NCBI RefSeq assembly: GCF_964188315.1 | Contig: NC_135667.1 | Span: 18,972,001 to 19,036,000, forward strand | Source of the DNA: Podarcis muralis | Lineage: Eukaryota | Length of the DNA: 64,000 nt | Direction of reading: 5' to 3' | Shown here: positions 1 through 64,000 of the stretch, piece by piece | Position numbering within the stretch: position 1 is the stretch's first letter | How the letters are laid out: every line of letters begins with the position of its first letter | Notes under the pieces: generated by a model | What the model saw: only the letters and a program-made list of their open reading frames with translations | Told to the model about the DNA's origin: nothing | Database searches by the model: none | Position numbers and translations under genes: made by a program

Positions 1-1130
1 TCAGTCGGACCCAGAGCTTCTCCCACCCTGTGCTCCCTCAGTTAAGCCTTCTTTTGCAGGTTAACCTCTTCTCCACAGGTATGCGGGCGCTGCTATGCTG
101 TGGTCGCTGTTGAAGGGCCAGAAAGGAATTTTCCTGTATTGGCAGGGTTTGCCTTCCCTGTAGCAAAATGTCACAACTTTGGCGGTTTCAGGCCTTGGGC
201 GGAATCCTTTAGTTTGTCTTCCCAAATGGGGGGGGGGGAGGGCTGGAAGTGGTGACCCATGTGCCCCTTTCGGCGGTGATCCCAGGGTTCCCCTTTAAAG
301 GGGTCTTGAAGGGAGGCATTGGTCATACGCCAATAGGTTGTCATTGCTCTCCCCTGTGACGGCGGCGAAATGGGGGGGGGGCGGGCTCTCTGCTTGAACA
401 AATGTTCTCCAGAGCCAGCCCAATCCCCACACATTCTGGATAACCCTGATGTTCCCCAGATTCCCAGCCAGGGATTGGGAGGGATAAATGCCCAATGCCT
501 GAGCCAAGGTCTCCCTGAAGCTTTACTAAACTTGTGGCCAAATATTAATCCCATAAACACGTTGTCTTGAGTCATTATTCCACTTGGGTGTCACCCAGGG
601 TTGGGGGGGTGGGTCTAGGCCTGTTGGCACAAATGATTTAGTTATTCAGTTAAAAGTGGAAGAGGATGTTGGAGGGTGAAGAAGCTGTTCCTGCTCCTGT
701 ATCTCAGGCCTTCTCAGGGCACTAGCTAGCTGATCATAAAACAATGTTGCCACACTAAAACCTGGGAGAGTCTGCCTGGACAAATGAAAAATGAGTCTTT
801 AAATGTGAACTTTACAAAGCAGTAAAATCCATCTGCTGTTCCCAATTTATCTCTAGGCATGTGGTATATCCTAGTGCTATTAATTTTAAATTAAGTGAAA
901 ATGTAGAAGTGAGTCCCTTGTTCTGGGTCTGGACTGGATGAAGACCACTGTTCTAGAGATTATTGTCTCTTTGACAACCCCTCAAGTAGAGTTGTGTGCC
1001 TGGTTGTTGTAGTAGTAATAGTAGTAATAGTAGTTTTCTTTTATAACTTGCTGCTACTTCTTCATAATAAAACTCCTAATCTTAATATAATTTTAATAGG
1101 GCTTGCATAACTTCCCAGGGAACTCTTCAG

Positions 1131-1480
1131 CAGGGCTGGATTAGGTTTGATGAGGCCCTAAGCTACTGAAGGTAATGGGGCCCATTATGTGTCCAGCTGT
1201 CCCTTGTCAACAACAAATTGCCACTGGTTTTTTGTGTTGAATATATGCTATATGGTAATTTATGGACCTAACAGGTATCCAAATCCATTTCCACACAACA
1301 AATAGGAGCCTACACAACAAAATACACTGTTGCTGTATGTCGGTTTTATTTTAATTGGTTTTTATCTTACATTTTGAAAATGTACATCCAGTTCTTTTTA
1401 CCATTTAATTTTTTGGGGCCCCCCAAGAGAGTGGGGCCCTGAACTATAGCTGGTTTAGCTTATACATAAATCCACCCCTG
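1131..1480. mobile_element. Non-autonomous hAT-type DNA transposon
   Basis: CAGGGCTGGATT...AATCCACCCCTG termini; 8-bp flanks ctcttcag/cacttcag; same family inverted at 45000-45338. Confidence 0.75.
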
Positions 1481-1561
1481 CACTTCAGTATTCGCCTTCA
1501 GTATTTAGCCAAATGCCTGAACACAGTGTATCTAATTAGACTTGAATCAGCACCTATCTGC

Positions 1562-2671
1562 TCAAGCTTCTGGCTTCTGGACTTGAGAAGGTTTCTTGGA
1601 CAGCAGAGGGGAGAGGTCTGCTGGAATCCCAATCCATTCAGGCAAAAAAATTGCTGAGGGCTTGAAGCGCTTGCGGACAGGTGAGTCTGGGAGGGTGTAG
1701 TTGGCCAAGTAGATTGTCTTCCCACCAGCCAGGTAGCCAGCCCAGAGGCCAAAAGTGCCAATTGTCATTATTGTGTGGTTGCAATGAGCAAGGAGAGCAA
1801 AATCCCTCCCTGGAGAGGACTCGCGCCCATCCCCAGAAAAATAAACATCCCCCCTGGAGGCATTGATGTTTTCCTTGCACCACTCCATCCCATTGCTGGT
1901 CACCACAAAGATGGGATTGGGGTACTTCTCTCTGAAATAGTTCATGGCTTTCTCCAAATATCCTCTGTCAGCCACCACACCTTTCCAGCTGGGCATCACA
2001 TGGACATAATCCCCTCTGCGGACATGCACACCAACATATGTCACCTCCTGGCGCTGCCCCCGTAGCTCCTGAAGATATTGATTGGCTTCTTCCTTGATGT
2101 GGTCATGGAAGGAGAACTGCTGAAGTATCTCTTGGCGGATATGCTGAAAAAAGGTGTAAGACCATGGGTAGCCCGTCAGCCGGACGTACTTGCCTTTGAT
2201 GTGTTTATAACTCTCTGACATCCAATTATGCAGATGGAAGTTCTTCCAGCGGATCTTTTTAGCCACTTCAGCATGGAGCACTGGTAAAGTGATTCGGAAC
2301 ATTGGTGACAGGTACTTGTGCATGGCGGGATAAATATAAGCTTGATGTCCATTCATCTTGGCTAAGGTATAGAGGGTGGCATATTGCCCCATCTGGTTCC
2401 CAAAACGGCCAGCAGAGTTCACTGTCCATATGCCACTATCTATGATCTTAGAGGATGACCTGGAAGAATTACAGGTGGTGTTGGTGGTAATGAGGGAAGC
2501 AGGTTGTCCCCTCCCTGGGAAATTGGATGCATTCTTGACGCTGATCCTCCACTGCTGATATGGCATCTTGTCATATAGGTGCAAGAATGCAGAGAGGGAC
2601 AGGAGACTGAAAAAGTAGAGGAAGAATAAGAGGGCAGGTTGGCTGAAGGAACATCTTTGTGGGAGATCCAT
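1562..2671 (-). CDS. Galactoside alpha-1,2-fucosyltransferase (GT11, FUT1/FUT2-like), copy A; intact single coding exon, 369 aa
   Basis: Type II N-terminal TM ([14 protein letters not shown]), Ser/Thr stem, [28 protein letters not shown] and [13 protein letters not shown] motifs. Pyrimidine-rich splice acceptor (cctttag at 2691-2692) 19 nt upstream of the ATG. FUT1 versus FUT2 orthology is unresolved, so no symbol is given. Confidence 0.95.
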
Positions 2672-2730
2672 AGGTGCACAATAGGAACACCTAAAGGAAG
2701 AGCAAAGTAGAGTGAAAAAACAGGTAGGAT

Positions 2731-3600
2731 CTACACACAGATCACACCCACTGATATGTCATCTTTATTGTAGCTATCCTTCCCCATAGCAACAAATTTA
2801 GCCTACTCCAAATTTCCAGGTCTTTTTTTATTTCTTTGCATATTTGGGTATAGTTATCATTAGATAAATTTATGTTTTTTACCGTAATCCAGATTCCTAA
2901 ATATTTAACTTTGTTTGTAATCGTTAGCCACATCTTATTTACTAGCTCTATTCTTTCTTGTTCATTCATATTTTTCACTAATAATTTTGTTTTATTTTTA
3001 TTCAATTTAAAGCCCGAAACCTGTCCAAATTTATTCATTTTTGCCATTGCTTCTGTTATACTTTCTGTTGGGTTTTCTGCCTTAATGATGAGGTCATCGG
3101 GAAATGCTTTTCAATTGTAAGATCTATATCCCAATTTGATTCCTTTTATTCTTGGTTCTTCTCTAATTTCCTTTAACAATGTTTCCAATATTGTTATAAA
3201 TAAAAGTGATGATAGCGGGCAGCCTTGCCTGGTGCCTTTAGAAATATTAATTTGGCTTTTTGATTTTTATATATCGTTTTTATGCCGCATCCTATTTTCT
3301 CTCTTACTCCATTACATCGATAGTTTTCACCATAAATTCCCAAGAAACATTATCAAAAGCCTTTTCGGCATCTACCAGCATCAGTGCAGCTTTTTTTATC
3401 AGGCCTCGTGGCTAAATATTCTAATATGCTAATCACCATTCTTGTGTTGTTATACATTTGCCTCCCTGGAAGGAAGCCTGCTTGATCACCATTGATAATT
3501 CTCCTCAAAATCTATTTAAATCTATTAGCCAATATCCCTGCAAATAATTTATAATCTGAATTTAGTAAAGAAATTGGTCTTACAGAGCAATTGTAATTCA
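2731..3600 (-). mobile_element. L1-clade LINE ORF2 (RT) fragment
   Basis: [32 protein letters not shown]; boundaries approximate. Confidence 0.8.
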
Positions 3601-3812
3601 CATATAGTTAATATGTAGCCTCATAGAATGATACGTATTTAGAATTCCAGCCTTACAGACTAGGAGGAACAACTGCAGTGCCTGGACTTTGGGGGTGCAA
3701 TTTATTGGATGGAAATGTGATGTCTCTGTCTCTCAGCTTCACCTGCCAAACAACACTCCATTCTCTCCATTGTTCAACTTCTCTCACACCTAGACTTGCC
3801 TTCCTTTTGGTC

Positions 3813-3868
<56 letters not shown>
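3813..3868. repeat. Compound (CT)n(CA)n microsatellite; other microsatellites at 9300-9359 (GATA), 11915-11958 (CA), 27942-27980 (TG), 28180-28217 (CA), 55436-55459 (ATG), 56255-56302 (GA), 58110-58180 (CA/GA), 63550-63578 (TG)
   Basis: Directly visible simple repeats. Confidence 0.95.
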
Positions 3869-3869
<1 letters not shown>

Positions 3870-5427
3870 CAAAGAGATCACCCAGCACTACCCCTCAGCT
3901 GCTGATAATTGAAGGATTAAATTGGAGAACTAACCTGCAGTGACTCTCCAAAGGTGTTCTATCAGGTCAGAATTCAGGAAAAGTCAAGCTTTGTTTTCTC
4001 TGCCTGTATGGGAGATTGGGAGTCGCGCTCCCTGGATACTGCAATAGTATAAGGAAGGGCCGTGGGTTTGACTTCTGTACAGACTCTTCATGAAACCCAT
4101 ACAGGTCATAATGTGACATAAAAGGATTGGACTTCAGACCTCCTCATGACTCCCTGCTCGGGTGTTTTCTGTATGCACTTTAAGCAAAAAGAAAAAAGAA
4201 AGAAGTCCATATATTCACTCATCTATTTATATACACACACAAACACACACCTACACCATCCTGCTTCAATTGACCGCAGGACAGTTTAAAGCATAGAACA
4301 TAATTAACCATATATGTCAACATATAATAGTCATTTAATTCAAAAAATTAAGAGAGTTATATAAATACAATTTATTATAAATGCATAGTGATACATAATA
4401 GTACATAACCCATACCAAACAGCAATGTTGAATTATATACTTTGTCATCCCAGCAACTAATTCTTTAACTCATGCAAATATTATTTATTATTGATTAAAT
4501 GTATTCATCACTTTTTCAGCCTCCAGAAAAATTAACGGGAGGAAAACCTGCAGCAGAATATCTATAGCGCAGAAACAATGTACAAGTCTTTTTGTCAAAA
4601 ACTAGCTTTGTGCTTTTTCTGAAGATTTTATTGAAGCTTTTTCATAATACAATAGGATAAAAGAAATTAATCTAGATAAAAACAAAAACAGGGAAAATAA
4701 AATAAAATGCAAAGGTAGTTTTTAACCCTTGTCACACACAGAAAGTGGTGGGCTCTCCTAGCTCTCACCTAGAGTTTTTCCTTCTTCTCCCTGTCTCTCA
4801 CCCTGGGGGATTTCCCTTCCCTGCCTCTCACTCAAGGTCCTTCACCAACCATGTGTGTCTAATCCTTGGACCCCAATAATGACCCAGAGCAGAGTACACC
4901 AAAGGGGGAAAAGAAAAAATAAAAGAGAAGAAAGGAAAAAAGCCAAGAATAGGAGAATAAAAGGGGATTTCTGATTTTCTGTCTGTCAGTTACATAAAAG
5001 AAATTATTCAAAACATTCCTGCTAGTGTGATATCCAACTGCTTTCTGTTAAGTAATGTTTTCCCAATCTTCAGACACAAATGTCTCAAATTCATTTTTTT
5101 TGCTTTTCACACAAACAATCCAAAAGGGGTTCTCTAATTAAAATAATTCATAATAAATGTCAGCCATGAAGTAATGCCTCTGGTGTATGTTTCAGATGAT
5201 TATCTTGTTTTCTGATCTCCATGACACAGCTGAAGATTTCAGGGATATAGTTATCACATTGTAATTTTTGTTTGTTTCAGCAAGTCTACACAGAAATGAT
5301 TTAAGTAAGCAGTTAAAAGTAGAAGAGGAAGTTGAAGGGTGAAGCTGCTGTTCTTGCTCCTGTATCTCCTAAATCTGTTGCCATTGCTTAGCAGCCTTAT
5401 CAGGGCACTCACTTATCATGTTTATAT

Positions 5428-8400
5428 GGTGTTGTGGTCTAAACCACTGAGCCTCTTGGGCTTGATGATCAGAAGGTCAGCGGTTCGAATCTGCACGACG
5501 GGGTCAACTCCCATTACTCTTTCCCAGCTCCTGCCAACCTAGCAGTTTGAAAGCACACCAGTGCAAGTCATCTCATCTGTCCTCCCAGTTGAACGACGTG
5601 GCCCAGGGAGAGAGGAAAAAATAGTGGAAGTGAACAGCTGGCTTCGCAAATGGTGTAAACTGGAACGTTTTGGATTCTTAGATCACGGACTGCAGTTTCT
5701 TGAAGATGGACTTCTGGCAAGCGATGGGCTGCACCTCACAACGGTTGGGAGGAATGTTTTTGCCAAAAATCTCAGAAACCTCATCAGGAGGGCTTTAAAC
5801 TGGCTAATATGGGGGAGGGAGACAGTGCTCCTGAAGTTAGGAGTCTATCAATTGATGAAGATGATCATCCAAATGTCATAGACCAAATGGAGCAAACAGC
5901 ACGCAGACCTAGTGGTGGGAGGAAAAAATCCCTAAATAAGAGACACGGGGGAATGATTAATGGACTTCAATGTCTGTACACTAATGCGCAAAGCATGGGA
6001 AATAAACAAGATGAGCTTGAGCTCTTGGTACAGCAAACTAAATATGACATAATAGGCATCACTGAAACCTGGTGGGATAAGTCCCACGATTGGAATGTAA
6101 TAATGGAGGGATACAATCTATTTCAGAGAAACAGACCAGACAAGAAAGGTGGAGGAGTGGCGTTATATGTCAGGGATGTGTATACCTGTGAAGAGATCCA
6201 AGATTTAGAACCTCAAAGCCAAAGTGAGAGCATTTGGGTCAAAATTAAGGGAGCGAAGAATAACAGAGACCTCATTGTGGGAGTTTACTATAGATCCCCA
6301 AGCCAAACAGAGGACATAGATGATGCCTTCCTGGAACAGATGGCCAAGCATGCAAAAGGAAGGGAGATAGTAGTAATGGGGGACTTCAATTACCCGGATA
6401 TTTGTTGGATGTCAAACTCAGCCAAGAGCATAAGTTCAAACAGATTCCTCACTGGCCTTGCAGACAACTTCATTGTCCAGAAAGTGGGAGAAGCAACAAG
6501 AGGAACAGCCATTTTAGATCTGGTCCTAACCAATGTTGATGACCTGGTTAGTGGGGTAGAAGTGGAAGGATCATTAGGCGCGAGTGATCATGCTCTTCTG
6601 AAGTTTACTATACAGCGGAAAGGAGCAGCCAAGCATACTAGGACTCAATTTCTTGACTTTAAGAAAGCCTACTTCATAAAACTTAGGGAAGTGCTGGGTG
6701 AGATCCCATGGACAGTAATACTAAAAGGAAAGGGAGTCCATGATGGCTGGGAGTTTGTTAAGAGGGAGATAGTAAAAGCACAACTTCAGGCAATACCAAT
6801 GAGACGGAAACATGGAAGGTGCCTAAAGAAGCCAGGGTGGCTATCTAAAGAACTTTTAACTGAGTTAAGATTAAAAAAGGATGTGTACAAAAAATGGAAA
6901 AGGGGGGAAACCACCAAAGAGGAATTCAAACAAATAGCCAGCACATGTAGATACAAAGTCAGAAAAGCTAAAGCACAGAATGAACTCAGGCTTGCTAGAG
7001 AGGTTAAAAGCAACAAAAAAGGCTTTTATGGGTATGTCCGTAGCAAAAGGAAGAACAAAGAAACAGTGGGGTCACTCAGAGGAGAAGATGGTGAAATGCA
7101 AACAGGGGACACAGAAAGGGCTGAACTCCTCAATGCCTTCTTTGCCTCAGTCTTCTCCGATAAAGAAAACAATGCCCGACCTGAAGAATTTGGAGCAAAT
7201 GATTCAGCAGAGGAAACACAGCCCAGAATAACTAAGGAGATAGTACAAGAATACTTGGCTAGTTTAGATGTATTCAAGTCTCCAAGGCCAGATGAACTGC
7301 ATCCAAGAGTATTAAAAGAACTGGCAGGTGTGATCTCAGAACCACTGGCAGTCATCTTTGAGAATTCCTGGAGAACAGGCGAAGTCCCGGCAGACTGAAG
7401 GAGGGCAAATGTTGTCCCTATTTTCAAAAAGGGGAAAAGAGAGGACCCAAATAATTATCGCCCAGTCAGTCTGACATCAATACCAGGGAAGATTCTGGAG
7501 CAGATCATTAAGCAAACAGTCTGTGAGCACCTAGAAAGGAATGCTGTGATCACCAATAGTCAGCATGGATTTCTGAAAAATAAGTCATGTCAGACTAACC
7601 AGATCTCGTTTTTTGACAGAATTACAAGGCTGGTAGATGAAGGGAACGCAGTGGATGTAGCCTACCTTGATTTCAGCAAGGCATTCGACAAGGTGCCCCA
7701 TGATATTCTTGTAAAGAAGCTGGTAAAATGCGGTCTTGACTATGCTACCACTCAGTGGATTTGTAACTGGCTGACTGACCGAACCCAAAGGGTGCTCATC
7801 AATGGTTCCTCTTCATCCTGGAGAAGAGTGACTAGTGGGGTGCCACAGGGTTCTGTCTTGGGCCCGGTCTTATTCAACATCTTTATCAACGACTTGGATG
7901 ATGGACTCAAGGGCATCCTGATCAAATTTGCAGATGACACCAAACTGGGAGGGGTGGCTAACACCCCAGAGGACAGGATCACACTTCAAAACGACCTTGA
8001 CAGATTAGAGAACTGGGCCAAAACAAACAAGATGAACTTTAACAGGGAGAAATGTAAAGTATTGCACTTGGGCAAAAAAAATGAGAGGCACAAATACAAG
8101 ATGGGTGACACCTGGCTTGAGAGCAGTACATGTGAAAAGGATCTAGGAGTCTTGGTTGACCACAAACTTGACATGAGCCAACAGTGTGACGCGGCAGCTA
8201 AAAAGGCCAATGCAATTCTGGGCTGCATCAATAGGAGTATAGCATCTAGATCAAGGGAAGTAATAGTGCAACTGTATTCTGCTCTGGTCAGACCTCACCT
8301 GGAGTACTGTGTCCAGTTCTGGGCACCACAGTTCAAGAAGGACACTGACAAACTGGAACGTGTCCAGAGGAGGGCAACCAAAATGGTCAAAGGCCTGGAA

Positions 8401-9041
8401 ACGATGCCTTATGAGGAACGGCTAAGGGAGCTGGGCATGTTTAGCCTGGAGAAGAGGAGGTTAAGGGGTGATATGATAGCCATGTTCAAATATATAAAAG
8501 GATGTCATATAGAGGAGGGAGAAAGGTTGTTTTCTGCTGTTCCAGAGAAGCGGATACGGAGCAATGGATCCAAACTACAAAAAAGAAGATTCCACCTAAA
8601 CATTAGGAAGAACTTCCTGACAGTAAGAGCTGTTCGACAGTGGAATTTGCTGCCAAGGAGTGTGGTGGAGTCTCCTTCTTTGGAGGTCTTTAAGCGGAGG
8701 CTTGACAACCATATGTCGGGAGTGCTCTGATGGTGTTTCCTGCTTGGCAGGGGGTTGGACTCGATGGCCCTTGTTGTCTATTCCAACTCTATGATTCTAT
8801 GATTCTATTCTAAGTAGATAAATGGGTACTGCTGTGGCAGGTAGGTAAATGGTGTTTCCGTGCACTCTGGTTTCCATCACTGTGTCCCGTTGCGCCAAAA
8901 GCGGTTTAGTCATTCTGGCCACATGACCCGGAAAGCTCTCTGTGGACAAACACCGTCTCCCTTGGCCTGAAAGTGAGATGAGTTCCGGAACCCCATAGTC
9001 ACCTTTGACTGGACTTAATCCAGGGTTCGTTTACCTTTACC
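5428..9041 (+). mobile_element. Sauria-type SINE split by the CR1 insertion (5428-5568 and 8812-9041)
   Basis: The SINE core ...gtgcaagt/agataaat... is interrupted exactly by the CR1 and resumes at aagtagataaat. Confidence 0.85.
5569..8810 (+). mobile_element. CR1 LINE, 5'-truncated in ORF1 (esterase-like), near-intact ORF2
   Basis: ORF1 remnant (DGLHL). ORF2 endonuclease (YTNAQS, GITETW, MGDFN) and RT (KFADDTKL) lie in one frame over 5809-8730, broken by a single TGA at 7396-7398. (ATTCTATG)n tail. Confidence 0.95.
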
Positions 9042-9166
9042 GGCTAAGTCAAGTTTGGGCATGGCATATTCTTTGAACCAGGCTACTGGAAGGATGATAT
9101 CTTCTTCAAAGTTCCAGGAGCTCACAAACTCATCAGCTGCTTTGTTCTGTGACTGGATACACTAAG

Positions 9167-9298
9167 ATTCAGGTAGGTAGCCATGTTGGTCTGACGCAGT
9201 CGAAATATATATATCTGAAGAAGTGTGCATGCACACGAAAGCTTATACCAAGAACAAACTTAGTTGGTCTCTAAGGTGCTACTGGACAATTTAAATTT

Positions 9299-9345
<47 letters not shown>

Positions 9346-9359
9346 TAGATATAGATATA
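9167..9359. mobile_element. Miniature Penelope-derived insertion with (GATA)n tail
   Basis: Shares both terminal sequences with the element at 58876-61070; 11-bp TSD GATACACTAAG at 9156-9166 and 9360-9370. Confidence 0.8.
9211..9249 (+). ncRNA. Minimal hammerhead motif in the mini-Penelope insertion
   Basis: ATAT-CTGAAGA-A-GTGTGCATGCACAC-GAAA-GC-TT-ATAC; weaker stem I, NUH = CUU. Confidence 0.55.
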
Positions 9360-9873
9360 GATACACTAAGTCACTTAAGTAACTTGGTGTGGTAACTAGG
9401 TGATTCTGCATATCCTGGAAAAGTATACCTTGGAGGTTTAACATGAGACAGAATCCAGATCCGCCCCTCACTCCACCCCCCCACCCCAGCTTCAAAATAT
9501 TAAAGTGAGATTCAATCTCATTCACCATAGCAGTGCTCCTAAGGATCCAATAATCTGCTTGAGGAGGCATCAGAAAACGCATGTTCACATAGTCCAGGCT
9601 AAACATTCACAACATGAAAAATATGTCCCTTTGTGGGCTCCTACTTCTTGCATGCAGTGACTGCACACTGATAAGAGAAGTTTTTGTCATGTGGTGCTGG
9701 TTGGTTAAAAAGGTAAACCATCCCCTCAGATCAAAGGAAATGATATATGAAAGGAAAGAGCTATGCTGCAGGCGAGTGTGATAGTTCAGTTGCTGCAGCC
9801 TCCAGAGGAGATCTTCCTTCATGGGACATTAGAAAAGGACACCCCTGGCTACTGGGCTGAATGGTCTTTCAGC

Positions 9874-9904
9874 ATGAAGTTCTCTTTCAGCATTTTCTTC
9901 CTGG
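9874..9904 (+). CDS. Leader exon 1 ([10 protein letters not shown] + G), LRC-type
   Basis: ATG AAG TTC TCT TTC AGC ATT TTC TTC CTG G followed by donor gttagt; 31 nt, phase 1, hydrophobic. Confidence 0.65.
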
Positions 9905-11912
9905 GTTAGTATCACTGATGATCAGTGCAGTGGCTGGGTGGGAGGACCAGAGACCCAGCTTTGGTTCCTGCTGTTCAGATACCTTTTTATTAATAGAATC
10001 CTCTCCTTTCCAGAATGGTGGCTGCCTGGTCAGAGACAAGTACTTGGAGTTGAGTATCAGCAGATAAGAGAATATTAATTTGGGAGGGTAGTGGGATGGG
10101 ACAAAACAGGAGCTTGGTGCCATGGCCTCCCTTTCTCCCAAGGCTGTTTTTCTGACATAACTGGTTCTGCAGCTCCACCCAGCTTTCCCTCTGCTCGACC
10201 TTTATAGGTTTGGCATATCCGTCGGCTCCTGCCAGAGCAGATGCTTGCTTCCAAACACAGTTCTGAGTGCTTTACTGCCTTTCAAATTTTGCGCCATTGC
10301 TACCATACCTAGGGGAAAGCAATGAAGCGGGTCAGGATGCAGGACTCCAGGGAGCTCCAAGTGGGCAATCTGTTCCAGTGGAGGTTGAAAGCAAATGGAG
10401 CATTTTAGGGATTCTTTCCACAGACTGTCTCTCCCAGGCGCTACACTCTTGTGGAGAGTGGGAACTCTTATCTAGTTTTAGCTCTGCTTAGTCTTTGTAT
10501 ATTTGCAATTTACACCATAAAGCACCCAAAATGAGTGTTGGGTATTCTCCAGCTTTTGCATTCTTTGTTCTCCTGAGATTTCCAACCCTGAAGATTTCTT
10601 CCAGTTTTCCAGCCAGAGCTGGGAAGGAGCACGTTCTAAAGAGTTGATAGACAGGAGCAGCAGCAAGGAAGAGAAAGTGGGGAGACTCTTTATGTGGGTC
10701 AGGAACTGAACCAGGAGGGTGACATTGTTCATATTTGACATCAATTCCATGACTTATGTAGGCAAACCCAAGTAAAATATAGACCACTGTTTCTCAAATG
10801 ATGGGCTGGGTGCCCTCTGTGGGCTTTAGGCTGCTTTCAGACATGCCTTGGTCCCCAGTGACTCTTCAATCCCCAACAGCTCCCCCTTTGCCATGTATGA
10901 GGTTCTGCTGTCTGTGTTCATGATATTGTACAACTACTGATTATGGTAAACTTGTATGTGATGGTATGTATTGTGCAAAATGTGTAGGCAAGTATATTAG
11001 GTCAATCAGGGGGAAATTGTGTGATTGTGATGTTGGAAGTGAGTGGCGATTGGATAGGAGTTTTGAAAGAGAGTTGAATACTGGGGGGGTATTATTTTTG
11101 TCTGTTATTATGGTGTGTATTTTTTGCTTTGAGACGCAGGTGGCGCTGTGGGTTAAACCACAGAGCCTAGGACTTGCCGATCAGAAGGTTGGCAGTTCAA
11201 ATCCCCACGATGGGGTGAGCTCCCGTTGCTCGGTCCCAGCTCCTGCCAACCTAGCAGTTCGAAAGCACACCAAAAAGTGCAAGTAGATAAATAGGTACCG
11301 CTCTGGCGGGAAGGTAAATGGTGTTTCCGTGTGCTGCTCTGGTTTGCCAGAAGTGGCTTAGTCATGCTGGCCACATGACCCAGAAGCTGTACGCCGGCTC
11401 CCTCGGCCAATAAAGCAAGATGAGCGCCGCAACCCCAGAGTTGGCCACGACTGGACCTAATGGTCAGGGGTCCCCTTTACCTTTACCCTTATACTTTGCT
11501 TTTATATTGTAGACCACCCTGTGATCTTCAGATGAAGGGTGGTATAGAATTTTAATTAATAATTATAATCATAGTAATAATAATTGACCAGCCGTGCTAG
11601 AGGTAGTCATCATTCAGGAGCTTTGTATAGGCAGTGAAAATATAGATGATTTAAAGCACCTAGCAGTAACCCAGCTATGGGCTGTACCCCTTAGAGAAAA
11701 GATGATACAGGAGAGTTGAGTTGAATCAATGGGTGGTGCTGGCCTGAGTATGGCAATCTCAAAGATACCAGCTGAAGCCACAGGAACATTGACAGTATAG
11801 ATGACACAGTTTCCTCAAGCCTAGTTGAGGTGAGGGTGAGTGATTTTCCTAGAAACTGTAGCTAGGGAGGAAAAGTTTATTGTAGTTTCCACAGAGGCCC
11901 TGTCCAATAAAA

Positions 11913-11959
<47 letters not shown>

Positions 11960-14900
11960 AGTGTTAAAAAAGATAAAACACATGGAGCCATCAAAGGGAA
12001 TGCTATCTACCTTTCCAGTTCTGCGTGAACCCAGCACTTGTTCCTGAGAATCTGCCACCTAAATTGGAGATATAGCTCCAAAAATAGCACCCTCCCTCTT
12101 GAGCTGAAAAATGAAGAAATTTCTGCCCAGTACTCAGTCTCTATTGAGGAAAATTAAAAGAATGAAGACTTCTCCATCAAATGGCTAATCATTTAGGGAA
12201 AATCCAGACTGGAAGGGTTTGGAATAAATGAGTCCAGTGCTCTTTTTAAAAAGGGGGTACCCAAGGGTACGCAGTACTGGCACCTCTGTTATTATTGTTG
12301 TTACAAAGTGTGGCGCTTAGTATAACAACTTCATGGTGAGTACCAGCACCTATTTTTCGGGGGGGGGGGGGGAGGACTGAATAGTTCAATCTAGTGAGGA
12401 TAACCATTTTGGTCAGAGCTAGTCTATCCATTAGAGCAGTGTTTCCCAACCTTGGGTCTCCAGCTGTTTTTGGACTACAACTCCCATCATCCCTTGCTAG
12501 CAAGACCAATGGTCAGGGGTGATGGGAATTGTAGTCCAACAGCAGCTGGAGACCCAAGGTTGGGAAACACTGCATTAGAGTGAAATCTTCTGGTTTTCAT
12601 CTCATAATATCCTTGCTGGTTGTTTCCCACAGTTTTTAAAAATTGCACTTAAGGAATCGAATTAAGTCTCACTGGAATATGTTTTATACCCAGGTTGAGT
12701 GTGTGCAACCAGTGGAGGGGGAAAGTCTGGATTATCATTGCAAAGAGCCACATGCAGGACCAGAAGGATTTCCCCCCCCCCCCTTGTTGTTGTTTCTTCT
12801 TCCTCCTCTTTTGTTTGTTTGTTTTGCCAATTTTCCCCAAAACAAAAACAAACAAACAGAAAGATATTTTCCAGCCAGCAAGACAGTTGTCACTGTTGAA
12901 TGGTTTCTTTAAATTTGAAGGTTCATTATTGTTCCACAAGATGTGTATGTCTTTAAGGGCCAAAGCAAATAACGTGACTTAGTTTTACAGCTGTGAAGCA
13001 GTATAGCAGGTGCTTTTAAGTTGTGTTAATTAAGCTGTGTCAGCAATTGGGTATAGTATATAAAGAGCTCTCTCAGTACCCTGGTGGTTGGGTCATGCTT
13101 ATTGCTATATTATAATGTAGAAGGAGTTTTTGGTTTTGTTATTAAAACCTAGCAAAAGTTATTTTGAGTTCCTTGTAATGTGTGGTCTCCCCAGCAAGCT
13201 CTCTGCAGCGCAACCACCGTATTTTTCGCCCTATAGGACACACTTTTCCCCCTCCAAAAATGAAGGGGAAATGTGCGTGCGTCCTATGGGGCGAATGCAG
13301 GCTTTCGCTGAAGCCTGGAGAGCGAGAGGCGTCGGTGTGCACCAACCCCTCTCGCTCTCCACGCTTCAGGAAGCTATCTGCAAGCCTTGCGCGCACGGTG
13401 GGAGGTCCCGCCGGGCGCGCGAGGCTTGGGGCAGCAGCCTGCAGCCCGAAGCATAGGCGCCCTCCAGAGGATGCCCCGTGCTTCGGGCAGGTGTCCGCAA
13501 TCCTTGCGCTCCCGGGGGGAGGTCCCGCCGAACGCGCAAGGCTTGGGGCGGCAGCCTGTTCTTGGGGCGGCAGCCTGTTCTGGGAAGCTTGGGCTCCCCC
13601 CCCCCCAGCCCTGTGGCTGGGGGGGGGGGATAAATTTTTTTTATTCATTCCCCCCCCCCAAAACCGAGGTGCGTCCTATGGGCCAGTGCGCCTTATAGGG
13701 CGAAAAATACGGTAATCTGCAAATAGCCAACAGTCACGGCCCTTTATCCTCCACTTTTTCTTTCCTGGTGCTATTTTAAAAATTGCTATAGGTGGGAAGA
13801 AATCTCATCTGACTTGCTAACTGGTTCTCTGAACTTGGGTTTGCCCAGGTGTGGTGCTGGACTCATCTATTGCAGAAGCGGGACAGCTGGAGATTAGGCT
13901 GGTGAACGGTACAAGTCATTGCAATGGAATGGTTGAATTTCTCCATAATGGCCAATGGGGCACCATTTGTGATGACGACTGGGGCATCGAGGAAGCCACA
14001 GTTGTGTGCCGACAGCTAAGATGTGGACCTGCAATATCAGCCACACTTGAAGCACAATTTTGGGGGGGAACTGGACCCATCTGGCTGGATGAGGTCCGAT
14101 GCTCAGGGACAGAATCAGAACTCAGTCAGTGTCCTGCAAGCAACTGGGGAGAGCATGACTGCACACATGAGGAAGATGCTGGTGTTGTCTGCTCAGGTAA
14201 GTTGATCACTTATGTCAAGCCCTGTTTTGTTTGCTTTTTACATTGTCATGTGCATTATCATGTACATTAGAGTTGCCAATTGACCAGATAAATGTATCCT
14301 GAATGAATCCTGTGCCTTTTAGGCCAGCCTGATATGCAAGATCTTGCAAGTGGAGCTTTTCATTGGCTGGAAAGAAGCATAATTACCTCGCAAAGCCTAC
14401 ATGACCAATTGCTTTTAAAACCCCAAATCAGAGACCAGTAATAAAATTGTCAATCCCAGATGTGACCAAGTCTTCCCAAGATTAATTTACTAGCTACTTT
14501 CTAGATGGTGATTTTTTTTCTTTTGGAAGTATTGTTTACAGGCAAAAGGAGAATGAGGGGGCAGCTGGCTCTCTGAAGTCATAAATAAATACAAGCACTA
14601 TGCAAGCCCTGCCCACTGATGCAGTTGGAGTCTAGGCTTGGCAATCCAAATTCAGATTCTGAACTCCAAATCTTCAGAACTGCCATTCACTCCCATTCAC
14701 TCTTTTGGTCATAACTTTTGTTTTTACACTTCTGAGCATTAAATTTGGAGAAACTGTAGTTCTTCAATATGGAATTAACCCCAAGAACAGTCAGAAACAG
14801 CCCCAGGGTTGATGTTTTGTTTTTTTAAAAATCAGTTTTCATTAAAGATGTTCTTGTGTTACAAAACAATCAAATAAACAAGGAAAAGTACATATTGCAC

Positions 14901-17900
14901 CTCTGTTTTGATTCATATTTACTCCCTTAAATCAAATATAAAAAACATTACTGCTTTTCCCCTAGCCTCTCTTCCACTTTTCCAAGTCACCCCTTCAATC
15001 TGCCTGAATTCTCAAAGCAAAAAGCCTGCCTTGCAGGAAGAAGGACTATAATTAGCCTTATGGCTTGTCCCTTTATCTTATCCACTGTCCTGCTTTCAAA
15101 ATGATCATGCAGAAGAGAACTACATCTTGTCTCATGTGCTACCTCACTCTCTGGAATTTGCTTTCCTCAGGCATGACATTAGATTCAGATGCTGAAGACT
15201 CAAGTCAAGTGGAAATCAGGCTGGTGAATGGTTCAAATCACTGCAGGGGAAGAGTTGAATTGCTGCATAATGGCCAGTGGGGCACAGTATGCGGTCACTA
15301 CTGGGACCTTGAGGATGCCAGAGTTGTATGCCGGCAGTTGGGCTGCGGAGATGCAGGATCAGCCCTACAGAATGCAGAATTTGGAAGAGGCACTGGCCCC
15401 ATATGGCTGGATGATGTCAGATGCACAGGGACAGAATCAAATCTCTATCAATGCCCCAAAATGCTATGGGGAGAACATGACTGCAGACATGAGCAGGATG
15501 CAGGTGTTGTGTGTTCAGGTGAGTTCATAAACTATGAATTGATCCTACATGTTGGTTTTCACATTATCAGGATTTATTTCAAATATTTACAGCCTGCTCT
15601 TCATGGCTAAGAAGGCATCTCAAAGCAGATTACAATTCTGAAAAACGAAAGGAAAAACCCAACATTAGTAATAATAAAGCATAATAATAGGGAAAGTGAG
15701 ACCCTAGAATACTTTAAAAGATAAAAAAACCCATAACAAGTCAAAACAGAAGAAAAATTCCATGTGTATGTGTACATATGTCAGGAAATCATCCAATCGT
15801 CTTGAAACAAGGTAACAGATGTTTATTTTATTATTTTATTTTATTATTTCTTTAAAATATATTTTCACACATACTGATTCCAAAATGGTGCTTATTCCAA
15901 AATAAACATGCTTATGGGCAGAAAAGGTAAACTTTGGCCTCCACCAGACAGTCCCTGGGTTTTTCAGGTTGGATTCAACCACATACTGGCAAATTTAGGC
16001 TGTGAAATTAAATCTGAGTGGGAGAGGTTGTGCCACCCCCACCCCCCGCCAAAGGATCAGACTTTTTGCCATGAGGAGAATAATGGAAGAATGCACTGGG
16101 TAGTTTGAGATGTCATCCAGCTTTCCCTCAAACCAATCAGCATCACTGCTCAATAAACAAGTCCGTCAACCCAATCAGGGTTGGAAAACTGCCATTTGCT
16201 TGTTTTGTTCTTCTTGCATATCAGGAATGTAGAAGCAGATGTAAAGCATGGAATAGCAGGGGCGGGGTGGGTGAGTGGAGAGAAACACTGTGTGATTCAT
16301 AACTGATTGCAGAAGGGTTGGCAGATGTATGTCCATGGTCTGAAATTACCAAGCTTCACCAGTGATAAATATGGTTCTTTGGCATATGAAAGACCTTTAA
16401 ACAGTTTGACTTCTTTTTCTCCCACTCAGTCCTGCAGGTACATTGGCATGGAGGAATGGCTCCACCAACAGACTTCAGCCAGGATAGCTCATTGTAACCT
16501 CCACAGTCAGAGGCAGGATACTGGGCATTTAAGACAAAGAATATAGGATGGTCACCACTGCTATGTGGGGCTTGTGAGCAGCTAATGGCATCTAGAGGCT
16601 GTGGGTGGTCTTATCTGGCTGATCTTACCCAGCAAGCTAGTAGTTATGCCCTTTTAAGCTATCCTGATGCTACTTTCAACATAATTGCACAAAGGACAAC
16701 TTACCACTCCTCTTACCCACTATCCTGAATTTGCTTCACCCAGGTCTGAAGGATTCAACAGAGATTGCAGGTTTAGGCCCCTTGGAAATCAGGCTGGTGG
16801 AAGGTCAAAGTCGCTGCAGTGGAAAGGTTGAAATTTTCCTTAATGGTCAATGGAACATTGTTTGTGACGATGGCATGAATATTGAGAAAGCCAGAGCTAT
16901 ATGCCAACAGCTAGACTGTGGAGATGTAATCCTGTCTACAAAGGAGGAACGATGGAGAAAAAGAACTGACTTTATCACACTAAGAGACAGCATTTGCGCA
17001 GGAACAGAATCAGCCATCCATCAGTGCCAAGGAAGGCTTTCAAAAATCTTAAACCCGTGTCAATATGCTGTTCTTGTGTGTTCAGGTAAGTTCATAAACT
17101 AAGGCTTGATTTGCACTTTCCCAGTCCCTGAAGGCAGCCAGTGCCAATGCTTTGCCAGACCTGTTCCTATTCTCACAACACAGACCATAATTGTTGTCAA
17201 AAATCATACAAAATCACATGATTTGGAGACATATAGAGGGGGAAGAGACTGAGGGCACAGAATTGTCCTTTATGGCAGGGCCGCCATCTTGCCCTCAGGA
17301 TCATGGGTGCCCACCACCGCAACATGCCTGCATCTTGTGTGTGTAATGTCACATGTTAGACTCTCAATGTTTCATTGCGTTTTTGGAGAGCTGCTCCTCC
17401 AAAAAAGTGATGCAAGGTTGTGCATGTGTGTGATGACACACATCTGTGTCTTCTGGCGGATCCTCTTCCTCCTCTCTGCCACCAGCAAGGCACCCTTTTT
17501 GTGGGGTGGGGCTCAGATGCCTCCGCGTCCGAGGCCACCTCCCCTCCTGGAAAAGGGTGACTCACTGACTGGCTGCGGAGGGCAGAGCTGAAAGACTTGT
17601 CTCGGAGGTGTCGCTGCAGAGGCTGGATGGCTGCCCCTCTCCGGCTTTGCTCATTGACTTTGTGGGTGCCCAGCCTCCCACCCCAACCCATCCCTGGAGT
17701 TGGCACCTATATGGCATTTTAGGGGAAACAGGGAGCCAGCAAGACTGCAGGCAAAACTCCCAAAGGGGAAAGTTCTCGTGGAATACGGTTGAAGAGAGAT
17801 CTGACAAATAATGAAGCTAGAGATCTAAGAGGGAAGAACCACCATGAATTGCCATTCTTGAATGAAGCACTTGCAGAAAACATTTCTTGGCCTTCTGTAA

Positions 17901-20900
17901 CCTGCTGGGGCAAGACTACAGCTATCCAACCTGTAACTAAACATACTATGATTGTTGTTGTTGTTGTTTAGTCGTTTAGTCGTGTCCAACTCTTCATGAC
18001 CCCATGGACCAGAGCACGCCAGGCACTCCTGTCTTCCACTGCCTCCCGCAGTTTGGTCAAACTCATGCTGGTAGCTTTGAGAACACTATCCAATCATCTT
18101 GTCTTCTGTCGTCCCCTTCTCCTCATGCCCTCCATCTTTCCCAACATCAGGGTCTTTTCCAGGGAGTCTTCTCTTCTCATGAGGTGGCCAAAGTATTGGA
18201 GCCTCAGCTTCAGGATCTGTCCTTCCAGTGAGCACTCAAGGCTGATTTCCTTCAGAATGGATAGGTTTGATCTTCTTGCAGTCCATGGGACTCTCAAGAG
18301 TCTCCTCCAGCACCATAATTCAAAAGCATCAATTCTTCAGCGATCAGCCTTCTTGATGGTCCAGCTCTCACTTCCATACATCACTACCGGGAAAACCATG
18401 GCTTTAACTATACGGACCTTTGTTGGCAAGGTGATGTCTCTACTTTTTAAGATGCTGTCTAGGTTTGCCATCGCCTTTCTCCCAAGGAGCAGGCATCTTT
18501 TAATTTCGTGACTGCTGTCACCATCTGCAGTGATCATGGAGCCCAAGAAAGTAAAATCTCTCACTGCCTCCATTTCTTCCCCTTCTATTTGCCAGGAGGT
18601 GATGGGCCCAATGGCCATGATCTTCATTTTTTTGATGTTGAGCTTCAGACCATATTTTGCCCTCTCCTCTTTCACCCTCATTAAAGGGTTCTTTAATTCC
18701 TCTTCACTTTCTGCCATCAAGGTTGTGTCATCTGCATATCTGAGGTTGTTGATATTTCTTCTGGCGATCTTAATTCTGGCTTGGGATTCATCCAGCCCAG
18801 CCTTTCGCATGATGAATTCTGCATATAAGTTAAATAAGCAGGGAGACAATATACAGCCTTGTCGTACTCCTTTCCCAATATTGAACCAATCAGTTGTTCC
18901 ATATCCAGTTCTAACTGTAGCTTCTTGTCCCACGTAGAGATTTCTCAGGAGACAGATGAGGTGATCAGGCACTCCCATTTCTTTAAGACCTTGCCATAGT
19001 TTGCTGTGGTCGACACAGTCAAAGGCTTTTGCATAGTCAATGAAGCAGAGTAGATGCCTTTCTGGAACTCTCTAGCTTTTTCCATAATCCAGTGCATGTT
19101 TGCAATTTGGTCTCTGGTTCTTCTGCCCCTTCGAAATCCAGCTTGCACTTCTGGGAGTTCTCGGTCCACATACTGCTTAAGCCTGCCTTGTAGAATTTTA
19201 AGCATAACCTTGCTAGCGTGTGAAATGGGTGTAATTGTGCGGTAGTTGGAGCATTATTTGGCACTGCCCTTCTTTGGGATTGGGATGTAGACTGATCTTC
19301 TCCAATCCTCTGGCCACTGCTGAGTTTTCCAAATTTGCTGGCATATTGAGTGTAGCACCTTAACAGCATCATCTTTTAAAATTTTAAATAGTTCAGCTGG
19401 AATATCATCACTTCCACTGGCCTTGTTATTAGGAGTGCTTTCTAAGGCCCATTTGACTTCACTCTCCAGGATGTCTGGCTCAAGGTCAGCAACCACACTT
19501 CCTGGTGTATACGAGACATCCATTTCTTTCTGGTATAGTTCCTCTGTGTATTCTTGCCACCTCTTCTTGATGTCTTCTGCTTCTGTTACGTCCTTTCCAC
19601 TTTTGTCTTTTATTGTGGTAATCTTTGTACAAAATGTTCCTTTCATATCTCCAATTTTCTTGAACAGATCTCTGGTTTTTCCCATTCTATTGTTTTCCTC
19701 TATTTCCTTGCATTGCTCGTTTAAGAAGGCCTTCTTGTCTCTCCTTGCTATTTTTTGGAAATCTGCATTCAGTTTCCTGTATCTTTCACTATCTCCTTCG
19801 CATTTCACTTGCCTTCTCTCCCCCGCTATTTGCTATTTGTAAGGCCTCGTTGGACAGCCACTTTGCTTTCTTGCATTTCCTTTTCATTGGGATGGTTTTA
19901 GTTGCTGCCTACTGTATAATGTTACGAGCCTCCATCCATAGTTCTTCAGGCACTCTGTCCACCAAATCTAAATCCTTAAACCTGTTCCTCACTTCCACTG
20001 TGTACTCATAAGGGATTTGACTTAGATTGTATCTTACCAGCCCAGTGGTTTTTCCTACTTTCTTCAGTTTAAGCTTGAATTTTGCTATAAGAAGCTGATG
20101 ATCTGAGCCACAGTCAGCTCCAGGTCTTGTTTTTGCTGACTGTATAGAGCTTCTCCATCTTTGGCTGCAGAGAATATAATCTGATTTCGATGCTGCCCAT
20201 CTGGTGATGTCCATGTGTAGAGTCGTCTCTTGTGTTGTTGGAAAAGAGTGTTTGTGATGACCAGCTTGTTCTCTTGGCAGAACTCTATTAGCCTTTGCCC
20301 TGCTTTGTTTTGAACTCCAAGGCCAAACTTGCCAGTTGTTCCTTTTATCTCTTGACTCCCTACTTTAGCATTCCAATCCCCTATAGTGAACAGAACATCC
20401 TTCTTTGGTGTCATTTCTATAAGGAGTTGTAAGTCTTCATAGAATTGGTCAATTTCAGTTTCTTCAGCACCAGTGGTTGGTGCATAAACTTGGATTACTG
20501 TGTTGTTAAAAGGTCTGCCTTGGATTCGTATCGAGATCATTCTATCATTTTTGAGATTGCATCCCAGTACAGCTTTTGCCACTCTTTTGTTGACTATAAG
20601 GGCCACTCCATTTCTTTTACGGGATTCTTGCCCACAGTAGTAGATATGATGGTCATTCCAAACTGAATTCGCCCATTCCCATCCATTTTAGTTCACTGAT
20701 GCCCAGGATGTCAATATTTATTCTTGCCATCTCATTTTTGACCACATCCAACTTACCCAAGTTCATGGTTTTTACATTCCAGGTTCCTATGCAATATTTT
20801 TCTTTACAGCATTGGACTTTCCTTTCATTTCCATGCATATCCGCAACTGAGCGTCCTTTCGGCTTTGGCCCAGCCGCTTCATCAGCTCTGAATCTATTTG

Positions 20901-23900
20901 TACTTGTCCTCCGCTCTTCCTCAGTAGCATGTTGGACGCCTTCCGACCTGGGGGGCTCATCTTCCAGCGTCATAACTTTTATATGCCTGTTGTCTTTGTC
21001 CATGGAGTTTGCTTGGCAGGGATGCTGGAGTGGCTTGCCGGTTCCTGCTCCAGGTGGATCACGTTTGGTCAAAACTCTCCACTATGACCTGTCCATCTTG
21101 GGTGGCCCTGCACGGCATAGCTCATAGCTGCTCTGAGTTATTCAAGCCCCTTCGCCACGGCAAGGCAGTGATCCATGAAGGGGACACTATGATTACTTAT
21201 ATACTAAGTGATGTAGTGATGAAAGGTGTGGGTTGTTGTTGTTTTTAGTTTTTATCTATTGGTCTGATGTGAGTGGTGTATATAGCAAAAGGCTATATTT
21301 TTAAGTTTGCTATGGATATATTTCTATGTCATGTTTTCTGCTTAAAAGCCTTCTAAACAGCTCACAAAACAGTATTTTTAAAAATTCCACTAAAGAGGAT
21401 GGGATGGGCTCCCAGCTTCAAGCACTGACTGATTGGTCTGATCCAGCAACATGGTGGTCACTCCCCTTTTTCTCACCCACTTTTTATACCCTGTTGCTAC
21501 TTTCAGAATGGTTATACATAGGATGAATTTCTGTAATCCCATTTCCTCACCCACTCTCTGGCATTTGCTTGACCCAGGTGTAGCTTCAAACTCAGATGCT
21601 GCAAACTCATCCCAAGTGGAAATCAGGCTGGTGGGAGGCTCAAGTCGCTGCAGTGGAAGGGTTGAAGTGCTCCTTCATGGCCAGTGGGGCACTGTATGTG
21701 GTCACGGCTGGGACATGGAGGATGCCAGAGTTGTATGCCGGCAGTTGGGCTGCGGAGACGCAAGATCAGCCCTACGGAATGCAGAATTTGGAAGAGGCAC
21801 TGGCCCCATATGGCTGGATGATCTCCGATGCACAGGGACAGAATCAACTCTCGGTCAATGCCCAGCAAGGTCTTGGGGGGCACTGAACTGCAGTGATCTA
21901 AATGCTGCTGTGGTTGTATGCTCAAGTAAGTTCATTATCTGCATTACTCTCGAATAAGAAGCCTTGGGAAGAAGTAATTCCTATCATGAAAAAAGTGCAG
22001 GTTCTTGCAGCACTGTTGTCATGAACTGACTCATACCCACCAACTGCCCCAAGCGTAACTGGTGTGGTGGCACTGGGCACAGAGCTTCTGGGGCTGTGCA
22101 GCAGGTACCATCGCTATTACGTCCAATAGAAGGCGAGAAGTTGGGGAGGCAGACTTCGGCCTCACAGGGTGCACTGAAATTTGAGGCTCCAGGGTATGCA
22201 GCTGAGCGGGGAAAAGGAGTGGGACTGGCAAGGCAGGGAGTCAGGCTTGTGGCTGGCTGAAGTGAGCCTTGGTGCAAGATGCAGGACGACTGCTGCAGGT
22301 CTCTCACTTCGTATGAGCCCTGGCTCCTCTTGTTGCACTAATTCTCTCTTGGCTGCAATGCACTCCCTAGGAATAAATACCTTTGAACTCAGTGCAACTT
22401 TCTGCTGAGTAAACATGTTACACATTACAGTGTGATGGTCTTCCCTGGCACCAATCTCGGCAAGTTTCCCAACAAGCTCTGTAAGCAAATTTGAAAAGGG
22501 TTGTTGGGTGGCAAGAGAGCTGGAATTGGGCAAAAACCTCTGACATCATTTCTTGCAGACTTGTAGGTGTCCCTCAGCTTGGTTTTTTGGCTCAGCTACA
22601 TCTGCAAATAAAACGTTTTGAATGTGTTGTAAAGTGCAATATACAATTGTGACACTAGATGAGCTATAGCAAATTCAATGCATTTTTCAAAACGTTTGAA
22701 ATGGGAGTCTTAAAGTGGTTAGTGGGAGGTGGGGAGTGGGGAGTGGGGAGGGGACCCTGGATTATATTCCCACATGCTAGGAGTGGAGAATGCTACCCGC
22801 AGTGGGGAAGAAATAAGGTAACGATAACTTCCAGATTATTCTAGGCTTCAGTCACGACCTGTTAAATTTTGCCATGTTCCACCCAATCACCCACTTGACC
22901 CTAAAGAGTCTGCCCTGTTCCCACCTGTCCCCAGGGTCCACCTAGAGGAAGTTGGAACTCTTTATTTTAATTTACAGATTCATAAACTATTCCACAACAA
23001 AAAGTTACTGAAGCAGTGTCTAATAAAATAAGTTAAAACAAAACATTAAAGGTTACAAACCCAGTAAATGGAGACTGTGTGTGGTATTCTACTGCATTTT
23101 ACTCAGAGTAGATCCACTAACATTAAGATGACTGAGTTAGGCCCGTTAATTTCAGTGGGTCAACACTGAGTAAAACTTTATTTATACCACCCTATGAAAC
23201 CATTTCTAAAATTATACAGTTTTTATTCTCTAAAATGACTGGGTCACGTGCATTGTGGAAAGCCATTTAAGTAAAATTTTTGAAAAGGTGCCAAATATCA
23301 AATTGTTAGGTGCTTTTCTGATTTCCGGTGACCCCTTATTCTAGAGGGCTGGAGCTGCAGTATGAAAAGCACAGTCTCACTCTCATCTGACGAGTGCAGT
23401 CGCCAGGCACTCATAGGTAAACTGGTCCCAAGCTGCTACTGGCTAATATATGCTAATGCCCCTTTTTTCATCTGAGAAATGTTGGAGAGTAAGCTGGCTG
23501 GATGCAGCTCCTGACAAGTGTTCCCCTTCCCCTGCAGTTTGTCTTCTGACAAGTCCTTTTTCTCATTGTGGACTGTGGTAAAATTATGCAATTAATTACA
23601 TAAGTTATGCTGCCACTATATTTTCCCACCTCATTCATTTTAGTGCAAAGGAAATACAATGGATTTGGGGAGCAAATGCCACCAACTGCATCTTTTGGGG
23701 TCTGAAAGCAACAACAGAGAATATTGATTGTATTTGCTGGATTTATCTCCATTCTGGACATGGGATGAATCAACAGATATCTGCAATTGCTGCTTCTGTT
23801 TCTATTTTCATTACAACTGACTAAAATCCCTATGTGATCTTCCCCTCCACCTGCATGAATTTTAATATGATAATTTACCTCTACTAGCAGCAAGACATGC

Positions 23901-26900
23901 AGGCATTTCTGTAGGTTCCTTCCCTGGATGTGTTACTATAAGTCTTTTTTGTTCCATCAGAGCTCCGTTTCATAAATGGCTCGAGTAACTGCTCTGGACG
24001 GATTGAGGTGTTTCACAACCAGCTGTGGGGGTCCGTTTGTGGCGCTGGCTGGGATTTACAGGATGCCAACGTTGTTTGTGGAGAAATGGGCTGTGGAAAT
24101 GCCTTAAGAGTGCGAAGTGAAGCTTGGTTTGGCCAAGCATCTGGTCCCATTTGGCTGGAGAGAGTTAATTGTACAGGAGAAGAAACATCCTTCTATGATT
24201 GCCCCAGAGGTCCCTGGGGAGAGCACAACTGCAGCCACAGCCAGGATGCAAGTGTGGAGTGCTCAGGTAAGGTTCTCTCTTAGGAGTCAGTGAATCCTCT
24301 GTAGGGGGAAGTTTGGAAAATCCCAACTATCAAGTTCAAATTATTATTGCAGTATATCCAGTTCTGGGATGTGGATGGCGCTGTGGGTTAAACCACAGTG
24401 CCTAGGACTTGCTGATCAGAAGGTCGGCGGTTCAAATCCCCGTGACGGGATGAGCTCCCGTTGCTCCATCCCTGCTCCTGCCAACCTAGCAGTTTGAAAG
24501 CACGTCAAAGTGCAAGTAGATAAATAGGTAAATGGCGTTTCCGTGCGCTACTCTGGTTCACCAGAAGCGGCTTAGTCATGCTGGCCACATGACCCAAAAG
24601 CTGTACACCGGCTCCCTCAGCCAATAAAGCAAGATGAGCGCCGCAACCCCAGAGTAGGCCACAACTGGACCTAATGGTCAGGGGTCCCTTTACCTTTACC
24701 TTTATATCCAATTCTGCCAAGAAATTGGTGCAAGATACAAGATTTAAATATATGGATATTTAGAAGATGAATACATGCACACGCTTTCACACACTCGTAC
24801 TTGTATAGAGAGTTTGTGCACAAGTGTTAAGGGTAATCTGTGAAGAACCCCATACCCTTGGGCATGTCCTGGGTCTTTAATTTATGTGATGCCTTTTTCT
24901 TCATGGGACCTTCCTTCACGAGGTTGCTTCACACTTTATTGAAATCCCCTGGACAACATGGAGGCTTCATGAAAGTGAATCACCCTTAGACATGTTAGAT
25001 ATCTTCCTTTGCCTCCTTTCTTTTGCCTGGTGTCCCACCTGAAGGAAACATCTTCTGTCACTGAACCATATTACAGATGTTCACATGTTGCATTAAATGA
25101 GTGCACACAATACACAATAGTAGAGCTGTAAAAACCAGCAAGTGTGCACTCTTTCACACAATCACTCACACATGTGTAGAGACAGTTTTACCTGTGATTC
25201 TCTCCTGGGGTTGGGTGAGCTTGCTGTTTTGACTTTGGGGGTGAAGGGGTCCCCCAGGGCTGCAGGGGAGGGTGCCTGGGAAAGAGAGAAAGGGCAGGAG
25301 AGAAACCCAGACCATAAAATGGCTGGTGGGCTGAGAGCATCAATGGCACCTTCTGGAGGCAAAATTCCTGGCTAAGCACCCTGAGTTTATGAATCCTTTC
25401 GTGCATTAATTAGATTTAAGCCTGTTGGTTATATGAGCCTGATTATCGCACAGAAACAACAGATGTGCCTTTCAAAAATTCTAGAACCACCAGAGGCCAG
25501 ATTGGTGAACGGCTCAAGCTTTTGTTCTGGAAGGGTTGAGGTGCTCCACAACCAGCAGTGGAGGACAGTGCGTTCTGTTTCCTGGAATCTGCGTGATGCC
25601 CAAGTAGTGTGCAGGGAAGTTGGCTGTGGACCTGCTTTGTCAGCCGAGAAAGGACCTCACTTCGGAAGAGGACATGGCCCCTTCTTGTGGAAAGATACAT
25701 TCTGTTTTGGGACAGAAGCTGCTCTCAGATACTGTCAAAAAATTGACATGTTCCATAAAGCAATTTTTGAAGACTATTTTGAAGACTATTTTGAAGACTA
25801 TTGGAAAGATGTTGGTGCTGTGTGCTCAGGTAATGGGTGTGAATGCATTAAAGGGTGCCATACTGTGGACATAGAAATTGGGTATAAGTTAAATCAGTCT
25901 GTCTCTTTTGTTGGCAGCATATTGGTATTGGTAGTCATGAGAAGGGAGAAGAGATACAGTCCACAATGCATCTTTCCTTTTTCCCACATCCCTCTCTCCT
26001 TTCGTGCTTATGTCTGATGCAAAATCTAATCTTGTAGCTCTTATACTTTCAAAGGGTGGATCTTTGAAATTTAAAGGGTTTTTTTTTAATGCAGTGGTGG
26101 GGAACAACTGACACACAGGCCATATGCCCTGCAAAGGAGAGTTTCCTTATACAGGCCACATCATAGGTTTTTGCTTGGAGGGAAACCTGCTAATGGAATG
26201 AATAGTTTTTCCTCAAGACTAAATGCTGTGTTTGAAAGATTAGGGGAGGGATTGAGGGCACAAGGAGAAGGGGACGACAGAGGATGAAATGGTTGGACAG
26301 TGTTCTCGAAGCTACCAGCATGAGTCTGACCAAACTGCAGGAGGCAGTGGAAGACAGGAGTGCCTGGCGTGCTCTGGTCCATGGGGTCATGAAGAGTCGG
26401 ACAAGACTAAACAACTAAAAAACAACAACTACACTGTGATTCCTGTGTTGAAAATGACTCCCACCGACTACAATAGGCCTTGAATAAAAGCCTCTCATTT
26501 GGTGTAATAGCAGCCCCCCCCCGCCCCCATTAAGGTTAAATGTGCCACAAAGGGCAATTTTTGGGTTGGGCTGCAGCTGAGGAGTGGAGTCATCCTCCTG
26601 TCCCCAGGAACTACAGCTTGGAGCTTGAGTGACTATAGAAAACCCTCAGCAGAGAAGGTTAAACCAAACGGTTTGTGTGTAACTGAATTGACATATAAGA
26701 AGAACAGGAGGCACTGCTTCTGGAGTTCCTGCTTGTGGGGTTTTATATTCCAGGCCACATATTTCAGGTTTGAGGTCGGGGACCAGGTCTTGTTGCTTTG
26801 CCAGAAGTATGTGAGGGGGAAACAACTTGACTCAGTTTTATATTTCCTTGACATCTGATGGGAAGGCATTCTGCATTTTAAACCCAAGGTACGATTGTAT

Positions 26901-27937
26901 TAAATAATTCATGGAAAGGGTGATGGTGTTTATATAGGAGGATAATGTGGGGGGGGGGCAGGGTAGGTGGCTTAATTCTCAAGCCCTCTATTTCATTCAT
27001 TAGATCCCAAATTATAAACAAGGTTATATGACAGCTGTGCCTTTCAAAAAAACAACAACAAATAAACAACAACCCTTTTTTTCCCCATCAGAGACCCGCC
27101 TAGTGAATGGCTCAAGTCGCTGCTCTGGGCGGATTGAGGTGTTTCGCAACCAGCAGTGGGGGACTGTGTGTGATGCTGGCTGGGATTTACAGGACGCCCA
27201 TGTTGTGTGCAGAGAACTGAGCTGTGGAAGTGCCTCCAAAGCATTTGGTGGAGCCTTATTTGGCCAAGGATCGGGTCCCATCTGGCTGGAGGGAGTCAAC
27301 TGTACGGGAGAAGAAGCGTCCCTGTCCATATGCCCAAGAAAGTCATTGGCAGAGCACAGATGTGATCACAGCCAGGATTCAAGTGTGGGGTGTTCAGGTA
27401 ATGTTGTAGGAGAGGTTTTGTTTAGTGTATCCTGTGTAGAGCCAAAGATCCAAAGCAAACATTTCTAGATGAAAGCTGGATAGATTCACTCTTCTGGTGG
27501 TAGAAAATCGTTGAGGGAGAGAATGGCAGGAATGTTTGGCAGGTACTCAGGTAGAAAATGCTAGCTCTAAAACTGGCATTAGTTCCTCCTAAACAGGAGC
27601 CTACAGCTGGAGCATTTATCCATCAATTCTTCCTCATGCTTAAATCTCCATATATCCATTAAGTTAAGGTTTTCTACTAAACTGAAAAAGGTAACGGGTA
27701 GTCTCCCTTCCTCTGAATCCGATTTCCTTATTGTCCTATCCATATCCAGGGAGACTACCCATTAGTATCCCACATCAGAATTATTTTCTGATCCATATAA
27801 TCAAACAGTTTTTCCTCTAATATTTTGTAGTATTCAGATTTTCTTTCATTTGGTGTGTATATTCCTACAATTCTTCCCTCTTCGTCTTTAAAATTTTGCT
27901 GCGGGTTGTATTTGTCATTTACATAAATTACCATTCC

Positions 27938-27981
<44 letters not shown>

Positions 27982-28174
27982 TGTTATAAATTCTTTTCCT
28001 AATCTTTTGTTTATTAAGACTCTTCTGTGTTTTTTGCAACATGTATTTCCTGAAGACAAATTATATCCAAATTTTGTTTTATTAAAACGTGTTCTATTTT
28101 ATTTCTTTTTAATTGATTATTCAGTCCATTAACATTCCATGTCAAACGTTTTGAATCCATTCTTCCAATCTTAT

Positions 28175-28219
<45 letters not shown>

Positions 28220-31200
28220 TATGAGTCTTTTTGTTTCTCTTCTTCCTGTTTATCTCCTCTATCTTCCAGGCCTGTTTCTCCCTCAGTTGTTTTCACTCCA
28301 AGTTGTTTTTTTATATGCCCTCCAAAACTGACTTGTCCTTACATCTATGCTTTCCCCCTTTGTATGAAAATGAGATCCCTTCCGGAAATTCCCACCTGCA
28401 CGGTATATCATTTTCTCTCAATGCATCTGTCAGGAACTTATAGTTACTTCTCTTCTTTAGCAATCTGATCGGAATCTCCTTCAAGATTATGATGATTGTA
28501 TTGTCAATATACAATATTTTTTCATAGTTCATCTGTAGTATCCTTTCTTTCATCTCTCTTGAATTGAATATCACCAGACAGTCCCCTGGTAGGTTTTTTT
28601 TTAGCTTTTGGGTAACTTGATTTGATCATGAAGGCTTTATCCAATGAAAAGTTGACTTCCTCTTCTTCAGTTTCTTACCAGCCTGCTATTTCTTTTATTA
28701 TTTAGGCTCTTCTCCTATATATCCTCCTCCACACTTTCTGAGATCCCTCAAAATCTCAAAGTTGATTCTTTCTGCTGCATTTCCAGCACTGCAATTGAAT
28801 CCCACACAGCTTCCTGCATCATACTTAATCCTACCGCATCTTACTTAGACCTCTCATGAGGTCTTTCAGCTCTTTTACCCTGTTTGTTTTCTTAGTTGTT
28901 TCTTTCAGGCCTTGTGTCTTTACTTTTAAATGTTGCATGGGTTTTCCTAGTTCTAAAGTTTTTGTTGATAATTCTTTGATTTGTCCAGTTAGGTCCACCA
29001 CTGATTTTGTATTCTGTTCTATCTTGTTTTCCATCCTTTCCAATTTCTCCTCCAGATTCTTTGCATTATCTTTTATATCTTTCCTTAATTCAGAATACAT
29101 TTCTGAAATTTCCATTTTGGGCTTTGGTTCTCAGGTGGAACCTCTTCTCATTTGGGCTGGAATTGTCCTTTGTCCCACTAGGGGGGCATAAAAGGGGAAA
29201 TGAAAGGGAGGGTGGAACTTTCTCTTTGGCCGTTTCTATGTGCCTAATCCAAAATGGAGAGTCTGAATAAAAATCACACAAAGGGGGGGGGGGGGGCAAA
29301 CCCCCACAAATATTATATCCATATGAAACATGAGTTTTCAGCTTCTTCCAAGCCCAAGCCTCTCACCTTTTGAGGAACTTTATTTCCCATTAAATCTCTA
29401 TCCTCGACCTGTATTTCAAATAACCAAGACTGCAATAAAAAGAAAGAGGAAGGGGAAGGCAAAAAAAGGTTTATTTATATATCCAAGTTGCCGGTGGAGT
29501 TGGTCGCCTCTGGCACATTCATATGAGATGTACTCTCAAACAAGTTCTTGAAGGTTGTGTCCAAGGATTCCGAGAAGATGACTGCAGGAATGGAGAATAG
29601 GCCGGCGTCGTGTGCTCAGAGGGTACCATAAAATAGCCATAGAAACTGACTACACCAAGAAACCCGATTAATATGACATTGTATCAAAAAGAGCTACTTT
29701 TTATCATTCTTAAGACAAAAATCTAAAATTGTTATTATAGTTGTGGATGGGGGACTTTGGATAAAGAATGATGCTTCATGTTTTGTGAGAAATGGTGCTT
29801 CAGAGTCTGTTCCTTCCAGCCCTAAAGTGAACCCAATTAAATTATTTTGAATTATCTGGTAAACTGCAGTCTTATGAGAAATGCCAGCATGGCCACCTGC
29901 CCACTTGTTGTGCCTCAGCCTAAATGGAAGCCAGGAAGAATGAGGAACTGGAGAAACAAAATTCCCTTTAATCTTTACAGATCTCCAAACCATCAGATTG
30001 GTGAATGGAACAAGTCCCTGCTCCGGAAGAGTCGAGGTGCTCCACAACCAGCAGTGGTTGACCGTGTGTGATGAGGGATGGGATCTGAACAGTGCCAATG
30101 TTGTCTGTCGAGAAATTGGCTGTAGCCCTCCCTTGTCAGTCCCAAGAGGAGCTCATTTTGGAAGAGGACATGGTCCTGCCTGGTTGACTGGTGTCCATTG
30201 TCAGGGAACAGAAGCTACGTTCAAGGAGTGCACCCCAAACAACTGGCAAACGAAAGACTGCAGCCATGGAGAAGGTGCTGCTGTTGTGTGCTCAGGTAAC
30301 ATAAATGCTTAGACACTAGCTGAAATTTGAATCATGACTGTTATGCCAAAAGTTGGCTTCTCTTGAGCTCTGATCATCCTCTGAAGGGGCAGAGGGTGAG
30401 CCTTCCTCTTCTTGTTGCATACTCTTTTCTGGGTCTCATCTAGAACACAATTCACAACATTCCTGCAGTGTTTCTTCTAGGCTTTGTTCTGCCTCCTGCA
30501 TCATTTTTGTCCTTTCTGTTCACTTTTGGTTGGGGTGGGGGGTGGGGAGCTGAAAGGACACCATACCAGTTTAATGCAATGTCTGAATTTGAAATAACTA
30601 GCTATTTTAATATCCAGAAAATCTAATTACTATGGACATTTTACATATTCAGTGGCTATTTCTGCCCACAACTATTCTGGGGGAGGGTGTACAAGGGGAA
30701 GGAGTGCCCTTCCAGGGACTCTGGGGTGCCCTGGGAGTCTCGCCACAATATTACTTCTACAATAATAAAAACTAGTGAAGAAACAAGGAGGGGGTAGAAA
30801 TTCCTCTGCTGTGCTGAAATTTGGAATATATCCAAATGATGTTGATAGCCATAGCAAGGAGGAAACTACTGCCCTTCCCTCCAAATTTTTTTTGGGGGGG
30901 GAGGGAGAATCATTTTTTTTAAGTTTTCCATTTTAACAATCCAATAAAATCACATTGAATGTTCTAAATTATACAAATACATATCAAATAGTCCAAATAT
31001 TCTGCCTAAATTATATATTTTTTTTGTTGGGACTTCCCATGCTTCAAGTTCGGGGGGGGGGCTCTGATCGTCTCATATCTCTGTTGCCTTGGATAGTCTT
31101 TCCAATAGTTCCTTTAAATCTTCCTGTTGTTAACCTTCCTTCTTTCATGGCCTCTGAGTTGTTTCCACAAGTGAGTTGAAATAAGCAATGATGTGTTTCT

Positions 31201-34200
31201 GTGTGGAATTTATATGTATGATTCTCCTCTATTGCTGCAGTATCTCCTCACACGCTGGTGTTTGTGCCGAATCAGTCCCAAAGTCATTTCGCTGCTGGCA
31301 GACGCCATCTTCTCCCAGTTCTGATGAAATCAAATCTTGGCCTTTGCTCATTAATTTTCCCAGACTGGTTGCATCAAACATTAGCCTTTGCAGGGGAGAT
31401 TTACCAAATCATACTTGAAATACAGATATAATGACATATTAAGAGCTCGCCTCCCCCTATAACTATTTATAACTCTGCAGCTCGGTCTTATTCCATCATG
31501 GCAGATGTCCAATTTAAAAAGTGCGTCACATCTCAACTTTCTAGGAACCCGTCCAAAGTTTTTTGAAGTCTCTCCAGCGGTTAACGAGATCCTGCTTCTT
31601 TCTAAAATCAGCAATTGGAGAATCTTTTATCTTCTTCCAGGCAATTCAAAAAACAAAAGCTGTAATTATATAATATTGTTATTTCCACACAGTTTATATC
31701 AAAATTCTGGAAATTGGGGTGGGTGGGTGTCAAAATGAATATTTAGCTTAGTACAAGGATATTTTTAAAATGAAAACGATGCCCCTCTAGTGAGAATCAA
31801 CAGACAAATATCTATCATTGTTGAAGAAGTGACCAGTTTCAGGCATGACTTCCAACAAAACAATTCAATAGATTCTGTTTCGATGAGCTCTGATAACTAG
31901 GGGCAATAAAAAGGAAGGATGAGGAATGTGAGAGGTGGAGATATAAATCTGTCTTTTTTCACACCCAACAGAGATCAGATTGGTGGGTGGTTCAAATATT
32001 TGCTCTGGGAGATTTGAGCTGTTCTACAACTGGGATTGGATCCCCCCATGTGAAGACAGTTTGGACTGGAACAGTGTCCAAGTCATGTGCCGGCAACTTG
32101 GCTGTGGACCCTTCCTGTCAGGATCATCATCAGCTGTTGAATATAGACCAAGTTTTCTGCCAGCAAAAAAATTCACCTGTGAGGGAACAGAAGCTTCTCT
32201 CAACTACTGCCAAGGAAGATATGTCTCTAAAATGATGTGCTGGCCTTCCTATGCACGTATTGAATGCTCAGGTAATATTAATTTCCTCGTTTGTTTTTTT
32301 ATTCTGTTTAAAACTCACTTCCTATGAAATGTCTCAAATCATTACAGTAATCAAAACAATGAAAATGTTTATGTATAAAACAATTATAGTATATTCGATT
32401 AATAAAGCAATTCAGTATATAAAAAAATTTCAAATCCAATACAGGATTTAATGTTTTAATGTTGAAAAAAGAAAGACTTTAAATGTTGAAAAAAGAAAGA
32501 CTTTAATAGGCACCAAATAGGCAATAGAGATGGCGCCTGTCTGATACGTCACAGGAGGAAGTTCCAAAGGGTGGGTTCCACCAGGCTGAAGGCTTTGTTC
32601 TTATGGACCTCCTGATCAGATGCTGTCTGCAGGAGACCTTCTCCCAGAGAGTGCAGTGATTGGGTGGGCATGTAAAGGGTGAGGTGATATCGCCTAACAT
32701 GTGCCCTCTTGACCACTTCAGTTGGTGGAATTGGCACTATTACAGGTGCCACATAATACCCATTCTGCATCTGTAAGTACTCAATTGTTTAGTGTGGCAG
32801 TGTCTCCCTGCCTATTGAAATCCAATTGGCGCCTTCACTGTTCTCTTTCCAGTGCCTGTTAAAAACACTTTTGTTCAGACAAACCTACCTAGGTGCTTAG
32901 AAATGCTGGTGGGAATTTTAATCTGTTTGAGTCTCTTAGGTTTTGTAGGTTTTTGATGTGTTTCATTTTTTCCCTGATTTTATACTTTTATCTCTTTGTA
33001 AACCACTTTGAAGTTTTGTACACTATAAATTTTATGAAATGAATGAATGAATGAATGGTCATGGAAATGCAGCTCATTCTAGGTAGGATCTTTTGTTGTT
33101 GTTTAGTTGTTTAGTCGTGTCCGACTCTTCATGACCCCATGGACCAGAGCACACCAGCCACTCCTGTCTTCCACTGCCTCCCGCAGTTTGGTCAAACTCA
33201 TGCTGGTAGCTTTGAGAACACTATCCAACCATCTTGTCTTCTGTCGTCCCCTTCTCCTCATGCCCTCCATCTTTCCCAGCATCAGTGTCTTCTCCAGGGA
33301 GTCTTCTCTTCTCATGAGGTGGCCAAAGTATTGGAGCCTCAGCTTCATGATCTGTCCTTCCAGTGAGCACTCAAGGCTGATTTCCTTCAGAATGGATAGG
33401 TTTGATCTTCTTGCAGTCCATGGGACTCTCAAGAGTCTCCTCCAGCACCATAATTCAAAAGCATCAATTCTTCGGTGATCAGCCTTCTTTATGGTCCAGC
33501 TCTCACTTCCATACATCACTACTGGGAAAAGCATAGCTTTAACTATACGGACCTTTGTTGGCAAGGTGATGTCTCTGCTTTTTAAGAAGCTGTCTAGGTT
33601 TGTCATTGCTTTTCTTCCAAGAAGCAGGCATCTTTTAATTTCATGGCTGCTGTCACCATCTGCAGTGATCATGGAGCCCAAGAAAGTAAAATCTATCACT
33701 GCCTCCATTTCTTCCCCTTCTATTTGCCAGGAGGGGATGGGCCTAGTGGCCATATCTTTGTTAGGTAGGATCTTTACCTGTCTTAGGGACGTGGGTGGCG
33801 CTGTGGGTAAAAGCCTCAGCGCCTAGGGCTTGCCGATCGAAAGGTTGGCTGTTCGAATCCCCGTGGCGGGGTGCGCTCCCGCTGCTCGGTCCCAGCGCCT
33901 GCCAACCTAGCAGTTCGAAAGCACCCCTGGGTGCAAGTAGATAAATAGGGACCGCTTACTGGCGGGAAGGTAAACAGCGTTTCCGTGCACGGCTCTGGCT
34001 CGCCAGAGCAGCGATGTCACGCTGGCCACATGACCCGGAAGTGTCTCCGGACAGCGCTGGCCCCCGGCCTATAGAGTGAGATGGGCGCACAACCCTAGAG
34101 TCTGTCAAGACTGGCCCGTATGGGCAGGGGTACCTTTACCTTTACCTTTACCTTTACCTGTCTTAAATAAACAGGCAAGGCCATAGATAACCAGCAAGAC

Positions 34201-37200
34201 CATCCTGTAGGTACCCCTTGATGTATTTAATTAATCCTGCAGCAGCAGGTTGGTACCTCCAGGTCAAAACTCCTGTGCCGATCAGTAGCAGGACTGCAGC
34301 TATGAAGAGCCGCTGGAGCCTAACCTAGCAAGATAGCAAATGAATAAATTAATACATTTATTCTGAGTGCGCTCTGCTGGAACATATCCGAACTCTTTTG
34401 TTCCCTCCCTCCTCCACCAATCAATCCCCTTTTCTCCACTTCACTTTTGTTCTGACTGTATTTCCCACCACAGTACACTATGGCACTACAAATTGCTATG
34501 ATGCATTGCTGATTGTTCTTCTTCTTTTTATTGTTTTTATTGATTGATTGTATTGTTGAGAAAAACAGAAACCAGAACTGAAAAGTTAAAAAGCCTTTTT
34601 CAATCTCTGTAGGGATCAGATTAGTGAATGGTACAAACCGCTGCTCTGGGAGAGTGGAGGTGCTCCACAACCAGCAATGGCTGACGGTGTGTGAAGATGG
34701 CTGGGATCTAAACAGCGCCCAGGCTGTGTGCAGGGAACATGTCTGTGGGGAAGCCTTGTTTGTCCCAAGAGGAGCTCCCTTTGGAAGAGGATGTGGTGCC
34801 ACCTGCTTGGCTGGAGCCAAGTGTCGGGGGATGGAATACAGATTTAAGGACTGTGACCTACACTGGGAAACACATAATTGCAGTCATGGAGAAGATGCTA
34901 GTGTTGTCTGCTCAGGTAATTCTAGGTTGAGAGAAACTGGCAATACGTTCATCTTAATTACTACTATCTTTCCTAATAATGATAAATTCCTTCTTCCGCA
35001 TATTTCTAGATTCCTTTTTATTTTGTTCCAATTTTTTTCATAATTGTCTTTTAAAATATTTATATTTTTGGTTGTTAACCAGACCCCCAAATATGTGATT
35101 TTTTTAAATGGATCTCTATTTCTACATTTTGTTGTAATTCTATTTTATCTTCTCTTGCTAATTTCTTTACTAATAATTTTGTTTTATTTTTATTCAGCTT
35201 AAATCCTGCCACTTGCCCAAATTCCTGTATTTTCTCTAATACCCTCAAAAGGGAATTTTTAGGATCTTCCACCATAATTACAAGGTCATCTGCATATGCT
35301 TTAAGCTTATATTCCTTTTCCCCTACCATAATTCCTTTAGTCTTATTATCTGCCCTGATATTTCTCGCCAGGACTTCCAAAACCAAAATAAATAAAAGAG
35401 GTGATAGGGGATATCCCTGATTTGTTCCTTTCTGTATTTTACATTGCTCTGTTACCACCTGGTTCACAATTAATTTGGCTTTTTGATCAGAATATATAGA
35501 TTAAATCCCTTTCCTAAATCTCACCCAAAGTTCATCACTTCAAGAACTTTTTTTCATAAAATCCCATGAAACATTATCAAATGCTTTTTCAGCATCTATA
35601 AACATCAGGACCGCTTGGAAGGGAGGGATATTAGTCCTTTTTTTGTACACCACTTTCTAGATTTTATGTTGTAGAACCAGGCACAACTTTAAATTGGCTG
35701 TAACTGCCAAAATCTTTCTTTATTAGTATTTGCCAATACAGCAAGTGAACTCTGTAAGAACAATTCTTCTTCCTCTGGGCTCCAGTTCTCCTCTTTCCCT
35801 ACATTCTTGCCTTTTCTTTTTTGGTTTCAAAAGTGGTGACTGAACTGACACTTGACTAATTTCATCCAATAGCCAAGGTTTGAATATCTTGCAAGTCTAA
35901 CATTCCAGAAACATCATTATTTCAGCAGCATCTCGGGAATCAGCTTCTTTTGTGCTCATCCACTATACATTCTCATTTATATTCAGTAACATTATCTTAA
36001 TTTGACCGGATTTTGCATCAGCAAAAAGGAATAATGGCACATTTCCAGTGGTGATGATTGTGTGCAGCAGAATGCATGTCGTATCTCCATAGCCCCATTC
36101 TTTTGCCATGAAAGTAGGCAGGTTTGCTCTGCCAATTAGGCCAACAGAAATCTATTTAAACATTTTGAGGAAGACTTCAATTTTGAAATTCAGGATATTA
36201 AAAGCTTATTTTTCCTCATTGTTTTCTTGAAAATGCTTTGCCATTGTGGTTAGTTGCATTGGCACACTGGTCCAGGACCATATTCCCTCATAATACAGTG
36301 GAACCTCGGGTTACATACTCTTCTGCTTACATACGCTTCAGGTTACGGACTCCGTTAACCCAGAAAAAGTACCTTGGGTTAAGAACTTTGCTTCAGGATG
36401 AGAACAGAAATTGTGCAGCGGCGGCACAACGGCAGCAGGAGGCCCCATTAGCTAAAGTGGTGCTTCAGGTTAAGAACAGTTTCAGGTTAAGAACAGACCT
36501 CCAGAACGAATTAAGTTCTTAACATGAGGTACCACTGTACTTCTGTGGAAAGCAGGTGTATCTGAAAGTCATGTTCTCTCAGAGATGGTGTTTTTTTCAG
36601 CATGTTGCTCTGCAAGTAGAGAGGACACGCCCTTCCAAGGGATATGACTTCCAGATAGAGCATCTTTCCACTGATGTATTCTTGGGGGAAATGGCTCTGG
36701 GGTCTTTTGGGGATGCTTCCACCACTTGCTGCAATGGGAAGAACAAGTTAAAGTTGTGTGTGCGTGTGTGTGTAAAAGAAGTAAGGAGAAGAGAAATATA
36801 TTCAATCCTGCATTCTGAAATATAGGACCCCTTCAAATTTTAAAGTAATGGTCTTCAGCTGACCAAAGGTGATGGCAGATCTGGACTCCATAGATAGCAC
36901 CCTGTGCTTGTCAGGCGCCTCCTCCTCCGCTGTGCACCCACCACTGCGTTCCCACTCACTCCCAACACCCACTTTCCGTCTTCTGTTTTCCCTCTCCTCC
37001 CACCATCCCATTTCCTCTCTCCATTTAGCCCCCCTTGCTTTATCACAGCTTTTCTTCTCCCTGTTCTATGGCATCTCACCTTCTCGTATTTTCCATACCT
37101 TGATACCCACAGAGTCTTGCTCAAATTCCATGCTGTGTTTGCAGCTGCTTCTTGATGGACAGGCTCTCTGCTTTGCAAGAGAGCAGCTGCGGCCTCCAAA

Positions 37201-40200
37201 CAGTAAGCCATGCTGCAAAGGCAAGAGAGAGGTTCTGCTAGGTTGGCAGAATGGAACGAGGAGAAGTGTTTTGGAGGGTCCGAGAAAGGGGGTCAGATGA
37301 GCACTATCCCACCACCACTTGCCAGTTCAGGAAAAGAGAAACTCCAAGAGGGTGCAAAGCAGGACTGGAGAGGTTTGGAGGGCTGCATTTGGTCCCTAAA
37401 TCTGATATTCCCTATCCATGCTCTAACCTAGAACCCTTAACATTTCCCATGGAATAATAATCATCATCATAATAATAAATTTTATTTATATCCCGCCCTC
37501 CCCAGCCAAAGCCGGGCTCAGGGCAACTAACAACAATAAAATAGTACAACATTCTAAAATCATTTCATTCTAAAATTAATTCAACTCAAATTGATGGCAA
37601 CCATTAGGCTAAAGTTCTGTGAAGATTGCCAAAGGAGGGAGTCAGGCTGTGCCCTGACCAAAGGCCAGGCGGAACAACTCTGTCTTGCAGGCCCTGCGGA
37701 AAGATTTCAAGTCCCGCAGGGCCCTGGTCTCTTGTGACAGAGCGTTCCACCAGATTGGAGCCACAGCCGAAAAAGCCCTGGCTCTAGTTGAGGCCAGCCT
37801 AACCTCTCTGTGGCCTGGGACCTTCAGGATGTTTTTGTTTGAGGACCGTAAGTTCCTCTGTGGGACATACCAGGAGAGGTGGTCCTGTAGGTACGAGGGT
37901 CCTAGGCCGTATAGGGCTTTAAAGGATGAAACCAGCACCTTAAACCTGATCCTGTACTCCACCGGGAGCCAGTGCAGCTGGTATAGCACCAGGTGAATGT
38001 GATCTCGCAGCGAGGACCCCATAAGGAGTCCCCATAAGGAGTCTCGCCACGGCATTCTGCACCCACTGGAGTTTCTGGGTCAGTCTCAAGGGCAGCCCCA
38101 CGTAGAGCGAGTTACAATAGTCCAGTCTGGAGGTGACCGTCACGTGGATCACAGTGGCTAGGTCAGGGCGAGAGAGGTAAGGAGCCAACTGCTTAGCTTG
38201 GTGGAGATTAAAAAAAAGGCCGCCTTTGTTATAGCTGCAATCTGCGCTTCCATGGAAAGATTACACCCAAACTCTTAACGGACGGTGCTGGCAGTAATTG
38301 CGCCCCCACAAGAGATGGGAGTTGCCCCCTAATCCCATATCGTCCCTTCCCAGCCAAAGGACCTCTGTCTTCGAAGGAAGCTACAAAAAATGAGGAATTG
38401 GGAGGTGGAGGCACAAAATGGACTCTAACCATTTTAAACCCTACAGATATCAGATTGGTGAATGGTACAAGCCCTTGCTCTGGAAGAGTTGGGGTGTTCA
38501 ACGCCGGGCAGTGGGGGACTGTGTGTGATGATGGTTGGAATCTGAGCAGCGCCCAAGTCGTGTGCAGGCAACTTGGATGTGGGGAAGCCTTATCAGTCAA
38601 AGTAGCAGCTCACTTTGGGAAAGGCAATGGCTCCATCTTGCTGGATGAGGTCAGATGCAAGGGGACAGAAGCTACCCTCCGCCACTGCCACCTACAGCCT
38701 TGGGGAGAACATAACTGTGTGCATGAAGAAGATGCTGGTGTTGTATGCTCAGGTAAAAATTACAATTAAGAAATAGTCCTTATCGTGTTTTAATCTCGTA
38801 TTGTTATGTTGTGAACTGCTCTGAGATCTACAGATGAAGAGTGGTATGCAAATTTAATATATAAATTAATTAGTAGGAGCTATGCAGTTGGGTTAGAGGG
38901 ATGCAGGTGGCGCTGCGGGTTAAACCACAGAGCCTAGGACTTGCCAATCAGAAGGTCGGCGGTTTGAATCCCCGCGACAGGGTGAGCTCCCGTTGCTCGG
39001 TCTCTGCTCCTGCCCACCTAGCAGTTCAAAAGCATGTCAAAGTGCAAGTAGATAAATAGGTACCGCTCCGGTGGGAAGGTAAACGGCGTTTCCATGCGCT
39101 GCTCTGGTTCACCAAAAGCGGCTTAGTCATGCTGGCCACATGACCTGGAAGCTGTATCCCGGCTCCCTCGGCCAATAAAGCGAGATGAGCACCGCAATCC
39201 CAGAGTCGGCCACAACTGGACCTAATGGTCAGGGGTCCCTATACCTTTTATACAGTTGGGTTAGAAACTTGTATACAAGTTGAATCAGCATGCCCATTTT
39301 GTCATCAACACATGTCCTTCAGCTCTGCTGGTGATAATCATATCAATGGAAGCAGGAAAGACCCTCTGTCTGCGTTTTCTTCCCCTCCTCTTTTGCACAG
39401 TCTTTCCTTCGCTTCATATGCACCACATTAAATAGGTTCAAACCATAATTTGTGAGGATTTTATGCAACATTCTGGCCTCTTCTCCATCTTTGTTATCCG
39501 TACTGTGTAGGAGAGCAGCTGAGCTTGCATCTTATTAATTTTATCTATCAGTAGACTCCGTTTCAGTCGAAGCTATTTCTCATCTCAACAGAGATCAGAC
39601 TGGTGAACGGTACAAGCAGCTGCTCTGGAAGAGTTGAAGTGCTCCACAACTGGCAGTGGCTGGCTATGTGCGATGACAGATGGAATCTGACCAGTGCCCA
39701 AGTTGTATGTAGAGAGCTTGGATGTGGTGAAGCCTTGCTGGCTGCAGGAGGAGCTCACTTTGGAACAGGAAATGGTCCCACCTGGTTGTCTGGTGTCAGT
39801 TGTCAGGGGACAGAAGTTGCCTTCAAGGACTGTGACTTACAGTGGAGAACACATGATTGCAGCCATGGAGAAGTTGCCAGTGTTGTGTGCTCAGGTAATA
39901 GCTATACTGTGGCCTTGGAAACTGGCTGCAAGTTCAACTAGTAAGTCTATTTTGCCAATAGAAAGTTGCTGAAGAGTTCTGATGCTGATAGTTGTGCTGG
40001 GAGGAGGAGGAAGAAGGGCAGTTCACAATATAATTTTCATTCTGTGTCATTTTTGCTTTCTCTAGAAACAAAACAAGTGTCCCAATGCCGTTCTAGCTTT
40101 CTAGATAAGCACTAGGTGTGAGTAACATTCCCTAGAGGAGTTCTAAATCCAAACGACGTTTGATGTCCTTCATAGCCATGGCATCATGTCTGGAGCTGCA

Positions 40201-43200
40201 TGCTCCTATACCTTTAAAGTGAATCCAGTGCACATTCTTGCCTGCAAGGAATTCTGGGCACTGTAGTTTACCCTTCACAGAGTTACACTTATCACCAGCC
40301 CTTACCAAACTACAGTGCCCAGAATCCTGGTATCTGGTGCCTTTAAATTCAACATTTCTCTCTCTCTTCCCACTTTCTACTCCCCATCTATTGATCAGCA
40401 AACATAGCAGAGCAGTTGGGTTGAACCCACGAACTGGCACTTCATTAAACATTTTCTGTTGGTGGAAAGAAGAGAGGAATGGCAAATTAAACCGATGGAC
40501 TATGCCGAAATGACAAAACTGACTGGAAAGCTCAGGAACCAAGAGGACAAAGCATTTAAAAAAGAACGGGGGGAATTTACAATTTATTTAGAAGACCACT
40601 GTAAGCAGATGAAAACATTAGCAGGATTTTAATCTTACTTGTGCTGTAACAAATACTATGGATAATATGGATCATTTAAAATATAGATTATGAAATGATA
40701 TGCAGTAGAAAATGTTTATAATAGGATCCATGGAGGAGATGGGAGGAAGTCTCAAGATTCAGAGAAATCTCTTCTTCAAATTTGGTTTTGTTATGAATTT
40801 ATATTTGCAAAATCAAATAAAAAATTATTTTGTTTAAGAAAATCTGTTTAAACAAGCCTATTTAAAGATGTAATGCTGACGTGTGTTTTTAATATCCATG
40901 TTAACATTACATATTTTATTTAATCTCTGTTTAATGGTAACTTTTATTGATAATTTCAACGTATATTCTTATTCTGATCAAGGGCTTTCAAATAACATTA
41001 AATAAAGTATAAATGAATGAATGAAACTTACAGAATCAGAACCTGAGGCTTCCGAGGTGCAGAGTGGGGCTCCCAGGATGCCTTAGGTTTTAGCCCCTCT
41101 CATTGCATAGGGAAAGCATTAGTTGGTGACAATAGCAGGCCCAGGACTCCCAATTCTTAACCCTTCTCTTTAACAAGCAAGATTCAATGCCACATATTTG
41201 TTACTATGTTCAACTCTGTCTCATCAGAGCTTTCACGTTTAGTTATTTTTTTGTCCCATCAGAGCTCCGCCTAGTGAATGGCCCAAGTCGCTGCTCTGGG
41301 AGGATTGAGGCGCTGCACAACCGCCAGTGGGGGACTGTGTGTGACGCTGGTTGGGATTTGCATGATGCTCACGTTGTGTGCAGGGAACTGGGCTGTGGAA
41401 ATGCCTCCAAAGCATTTGGTGGAGCATGGTTTGGACAAGGATCTGGTCCCATCTGGCTGGAGGGAGTCAACTGTACAGGAGAAGAAGCTTTCCTGAGTGA
41501 GTGTTCCCAAAGTCCCTGGGGAGAGCACAGCTGCAACCACAGCCAGGATGCCAGTGTGGAGTGCTCAGGTAATTTTGCAAGATAAGTTGTACTTGATGAA
41601 CCCAATAGGGGGGTTTAGATCTTTGAGATCACTGAAGTTAGGATCAGATTCTTAGTTTATTACTATCATCTTAAAAGAGCATCTTTAAAGTCTGGGGACA
41701 CACTGGGGGTTATTGTTTTGTTTTTTATTCTGCTGTGTATTTTTGTGTGTTTATACTATAAACCACCCTCTGATCCTTTGGGTGAAAGATGGCATGGAAA
41801 TTCATTAAATACATAAATACGTACGAATACCATTGGCCCAATCCATTCCTCAGCAGGAAAACTGTGAAAGTTTGTAGGTCGTAAATCCTTTGACCCACGA
41901 AGTCTGCCATCCAGCACTTCAGTTAGCCTGATTTACGAGCTGGTCCGATGTTTATGGCCACCCACACGCTTCTTCTGCGCGCTGCTGTTGTCGTTGCAGA
42001 GTTCGTACGCAGCATAAATGGCTTGGTCTGTGTCAAAGTGGTGTCTTCAATAACTCAACTTGACACCAGTGCTTCTATTCTACCAAAGGTGTTTATTCGG
42101 AAGCATAAACAAACAGGAAATAAACCGACAGAATCGAGCTGCATGCTTGCAGCGTTCTGTCTCTCACAAAAACAAAACCAACTCTCAGAGACTCAGTAAC
42201 TCTGCTGAACAAAAAGAAAAATGCCTGGATAATATGGGCAGGCACCCAGTGAATAAGAACGCCTCTGGGAATGTTAACTCTAAACTGTCCAGAACCACAA
42301 CTGTAGTGGTTTGGAGTTACTCGTGCGTAAGCCGACCCCATTTGGGTGCTTGGTTGCCTGATTAAACCCTTCGGACTGCACAGCCCATCTCCGCTTGACT
42401 GCCTCAGTCACTGGCAGAATCTGTCTGTGGGCGTTTCTTAAACCTCTGCCAGCATAAAAGCTGTTTGACACCTAATCGTCTCCGCCTCTCATTGCGCGGG
42501 AGTCTCCTGCGCAGGGTGGGCGTGGGTAGCGGAGTGCCTGGGCTCTCTTCACTGACTTCCAGGGAAGAATCCCGGAGCCCTTCCACCTCCTCTTCCCCTT
42601 GCTCTCCTGGACTCTTGGTGTCACGCGTATTTCCTTCCCCTTCCACCAAGCTGAGTCTCCCCCTTGTGCTAGGACCTTCACCTGCAGAATCTGAGACCCT
42701 CTCCTTCTCCCGTGTCTCTGATGTCAGTTCCCTGACAACAACAAAAAACCTACTGTGTGATCAGCCAGATCTCACCGGGAGAATCCACGACCAGAAAGAA
42801 GAGGAATACCAAGAAGACTGGAAGAAATTTAAAGACTATTTGAATAAATATTGTAATATTAAAGATATGTAATCACTTGAAAGAATCAATTAGGCCTAGG
42901 ATTAACTTGTGATTAAATAAATAAGAAAATGTATGATAAGGAAAGTTAGGAAATATGATTATGACTGTGATATGGTTTTATGAAATGATATTGGAAACTG
43001 CTATACAGTGGTACCTCGCAAGACGAACGCCTCGCAAGACGAAAAACTCGCAAGACGAAAGAGTTTTGCATTTTTTGAGTTGCTTCGCAAGACAAATTTC
43101 CCTATGGGCTTGCTTCGCAAGACGAAAACGTCTTGCAAGTTTGTTTCCTTTTTCTTAAAACCGTTAATACCCAGGGTGCATTGCTTGAAGAGGTGCCGTT

Positions 43201-44481
43201 GCGTGCTTCACAAGACGAAAAATTCGCAAGACGACAAAACTCACAGAACGAATTAATTTCGTCTTGCGAGGCACCACTGTATATAATTACTGAGAAAGAT
43301 GGAAGAGATTTGAGGAAGTCAAGTAATATGTTTAGGAAGATGGATTTTGATCAATTAATTATGTTTTAGTTTATGTGGTGATTTCATGTATTTTAGGTTT
43401 TGTGATCTTTTTTCTTTTTCTTTTTCCCGTTTCATTCTTTCTCCTTTATTATCATTGGCTTTTTTTCTGTTATGTTTATGTATGGAAAATAATAAATATT
43501 ATTGGGGGGGGGACTGCACTGTGTTCATGATTCCCAAGAAGGCCCTGGGGACACCATTCTGCCTTCCTCCTGCTCCATGTTAAGTTGCTGGGTAGGAGCA
43601 CAGGAAAGTGCCTTAGACAGGTTGAGACCATTGGTCCATCTATCTCAGTAGCGTCTACACTGACTGGCCATAGCTGTCCAAGATTTCGGGAGAGGTTCTC
43701 TCCCCATTTTACCTGCAGATGCCAGGGATTTGACCTGTGAGCTTCTGCATGCAAAGCAGATGCTCTACCCCTAAGCTATGTCCCCCAAACAAGAGGAGCC
43801 ATGGAAGCAGTTAACAGATTAGGGAAAACAGACCCAAGCATGTCCTACTGCGATCAGGCTGTGCACAGGGCTGTGTTTCCTTGGGACACGACTAGTTAGG
43901 AAAGCAAGGCTGTGCACCAGGTTAACTCAAATTCTGCAATAATAGTTATCCCCAACTGCACCTGCAATTCTCTGCTAAGTGGCAAGACCACATAGGTCCT
44001 ACTGGATTTACTGTATTGGCCCGAATATAAGCCGCACCTTAATATAAGCAGCACCTTTAAATTTTAAGTGGGGGGGGGGAGAGAAAAAACAGTACCCGCA
44101 TATAAGCCGCCACCTCTTCAGGCACTCACACCCATTCTGTTTCAGCATCAATATTGTAAAAGCCAATTTTTGTAAGGTCGCAATTTAAGCCACACTTTAA
44201 CTTTTCATGGTCAATCACAAAAAAACAACTGTGACTTCCTGCACTAGTTTGTGGGCATATAGAGGAAAACAAAATAATGCAAGAGTGAAAAGTGAGCAGT
44301 TTGCAGGAGCCTCGGTTTTTTATTTGCAATGAATAAGTGACAGTGTCTTCCTTCTCCTGCTTTTACAGGGGACGCATCTGTCGAGGGCAACATCCGCCTG
44401 GGAGTGTCTGCCTTGGTCTTGCTTGTGTTGGTGCTGATCATGGCTGAGGCTGTGTACAGCTGGAGGAGAGGGCAGCTTTAA
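9874..44481 (+). CDS. Predicted multi-exon type I membrane receptor: split leader + 13 group-B SRCR domains + Arg-containing TM and short tail (about 1448 aa if all exons are used)
   Basis: All exons are on the plus strand with phase-1 junctions. Every SRCR exon length is a multiple of 3 with AG/GT boundaries. Exon lengths 31+36+348+348+342+348+306+336+306+315+300+303+306+303+306+113 = 4347 nt. Joining them into one transcript is inference. Confidence 0.7.
10014..10049 (+). CDS. Leader exon 2, 36-nt mini-exon ([12 protein letters not shown]); canonical donor appears mutated
   Basis: Acceptor ctctcctttccag after a 109-nt intron; 36 nt phase 1-1; followed by TTGAGT rather than GTGAGT. Confidence 0.55.
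11131..11488 (+). mobile_element. Sauria-type SINE
   Basis: tRNA-like head ggtggcgctgtgggttaaacc, core gtgcaagtagataaatagg, (ACCTTT)n tail. Confidence 0.9.
12437..12572. mobile_element. hAT-type MITE
   Basis: Long TIRs CAGTGTTTCCCAACCTTGGGTCTCCAGCTG; 8-bp TSD CATTAGAG. Confidence 0.9.
13217..13712. mobile_element. Tc1/mariner-type (CCGTA-terminus) MITE with GC-rich interior
   Basis: TIR CCGTATTTTTCGCCCTATA / TATAGGGCGAAAAATACGG, followed by TA. Confidence 0.82.
13849..14196 (+). CDS. SRCR exon 1 (group B, 8 Cys)
   Basis: cccag/GT...TCAG/gtaag; 348 nt; EIRLVNG..C.G.VE...[39 protein letters not shown]. Confidence 0.93.
15171..15518 (+). CDS. SRCR exon 2 (8 Cys)
   Basis: ctttcctcag/GC...TCAG/gtgag; 348 nt open frame with SRCR consensus. 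Confidence 0.93.
16744..17085 (+). CDS. SRCR exon 3 (8 Cys, divergent)
   Basis: cacccag/GT...TCAG/gtaag; 342 nt; [25 protein letters not shown]. Confidence 0.88.
17954..21185 (-). mobile_element. Full-length RTE/BovB LINE in the intron between SRCR exons 3 and 4, frameshifted
   Basis: BovB 5' end (CTTCATGGATCACTGCCTTG), EN ([13 protein letters not shown]) and RT ([10 protein letters not shown]) in several frames, (CAA)n tail, 9-bp TSD ACTATGATT at 17945-17953 and 21186-21194. Confidence 0.93.
21578..21925 (+). CDS. SRCR exon 4 (8 Cys)
   Basis: gacccag/GT...TCAA/gtaag; 348 nt; close paralog of exon 2 including intron flank. Confidence 0.92.
23961..24266 (+). CDS. SRCR exon 5 (8 Cys)
   Basis: ttccatcag/AG...TCAG/gtaag; 306 nt open frame. 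Confidence 0.92.
24367..24703 (+). mobile_element. Sauria-type SINE
   Basis: Same family; flanked by an imperfect direct repeat tatatcca(g/a)ttctg. Confidence 0.9.
25494..25829 (+). CDS. SRCR exon 6 (6 Cys; FEDY x3 repeat)
   Basis: ccaccag/AG...TCAG/gtaat; 336 nt open; weak polypyrimidine tract, so the 5' boundary is less certain. Confidence 0.8.
25765..25800 (+). repeat. Coding tandem repeat (TTTTGAAGACTA)x3 in SRCR exon 6
   Basis: Three perfect 12-mers encoding [12 protein letters not shown]. Confidence 0.95.
26250..26430 (+). mobile_element. BovB 3'-end fragment
   Basis: gggacgacagaggatgaaatggttggacagtg...gactaaacaactaaaaacaacaac matches the 3' end of the element at 17954. Confidence 0.8.
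27092..27397 (+). CDS. SRCR exon 7 (8 Cys)
   Basis: ccccatcag/AG...TCAG/gtaat; 306 nt; paralog of exons 5 and 13. Confidence 0.92.
27700..29290 (-). mobile_element. Degenerate L1-clade LINE 5' part (ORF1 and start of ORF2 endonuclease), with CA/TG microsatellites inside
   Basis: [18 protein letters not shown] endonuclease motif; ORF1-like coiled coil and CRWEFPEG; boundaries approximate. Confidence 0.75.
29487..29621 (+). pseudogene. Decayed 3' half of an SRCR exon
   Basis: Translates as ..[27 protein letters not shown] with in-frame TAG at 29598-29600. No 5' half or acceptor is visible; it lies next to an L1 5' end. Start coordinate is approximate. Confidence 0.6.
29981..30295 (+). CDS. 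SRCR exon 8 (8 Cys)
   Basis: ctttacag/AT...TCAG/gtaac; 315 nt; [11 protein letters not shown]. Confidence 0.92.
30905..31720 (-). mobile_element. Probable L1-clade ORF2 3' fragment, heavily decayed
   Basis: AT-rich decayed coding-like sequence resembling the other L1 3' pieces in the window (40470-40830, 42770-43500); no clean ORF. Confidence 0.45.
31972..32271 (+). CDS. SRCR exon 9 (8 Cys, divergent)
   Basis: cccaacag/AG...TCAG/gtaat; 300 nt open; all 8 Cys retained although inter-Cys consensus is eroded. Confidence 0.85.
33094..33761 (-). mobile_element. 5'-truncated BovB LINE
   Basis: Near-identical to 17954-18620; 14-bp TSD TAGGTAGGATCTTT at 33080-33093 and 33762-33775. Confidence 0.92.
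33786..34152 (+). mobile_element. Sauria-type SINE, variant subfamily
   Basis: gggacgtgggtggcgctgtggg...(ACCTTT)n tail; TSD TTTACCTGTCTTA at 33773-33785 and 34153-34165. Confidence 0.88.
34613..34915 (+). CDS. SRCR exon 10
   Basis: tctctgtag/GG...TCAG/gtaat; 303 nt; paralog of exons 8 and 12. Confidence 0.92.
34935..35625 (-). mobile_element. L1-clade ORF2 RT fragment
   Basis: [36 protein letters not shown]. Confidence 0.85.
36296..36537. mobile_element. Tigger/pogo-type MITE
   Basis: TA-CAGTGG.ACCTC ... GAGGTACCACTG-TA. Confidence 0.82.
37453..38355 (-). mobile_element. L2-clade LINE 3' fragment
   Basis: [24 protein letters not shown] and [10 protein letters not shown] motifs; (AAT)n tail at about 37453-37480. 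Confidence 0.85.
38447..38752 (+). CDS. SRCR exon 11 (8 Cys, closest to consensus)
   Basis: ccctacag/AT...TCAG/gtaaa; 306 nt; [19 protein letters not shown]. Confidence 0.93.
38898..39252 (+). mobile_element. Sauria-type SINE
   Basis: 13-bp TSD CAGTTGGGTTAGA at 38885-38897 and 39253-39265. Confidence 0.92.
39592..39894 (+). CDS. SRCR exon 12 (8 Cys)
   Basis: ctcaacag/AG...TCAG/gtaat; 303 nt. Confidence 0.92.
41263..41568 (+). CDS. SRCR exon 13 (8 Cys)
   Basis: gtcccatcag/AG...TCAG/gtaat; 306 nt. Confidence 0.93.
41730..42737 (-). mobile_element. Probable Gypsy-type LTR (42031-42737) plus decayed start of gag
   Basis: TGTCA...TGACA termini on the minus strand and AATAAA inside; downstream [11 protein letters not shown] resembles a chromovirus/sushi gag motif; no TSD seen. 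Confidence 0.45.
43006..43279. mobile_element. Tigger/pogo-type MITE
   Basis: TA-CAGTGGTACCTCGCAAGACG ... CGTCTTGCGAGGCACCACTG-TA. Confidence 0.88.
44369..44481 (+). CDS. Terminal transmembrane exon [37 protein letters not shown]
   Basis: Strong acceptor cttccttctcctgcttttacag; phase 1 matches the SRCR exons; hydrophobic stretch bracketed by Arg and Glu; TAA at 44479-44481. Missing from the ORF track. Confidence 0.82.
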
Positions 44482-44484
44482 ATA

Positions 44485-44705
44485 CAGTCATACCTCGGGT
44501 TACAGACGCTTCAGGTTGCACTTTTTTGGGTTACGGACCGCCGAAACCAAGAAGTACCAGAACGGGTTACTTCCGGGTTTTGGCGGTTGTGCATGAGCAG
44601 AAGCGCCGAATCGCAACACGCACATGCACAGCTGCGGGTTGCGAATGCTGCGGGTTGCGAACGTGCATCCCGCATGAATCACGTTTGCAACCCGAGCGTC
44701 CACTG
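44485..44705. mobile_element. Tigger/pogo-type MITE immediately after the receptor stop codon
   Basis: TA-CAGTCATACCTCGGGTTAC ... GCAACCCGAGCGTCCACTG-TA. Confidence 0.82.
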
Positions 44706-44999
44706 TAGTCCTGACTGAACCATTTCAATGGCCAAGACCCTATCCTGATGCTTGCAAGGACGCTCCATGCAAAATCAGAAGAACCACCTCTGTTTGCAAA
44801 TAATGCCAAGGCTTTCTGTTTTTGCTCACCTCTTCTCAATTTTATTCCATGTGAGAAACTAGGAATCTTTGTGTGGAGAGAAATGTCCTCATGGGACGGC
44901 TCCCTGCCTAACCCTTCAGATCTACAGCTGGAAGAATATGCAAATAGTCAAGGACACCCTGGTTGTAGATTCTCCTAATTGGCCCATTTGACTCCTGCT

Positions 45000-45338
45000 C
45001 AGTGCTGGATTTACATATAAGCTAAACAAGCTATAGCTTAGGGCCCCCCTCCCCCCCTCCCCATGAATGAAAAATCATTTTAAGTTAGAGCTTAGTAATT
45101 ATTTCACTATTAATATACTTCTTCTTAATTGTATTTCAGTTCAACAATTACTTTGATAAAATACGTAATTTGTGATGTGCAAATGGCTTTAGATACCTAT
45201 TAGGCCCATAAATTACCATATAGCATATATTCAACAAAAAACAGCGACAATTCATTGTTGACAAAGGACAGCTGGACATATATAGGGCCCCATTACCTTC
45301 AGTAGCTTAGGGCCTCATCAAACCAAAATCCGGTCCTG
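45000..45338. mobile_element. Non-autonomous hAT-type DNA transposon
   Basis: Perfect 8-bp TSD CTCCTGCT at 44992-44999 and 45339-45346. Confidence 0.82.
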
Positions 45339-46460
45339 CTCCTGCTGGTGTCTATGTTTTTCCATCATGTCATCCTGGCCTTCATCCTGTCCAGCAGTAG
45401 TCATGATGCTTTTCAGAAACCAAGTTGCATGGAATACATGAAAGGAGAGAGACAGATAGCTGTACATCACGGTACATCAGCTTCCAGGAATCTGCCCATG
45501 ACTTTGGTTCTGTCACAAATGGTGTCAACCACTGCAGAATTAACATCAAATCTAAATGAAAATTGGAACAATCACAGCTTGGTAAGGACAATAATGCTGT
45601 GAGTCAGGGGCACCATCTGGGGGAGAGGGAGTTGTGGGCCCACCAAAAGCTTCAAGGAGGGTGCTGCGCCCCCTCAGAATTCCACAGCAACTGTGCATCC
45701 ATGCCACTCAGCTGCTCAATGTCATGCACGCTGTGTGGTGTGCTTGCGTCATGCCAGCAAGCCACGTGGCATGGCGAAACATTTTATCCGTGTGTATTAA
45801 ATGCCTTTTCTTTTGCCTGCTGTTTACACACCAGACTTCTAAACAAGGGCTTTCCCTCACCTGATTGTCCCTTTGATTTCTGGAAGTCATGTTCCCTGAG
45901 TCCTCTGTTCTTAATATTCTTGATGACACTGATTGTTTGTCTCATGTTCATATTTAGTACTCTACCTTTTATGAAACCTGCTTGGTATTATTCTATGTGG
46001 CTAAAATGACTTTATTTGGTAAGAATAGATGTTAATATTTTATAATATGCAGTCAACAATGAGCTTACTTCTGTATTTTTCTTTTGCTTTTTTGAGTATT
46101 AAAATTTCTTTCCCAACTGCCCATTCATTTAGGTGCTTTGTTAGTGGTTCACCTAGCTTGTCTGCACAAGTTTCATAATATTCAGTCATCACATAATATT
46201 TAGATCAAGGTGCTCTTGGAGAAAACAGATTTTCTGGAGAAGTAGGCCTTGGAGGTTTAAGGTGAGGCAGGAACCAGATACTCCCTGGTTCTGTACTTCT
46301 AAAATTCAAAATGAGACTCAATCTCATTCACCCAAACAGTGCTCCTAAGGATCCAATTTCCATTTGAGAAGACATCAGAAAATGTATGCTAACATAGTCC
46401 AGGCTAAATAGTCACATCATTAAAAATATGCTCCTTCGTGGGATCAAATTGTATGCTGAT

Positions 46461-46570
46461 GTGGAATCAGTGCCCAGACAAGTCCTTTCAGCAGTATCTA
46501 ATTTGACCTGAATGAGCAACTATCTGCTCAAGCTTCTGGCTTCTAGACTTGGGCCCGTTTCTTGGCCAAT
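46461..46570 (-). pseudogene. Relic of the last codons and 3' UTR of a third fucosyltransferase copy
   Basis: gtatctaatttgacctgaat..ctatctgctcaagcttctggcttctagacttg..gtttcttgg aligns to 1526-1600 (end of copy A). gtggaatcagtgcccagacaagtcc aligns to 47640-47665. Confidence 0.75.
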
Positions 46571-47602
46571 TTTCACACCAAATACATGCATCAGATGTAA
46601 GAGCTGCCTGAGGCTTTCTGGCCACTTGTTTCCCCCCTGCACTTGAAGCAACAATAATAATAAAAGTCCACCCGCTAGAGCAGTATATCTTACTAACTGA
46701 ATGCAGGATTTCTCTAATCACTTAGATTCGTCCCTTAAGGTGTCCATGGCCTTACTACAGCGCTTTGAGTCTTCTGTAATTCCATGCAAGCTTGCAATGT
46801 GGCGACGGCTGAAGAATTCTGAATTCTGGGAAACACCCATATTGTTTGGAAAAATAGCTCAAGTCTTAAGCTCGTGGTTTTTGGAGACTGAAGCTTCACA
46901 ATGCATGGAATATATTTAGTGATATCTCCAGAAGCCATAGACAGGGACCTTATGAAAGGGAGCATCCACCTCCTCTATAGAGGGTAGATCATGACCCACC
47001 TGTTTGGCAAGATGTAAGTGAGGGGCTGATAAGGCTCCTAAGCAGCGGCAACAGGATACAGGAGCAAATGCATGGTGTTACTCAGAAATAACAACTACTG
47101 CACCAGTCCATTTGCTCATCTACTTTTAACTAATTAACTAAATTCAAATGATTCAATTACTAGACTTGTTGAAACAAGCAAAAAATTAGAATGTAAGTAG
47201 AAAACAAGATAATCCTCTGAAACACAGGTCAGCAGTGTCACTTCATTTTATGTGATATGCATACCAGGACAGTCATCCTGCTCACCTGTAGGGAACAGGG
47301 TGTGCAAAACATGATACAACTTGTAAGGACACGTGTGCATTAGTTAAAGCTCAACAAGCCCACAAATCACTTCCTCAAAAGAAGGGGTGAGTGAAGATCT
47401 ACATCTGGAATAGGGGGGCAAGAAAAAGTTCTACAGTGAAACCAGGGAGGGGAAAATAATGCCTGTGTACATATTGCTACTAAGTGCTTGGTGGTGGAAG
47501 GGCTCAGAATATGGTTATGTCCCAACCTCTGCACCTTACTGCAAAGAGAGGTCTAAAACAGGAATCAATGTGTTTGAACAAGCTAGGTCTTTGAGCCCCC
47601 TG

Positions 47603-47723
47603 TCAGGAGTGCTGGTGACCACTCTCACATACACGCTCTGTGGAATCAGTGCCCAGACAAGTCCTTCCAACAGCCGCCCAGAGTGGCTGGGGAAACTTAG
47701 CCAGATGGGCAGGGTATAAATAA

Positions 47724-47771
<48 letters not shown>

Positions 47772-48904
47772 ATTAGACGTGATTCAACAAGACATGGTTT
47801 CTTGGACAGCAGATTGGAAAGGTCCGCTGGAATCCCAATCCATTCAGGCAAAAATGCTGCCCAGGGCTTGAAGACCTTAAGGAAGGGAGAGTCTGGGAGG
47901 GTGTAGTTGGCCAAGTAGACGGTCTCCCCACCAGCCAGGTAGCCGGCCCAGAAGCCAAAAGTGCCAATCGTCATTATTGTGTGGTTGCAATGAGCAAGGA
48001 GAGCAAAATCCCTCTCTGGAGAGGACTCGCGCCCATCCCCAGAAAAATAAACATCCCCCCTGGAGGCATTGATGTTTTTCTTGCACCACTCCATCCCATT
48101 GCTGGTCACCACAAAGATGGGATTGGGGTACTTCTCTCTGAAATAGTTCATGGCTTTCTCCAAATATCCTGTGTCAGCCACCACACCTTTCCAGATCTTG
48201 GGCATCACATGGACATAATCTCCTCTGCGGACATGCACTCCAACATACGTCACCTCCTGGCACTGCCCCCTTAGCTCCTGAAGATATCGATTGGCTTCTT
48301 CCTTGATGTGGTCATGGAAGGAGAACTGCTGAAGTATCTCTTGGCGGATATGGTGATAAAAGGTGTAAGAACATGGGTAGCCCGTCAGCCGGACGTACTT
48401 GCCTTTGATGTGTTTATAACTCTCTGACATCCAATCATGCAGACCAAAGTTCCTCCAGCGGATCTTTTTAGCCACTTCAGCATGGAGCACAGGCAAAGTG
48501 ATCCGGAATATTGGTGAGAGGTACTGGTGCATGGCGGGATAGATGTAGGCTTGATGTCCATTCATCTTGGCTAAGGCATAGAGGGTGGCATATTCCCCCA
48601 TCTGGTTTCCCAAACGGCCATCAGATTTCACTGTCCATATACCACTATCTATTGTCTTAGAAGATGACCTGGAAGAAGTGGTGGTTGTGTTATAGTATGA
48701 CCGAGAAGAAGTGGTGGTGGCCGTTAGGCAAGAGGGAGGTCCCATCCCTGGGAAACTGGGTGCATTCTTGAAGGTGATCCTCCACTGCTGATATGGTATT
48801 TTTTCACACAAGTACCAGAATGTAGAGAGGGACAGGAGGCCAAAGAAGCAGAGGAAGAATAAGAGGGCAGGCTGGCTGAAGGAACATCGTTGTGAGAGAT
48901 CCAT
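47603..48904 (-). CDS. Galactoside alpha-1,2-fucosyltransferase (GT11, FUT2-like), copy B; aberrant read-through C-terminus
   Basis: ATG at 48904 (MDLSQRC) is homologous to the copy A start, with the same acceptor 19 nt upstream (48924-48925). Motifs [29 protein letters not shown] and HVRRGDY are present. After LLSKKP the frame continues through (ATA)n to TGA at 47603. Confidence 0.9.
47671..47770 (+). mobile_element. L2-type LINE 3' tail with (TAT)n inside the read-through C-terminus of FUT copy B
   Basis: gccgcccagagtggctggggaaac..gccagatgggcagggtataaat..(att)n matches tails at 61520-61580 and 62394-62460. Confidence 0.85.
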
Positions 48905-49600
48905 ACCTGCATAATAGGAACACCTAAAGGAAGAGCCAAGTAGGGTGAAAAGACAGGTAAGATCAACATGCAGAACACAACCAATGTTGTACATCAGCAG
49001 TGACATAGATGGCACTGTGACCCTTTATGCTATACATGTCCATAATATATATCAAGTTCAATTTTGAATTTATAAGCCTAAAAGCAACTACACAAATGCC
49101 TAGAAGGATACTTCAAGTAAAGCCAACCTTTGCACTGTGCAAATCCTTTTCTTCACTTATGTAGTCTAACCTTGTTTCTGGAAATTTGTGCATTTTTACA
49201 TCAACTTTGTCTGTAAATTAATTGTTGCTAATTACTTGAAATTAGTCTTTTGGTCTAATTTTTTTTTAATGTATTTGCATAACCAAAGACATTCCTAACT
49301 GTAAATGCCAAGAAGGGAGGCCTCCTGTCTTCTGACTTCTTTGTTTTTAAGATAGTATTCTGCCACTTTTGACCACATTCAGGTATATGGCAACACAGTT
49401 CAATTCCCAGGAGTCACAATTTCCTAGATGTCCATCTAAGTTAAAGTCCTCTTCTTTGGTCTCTGAAGCAATGGGAGATTTATAAGGAGCCAGATACCCT
49501 TTGTGATTATCCCAGGATATAACACTGTCATTGTTCTGTGAGCAATCATTTCCCCTGTTTCTTTTTCTTTCTCCATAACAGTCTTTTGTGATGTTGGCAG

Positions 49601-52600
49601 TGTTGCGATATAGAAGCAATGCAGCCGCGAGCTGCTGGTAGCTTGAAAACATCACATGATGGAATGTTGGGACTGTTCCGTGGGAAACAGAGGGACAGTC
49701 AATTCACAGTGCAGAGGGCACCGGAATTAGCTCAGAGTGTAATATGAGCTGTACAGGAAGTGTTTGTTCTCTCTCGACTGCTGGAGTTTGAAGAGAGCAG
49801 TCATGTTTTTTGTAACGCTGCAAAGACAGAAATAAAGGCATGTAAATACGTTTTCTGTCTATCTCTTTCCCCTGCTGGGGGGGGGGCAGGAAAGAGGGGG
49901 TGTGTTCTTCTCACGCTGAGAAGGATCGCCTATTGCAACCTAGCCTGGATCTTGCCGGGAAAGCAGACAGGGAGGTCAACAGGAGATCAAGCCGGGTGCC
50001 TGGGAGAGTTGCCAGTTTCTCCTGATAAAGGCTTGATTCCCGACATCTGGTAGCACGGAGCCGATGGCATCGATCCATGAAGCAGCAGAAGAGGTTGATG
50101 GATCGTATTCATCCTCTGCAAGGAGATAAAGGAAGATATGGTAGCGTGAGGATGGAAGCTAAGCACCAAAGCAGACGTTTTTGCTGATAAGCCAGGAGCA
50201 ACGGAACCCCTAAGGTATGCTGAATTATGGGCTAAAAGTGTGAACGCAGATTGATTCTTCTCTGGTTCACAAAAGCTGCTTTTTGGATAAAAAACAGCAC
50301 TGAGAGAGAGCCACATTCTTCGCATTCCTGGGATTGATAAGGTTTGCTGCTCAAGCCTGGAATGTCCAGTTGCTAAGCAACGAAACATCAGTAAAGTGGA
50401 AAGTTACTAGCCAACACGGTAGTGAGGCTGAGCACTGAGAGAGGCTGGGAAAACACTGGGAAAACAGTGTTTGTTTTGTCTGCTATCTCACTGCTCTTGG
50501 AGGGACTTTCAAAACAGCCTGCGTTTAGCTGCCAAGTGCTACGCAGTGAACAGCCAATAGACTCTTGGGGTTTACAGGCTCGAGAGTGAGAGCTGAGACT
50601 TGGATTCAAAATGGATACCAAGAAGGGGGAAGGCTTACCTTACCCACCTCCACTGACTAATGACAATTATTCCTCATGGTCTGTAAAGATGAAAGCCCTG
50701 CTTCAGAATCAGAGGTTTTTTGGGGTGATTGATAACCCTATCCCTGCTGCACCAACGCCAGGTTGGAATTCACAGAATGTGAGACCCAGGATGGCCATAA
50801 TTCTGTGTATCTCAGATGATCAACTCGTGCATATTCAGGATTTGGAATATGCGCGTGAGATCTGGCAAACGCTGCGTAGAATACATCAAAGAGATGCTGG
50901 TTCTTCAGCGTTGCTGCATTTTGAAAAGCTAACCAATCTAAGGCTAGCGCCTGATGGAGATGTACAAGCGCATCTGACAGATATGAAATTCTTACGCCAG
51001 CAGATGGCACAACACAATTTTCCTCTACAGGAAGAGATATTCTGCTTCATGATTATCAACAGCCTTAATCGGACTTACAAAACCGTTGCAAGTCAGCTGG
51101 GTTCTCTACCTGTCACAGATCTTACGGTGGAAAGAATTTGTGCCGTTGTTCTCAATGAGAGAGACAGACTTGCTGCAATAGATGTCAAAGACAGGGGGAG
51201 AGAAGCTCGGAGTTCTGACACCCCCACTGCTACTGCAAGTGAAGAACAGGCTGTTGCTTTGAACGTTGTCCGTTCTTTCAATTGTGGACAGACTGGGCAT
51301 CTTCAGCGGAATTGTAAGAAGCCATGTCAACAGAAAGGAGCTAAGGGGAGCTCTGCAAAGCCTGAGGCGTCAGGCAAAAGTCGTACCAAGTCCCAGATGA
51401 AACCTGCAAAAGCATTGCTGTCAACAAAAGCTGAATTTTCAACAGAGAACGCTTTTGTTCTTGACACGGGTTGCACGCAACACATGACGTCGCGCTGAGG
51501 ACTGTTTTCAACGTTTAAGAAGCAAAGCTTCACTGTGAAACAGGCCAATGGCCAGGAGCTGAAAGCAACTGGGTTTGGAACTGTGTATCTTGAGAGTCTG
51601 AACTTGACTATTAACAATGTGTATCTGGTTCCTGATTTAAAGTTCAATCTGCTGAGTGTTTCGCAGATCGCAAAGAAAGGACTGATTTTGTCCTATGATA
51701 GAGAAAGCTGCAAAATCTTCAAAGATGGAGAGCTGTATCTTTCTGCCAGAGAGAAAGATGGACTGTATTTGTTGACTTTTGATCAAAGTGATTGCATAAA
51801 TTGTAATGCATCTGAGTCTAACATGATTTCTCTCGCAGGTGTGAAGAATAACGTCCAGAAGACGACGAAAGTAACCAAAGCTTTTCAGCGAGTGTATGCT
51901 GATGTGATTGGTCCTCTAGCACCATCTAGAGGCAATGCAAGATATTATCTTGTGTGTGTGGATTATTTCACTCATTATGTGTGGATATACATATTGCACA
52001 AACCACAAGAAGCCTTAGAAAGGTTTAAAGAATTTTGTGACAAGGTTAAGAATATTCATGATGCTAACATTGATTGTCTTTTCACAGATGAAAAGCCAGT
52101 TTTTCTTTTACATGATTTTCAGGATTTCCTGGATAAGAAAGGGATAAGGCACAAGACTGCTGTTTCTGCAGGAGCATGGAACAAAAGTATCTGTGTGCAA
52201 GTGAACAAAGAATTGCAAAATGGGATGAAGGCGCAATTGCTGAGTTCACATTTGCCACATGAGTATTGGGCTGAATCGATGTTGTGTTTTTGTTACACTT
52301 GGATGAGAAAGGTTTCAAAAGGTTTGGGAAGTTCTCCTTTTGAAAAGCTATTTCATAGAAAACCTTCTGTTCCCCATTTTAAGGTTTTTGGGTCTCATGT
52401 GAAATCTGATGCTCCAGGTGGAGTAAAGAATGCTAGAGGCATTTTTGTGGGTTATGAAAAGGGTCTCTACAGAGTAATTTTGTCTGAATCTGGTCAGGTG
52501 ATTCTCACGAAATTTCTAGAGAGTGCTCCTGAACAGGAGAGAGTAATTGTTCACACATTTCCCACTGAGGACAATTCAGATGATGATGATGATTTTACTG

Positions 52601-53594
52601 ATTACAGTGGTACTGAGAGTAACAGTGATAGCTCGGAGAGCTCAGTTGACACAGTCATTGAGAGGAAATCTCACACAATGGCTAGACCTTCACAGGTGAA
52701 GGATGAACCACTGTTTACTATTGGAACTGGTTCTCCAAAGAGTCCTGAGACTGAACCAGTGAGCAGAGAGGATCAGCACCTCATACGTAGGTCTGAGAGA
52801 GTTACAAAGGATGTACCACCCCAGAGGTATTCAAAAGTGTTTGCTAACTTAGCTGTAGCATGTGTTACTATTGTTGACAACTCAAGACAGGTTGAAGCTG
52901 TGTCTAAGTCAGAGACAAAGACACAACAGAGAGTTGCTAAGCGTAACACTACATTCCCTAGCCAAGGTAATGCAGATGCACTCATTCCTTGGAAGTCAGA
53001 CAACCAGAGAGGTACACTGGGGAAACCAGTGGTGGGTAGTTCCAAGGGCGGAACTGAAACAACAGGGAAGTGTTATATGTATAACAACTGTTTGTTTTCT
53101 TCTCTGGATCACGCTTTGCTCGCAGCGCACTTTGATTCATATGGGGGAGTATGTTACGATATAGAAGCAATGCAGCCGCGAGCTGCTGGTAGCTTGAAAA
53201 CATCACATGATGGAATGTTGGGACTGTTCCGTGGGAAACAGAGGGACAGTCAATTCACAGTGCAGAGGGCACCGGAATTAGCTCAGAGTGTAATATGAGC
53301 TGTACAGGAAGTGTTTGTTCTCTCTCGACTGCTGGAGTTTGAAGAGAGCAGTCATGTTTTTTGTAACGCTGCAAAGACAGAAATAAAGGCATGTAAATAC
53401 GTTTTCTGTCTATCTCTTTCCCCTGCTGGGGGGGGCAGGAAAGAGGGGGGGTGTTCTTCTCACGCTGAGAAGGATCGCCTATTGCAACCTAGCCTGGATC
53501 TTGCCGGGAAAGCAGACAGGGAGGTCAACAGGAGATCAAGCCGGGTGCCTGGGAGAGTTGCCAGTTTCTCCTGATAAAGGCTTGATTCCCGACA
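49601..53594 (+). mobile_element. Ty1/copia-type LTR retrotransposon, non-autonomous (gag-protease-degenerate integrase, no RT/RNase H)
   Basis: LTRs at 49601-50045 and 53152-53594 (TG...CA), 5-bp TSD GGCAG (49596-49600, 53595-53599), PBS-like TGGTAGCA after the 5' LTR, GGGGGAG PPT. ORFs 50611-51498 and 51535-53298 are in one frame separated by a single TGA. Confidence 0.93.
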
Positions 53595-54919
53595 GGCAGT
53601 TCCTGGAAATAAATGCAGAGATGCTCTCTGTTTATGTAGGAATTGCTGCCTAATCCACAAATGTTTATTTGCTTCATAATACCTTGATATCTGGTTCTAT
53701 TCTACCTGTCCATTCTGTTCCCAGCAAAGAAGTCAATTTTCCCATGTTCTGTTGCTCGTGGTGGGGAGAAGGGAGTGACCTTTGCTTCTCCATTCCCTCC
53801 ACTGTTCCATCTCTCCACCACCTAGTCTTGCTTCTTGCATGTGTTTTGCCCCCCCCCCAACCATGCACACACCCACATCGAGAGAGAGAGAGAGAGCAAA
53901 GAGATACCCCAGGAATGCTTCTCACCTGGTCTCAGGAAAGAATTGACCTGGAGCTCTAAGTTGCAACCAGTCTCCAGGGGTGTTCTGAGAAATGTGGGCA
54001 GGACTCCAGAAAAATGTGAATCTGGTTTTATCTGGCTCCCTGTAGCGTTGCACCCCTCCTGTGGGACTTGCCCCGCCTGAGTCAGAATAAGGAAGAGCCT
54101 TTACCCATCTATTAAATATCTAGAGTTACTGTACTTAATTCCACATTTCAGGTGTCAATGGTTTTTAATGTTTACAAATTTTTTTTAAAATAAATTAAGT
54201 ATTTACTCCAGTCTTTAAGAAATGGTTAAAGTTAAACTGTATAAAATCTTGCAAATTTTATAAAAAAATTTAATAAAATTAAAATTTAATAAAACTGTTC
54301 TTTGAGCAATCATTACCCCTGTTTCTTTTTCTTTCTCCATCATGATCATTTCTACTTCTGTGATGTTGGCAATTCCTGGAAGTAAATGAAGAGATCCTCT
54401 CTTTTTCTGTAGGAACTCCTGCCTAATCCACAATTGTTTGTTTGCTTCATAGCACCTTGATATCTGGTTCTAGTCTACCTGTCCATCCAGTTCCCAGCAA
54501 AGAATCCAACTTTCCCATGTTCTGTTGCTGGTGGTGGGGAGAAGGGAGGGACCTTTGCTTCTCCATTCCCTCCAATGTTCCCTCTCTCCACCACCTAGTC
54601 TTGCTTCTTGCATGCGTTTTGCCGCCCCCCCCCCCGCCATGCACACACAGAGGGTGGGGGAGGGAGGGGGAGGGAGTCAGCAAAGAGATCCCCCAGGACT
54701 GCCTCTCTCCTGGTCTCAGGGGAAATTTAGCTGGAGCTCTAAGTTGCAGCCAGGCTCTCGGGGTATACTGAGCAATGTGGGCAGGACTCCAGAAAAAAGT
54801 ACATCTGGTCTTATCTGTCCCCGTGTGGCATTGTACCCCTCCTGTGGGACTTGCCCTGCCTGAGTAAAAATAAGGAAGAGCCTTTACCCATCTATTAAAT
54901 ATCTATTGTTACTGTACTT

Positions 54920-55272
54920 GGACGTGGGTGGCGCTGTGGGTTAAACCACAGAGCCTAGGACTTGCCGATCAGAAGGTTGGCAGTTCGAATCCCCTCAACA
55001 GGGTGAGCTCCCGTTGCTCGGTCCCTGCTCCTGCCAACCTAGCAGTTCGAAAGCACATCAAAGTGCAAGTAGATAAATAGGTACCGCTCCGGCGGGAAGG
55101 TAAACGGCATTTCTATGCGCTGCTCTGGTTTGCCAGAAGCAGCTTAGTCATGCTGGCCACATGACCCGGAAGCTGTACGCCAGCTCCCTCGGCCAATAAA
55201 GCGAGATGAGCGCCGCAACCCCACAATCGGTCACGACTGGACCTAATGGTCAGGGGTCCCTTTACCTTTACC
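54920..55272 (+). mobile_element. Sauria-type SINE inserted into one copy of the local repeat
   Basis: Same family; paralogous repeat copies show the empty site gttactgtacttaattccac. Confidence 0.9.
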
Positions 55273-56249
55273 ATACTTAATTCCACATTTCAAGTGTCAT
55301 TACATCCCTGCCTATGATTTTAACTGTTTACAATGATCTTTTAAATAAATAAAGAAAATACTCCAGTCTTTTAAGAAACGGTTAAAGTTAAAATGTATAA
55401 AATCTTGTAAAACCAATTAAAAATGTTAAATAATAATGATGATGATGATGATGATGATGAATAAGAAAGAGAGGTACCAAAAGGCTGACATGTTAACCAG
55501 ATTTTTACAAGGAATTACAGCTTTTCTGCAGACCTGTCATGAAACCCGTGCAGAAACACTTTCAGATCATAATATGGCAGTCCTAAATGGCCATTTTCCA
55601 CACCAGATACATGCATCCGACTTCAGAACTGCCTGGGGCTTTCTGGCCACTTGTTTTCCGCCTGCGCTTGAAGCAACAAGAATAATAAAAGTCCACCTGC
55701 TAAAGCAGTGTATCTTACTAACTGAATGCAGGATTTCTCTAATCACTTAGATTCGTCCCTTAAGGTGTCCATGGCCTTAATGCAGCGCTTTGAGTCTTCT
55801 GTAATTCCATGCAAGCTTGAAATGTGGCAACAGCTGAAGAATTCTGAATTCTGGGAAACACCCATTTTGTTTTGAAAAATAGCTCAAGTCTTAAGCTCGT
55901 GGTTTTGGAGACTGAAGCTTCACAATGCTTGGAATATATCTCGTGAAATCTCCAGAAGCCAGAGACAGGGACTTGATGAAAGGGAGCATCCGTCTCCTCT
56001 TCAGAGGGAAGATCATGACCCACCAGTTTGGCAAGATGTAAGTGAGGGGCTGCTAAGGCTGCTAAGCAGCGGCAACAGGATACAGGGGCAAATGCATGGT
56101 GCTACTCAGAAAGAACAACTACTGCACCAGTCCACTTGCTCTTCTACTTTTAACTTATTAACTGCCTAAATTCAAATGGCTTGATTACACCAGCACCTAG
56201 TCTTGCTTCTTGCATGTGTTTTGCCCCCCCCCCCACCATGCACACACCC

Positions 56250-56307
<58 letters not shown>

Positions 56308-57146
56308 AAGAGATACCCCAGCAATGCTTCTCACCTGGTCTCAGGGAAGAATTGACCTGGAGCTCTAAGTTGCAACCAGTCTCCAGGGGTGTTCTGAGAA
56401 TGTGGGCAGGACTCCACAAAAATGTGAATCTGGTTTTATCTGGCTCCCTGTAGCGTTGCACCCCTCCTATGGGACTTGCCCCGCCTTAGTCAGAATAAGG
56501 AAGAGCCTTTACCCATCTATTAAATATCTAGAGTTACTGTACTTCATTCCACATTTCAGGTGTCAATGGTTTTAAATGTTTACAATTATTTTTTAAAATA
56601 AATTAAGTATTTACTCCAGTCTTTTAAGAAATGGTTAAAGTTAAACTGTATAAAATCTTGCAAAACCGATAAAAAAATTTGATAATTTTTTTAAATAAAA
56701 TTAAAATTTAATAAAACTGTTCTTTGAGCAGTCATTACCCCTGTTTCTTTTTCTTTCTCCATCATGATCATTTCTACTTCTGTGATGTTGGTAATTCCTG
56801 GAAATGAATCCTGCTCACCTGTAGGGAACATTGTGTTCCTTCCTGTATAATTGCATCCTTCCTGTGGGACTTGCCCTGTCTAAGAATAAATATCTAGAGT
56901 TACCGTACTTAATTCCACATTTCAAATGTCAATGGTTTTAAATGTTTATAATTTTTTTTTAAATAAATTAAGTATTTACTCCAGTCTTTTAAGAAATGGT
57001 TAAAGTTAAACTGTATAAAATCTTGCAAAACCGAAAATAATAATAATAATAATATAATAATAAAATCTTGCAAAACCGATAAATTTTTTTAAATAAAATT
57101 ACAATTTAATAAAATTGTTCTTTGAGCAATCATTACCCCTGTTACC

Positions 57147-57937
57147 CCGTATTTTTTTGCCCTATAGGACGCACTTTTGCCCCTCCAAAAATGAAGGGGA
57201 AATGTGTGTGCGTCCTATGGGGCGAATGCAGGCTTTCGCTGAAGCCTGGAGAGTGAGGGGGTCAGTGCACACCGACCCCTCTCGCTCTCCAGGCTTCAGG
57301 AAGTTATCCGCAAGCCTGCAGTGCCCGGCGGGAGTTCCTGCTGGGCTCCACAGGCTTGCGGATAGGTGCTTGCAGCCCGAAGTCCGGGGAGCGCGGCACT
57401 GCGCACCCCGGGCTTAGGGCAGCTATCCGCAAGCCTGCGGCGCCCGGCGGGAACTGCGCACCCCGGGCTTAGGGCAGCTATCCACAAGCCTGCGGAGCGC
57501 AGCAGGAACTCCCGCGGCCTCACCGCCGCTCCGGGACCCGTTCTACTTTTAACTTATTAACTGCCTAAATTCAAATGGCTTGATTACACCAGCACCTGGT
57601 CTTGCTTCTTGCAGGGCTGGGGGTGTGGGAAGCCCGAGCTTAACCCCGACCCCAGCCCCCAGAACGGGTCCGGGAGCGATGGCGAGGTTGAGCTCAACCT
57701 GGAGCTTGCTGCTATCCGAAGCCCTGGGAGCGCGGCGCTGTAGCCCACTGCGCACCCCGGGCTTAGGGTCCCGGAAGCTCGGGCTTCCCGCGCCCCAGCC
57801 CCGTGGCTAAAAAGGAAGCCAAGACAGCGAGCAGGATCCATCCCATTCGCTGTCTTGGCTTCTGCCAAAACAGTGCACAGCCTCTGGGGGCTGGGGGGCC
57901 CTATGGTCCGGTGCGCCCTATAGAGCGAAACATACAG
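57147..57937. mobile_element. Same MITE family as 13217-13712, containing a 73-bp piece of local host sequence
   Basis: First ~165 bp nearly identical to the 13217 copy; terminal gcgccctatagagcgaaacatacag-TA. Confidence 0.8.
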
Positions 57938-58118
57938 TACATGGTGTTACTCAGAAAGAACAACTACTGCACCAGTCCACTTGCTCTTCTACTTTTAACT
58001 AATTAACTAAATTCAAATGACTCAATTGCATTTCAGGCTAGAGTTCTTCCACACATGGTACAACTAGTCTTGCTTCTTGCACGTGATTTACCCTCTCTCT
58101 CATGCCCTCAAACACACA

Positions 58119-58185
<67 letters not shown>

Positions 58186-58964
58186 CGTCAGCGTCAGCAA
58201 AGAGATCCTCCAGCGTTGCTTCTCTTCTGGTCACAGGGAAGAATTAACCAGGAGCTCTAAGTTGACGCCAATCTCCAGAGGTGTTCTAAGAAATGTGGGC
58301 AGGACTCAGGAAAGTAGTAAAGCTTGTTATATCTGCCTCCGTGTAGCAGTGCACCCCTCCAGGTACGATGCCCCTATTTTCACTGGGGAGATTTTGGAGG
58401 GCATTGGATTTAAATTAATTTTAATTATAATTAATTTAATTACTTTAATAAATTTTAATTAAATGGAAATGTCTCGATTACATTTATGTGTAGACTTGTT
58501 GAAATAAACAAAAAAATACGGAGTAAGCAGAAAACAAGATAATCCTCTGAAACACAGGTCAGCAGCATCCCTTCGTCATCCTGCTGATCTGTGAGAAACG
58601 GTGTGCAAAACATGGTACACCTTGTAAGCATTAGTTGAAGCTGAACAAGCACCCAGATCACTTCCTCAATTATGGTGGGGAATTGCAAAAGTTCCAGGAA
58701 GAGTTCTGCAAGTTTCTAAAACCATTTTGCCGTTTTAAAATCAACCTGTCTAGCACTTGTTTTCCTTACTGGCAGCTTGTGCTTACACACATTAGAACAT
58801 TTCGGCACAACTTTGTCCTTGAAGCTAGAGCAGATCATGAACCAAACATATGCCAGACTCACCTTCCCACCCCTTACAGATAGGTAGCTGTGTTGGTCTG
58901 CCATAGTCAAAACAAAAAAAAATCCTTCCAGTAGCACCTTAAAGACCAACTAAGTTAGTTCTTG

Positions 58965-59002
58965 GTATGAGCTTTCGTGTGCATGCACACTTCTTCAGAT
59001 AC
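58965..59002 (-). ncRNA. Minimal hammerhead ribozyme motif (second arm of the Penelope element)
   Basis: Exact reverse complement of 60980-61017. Confidence 0.7.
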
Positions 59003-60979
59003 ACTGAAACAGAAGTTGCCAGATCCTTCTATATAGTGAGAAGGTGGGGAGGGGTATTACTCAGAAGGGTGGTGGGAATGGGTGATTGGCAGATAGCTGT
59101 GATGAGCCTGTTGACGACTCTTAACGACTGCAATAGCTCTTACAGGAAAAAGCAAGGGGTGAGAAGGTGAAAAATGGCTTTGTCATGTATAATGAGATAA
59201 GAATCCAATGTCTTTGTTCAGACCAGGTCTCTCCATGGTTTTAAGTTTGGTAATGAGTTGCAATTCAGCAGTTTCTCTTTGCAGTCTATTTCTGAAATTC
59301 CTTTGTAGTAAAACAGCTACTTTGAGATCTTGTATAGAATGTCCTGGGAGATTGAAGTGTTCTCCTACTGGTTTCTCTGTCTTGTGATTCTTGATGTCAG
59401 ATTTATGTCCGTTTATTCTTTGGCGTAAGGTTTGGCCTGTTTGTCCAATATAGAGAGCTGAAGGACACTGTTGGCATTTGATGGCATACACAATGTTAGA
59501 CGATGAGCAATTAAATAGTCCCGAGATGGTATGTGTGATGTTGCTGGGGCCAGTAATGGTGTTGTCCGGGTGTATGTGGCAGCAAAGTTGGCATCTGGGT
59601 TTATTGCAGGCTCTGGTGCCAGTGTCCGTGTTAAGTCTGGTTGTAGTATTATTGTGGGTTAGGAGTTGTTTAAGATTGGGTGGCTGTCTGTAGGCAATGA
59701 AAGGTCTTCCTCCCAGAGCTTAAGAAAGAGAACTGTCATTGTCCAGGAGAGGTTGTAGATCTCTGATGATGCGTTGTACTGTTTTAACTTGGGAGCTGTA
59801 TGTGATGACTAGAGGTGTTCTGTTATTTTCTTTTTTGGGTCTGTCTTGCAGCAAGTTCTCTCTGGGTATCAGTCTGGCTCTGTTGATCTGTTGTCTAACT
59901 TCATCTGCTTGGTATTTTAGTTCTAAAAAGGTTTGCTGTAGATCTCTTAGGTGAGAGTCTCTGTCTGTAGAATTGGAACAGATACGGCTGTAACGTAGTG
60001 CCTGGCTATATACAATGGACTGTTTGGTATGTTTGGGATGGTAGCTAGAGGCATGTAGATATGTTTGTCGGTCAGTTGGTTTACGGTATAAGGTGGTGTC
60101 TATGCGCCCATCCTGTATTTTTATAGTAGTGTCCAAAAAATGTATTTCTTGCATAGATTGATTCATTGTTAGGTTGATTGTGGGGTGAAAATCATTGAAT
60201 TTCTGGTGGAAGGTGTCCAGGGTCTGTTGACCATGTGTCCAGATGATAAAAATATCGTCAATGTATCACAGGTACAAGAGAGGTTTGAGTGGGTAGGAGT
60301 TTAGGAAACGTTGTTCTAAATCTGCCATGAAGATGTTGGCATACTGTGGGGCCATGCGGGTGCCCATTGCTGTGCCGCTGATGTGAAGGAACAGGTCATC
60401 ACCGAATTTGAAGTTGTTGTGGGTAAGGACAAATTGGCAGAGTTTGGTGGCAAAGTCACCCAATCTTGCTCATCGTCTAACATTGTGTATGCCATCAAAT
60501 GCCAACAGTGTCCTTCAGCTCTCTATATTGGACAAACAGGCCAAACCTTACGCCAAAGAATAAACGGACATAAATCTGACATCAAGAATCACAAGACAGA
60601 GAAACCAGTAGGAGAACACTTCAATCTCCCAGGACATTCTATACAAGATCTCAAAGTAGCTGTTTTACTACAAAGGAATTTCAGAAATAGACTGCAAAGA
60701 GAAACTGCTGAATTGCAACTCATTACCAAACTTAAAACCATGGAGAGACCTGGTCTGAACAAAGACATTGGATTCTTATCTCATTATACATGACAAAGCC
60801 ATTTTTCACCTTCTCACCCCTTGCTTTTTCCTGTAAGACCTATTGCAGTCGTTAAGAGTCGTCGTCGTCAACAGGCTCATCACAGCTATCTGCCAATCAC
60901 CCATTCCCACCACCCTTCTGAGTAATACCCTTCCCCACCTTCTCACTATATAGAAGGATCTGGCAACTTCTGTTTCAGT

Positions 60980-61017
60980 GTATCTGAAGAAGTGTGCATG
61001 CACACGAAAGCTCATAC
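60980..61017 (+). ncRNA. Minimal type I hammerhead ribozyme motif (Penelope-associated)
   Basis: GTAT-CTGAAGA-A-GTGTG CATG CACAC-GAAA-GC-TC-ATAC: stem I GTAT/ATAC, core CUGANGA and GAAA, palindromic stems II and III, NUH site CUC. Confidence 0.7.
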
Positions 61018-61592
61018 CAAGAACTAACTTAGTTGGTCTTTAAGGTGCTACTGGAAGGAATTTTTTTTGTCTTCCCACCCCTTGTTTCACACACACTTTG
61101 ACTGTGGACCAGAGCAAAACTCATACAAGTTTGTTTGGCTGTAAATTGCTTCAAGTTGCCTTTGGCAAGAAAAAGCAACATATAAAATTTATTCATCAAA
61201 TCCCATGTGTGGCTGTCTCCTGGAACAAGCTTGCTGGAACAGGCTTTGCAGGCAGAGGGCGATCTATGCTTCTGTATGACATATGGTCTCTACACACTGA
61301 GTTCTATCAGAACTATCTGTTGCACCATCCTACTTTGTGTAATATCGTTTTAGATTTGTCAAAGTGTTTTATACTATTTCATATTCACAGGCACCCTGAT
61401 GGGATGGGAAAACCCTCCCATCAGATGTCAAGGAAATAAACAAGTATCTGACTAATGCAGCCCTATTTAGGGAAGTTTTTAACGTTTGATGTTTTATCGT
61501 ATTTTTAATATTTTGTTGTGAGCCGCCCTGAGTGGCTGGGGAAACCCAGTCAGATGGGCGAAGTATAACTAATAAATTATTTCAGAGAATTA

Positions 61593-61853
61593 CCGTATTT
61601 TTAGCTCTATAAGACTCACCAGACCACAAGACGCACCTAGTTTTTGGAGGAGGAAAACAAGGGGGGGGGGGAATTCTGAATCTCAGAAGCCAGAACAGCA
61701 AGAGGGATCACTGTGCAGTGAAAGCAGCAATCCCTCTTGCTGTTCTGGCTTCTGGGATAGCTGCGCAGCCTGCATTCGCTTCATAAGACGCACACACATT
61801 TCCCCTTACTTTTTAGAAGGGGAAAAGTGAGTCTTATAGAGCAAAAAATACGG
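61593..61853. mobile_element. CCGTA-terminus Tc1/mariner-type MITE
   Basis: TA-CCGTATTTTTAGCTCTATAAGAC ... GTCTTATAGAGCAAAAAATACGG-TA. Confidence 0.85.
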
Positions 61854-61861
61854 TATCTTGT

Positions 61862-63549
61862 TTTCTACTCACATTGCAATTTTTCGCTTATTTCAGCAAG
61901 TCTAGTAACTGAGTCATTTGAATTTAGTTAATTAGTTAAAAGTAGAAGAGCAAGTGGACTGGTGCAGTAGTTGTTCTTTCTGAGTAACACCATGCATTTG
62001 CTCCTGTATCCTGTTGCCGCTGCTTAGCAGCCTTAGCAGCCCCTCACTTACATCTTGCCAAACTGGTGGGTCATGATCTACCCTCTGTAGAGGAGATGGA
62101 TGCTCCCTTTCATCAGGTCCCTGTCTATGGCTTCTGGAGATTTCACGAGATATATTCCATGCATTGTAAAGCTTTGTAAATCCTTCTGGCGGTACCCTCA
62201 TTGCGAGAAGCAAAGCTACAGGGAACCAGGAAGAGAGCCTTCTCAGTAGTGGCGCCTGCCCTGTGGGACGCCCTCCCATCAGGTGTCAAAGAGATAAACA
62301 ACTACCTGACATTCAGAAGACATCTTAAAGCAGCCCTGTTCAGGGAAGTTTTTAATATGTAACGCTGTACTGTTTTTAACACTTGACTGGGAGCCGCCCA
62401 GAGTGGCTGGGGAAACACAGCCAGATAGGCGGGGTACAAATAATAAATTATTATATTATTAATATGAATATTGTTCTCCAAAACCACGAGCTTACGACTT
62501 GAGCTATTTTTCAAAACAAAATAGGTGTTTCTCAGAATTCAGAATTCTTCAGCTGTTGCCACATTTCAAGCTTGCATGGAATTACAGAAGACTCAAAGCG
62601 CTGTATTAAGGCCATGGACACCTTAAGGGACGATTCTAAGTGATTAGAGAAATCCTGCATTCAGTTAGTAGGATATACTGCTTTAGCAGGTGGACTTTTA
62701 TTATTCTTGTTGCTTCAAGCGCAGGCGGAAAACAAGTGGCCAGAAAGCCCTGGGCAGTTCTGTAGTCGGATGCATGTATCTGGTGTGGGAAATGGCCATT
62801 TAGGATTGCTAAATTATTATCTGCAAAGGTTTCTGCATGGGTTTTATGGCAGGTCTGCAGAAAAGCAGTAATTCCTTGTAAAAATATGGTTAGCATGCCA
62901 GCCTTTTGGTATCTATGGCTCTCCTTTATTTTATTATTATTATTAAACATCTTTATCGGTTTTACAAGATTTTATACATATTAACTTTAACCATTTCGTA
63001 AAAGTCTGGAGTAAATACTTAATTTATTTTTAAAAATAATTGTAAGCAGTTTAAATCATTGGCAGGCATGTAATGACACTTGAAATGTGGAATTAAGTAG
63101 GGTAACACCAGATATTAATAGATGGGTAAAGGCTCTTCCTTATTCTTATTCAGGCAGGGCAGGTTCCACAGGAGGGGTGCAATGATACAGGGAGGCAGAT
63201 AAAACGAGGTGTACTTTTTCTGGAGTCCTGCCCACATTTCTCAGAACACCTCTGAGACTGGCTGCAAGTTAGAGCGCCAGCTTAATTCTTCCCTGAGACC
63301 AGGATTGCCTTCAGACAGCTCGGTGGTCAGGTAACTCCATACCCTCCAACATTTCTCCAATGAAAATAGGCCCGTCCTACCAGGAGGGGTGCAATGCTAC
63401 ATAGAGGCAGATAAAAACAGAGGTACTTTTTTCCGGAGTCCTGCCCACATTTCTCAGAACACCTCTGGAGACTGGCTGCAACTTCGAGCACCAAGTTGAT
63501 TTTTCCCTGTGACCAGGTGAGAAACAATGCTGAGGGATCTCTTTGCTGA

Positions 63550-63580
<31 letters not shown>

Positions 63581-64000
63581 GGGGGGGGGGGGCAAAACAA
63601 GTGCAAGAAGCAAGACTAGGTGGTGGAGAGATGGAACAGTGGAGGGAATGGAGAAGCAAAGGTCCCTCCCTTCTCCCCACCAGGAGCAACAGAACATGGG
63701 AAAATCGGATTCCTTGCTGGGAACTGGATGGACAGGTAGAATAGAACCAGATATCAAGGTGCTATGAAGCAAACAAACAATGGTGGATTAGGCAGCAGTT
63801 CCTACAGAAACAGAGAGGATCTCTTCATTTATTTCCAGGAGCTGCCAACATCTCAAAAGTAGAAATGATTGTTATGGAGAAAGAAAAAGAAACAGGGGTA
63901 ATGATTGCTAACAGAACAATGACAGTGTTATATCCTGGGATAATCATAAAGGGCATCTGGCTCCTTTTAAGTTTTCCATTGTTTCAGTGACCAAAGAAGA
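61862..64000 (-). repeat. Inverted copy of the 49440-49600 / 53600-56170 duplicated blocks, running off the window
   Basis: Reverse complement aligns visibly with 55270-56170, 54700-54900 and 53600-54050, and shows the empty copia site gatgttggcagctcctggaaataaatg. Confidence 0.88.
62187..62460 (+). mobile_element. L2-type LINE 3' fragment interrupting the inverted repeat copy
   Basis: RAFSVVAPALWDALP-type coding remnant and the same 3' tail; absent from the paralogous block at 55900-55960. Confidence 0.8.

Follow-up and report, generated by a model that had tools for sequence, protein, structure and literature searches.

A FUT2-like gene of Podarcis muralis, in an array with gene conversion, that probably acquired three FUT1-type residues by separate substitutions

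Introduction

Many microbes and viruses of the gut and of mucosae attach to alpha-1,2-fucosylated glycans, namely the H antigen and its derivatives, and the split between mammalian FUT1 and FUT2 is a textbook case of paralogs that divided acceptor types between them. FUT1 (the H enzyme) prefers type 2 acceptors, and FUT2 ('secretor') type 1 acceptors (PMC12717137). FUT2 is the older of the two genes, and FUT1 arose from it later (Yamamoto et al. 2014, PMC5377540). Within the GT11 family, motif I binds GDP-fucose, and motif IV is without an assigned function; both motifs are used here as defined in PMC8439653.

We examined a window of 64,000 nucleotides of Podarcis muralis (assembly GCF_964188315.1, contig NC_135667.1, positions 18,972,001–19,036,000 of the forward strand). 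An earlier note on this DNA had described two FUT genes, copy A and copy B, and had proposed that copy A, on a FUT2-like backbone, carries three residues that distinguish mammalian FUT1. It offered two explanations: a convergent H enzyme, or gene conversion that homogenised older paralogs except at these sites. The sites are codons 90, 96, and 175, and their states are written in this order; copy A is F/Q/F and copy B is L/E/Y.

Copy A shares Phe90, Gln96, and Phe175 with mammalian FUT1, where they are the majority states. Unlike copy A, however, FUT1 forms a mammal-only clade, and 14 of 17 FUT1-diagnostic residues (defined below) are absent from copy A. Copy A resembles vertebrate FUT2-type proteins of GT11 more broadly: its whole catalytic domain matches the Pfam GT11 profile, the topology is type II, motifs I and IV are present, 13 of the 17 sites are in the FUT2 state, and it falls in the non-mammal FUT2-like part of the tree. 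Copy A departs from these proteins in belonging to a lacertid-only subfamily, in Asp149Asn, Cys170Trp, VRKR for FLKV, and a one-codon deletion after motif I, and in F90, Q96, and F175 themselves. The lizard genes, like the mammalian FUT1/FUT2/SEC1 cluster, are tandem GT11 paralogs, but they represent an independent expansion to at least six copies, interleaved with a receptor gene of the SRCR type; the neighbours listed for the mammalian cluster differ from this one (PMC5377540). An older P. muralis gene model already bears the RefSeq name 'galactoside 2-alpha-L-fucosyltransferase 2-like' (XP_028560405.1).

The FUT genes of the window

When the window, which is free of N runs, was searched by tblastn, two FUT genes only were found, and more lie in the genome just outside it (Table 1). 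Copy A is identical to the first gene of locus L001 (P. muralis OZ076966.1). Both proteins matched the Pfam family Glyco_transf_11 (PF01531), with E values of 9.4e-111 for copy A and 1e-114 for copy B, and residues 73–349 of copy A covered positions 23–297 of the 298 in the profile. Copy A has motif I at residues 216–222 and motif IV, as GRFGNQ, at residues 88–93. The H, R, R, and D of motif I are near-invariant among 115 diverse GT11 proteins.

Table 1. Features of the window. Positions are those of the window, counted from its first letter.
Feature	Position	Strand	Remarks
Copy A (W1), complete single-exon CDS	1562..2671	-	FUT2-like GT11 alpha-1,2-fucosyltransferase, 369 aa; ORF intact
VRKR	1667..1678	-	Codons 332–335; instead of conserved FLKV/FLKI; common to most W1 orthologs
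GT11 motif I, HVRRGDY	2006..2026	-	Codons 216–222; intact
Codons 175–176, TTT CAG, Phe-Gln	2144..2149	-	TAT CAC, Tyr-His, in copy B; codon 175 is 2147–2149
Codon 170, TGG, Trp	2162..2164	-	Replaces conserved Cys of YPCS (TGT in copy B)
Codon 149, AAT, Asn	2225..2227	-	Asp in at least 95% of vertebrate GT11 (LHDWM)
Codon 96, CAA, Gln	2384..2386	-	GAA, Glu, in copy B; from codon alignment
Codon 90, TTT, Phe	2402..2404	-	TTG, Leu, in copy B; within GT11 motif IV (GRxGNQ)
Predicted N-terminal membrane helix	2567..2641	-	Codons 11–35; type II anchor; DSSP helix in AF2 model
Transposable-element-like long ORF	5809-8730	+	
SRCR-domain exons	15065-15610, 21451-21957, 25433-26017	+	Scavenger-receptor-type gene; between copies B and A
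Transposable-element-like long ORF	18337-20606	-	
Transposable-element-like long ORF	33103-33753	-	
Inverted 176-nt stretch	45168-45340		See text
Copy B	47603..48904	-	C-type FUT2-like paralog; L/E/Y
3′ end of copy B	47603-47800		See text
Copy B codon TTG	48611-48613	-	Aligned with codon 90
Copy B codon GAA	48593-48595	-	Aligned with codon 96
Copy B codon TAT	48356-48358	-	Aligned with codon 175
Transposable-element-like long ORF	50611-53298	+	

In the AF2 model of copy A (mean pLDDT 84.5), a membrane helix and a disordered stem precede a GT-B domain; the stem, residues 40–71, is of low confidence (pLDDT <50). The GT-B fold was also evident from Foldseek, where the best matches of the model were AtFUT1, FUT8, POFUT1, and NodZ, with probability 1.00. 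A GT11 structure was not found in the PDB by sequence, either with the single protein or with a profile, and the searches gave chance matches to myrosinase only. On account of its family membership, its intact motifs, and the purifying selection described below, copy A is most likely a working Golgi type II enzyme that would transfer fucose from GDP-fucose to terminal galactose.

It may be noted that the other lacertid copies end in ...QKPEA, whereas the frame of copy B stays open at this point. It continues for about 60 codons, 15 of them consecutive Ile codons that form a microsatellite or repeat tail, and then stops. Much of the space between the genes is occupied by ORFs that resemble transposable elements; judged from ORF translations only, they include a LINE-type endonuclease with reverse transcriptase and a gag-integrase pair.

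The three residues in copy A

A codon alignment of the two genes bore out the readings of the earlier note: a ten-residue motif and TFF in copy A, against the corresponding ten residues and TFY in copy B. Each of the three sites differs by one nucleotide, and all of them fall within positions 2140–2410. The two genes are close paralogs, as had been claimed, with 83% protein identity (dN 0.073, dS 0.194, omega 0.38). The older P. muralis gene model (P0126) is likewise F/Q/F, and an assembly artefact was rejected as the origin of these residues on this ground.

In the AF2 model all three regions have pLDDT >90. F90 stands at the start of the helix formed by residues 90–106 and Q96 lies inside it, while F175 closes a loop just before the helix 176–185. 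A search of the literature for the motif strings found no matching paper, and no report was found that ties residues 90, 96, or 175 to the difference between type 1 and type 2 acceptors.

The lacertid gene array

The earlier reading of the locus as a pair, copy A and copy B, proved too simple: lacertids have a tandem array of at least six FUT2-like genes, in which the subfamily of copy A is a distinct one. Two subfamilies were seen in Podarcis, Lacerta, and Zootoca. C-type genes, including copy B, have YPC and MPKIWKG; W-type genes, including copy A, have YPW and MPS-WKG, the latter one codon shorter. Three of them stand in tandem in P. muralis: copy A is W1, W2 lies 5.5 kb downstream of it, and W3 7.8 kb further. 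W2 and W3, which have flanking sequence in common with copy A, lie a little way beyond the window. As a subfamily, the trio is sister to the C-type copies, B among them.

The SRCR gene that lies between copies A and B was also found upstream of W1 in P. raffonei (L005), P. lilfordi (L003), and Zootoca (L006). Within the window, a stretch of 176 nt is 87% identical, in inverted orientation, to the sequence about 260–430 nt downstream of the stop of copy A. It may be the leftover of another FUT duplication unit; a third FUT coding remnant was not found in the window by tblastn.

Phylogenetic position of copy A

In the GT11 tree, FUT1 was monophyletic (support 100) inside an all-mammal clade (support 100). 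All lacertid FUT genes formed one clade (99), as did all W-type genes (99), and W2 and W3 were nested among the Podarcis W1 genes. Copy A fell in the lacertid clade, with the sauropsid FUT2-like genes, and outside the FUT1 clade. The tree thus rejects copy A as a FUT1 ortholog, and its mammal-only FUT1 clade accords with the later origin of FUT1 given by Yamamoto et al. 2014 (PMC5377540). Since FUT1 is a mammal-only clade and lizards are without FUT1 relatives, the residues of the lizard gene are independent of FUT1, as the earlier note had supposed, and the states that the two have in common are homoplasy.

Comparison with mammalian FUT1 and FUT2

The motifs of human FUT1 and FUT2 had been quoted in the earlier note, and were compared with 39 FUT2/SEC1 clusters and with 80 named mammalian FUT1 clusters, among the latter platypus and two marsupials. 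The set was gathered by a word search seeded with a low-quality bat FUT1 (P0179), which an exhaustive search of representatives had yielded; no FUT1 was among the best 120 matches of an earlier word search. The mammalian sequences are those of non-human species, such as macaque (P0341).

The quoted motifs were right for most clusters. Among the 77 FUT1 clusters scored at all three sites, 51 were F/Q/F, 23 L/Q/F, two F/Q/Y, and one L/Q/Y; among the 39 FUT2/SEC1 clusters, 34 were L/E/Y and five L/Q/Y. The first, ten-residue FUT1 motif was present in 54 of 78 FUT1 clusters and the second, TFF, in 75 of 79. F/Q/F is nevertheless no clean signature of FUT1: the first site is Leu rather than Phe in 24 of 78 FUT1 clusters, and Gln occurs in five of the 39 FUT2/SEC1 clusters.

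A broader comparison was made at sites defined without looking at copy A. A site was taken as FUT1-diagnostic if the FUT1 consensus reached at least 60% and differed from FUT2, and if the FUT2 residue was that of the non-mammal consensus; 17 such sites lie in the catalytic domain. Copy A agreed with FUT1 at three of them and with FUT2 at 13, and matched neither at one. The FUT2-like backbone described earlier was thus upheld, with the FUT2 residue at 13 of the 14 remaining sites. True FUT1 proteins had 12–17 of the 17, apart from three low scorers at 5–8. Of 156 non-mammal sequences, 89 scored 0, 43 scored 1, 15 scored 2, and nine scored 3; a score of 3 was also reached by at least six other non-mammal lineages, for example a cordylid, two caecilian genes, a newt, and a toad.

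Copy A differs from the non-mammal consensus at 32 positions, and its three FUT1-ward matches compare with 0.45 expected (binomial p 0.010), the most extreme value of the 156 non-mammal sequences. With about 150 sequences and post hoc selection this excess is not significant, yet it is not nothing.

The states at the three sites were also surveyed in 114 diverse GT11 proteins. Site 175 was Phe in 90 and Tyr in 15; site 96 was Gln in 40 and Glu in 37; site 90 was Leu in 101 and Phe in three. As Phe175 is the majority state and Gln96 is about as frequent as Glu across GT11, two of the three 'FUT1 residues' are ordinary states of the family, and F90 is the sole rare one. On a tree of 198 tips, the minimum number of changes was 20 for site 96, 11 for site 90, and 3 for site 175; F175 has only about three origins in tetrapods.

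History of the three sites and gene conversion

The polarity of the states was read from the outgroup states and from the counts of changes on the tree. The W1 orthologs were F/Q/F in P. muralis, F/E/F in P. lilfordi, F/Q/Y in P. raffonei and L. agilis, and F/E/Y in Zootoca. F90 was therefore present in every W1 ortholog, both Zootoca copies included, and Leu90 was found in W2, W3, copy B, and Rhineura. Gln96, seen in three of the W1 species, also occurs in the W-type gene of Rhineura (Rhineura W), and Phe175 is confined to P. muralis and P. lilfordi, all others having Tyr. The history of the three sites is stepwise and mosaic, with no single switch. One coordinated change of three residues does not agree with these data, as the states are of different ages and form a mosaic among the orthologs of copy A.

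Traces of gene conversion were directly visible. In the nucleotide alignment, W2 and W3 share AAA85, GAT87, TTG90, and GGA91 with copy B, and it is because of this shared conversion tract that they have Leu at site 90 although nested inside the F90 clade. The W2/W3 tract ACT173-TAT175-CAC176, with a linked synonymous marker, is present in W1 of P. raffonei, whose Tyr-His is accounted for by conversion of that tract. The 5′ third of P. lilfordi W1 grouped with W2 (support 78). Over codons 131–260, paralogs within a species were more alike than orthologs between genera, and this part of the gene is homogenised. Short tracts have thus been exchanged between paralogs of the array. The proposal that gene conversion had homogenised older paralogs was correct as far as the conversion tracts are concerned; it fits the residues themselves poorly, since F175 and Q96 are young and are not old islands.

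In P. lilfordi (L003, 10001–11107), only two W-type genes were observed within the 10-kb flanks. The W2-like 5′ end of W1 in this species would fit a merge of W2 into W1 by unequal crossover or conversion, or an assembly collapse.

Selection on copy A

The ORF of W1 is intact in five species. Omega in the catalytic domain ranged from 0.14 to 0.67 overall, with 0.14–0.41 between W1 orthologs and 0.53–0.67 against recent paralogs. The synonymous excess between W1 orthologs was significant by Fisher's test (p 6e-5 for Lacerta, 4e-4 for Zootoca, and 1e-5 for P. lilfordi). All dN/dS comparisons were below 1, that of A with B included, so the codon-level test suggested by the earlier note gave no sign of omega >1.

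At columns conserved in at least 95% of sequences, copy A departs from the conserved residue in six of 121 (A102T, D149N, C170W, H176Q, F332V, and L333R), against none of 121 for copy B and a reference median of one. These departures make some change of function in copy A plausible. They could also be taken to mean that copy A is redundant and drifting toward loss of function, its odd residues being neutral or mildly damaging; the loss of a conserved Cys, E318K, and the omega values against recent paralogs point in this direction. However, the ORF that is intact in five species, the purifying selection between orthologs, the conservation of VRKR and F90 across genera, and the intact motif I all speak for a maintained gene, and such relaxed constraint appears extremely unlikely.

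Purifying selection means that the derived states are tolerated in a maintained gene, and this is consistent with the idea that the W1 lineage was selected toward a FUT1-like acceptor preference, with L90F, E96Q, and Y175F as the causal changes. All three states are enriched in FUT1, there is the nominal FUT1-ward excess for the divergence of copy A, and F90, rare in GT11 and situated in motif IV, has been stably kept in all W1 orthologs. Against this, the gene has only three of the 17 diagnostic residues and is equalled by at least six other lineages; the three states are of unequal age and are not the same in all orthologs; F90 is missing from 24 of 78 FUT1 clusters, while Q96 and F175 are common in GT11; and no omega exceeds 1, no published role of the residues in acceptor choice was found, and motif IV is unassigned (PMC8439653). 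We consider adaptive convergence very unlikely, and the 'convergent H enzyme' of the earlier note is not supported, in view of the low diagnostic score, the stepwise mosaic gains, the ordinary GT11 states, and the omega values.

Paired loss of Asp149 and Cys170

Two of the six conserved-column departures of copy A, those at codons 149 and 170, go together across tetrapods. The non-mammal cross-table of the two losses was 120 / 2 / 4 / 29, and in independent contrasts six to seven cases went the same way and none the opposite way (p ~0.016). Lacertids, an amphisbaenian (Rhineura), a skink, a gecko, sea turtles, a newt, and frogs all have a second FUT2-like copy that shows the paired loss (proteins P0009, P0016, P0027, P0039, P0078, P0111, P0112, and P0117 among them). 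It is almost never seen in mammals, where the Cys was missing in one of 108. In the subfamily of copy A, the paired loss is more unusual than F/Q/F.

The loops that bear residues 149 and 170 exist only in the vertebrate-like subgroup of GT11. Asp149 was considered as a universal catalytic residue, and this was rejected, the loop being absent from about 75 of 115 diverse GT11 proteins.

The paired loss would be either a coupled change repeated after duplication or the mark of an old paralog masked by conversion. Under the latter reading, an ancient second FUT2-like gene of 'N/W type' has undergone concerted evolution, and conversion has left islands of old divergence. The visible conversion tracts and the co-loss across tetrapod lineages argue for this, as does Rhineura W, which resembles the lacertid W-type genes in lacking Asp149, Cys170, and one codon after motif I and in being altered at F332. 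But the AU test rejected Rhineura W and lacertid W as one clade (p 4e-6), and dS between the W and C genes of Rhineura was 0.26, lower than the 0.40–0.53 between Rhineura and lacertids. Moreover, F175 and Q96 are young, shared SRCR synteny was not found in the Rhineura flanks, and the pattern is equally well explained if the coupled substitutions recurred after each duplication. An old masked paralog thus seems distinctly unlikely as the explanation of copy A.

A wider possibility is that non-mammal tetrapods repeatedly make, or long keep, a second functional class of FUT2-like gene, in which Asp149 and Cys170 are lost in vertebrate-specific loops next to motif IV. The lacertid W1 would then have gone furthest (L90F, Y175F, and VRKR), altering which glycans receive an H-type cap, and the FUT1-like residues would be part of a real shift in the acceptor site. 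On the present comparisons we regard this as unlikely.

Discussion

The reading that we prefer, and hold to be probably correct, is that copy A is W1 of the lacertid W trio, most likely a working enzyme, whose F/Q/F came about by separate substitutions, in an array subject to gene conversion, as homoplasy with FUT1. Three separate single-nucleotide substitutions would have built the combination: first L90F, at the root of the W subfamily, afterwards E96Q, in a patchy manner, and Y175F in no copies other than those of P. muralis and P. lilfordi. In some copies and some species, these states would then have been erased by gene conversion over short tracts between paralogs. The match to FUT1 would reflect homoplasy at sites that toggle easily, with no orthology involved, and nothing in these comparisons shows convergence in function between copy A and FUT1.

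If it were true, an independent re-invention of a FUT1-like enzyme in lizards would be a natural experiment on the residues of acceptor choice, in a family without a solved structure. The evidence gives the case a more modest value, that of an ordinary paralog, specific to its lineage and annotated before, in which a few residues are homoplastic. What is documented here is a lacertid FUT2-like array with active gene conversion, and the recurrent loss of Asp149 and Cys170 is a possible sign of paralogs that differ in function.

Follow-up and report, generated by a model that had tools for sequence, protein, structure and literature searches.

The window analysed, a 64-kb stretch of Podarcis muralis OZ076966.1 (nt 18,972,001 – 19,036,000), carries inside a FUT cluster an array of 13 group B SRCR exons, flanked on one side by a leader exon (nt 9874) that adjoins the FUT A gene and on the other by a terminal exon (nt 44369 – 44481). 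Leader, SRCR array and terminal (membrane) exon share the same strand and phase, and the joined ORF is complete both with the 36-nt mini-exon that follows the leader (1448 aa) and without it (1436 aa). The chimeric genomic architecture is real in P. muralis; that it is expressed as a single protein and coupled to a signalling adaptor, we infer. A preliminary description of this DNA had placed 13 in-phase SRCR exons between a leader and an Arg-containing membrane exon, and this arrangement was confirmed by tblastn, Pfam matches and splice sites. The features are as follows.

nt 9785–9873, + strand: 5' UTR with the adjoining proximal flank, homologous to those of Ig-type LILRA-like genes (alignments to Rhineura LILRA2-like, L001, and to the Zootoca LRC copies, L011)
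nt 9874–9904, + strand: leader exon 1, 31 nt, 10 codons plus one base, GT donor, phase 1 (Rhineura P0006 begins MTFSFNIYFLG)
nt 10014–10049, + strand: vestigial LRC mini-exon, 36 nt, 12 residues, donor +1 is T and not G (homology to Ig-type copies)
nt 13849–14196, + strand: SRCR1, long-linker type (PF00530, E 3e-35; splice sites)
nt 15171–15518, + strand: SRCR2 (PF00530, E 3e-36; splice sites)
nt 16744–17085, + strand: SRCR3, divergent (PF00530, E 5e-20; splice sites)
nt 21578–21925, + strand: SRCR4 (PF00530, E 2.5e-34; splice sites)
nt 23961–24266, + strand: SRCR5 (PF00530, E 7e-33; splice sites)
nt 25494–25829, + strand: SRCR6, 6 Cys (two of 8 missing), FEDY repeat insert (PF00530, E 6e-21; alignment)
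nt 27092–27397, + strand: SRCR7 (PF00530, E 4e-32; splice sites)
nt 29981–30295, + strand: SRCR8 (PF00530, E 6e-31; splice sites)
nt 31972–32271, + strand: SRCR9, most divergent (PF00530, E 1e-15; donor)
nt 34613–34915, + strand: SRCR10, 10 Cys (PF00530, E 1e-23; Cys count)
nt 38447–38752, + strand: SRCR11 (PF00530, E 1e-34)
nt 39592–39894, + strand: SRCR12 (PF00530, E 1.4e-28)
nt 41263–41568, + strand: SRCR13 (PF00530, E 8e-34)
nt 44369–44481, + strand: terminal exon with short connecting peptide, Arg-bearing membrane helix, 7-aa tail and TAA stop (best matches LILRA-like)

The SRCR exons were located by tblastn and then matched to Pfam PF00530, which recognised all 13 (E values 1e-15 to 1e-36). 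Every one of them is open, of phase 1-1 and free of stops and frameshifts, and is bordered by AG at the acceptor and GT at the donor, giving 26 canonical splice sites. Eight cysteines are present in 11 of the 13 domains, while SRCR6 has six and SRCR10 has ten; the two missing from SRCR6 occupy what we take to be the positions of one disulphide pair in the group B pattern. Both the exon plan (one phase 1-1 exon per SRCR domain) and the 8-Cys pattern are shared with SSC5D, DMBT1 and CD163/WC1, and the nearest sequence relatives of SRCR13 are named SSC5D-like, DMBT1 or M130-like. A search for spliced fragments with the SRCR13 open frame in a set of 5.8 billion proteins returned no same-species matches, and the 126 proteins fetched included no SRCR protein with the membrane helix of this gene. 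DMBT1 has CUB and zona pellucida domains after its array, whereas a Pfam scan of the open frames from SRCR13 to FUT B gave no match; the window has neither. CD163 and WC1 end in a membrane exon of their own and a long cytoplasmic tail that bears motifs for signalling or endocytosis. In the lizard gene the tail is 7 aa, and the membrane exon matched no SRCR protein in the search described next.

The terminal exon encodes GNIRLG...AEA..SWRRGQL followed by a stop, the tail being SWRRGQL. Its acceptor is strong, its ORF is intact and the membrane Arg lies near the outer end of the helix; the motif around this residue is N-I-R (N-x-R) and not the N-x-x-R given in the preliminary description. The latter had also proposed a search with this exon alone, expecting LRC-type Ig receptors as best hits, and the outcome agrees. 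Against 1.84 billion representatives there were four matches at E<=0.001, three of them real and belonging either to receptors with one or more Ig domains that NCBI names LILRA, or to an unnamed fragment. The best were a Rhineura LILRA2-like protein (71% identity, with the same C-terminal GQL), Chrysemys LILRA6 and a Zootoca LILRA1-like protein; identity to the LILRA-named proteins is 61–71%, and all residues invariant in the family (R, L, AE and S) are retained. No SRCR protein was among the matches to this 36-aa query, which would miss SRCR proteins whose LRC-type helices are more divergent. The remaining match (P0001), a repetitive protein probably of bacterial origin, was set aside as spurious, and a PDB sequence search with the exon returned designed repeat proteins and NdhC only, which is uninformative. 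The exon begins with DASVE, resembling the ends of SRCR5 and SRCR13, but homology was rejected because the codons differ, including AGT versus TCT for Ser.

The 5' end points to the same relatives. The 5' UTR, leader, mini-exon and terminal exon are all homologous to those of squamate LILRA-like genes (Rhineura floridana 'LILRA2', XP_061444826; Zootoca vivipara 'LILRA1', P0256), and in the terminal exon the likeness extends to the connecting peptide, the N-I-R-L-G helix, the AE motif and the short tail. The leader of the Rhineura LILRA2-like gene matches that of the window in both protein and DNA comparison, a single Rhineura one-Ig gene matches the leader, mini-exon, 5' UTR and membrane exon, and three Zootoca Ig-type copies also align with leader exon 1, the mini-exon and the 5' UTR. 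Compared with these genes, the lizard SRCR gene has no Ig domain, carries 13 SRCR domains instead, has an inactivated mini-exon donor, and is situated inside the FUT cluster, 0.3–0.4 Mb from the place of the Ig-type genes with matching leader and membrane exon (positions in Zootoca and Rhineura).

The mini-exon donor reads GTGAGT in all four Ig-type copies compared (one from Rhineura, three from Zootoca), whereas it is TTGAGT in each of the three lacertid SRCR-gene copies (P. muralis, P. raffonei and Zootoca). Since the TT is found in all three lacertids, the mini-exon is probably not spliced in these copies. Skipping it keeps the reading frame and leaves a plausible signal peptide: spliced from exon 1 directly to SRCR1, the transcript would be in frame and encode a good predicted signal peptide of 21 residues. 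A 35-nt version of the mini-exon, using a GT one base upstream, was rejected because it meets a stop at codon 41, and a search between nt 9905 and 13848 for any other exon of 30–42 nt with a GT donor found nothing convincing. Of the split leader in the preliminary description, both parts are thus found as homologous exons, although the structure is not intact. Leader exon 1 itself is identical to P. raffonei at 31 of 31 positions and to Zootoca at 30 of 31; together with intron 1 it differs from P. raffonei at one position in 140, compared with 3 of 36 in the mini-exon and approximately 7% in the upstream flank.

No Ig exon was detected in the 64-kb window by tblastn, and a family-specific Ig profile built from the relatives gave a best E value of 2.2 in the window, while positive controls scored 1e-22 to 1e-45. 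The absence of an Ig exon had been noted previously and is upheld by both methods. In activating receptors of the LRC, the signal peptide is split over two exons, a single exon encodes the membrane helix and tail, and a basic residue in the helix recruits FcεRIγ (PMC3601082). The general gene plan of the wider group (CHIR-A/TILR-A, LILRA, OSCAR, FCAR, GPVI) matches that of the lizard gene (PMC3601082), which has the single terminal exon with a basic helix residue and a short tail devoid of signalling motifs, but not the C2-type Ig ectodomain(s), one exon each, that characterise the group. Because the Ig exon is missing and all exon phases are compatible, the best reading of the DNA is a replacement of Ig exons by SRCR exons on an LRC activating chassis. 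This swap had been suggested in the preliminary description; Ig absence, phases and the homology of the end exons support it, while use of the leader finds no backing in the annotated models (see below).

The layout could also be read as two genes, with the SRCR gene nested in the intron of a functional, Ig-less mini-gene whose leader is spliced to the membrane exon to give a peptide of about 46 aa. Exon 1 and the membrane exon, both of phase 1, are indeed mutually in frame, but the window offers the SRCR array no leader or terminal exon that could then belong to it alone, and all three parts agree in strand and phase; this arrangement is very improbable.

In P. muralis the gene call on record has a CDS of 1142 aa that ends exactly at nt 44481, so the call joins the SRCR exons to the membrane exon. 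The earlier expectation that an automatic pipeline would miss the structure was thus not wholly correct. The 5' ends of the models are another matter. The annotated CDS of P. muralis starts beyond nt 12671 and that of P. raffonei inside SRCR1, both downstream of the leader, while that of Zootoca starts in a non-conserved exon 8.4 kb upstream of it. Use of the leader can be demonstrated in none of the three lacertid models, and in two of them it is clearly unused. At 1142, 1100 and 683 aa, the models cannot be matched to any simple set of exons, and an attempt to rebuild the 1142-aa model from in-frame ATGs and up to three skipped exons gave no solution.

These models raise the question of whether the SRCR array and membrane exon form one gene in which the leader at nt 9874 is a dead relic, the true start lying in an unrecognised or non-conserved first exon. 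The P. muralis CDS not reaching nt 12671 or below, the upstream start in Zootoca and the mutated mini-exon donor would all suit such an explanation. The Zootoca start peptide (MGHMMLGLLNVE), however, does not resemble a signal peptide and is without counterpart in Podarcis, and between nt 8800 and 13848 leader exon 1 is the sole ATG-started, hydrophobic, phase-1 first exon. In addition, conservation is higher in exon 1 and intron 1 than in the flank, and the direct splice to SRCR1 yields the good in-frame signal peptide described above. A dead leader is accordingly considered quite unlikely.

The leader beside FUT A is retained in P. raffonei and Zootoca, and annotated SRCR genes occupy the same place, so the arrangement appears to predate the Podarcis–Zootoca split, the membrane exon having been read in P. 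muralis alone. P. muralis differs from P. raffonei, Zootoca and Lacerta by a rearrangement 3' of that exon: at the FUT B orthologue loci of P. raffonei, Zootoca and Lacerta agilis the FUT pair is inverted and no membrane exon lies within 10 kb. In P. raffonei, SRCR1 has suffered a 5-nt deletion, causing a frameshift, and a Cys-to-Trp change. Constraint on SRCR1–3 is weak, as pN/pS between P. muralis and P. raffonei is about 0.68, a value derived from only 22 changes.

Several of these observations would be expected if the locus were decaying, with the leader and membrane exon being relics of an Ig gene, the SRCR array a pseudogene or a secreted protein, and the membrane exon added by the predictor. 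The loss of the splice donor common to the lacertid copies, the P. raffonei frameshift, the pN/pS of approximately 0.68, the inconsistent model lengths and the rearranged 3' neighbourhood can all be counted in its favour, as can the fact that SRCR13, if left unspliced, encounters an in-frame stop 4 codons past its end. Yet in P. muralis the 13 exons have neither stop nor frameshift and keep 26 canonical splice sites, although the arrangement is older than the Podarcis–Zootoca split, and 4.2 kb of SRCR coding sequence that has stayed open over such a time argues for selection. The cysteine framework is likewise retained, with the SRCR6 losses falling on a presumed disulphide pair, and the membrane exon has preserved its open frame, strong acceptor and all family-invariant residues. 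A secreted form, moreover, would be compatible with a coexisting membrane form. Decay of the locus is regarded as unlikely, though it deserves more weight than a dead leader.

We therefore favour, with a probability of roughly 0.6, a lacertid chimeric receptor in which an LRC-type activating gene lost its Ig exon, received 13 SRCR exons in its place, and is expressed from leader to membrane exon. The ancestral layout would have comprised a leader exon, a 36-nt mini-exon, one or more Ig exons and a single exon for the Arg-bearing helix and short tail, as persists in Rhineura and in a Zootoca cluster. One small activating receptor copy of this type would have lost its Ig exon, the place of which is now taken by 13 phase-1 group B SRCR exons of the SSC5D/DMBT1-like kind. 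The predicted transcript runs from exon 1 (nt 9874–9904) directly to SRCR1 (nt 13849), skipping the mini-exon because its donor is dead, continues through SRCR1–13 and ends in the membrane exon (nt 44369–44481). It would encode a type I membrane protein of some 1436 aa with a predicted signal peptide. Judging by what is known of the two families, the SRCR array may bind microbial or polyanionic ligands and the membrane Arg may pair with an FcR-gamma-type ITAM adaptor, in which case clustering by ligand would lead to cell activation instead of endocytosis alone. The common gamma chain was already present in bony fish (PMC4016189). The fuller proposal, that lacertids express a lineage-specific activating pattern-recognition receptor with a 13-SRCR ectodomain on an LRC promoter, leader and FcR-gamma-docking membrane exon, assembled by exon shuffling, is more tentative, and we place it somewhat short of even odds.

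Literature searches for an SRCR-LRC chimera, or for descriptions of the reptile LRC, found none. The closest parallel is FCRLS of mammals, which arose when exons were shuffled between a family of Ig-type immunoreceptors and a group B SRCR gene nearby, and which is often mis-annotated (PMC7940838, PMC4016189). FCRLS belongs to the FCRL family and not to the LRC; it has kept its Ig domains, gained a single SRCR-like domain and is described as a soluble mosaic protein, whereas the lizard gene lacks Ig domains altogether and combines 13 SRCR domains with a membrane helix of the activating type.

If the gene is expressed as predicted, the LRC activating chassis (promoter, leader and Arg-bearing membrane exon) would behave as a portable signalling module, onto which an unrelated ligand-binding array has been grafted by phase-1 exon shuffling, linking scavenger-type pattern recognition to ITAM signalling. 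It would then be the first receptor to connect an SRCR ectodomain to an ITAM adaptor, and would offer a dated natural case in which an ectodomain has been exchanged completely within the leukocyte receptor complex. The case would be both dated and open to comparison, since the same genomes still hold Ig-type copies, Podarcis and Zootoca share the swap, and a splice-site loss goes with it. Given that the annotated models differ from one lacertid genome to the next, none demonstrably including the leader, catalogues of LRC or SRCR genes would misfile this gene.

A tblastn search of the window with one SRCR domain as query recovered 13 copies, all on the + strand and spread over 13.8–41.6 kb. Each of these exons (SRCR1 to SRCR13) matches Pfam SRCR (PF00530, E 1e-15 to 1e-36), is 300–348 nt in length, and has an open frame, an AG acceptor, a GT donor and phase 1-1, all in agreement with the 13 in-phase group-B exons of the preliminary description. 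The eight cysteines of group B are present in 11 of the domains, the exceptions being SRCR6, with six, and SRCR10, with ten. By the names of the matched proteins the array is SSC5D/DMBT1-like, and pairwise identities of 28–78% among its domains indicate that it is old. SRCR6 (25494–25829) carries a threefold FEDY repeat insert before the last beta strand, with open frame and splice sites retained, and its two missing cysteines presumably occupy the positions of one disulphide pair. The intron before SRCR1 contains a GC-rich repetitive stretch (13214–13713) in which several frames of both strands are open and which is missing from the orthologue in P. raffonei.

The array lies between two exons, each of which occurs only once in the window:

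9874–9904, + strand: leader exon 1, 10 codons plus one base, GT donor
44369–44481, + strand: membrane exon, strong polypyrimidine/CAG acceptor, encoding 36 aa after a split Gly, then a stop codon

When the 36 aa of the membrane exon alone were searched against 1.84 billion cluster representatives (cut-off E<=0.001), four matches were returned. One, a repetitive and probably bacterial protein, was rejected as spurious; apart from an unnamed Logan fragment (P0003), the others are Ig receptors named LILRA by NCBI, as had been anticipated. P0002, 'LILRA2' of Rhineura floridana, has one Ig domain followed by the C-terminal SSVENNIRLGVAGFVLLALALIVAEAIYSWRSGQL, which shares 71% identity with the query and stops at the same end residue, and P0004, 'LILRA6' of Chrysemys picta, is a multi-Ig protein; the Ig domains of both were confirmed by Pfam. 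Zootoca 'LILRA1' (P0256), with two Ig domains plus ESNIRLGVAGLVLLSLVLIVAEF, belongs to a tandem cluster in which the same leader and membrane exon recur in every gene. Across the LILRA-like membrane exons compared, R, L, LL, LI, AE and S are invariant, and all are kept in the window's exon. The motif itself had been misdescribed as N-x-x-R, the squamate form being N-x-R, one residue shorter. The Zootoca cluster (OY735914.1, 35.55–35.57 Mb) comprises at least three LILRA-like genes in tandem, with a leader, 1–4 Ig exons and an Arg-bearing membrane exon apiece; the NCBI model of P0256 lacks the leader, although one is visible upstream in the DNA. A SINE-like element (44482–44700) begins directly after the stop codon of the window's membrane exon, with related copies at 36292–36344 and at about 8340–8540 of a Zootoca locus (L005), and the first canonical poly(A) signal past this exon is at 45796.

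The leader matches the same Rhineura gene. In that gene a 36-nt mini-exon follows exon 1 at a distance of about 115 nt; with the single Ig exon and the membrane exon they fit into 4.6 kb, and the 10 kb to each side contain no SRCR exon. The longest Rhineura isoform, which starts MTFSFNIYFLGWWLPWQ, was compared with the window's leader exons, the second of which contributes EWWLPGQ, and in the DNA alignment homology runs from the 5' UTR through the mini-exon. Both exons of the split leader that had been proposed are thus present and homologous, but the leader is not intact: the mini-exon (10014–10049) is followed by TTGAGT, where Rhineura and three Zootoca Ig-type copies have GTGAGT. The T is also found at the orthologous sites of P. 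raffonei and Zootoca, which rules out an assembly slip and indicates an old G-to-T change at the invariant +1 base of the donor. Use of a GT one base upstream (a 35-nt mini-exon) was rejected, as it leads to a stop at codon 41. Skipping of the mini-exon keeps exon 1 in frame with SRCR1, and the resulting N-terminus would be a plausible signal peptide by the -3/-1 rule, read by eye rather than with a predictor. Relative to P. raffonei, 3 of 36 positions differ in the mini-exon, 1 of 140 in exon 1 plus intron 1, and about 7% in the upstream flank, small numbers that fit a relaxed mini-exon beside a constrained exon 1.

With protein queries from Rhineura, Zootoca and turtle, tblastn detected no Ig-like sequence in the window. 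When a profile of 11 Ig exons taken from the relatives was run against the six-frame translation of all 64 kb, the best E was 2.2, compared with 1e-22 to 1e-45 on control loci, and open frames of the flanking introns had no Pfam matches. The reported lack of an Ig exon between leader and membrane exon is therefore upheld. Taken as sequence, the DNA supports an exon-shuffled chimera, in which the leader and membrane exon of an activating receptor gene of the leukocyte receptor complex (LRC) were retained and the Ig exon or exons replaced by the SRCR array. Group-B SRCR arrays bind microbial surfaces. Among LRC receptors, those that combine a basic membrane residue with a short tail signal via FcεRIγ (PMC3601082), an adaptor traceable to bony fish (PMC4016189). 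The predicted product would be an activating pattern-recognition receptor, judging from the functions of the LRC and SRCR families. We give this statement as a whole a probability of about 0.6, the architecture being more likely than that and adaptor coupling less so. Shuffling between Ig receptors and SRCR genes has its closest precedent in FCRLS of mammals, a member of the FCRL family with retained Ig domains and a single SRCR-like domain, which is described as a soluble protein (PMC7940838, PMC4016189). In the literature searched, no account turned up of an SRCR array combined with such an LRC framework, or of squamate LRC genes.

The existing gene call in this assembly has a + strand coding range ending exactly at 44481, where the stop codon of the membrane exon is complete, and so joins SRCR exons to the membrane exon. 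Its product of 1142 aa, a length matched by no simple exon set tried, reaches left beyond 37603, and the model does not extend to 12671 or below, leaving out the leader. The expectation that an automatic pipeline would miss the structure is hence borne out for the leader and not for the membrane exon. In P. raffonei the model begins within SRCR1, past a deletion, and in Zootoca at an exon that is not conserved and whose start peptide is not signal-like; the 5' ends of the lacertid models look like predictor patches rather than transcript-based starts. The protein collections searched yielded no same-species spliced fragment. That the SRCR and membrane exons form a gene with a different start is improbable: in its favour, the models begin elsewhere; against it, 8800–13848 contains no ATG-started, hydrophobic, phase-1 first exon other than exon 1 at 9874.

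The window's two fucosyltransferases, FUT A on the leader side and FUT B beyond the membrane exon, have their closest relatives in Podarcis, Lacerta and Zootoca, and exact matches to their reading frames put the window at bases 18,972,001–19,036,000 of OZ076966.1 (assembly GCA_964188315.1), from the common wall lizard. The FUT A orthologues of P. raffonei (96% identity) and Zootoca (94%) likewise stand head-to-head with the leader region, and SRCR genes of 683 aa and 1100 aa, respectively, are annotated at the same place, so the arrangement predates the Podarcis–Zootoca split. Given that age, the lack of stops and frameshifts in all 13 P. muralis exons suggests selection on the reading frame. 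Against this weigh signs of relaxed constraint: SRCR1 of P. raffonei (L006:4175-4517, orthologous to 13849–14196) has lost 5 nt and has a Cys replaced by Trp, and pN/pS over SRCR1–3 between the two Podarcis species is 0.68 (15.5 non-synonymous, 6.5 synonymous changes). The first domain may be in the process of loss in P. raffonei, whose 683 aa NCBI model starts after the lesion. That the locus is decaying, or that it makes a secreted SRCR protein without the membrane exon, is a minority reading, though a likelier one than a different start. In Zootoca, Ig-type genes that share the leader and membrane exon of the chimeric gene are about 0.3–0.4 Mb away from the FUT/SRCR locus, and the Rhineura Ig-type gene is about 0.33 Mb from a FUT gene.

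The far side of the locus has been rearranged. FUT B orthologues in P. raffonei, Zootoca and Lacerta agilis (L007, L008 and L009) have an inverted FUT copy 5–7 kb away, tail to tail, which P. muralis lacks at this place, and a membrane exon was not seen within 10 kb of them. What separates the membrane exon from FUT B in P. muralis is a mosaic of remnants, some from FUT flanks and some from receptor flanks. Within it, 46234–46445 is a same-strand copy (74% identity) of 9415–9640 in the receptor 5' flank, and 45000–45340 matches Lacerta agilis sequence shortly past a FUT stop codon; the two are what is left of a second receptor copy and another FUT. A LINE (5569–8811) separates FUT A from the leader, with long open RT-type frames of 564 and 443 aa on the + strand. 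P. raffonei and Zootoca lack it at the orthologous position, which marks it as a young insertion; its distance upstream of the leader is about 1 kb.

What the first reader, a model, noticed from the sequence alone, without database searches (positions are those of the whole stretch)
44369..44481. TM exon with an FcR-gamma-docking type arginine and no signalling tail
The exon encodes [31 protein letters not shown]. From memory, OSCAR has GNLVRLGLAGLVL, LILRA2 has ENLIRMGVAGLVL..LFEAQ, GPVI has GNLVRI..LAEDWHSRR and TARM1 has GNFVRLGL..VEAWYSR. These share GN..RLG, LVL and a C-terminal EA.YS. In those receptors the Arg pairs with an Asp in the FcR-gamma (FCER1G) TM. Here the spacing is one residue shorter (N-I-R). 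No ITIM or ITAM is present, so signalling would need an adaptor (inference).
Basis: partly seen in the sequence, partly recalled or inferred. Interest (0 to 1): 0.8.

Follow-up and report, generated by a model that had tools for sequence, protein, structure and literature searches.

The report
Activating-type membrane anchor on SRCR receptor
This exon is a real, transcribed last exon that gives a lizard scavenger-receptor (SRCR) protein the arginine-bearing membrane anchor normally found on activating Ig-like immune receptors, so the protein probably signals through a partner chain such as FcR-gamma, which has not been tested.

Summary
Window 44369-44481 (+) is a phase-1 terminal exon with a strong acceptor. 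It encodes about eight extracellular residues, a 21-residue transmembrane helix with Arg near its outer end and Glu near its inner end, an 8-residue tail and a stop. There is no ITIM or ITAM.

One RNA contig from a sister species joins it by GT..AG to the SRCR exon ending at 41568 and reads past the stop.

Its only vertebrate relatives among 1.8 billion proteins are leukocyte-receptor-complex (LRC) Ig-like activating receptors. The closest is Rhineura floridana "LILRA2" (71% identity, same acceptor, same stop). Turtle LRC receptors also match.

The ectodomain is not Ig. Ten SRCR group-B exons (15171-41568) lie between an LRC-type leader (9874-9904, 10014-10049) and this exon, and the window holds no Ig exon. 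The gene is therefore an SRCR array on an LRC activating-receptor frame; I found no paper describing one.

FcR-gamma pairing is inferred by homology only.

Caveats: the canonical Asn is displaced, leader exon 2 has lost its GT donor, and splicing rests on one contig.

Another first-stage note on this same window (s1-193658) reads the whole gene the same way.

The parts
9874..9904 (+). Exon 1: start codon and first part of the leader ([10 protein letters not shown], then a split codon), donor G|GTTAGT, LRC type
   Evidence: The 5'UTR and exon 1 align to exon 1 of the Rhineura LILRA2-like gene. blastn of window 9792-9913 against L001 9918-10040 gives 73% identity, E 1.5e-12. The alignment is collinear through intron 1. 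Words from this exon are held in RNA-labelled runs of studies P1 and P2.
10014..10049 (+). Exon 2: 36-nt LRC-type leader mini-exon whose canonical donor is lost (GGAG|TTGAGT)
   Evidence: It aligns base for base with the 36-nt exon 2 of the Rhineura gene, whose donor is GTAG|GTGAGT. Skipping it keeps the reading frame. Its use in RNA was not tested.
15171..15518 (+). SRCR exon 1 (N-terminal type, 8 Cys)
   Evidence: Pfam SRCR, E 1.2e-35. Phase-1 splice sites. Cysteine count.
21578..21925 (+). SRCR exon 2, a duplicate of the N-terminal type (72% aa identity to exon 1)
   Evidence: Pfam SRCR, E 8e-34. Splice sites. Identity matrix.
23961..24266 (+). SRCR exon 3 (membrane-proximal type)
25494..25829 (+). 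SRCR exon 4, degenerate: 6 Cys and an FEDY repeat insertion. It may be skipped.
   Evidence: Partial Pfam SRCR match, E 3e-20..
27092..27397 (+). SRCR exon 5 (78% aa identity to exon 10)
29981..30295 (+). SRCR exon 6
34613..34915 (+). SRCR exon 7 (10 Cys)
38447..38752 (+). SRCR exon 8
   Evidence: Its length fits the 612 nt of the X9 contig that lie upstream of exon 10.
39592..39894 (+). SRCR exon 9
   Evidence: Its length also fits the X9 contig.
41263..41568 (+). SRCR exon 10, the last ectodomain exon, donor CAG|GTAATT
   Evidence: Pfam SRCR, E 2.7e-33. It is joined to 44369 in the RNA contig of X9.
44369..44481 (+). The finding: a terminal exon holding a short stalk, an Arg-containing TM helix, an 8-residue tail and the stop codon (44479-81)
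44483..44700 (.). High-copy repeat that starts two bases after the stop, inside the 3'UTR. The end coordinate is approximate.
   Evidence: Word depth is 700-8,300 against about 10 for the gene. All four runs have many different loose ends at 44482/44483.

Best explanation
The exon is the last coding exon of a roughly 35-kb wall-lizard gene (9874-44481, + strand). Its conceptual product is a type I membrane protein with up to ten group-B SRCR domains. These are followed, with almost no stalk, by a transmembrane helix of the LRC 'NxxR' activating type and an 8-residue tail.

Shown: the exon, its splice to the last SRCR exon, and its homology to the TM exons of LRC Ig-like activating receptors. 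Also shown is the homology of the gene's leader exons to the same kind of LRC gene.

Inferred: SRCR exons, which are phase 1-1 like Ig exons, replaced the Ig exons of an LRC activating receptor gene. The Arg near the outer end of the helix would pair with the membrane Asp of an ITAM adaptor, most likely the FcR-gamma homodimer. Ligand binding by the SRCR array would then trigger ITAM/Syk signalling in leukocytes. The tail itself has no signalling motif.
For: - Splice and stop: the exon anatomy is. The GT..AG junction 41568|44369 lies in a 1064-nt RNA contig that continues 612 nt upstream, which equals two more SRCR exons, and 29 nt past the stop.
- Open frame: all 13 exons give one open frame of 1118 aa.
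- TM homology: the vertebrate phmmer hits are all LRC Ig receptors or a bare TM fragment. They are Rhineura LILRA2 (71%), a Logan contig fragment with no ectodomain exon on it, and Chrysemys LILRA6.
- Same exon type on an Ig gene: in Rhineura this exon type ends an Ig-domain gene. The acceptor and the TAA stop are shared.
- Turtle anchors from proteins annotated LILRA6, IGSF1-like, TARM1-like and A1BG-like align along the whole helix, including the inner Glu and the SWRRG tail.
- Leader: the 5'UTR, exon 1, intron 1 and exon 2 are collinear with the Rhineura Ig gene.
- Constraint: dN/dS of the TM exon is 0.34-0.38.
- Literature: the NxxR TM subtype is the FcR-gamma-associating one. [quoted passage not shown] The FcR-gamma chain is found from bony fish upward (PMC4016189).
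Against: - No interaction data exist for this protein.
- The canonical Asn at -3 is absent: N is at -2 and G at -3. All 42 turtle anchors keep NxxR.
- Splicing evidence is a single assembled contig from one run of a sister species. In the window's own species I saw only the separate exons at depths of about 3-7.
- Leader exon 2 has a TT in place of the GT donor.
- One SRCR exon is degenerate and one is duplicated. The gene could be decaying.
- No other protein joining an SRCR domain to this anchor turned up, but length limits in the searches make that a weak negative.
Confidence: 0.55

Rival explanations
1. The chimeric gene is transcribed but decaying or non-functional. It would be a recent by-product of exon shuffling between FUT paralogs, and the anchor has no role.
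For: The exon 2 donor is GT>TT and the leader h-region carries a Glu. SRCR exon 4 has lost cysteines and gained an FEDY repeat, and the N-terminal SRCR exon is duplicated. The canonical Asn is displaced. RNA depth is low.
Against: All 13 exons stay open with intact phase-1 sites apart from that one donor. The frame is kept if exon 2 is skipped. The TM exon has dN/dS near 0.35 and a conserved stop. The spliced transcript was found in a second species.
Confidence: 0.2
2. The anchor recruits a different ITAM or YxxM adaptor (DAP12/TYROBP, CD3-zeta or DAP10) and not FcR-gamma.
For: The one-residue deletion changes the N-R geometry relative to every NxxR anchor checked. From general knowledge, some receptors with this kind of anchor also use CD3-zeta.
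Against: The Arg is the second residue of the helix. From my own knowledge, DAP12 partners usually carry a mid-membrane Lys. By homology this anchor belongs to the FcR-gamma-associating subtype (PMC6557307).
Confidence: 0.12
3. The helix is only a membrane anchor for a scavenging or shed SRCR protein. The Arg snorkels to the lipid head-groups and no adaptor is needed.
For: The Arg lies at the very edge of the helix. PMC6557307 notes that receptors with this TM usually do not need FcR-gamma to reach the surface.
Against: The whole helix, including the Arg and the inner Glu, is conserved with activating receptors across lizards and turtles. That is more conservation than a plain anchor needs.
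Confidence: 0.08
4. The exon belongs to the remnant of a separate LRC gene, and the observed junction is an occasional read-through splice from an otherwise secreted SRCR gene.
For: Only one contig shows the junction. Retaining the intron after SRCR exon 10 would end the protein after five more residues, giving a secreted form.
Against: The only leader in the window is also of LRC type and lies upstream of the SRCR array. The window holds no Ig exon and no second TM exon.
Confidence: 0.05

Closest known systems
NxxR-type transmembrane exon of LRC activating receptors (LILRA, OSCAR, GPVI, TARM1, FcalphaR, NCR1; chicken CHIR-A; sauropsid LILRA-like genes)
   Same: The phase-1 exon has an Arg near the outer end of the helix, an acidic residue at the inner end and a short tail without motifs. 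It shows significant sequence homology to the Rhineura LILRA2-like exon (71% aa, 77% nt) and to turtle LRC receptors. The gene's leader exons are of LRC type.
   Different: One residue is missing between Asn and Arg, giving NxR and not NxxR. The stop lies inside the TM exon. The ectodomain is SRCR, not Ig.
Group B SRCR membrane receptors (CD163, CD163L1/SCART, WC1)
   Same: There are tandem SRCR domains, each encoded by one exon, most with 8 cysteines, in a type I topology. The nearest database domains are annotated DMBT1, SSC5D-like, M130-like or WC1.1-like.
   Different: From general knowledge, those receptors have uncharged anchors and long tails that signal or internalise on their own. Here the anchor is charged and the tail has 8 residues.
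Mouse FCRLS (Ig domains plus one SRCR domain)
   Same: It is a mosaic that mixes an Ig-like immune receptor gene family with a group B SRCR domain (PMC4016189).
   Different: FCRLS is secreted, keeps its Ig domains and belongs to the FCRL family. Here no Ig domain remains and the product is membrane-bound.
Xenopus FCRL-like and SLAM-like receptors that carry the NxxR anchor
   Same: They are a precedent for this anchor subtype moving onto other receptor families (PMC6557307).
   Different: Those recipients are still Ig-superfamily ectodomains.

Membership tests
LRC NxxR-type activating (FcR-gamma-associating) TM | Arg inside the outer part of a hydrophobic TM helix | tested here: met
   The Arg is the second residue of the 21-residue helix [21 protein letters not shown].
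LRC NxxR-type activating (FcR-gamma-associating) TM | Asn three residues before the Arg (NxxR) | tested here: not met
   The window reads G-N-I-R. All 42 distinct turtle anchors are NxxR. Alignments need a 1-residue gap between N and R. Rhineura reads N-N-I-R with no gap relative to the window.
LRC NxxR-type activating (FcR-gamma-associating) TM | Acidic residue at the cytoplasmic end of the helix, and a short tail without ITIM or ITAM | tested here: met
   The helix ends in AEA and is followed by YSWRRGQL and the stop. PMC6557307 lists this feature.
LRC NxxR-type activating (FcR-gamma-associating) TM | Sequence homology to TM exons of recognised LRC receptors | tested here: met
   phmmer gives E 1.6e-6 in a library of 1.84e9 proteins. 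blastn gives E 7e-23.
LRC NxxR-type activating (FcR-gamma-associating) TM | Physical and functional association with FcR-gamma through Arg-Asp pairing | not testable with these tools
   This needs co-expression and co-IP with an R-to-A control.
LRC Ig-like receptor gene (LILR/CHIR kind) | Two-exon leader with a 36-nt second exon | tested here: inconclusive
   Both exons are present and homologous to the Rhineura gene, but the exon 2 donor reads TT. Its use in RNA was not examined.
LRC Ig-like receptor gene (LILR/CHIR kind) | LRC-type Ig-like ectodomain exons | tested here: not met
   tblastn with lizard and turtle LRC proteins found no Ig exon anywhere in the window. Ten SRCR exons take their place.
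Group B SRCR receptors (CD163/WC1/SCART kind) | SRCR domains with 8 Cys, one exon per domain | tested here: met
   Pfam PF00530 was run on four of the ten exons and matched all four: E 1e-33 to 1e-35 for exons 1, 2 and 10, and a partial match at E 3e-20 for exon 4. The other six were identified by SRCR motifs and cysteine pattern. Eight of the ten exons have 8 Cys.
Group B SRCR receptors (CD163/WC1/SCART kind) | Own uncharged TM plus a long cytoplasmic tail with tyrosine or internalisation motifs | tested here: not met
   The only TM exon after the array is the LRC-type one, with an 8-residue tail.

The most novel reading that the evidence does not exclude
Lacertid lizards carry a working pattern-recognition receptor whose SRCR array signals through the FcR-gamma ITAM adaptor. 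It would have arisen by swapping SRCR exons into an LRC activating-receptor gene. That would be a receptor class (SRCR ectodomain on an adaptor-coupled anchor) that I did not find described in any vertebrate.
Probability: 0.35. Interest if true: 0.7.

Novelty: new variant of a known kind. Interest (0 to 1): 0.55.

Why it matters
SRCR group-B receptors and LRC activating receptors are usually treated as separate signalling designs. The first use their own tails, and the second borrow ITAM adaptors through a charged anchor. A natural gene that puts an SRCR array on the adaptor-coupled frame shows that the NxxR anchor module can move beyond the Ig superfamily. It also offers a simple natural test of whether that anchor alone is enough to couple a foreign ectodomain to FcR-gamma. 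The shared one-residue deletion (NxR) in lacertoid anchors tests whether the conserved Asn matters for assembly. The TM exon taken alone is ordinary, being one more member of a well-known anchor family.

Tried and rejected
- PDB search: phmmer of the exon against PDB sequences returned only designed repeat proteins and chloroplast NDH subunit 3. These are chance matches.
- Bacterial hit: the top phmmer hit, P0001, is a 2134-aa bacterial low-complexity protein and was dismissed.
- Search for other SRCR-plus-anchor proteins, three attempts:
  - The exon-10 frame as query returned SRCR fragments, none with this anchor.
  - The Rhineura protein restricted to its TM region returned only itself.
  - An alignment of a turtle LRC protein with the three TM peptides was scored over all 534 columns, so only turtle Ig receptors came back. 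I reused those as a TM panel.
  - Query-length limits keep full-length products (about 880-1120 aa) out of reach, so these negatives are weak.
- A second copy of the TM exon or of the leader in the window: none found.
- Ig exon relics between 41.6 and 44.4 kb: none found.
- Other joints near 44483-44492 are not GT..AG and sit at a repeat boundary. I read them as repeat artefacts, not splicing.
- Alternative donors for leader exon 2, giving 26-, 35- or 40-nt exons, all break the frame with the first SRCR exon (my reading).
- Literature: no paper held NxxR together with SRCR, or SRCR together with Podarcis.
Full report
**1. The observation**

A pyrimidine-rich tract and an AG at 44367-68 precede the exon. 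The exon opens in phase 1 and encodes (G)[36 protein letters not shown]. The stop is at 44479-81.

Hydropathy marks a clear membrane span. Kyte-Doolittle means exceed 1.6 for the 19-residue windows starting at residues 4-15. The Arg is the second residue of the helix, a Glu lies four residues from its inner end, and the tail has eight residues. There is no ITIM and no ITAM. The exon is unique in the window.

**2. Is the exon used?**

I laid the RNA-labelled Logan contigs of four runs on 41100-47099. In run X9, from a closely related species, one 1064-nt contig joins 41568 to 44369 across a 2800-nt GT..AG intron.

- The contig covers SRCR exon 10 and runs 612 nt further upstream. That length equals exons 9 and 8 (303 + 306 nt) plus 3 nt.
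- It continues to 44510, which is 29 nt past the stop, without splicing out.
- The junction codon is G|GG, so the last SRCR domain (ending VECS) runs straight into G-DASVEGN and the helix.
- In the window's own species (X1, X5) I saw the SRCR exon and the TM exon only as separate low-depth pieces.

The splice therefore rests on one contig. From 44483 a high-copy repeat begins (depth in the thousands, many different loose ends), and that is why contigs break there. The other joints listed near 44483-44492 are not GT..AG and belong to that repeat.

**3. What the exon is related to**

phmmer of the 36 residues against 1.84 billion representative proteins gave four hits at E <= 0.001. One is a bacterial low-complexity protein. 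The other three are vertebrate sequences.

- P0002 is annotated 'leukocyte immunoglobulin-like receptor subfamily A member 2' of Rhineura floridana. It has one Ig domain followed by SSVENNIRLGVAGFVLLALALIVAEAIYSWRSGQL at its C-terminus, 71% identical to the query.
- P0003 is a fragment from a Logan contig.
- P0004 is annotated LILRA6 of Chrysemys picta.

In the Rhineura genome this exon closes a gene built as leader exon 1, a 36-nt exon 2, an Ig exon and the TM exon. More Ig exons follow downstream, and no SRCR or FUT sequence lies within 10 kb. At the DNA level the window exon and the Rhineura exon are 77% identical over 139 nt (E 7e-23). They share the acceptor and the TAA, and the alignment has no gap. 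dN/dS for the exon is 0.34-0.38.

A profile search that happened to return 120 turtle LRC receptors gave me a panel of real anchors.

- All 42 distinct Arg-bearing anchors of this type in that panel read NxxR.
- The closest ones read GNIVRLALSAGVLLALVLILAEAAHSWRRG. They come from proteins annotated LILRA6, IGSF1-like, TARM1-like or A1BG-like.
- They align with the window along the whole helix and tail but need one gap between N and R.

It is a deletion shared by the window, Rhineura and the Logan fragment. Rhineura happens to have a second Asn that restores an N at -3.

**4. What the exon is attached to**

The window contains no Ig exon. Upstream on the same strand lie ten SRCR exons between 15171 and 41568. 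Pfam SRCR matched the four that I scanned, at E down to 1e-35 for the three intact ones and E 3e-20 for the degenerate exon 4. The other six carry the SRCR motifs. All ten have phase-1 acceptors and donors. Eight of the ten have the eight cysteines of group B.

Further upstream, an ATG at 9874 opens a 31-nt coding exon ([10 protein letters not shown], then a split codon), and a 36-nt exon lies at 10014-10049. The 5'UTR, exon 1, intron 1 and exon 2 are collinear with the leader of the Rhineura Ig-like gene (MTFSFNIYFL-G-WWLPWQ...). There is only one such leader and one such TM exon in the window.

Joining all 13 exons gives one open frame of 1118 residues. Both ends of the gene are of LRC activating-receptor type and the middle is an SRCR array. 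Another first-stage note on this window (s1-193658) says the same, and I tested both ends here. Words from exon 1 occur in RNA-labelled runs of the same two studies that hold the 3' end. That is weak support for a single transcription unit.

An earlier follow-up note (s1-193662) names the genome as a wall lizard (Podarcis). I did not test this. It fits the closeness to Rhineura, since by general knowledge lacertids and amphisbaenians are sister groups.

**5. Mechanism**

- Shown: the anatomy, the splice and the homology.
- From the literature: Guselnikov and Taranin 2019 (PMC6557307) describe the NxxR anchor as the most conserved element of the LRC. It is used by the FcR-gamma-associating members (activating LILRs, NCR1, FcalphaR, GPVI, OSCAR, TARM1), its Arg is essential for that association, and it has an unusual acidic residue at its inner end. 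The same subtype was adopted by Xenopus FCRL-like and SLAM-like receptors.
- From the literature: the gamma chain is present from bony fish upward, and chicken ggFcR needs it (PMC4016189).
- Inferred: in the lizard product the Arg pairs with the membrane Asp of the FcR-gamma dimer, so SRCR ligand binding would trigger ITAM signalling.
- Inferred: SRCR-B exons and LRC Ig exons are both phase 1-1, so a block of SRCR exons could replace the Ig exons without breaking the frame.

I put about 0.55 on the full statement. I put about 0.9 on the structural part: a real terminal exon, LRC-type anchor, on an SRCR gene.

**6. Reasons for caution**

- The canonical Asn is displaced. On a helix, N at -2 faces away from the Arg, whereas N at -3 faces the same side.
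- The donor of leader exon 2 reads TT where Rhineura has GT, and the junction codon puts a Glu into the leader's hydrophobic core. Skipping exon 2 keeps the frame but leaves a short leader.
- SRCR exon 4 has lost two cysteines and carries an FEDY repeat. The first SRCR exon is duplicated.
- Expression is low, and the junction was seen once.
- I could not find any other protein that joins an SRCR domain to this anchor. The query-length limits of the searches kept full-length products out of reach.

**7. Comparison and novelty**

The exon itself is one more member of a known anchor family, in a deleted (NxR) form. The gene around it is a variant I could not find described. No paper in the library combines NxxR with SRCR, or SRCR with Podarcis.

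The nearest precedents are two. Mouse FCRLS is a secreted Ig-plus-SRCR mosaic (PMC4016189). The Xenopus IgSF families that borrowed the NxxR anchor are the other (PMC6557307). From general knowledge, the known membrane SRCR-B receptors (CD163, WC1, SCART) use uncharged anchors and their own long tails.

**8. Verdict**

The novelty class is 'new variant of a known kind', and interest is 0.55.

Noticed in passing
window 10050-10051: The donor of the 36-nt leader exon 2 reads TT (GGAG|TTGAGT), where the homologous Rhineura exon has GT. The other GT dinucleotides nearby all break the frame with the first SRCR exon.
   Followed up: partly
window 25494-25829: SRCR exon 4 is degenerate. It has only 6 cysteines, reads WRTVRSVSW in place of the usual WGTVC motif, and carries a tandem [12 protein letters not shown] insertion. 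It is still open and has splice sites.
   Followed up: partly
window 15171-15518 and 21578-21925: These are two copies of the N-terminal-type SRCR exon (72% aa identity), each with the acidic SDA..SSQVE lead-in. It is unclear whether they are mutually exclusive or both included.
   Followed up: no
window 1577-2749 (-) and 47603-49015 (-): Two alpha-1,2-fucosyltransferase (GT11) paralogs, 83% identical in protein, flank the receptor gene. Copy B runs into a poly-Ile stretch at its C-terminus.
   Followed up: partly
window 42900-43300 and 44483-44700: Two very high-copy transcribed repeats, with word depth up to 47,000. One sits in the last intron and the other starts two bases after the stop codon.
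   Followed up: partly
window 41311 and 41466: The reference differs from the RNA contigs at two non-synonymous sites in SRCR exon 10: Ala>Val at 41311 (runs X1 and X9) and Val>Leu at 41466 (runs X1, X5 and X9). The Val at the first site is the SRCR consensus residue.
   Followed up: no
window 7792-8805 vs L001 15619-16638: A 1-kb stretch upstream of the leader is 68% identical to a stretch downstream of the Rhineura LILRA2-like TM exon. It is either a shared repeat or a relic of LRC intergenic DNA.
   Followed up: no
L002 810-1028: A Logan contig carries a third NxR-type TM exon (TNLRLGVASLVLL...). It has no stop after QL and reads on for 26 more residues. Its species and ectodomain are unknown.
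   Followed up: partly
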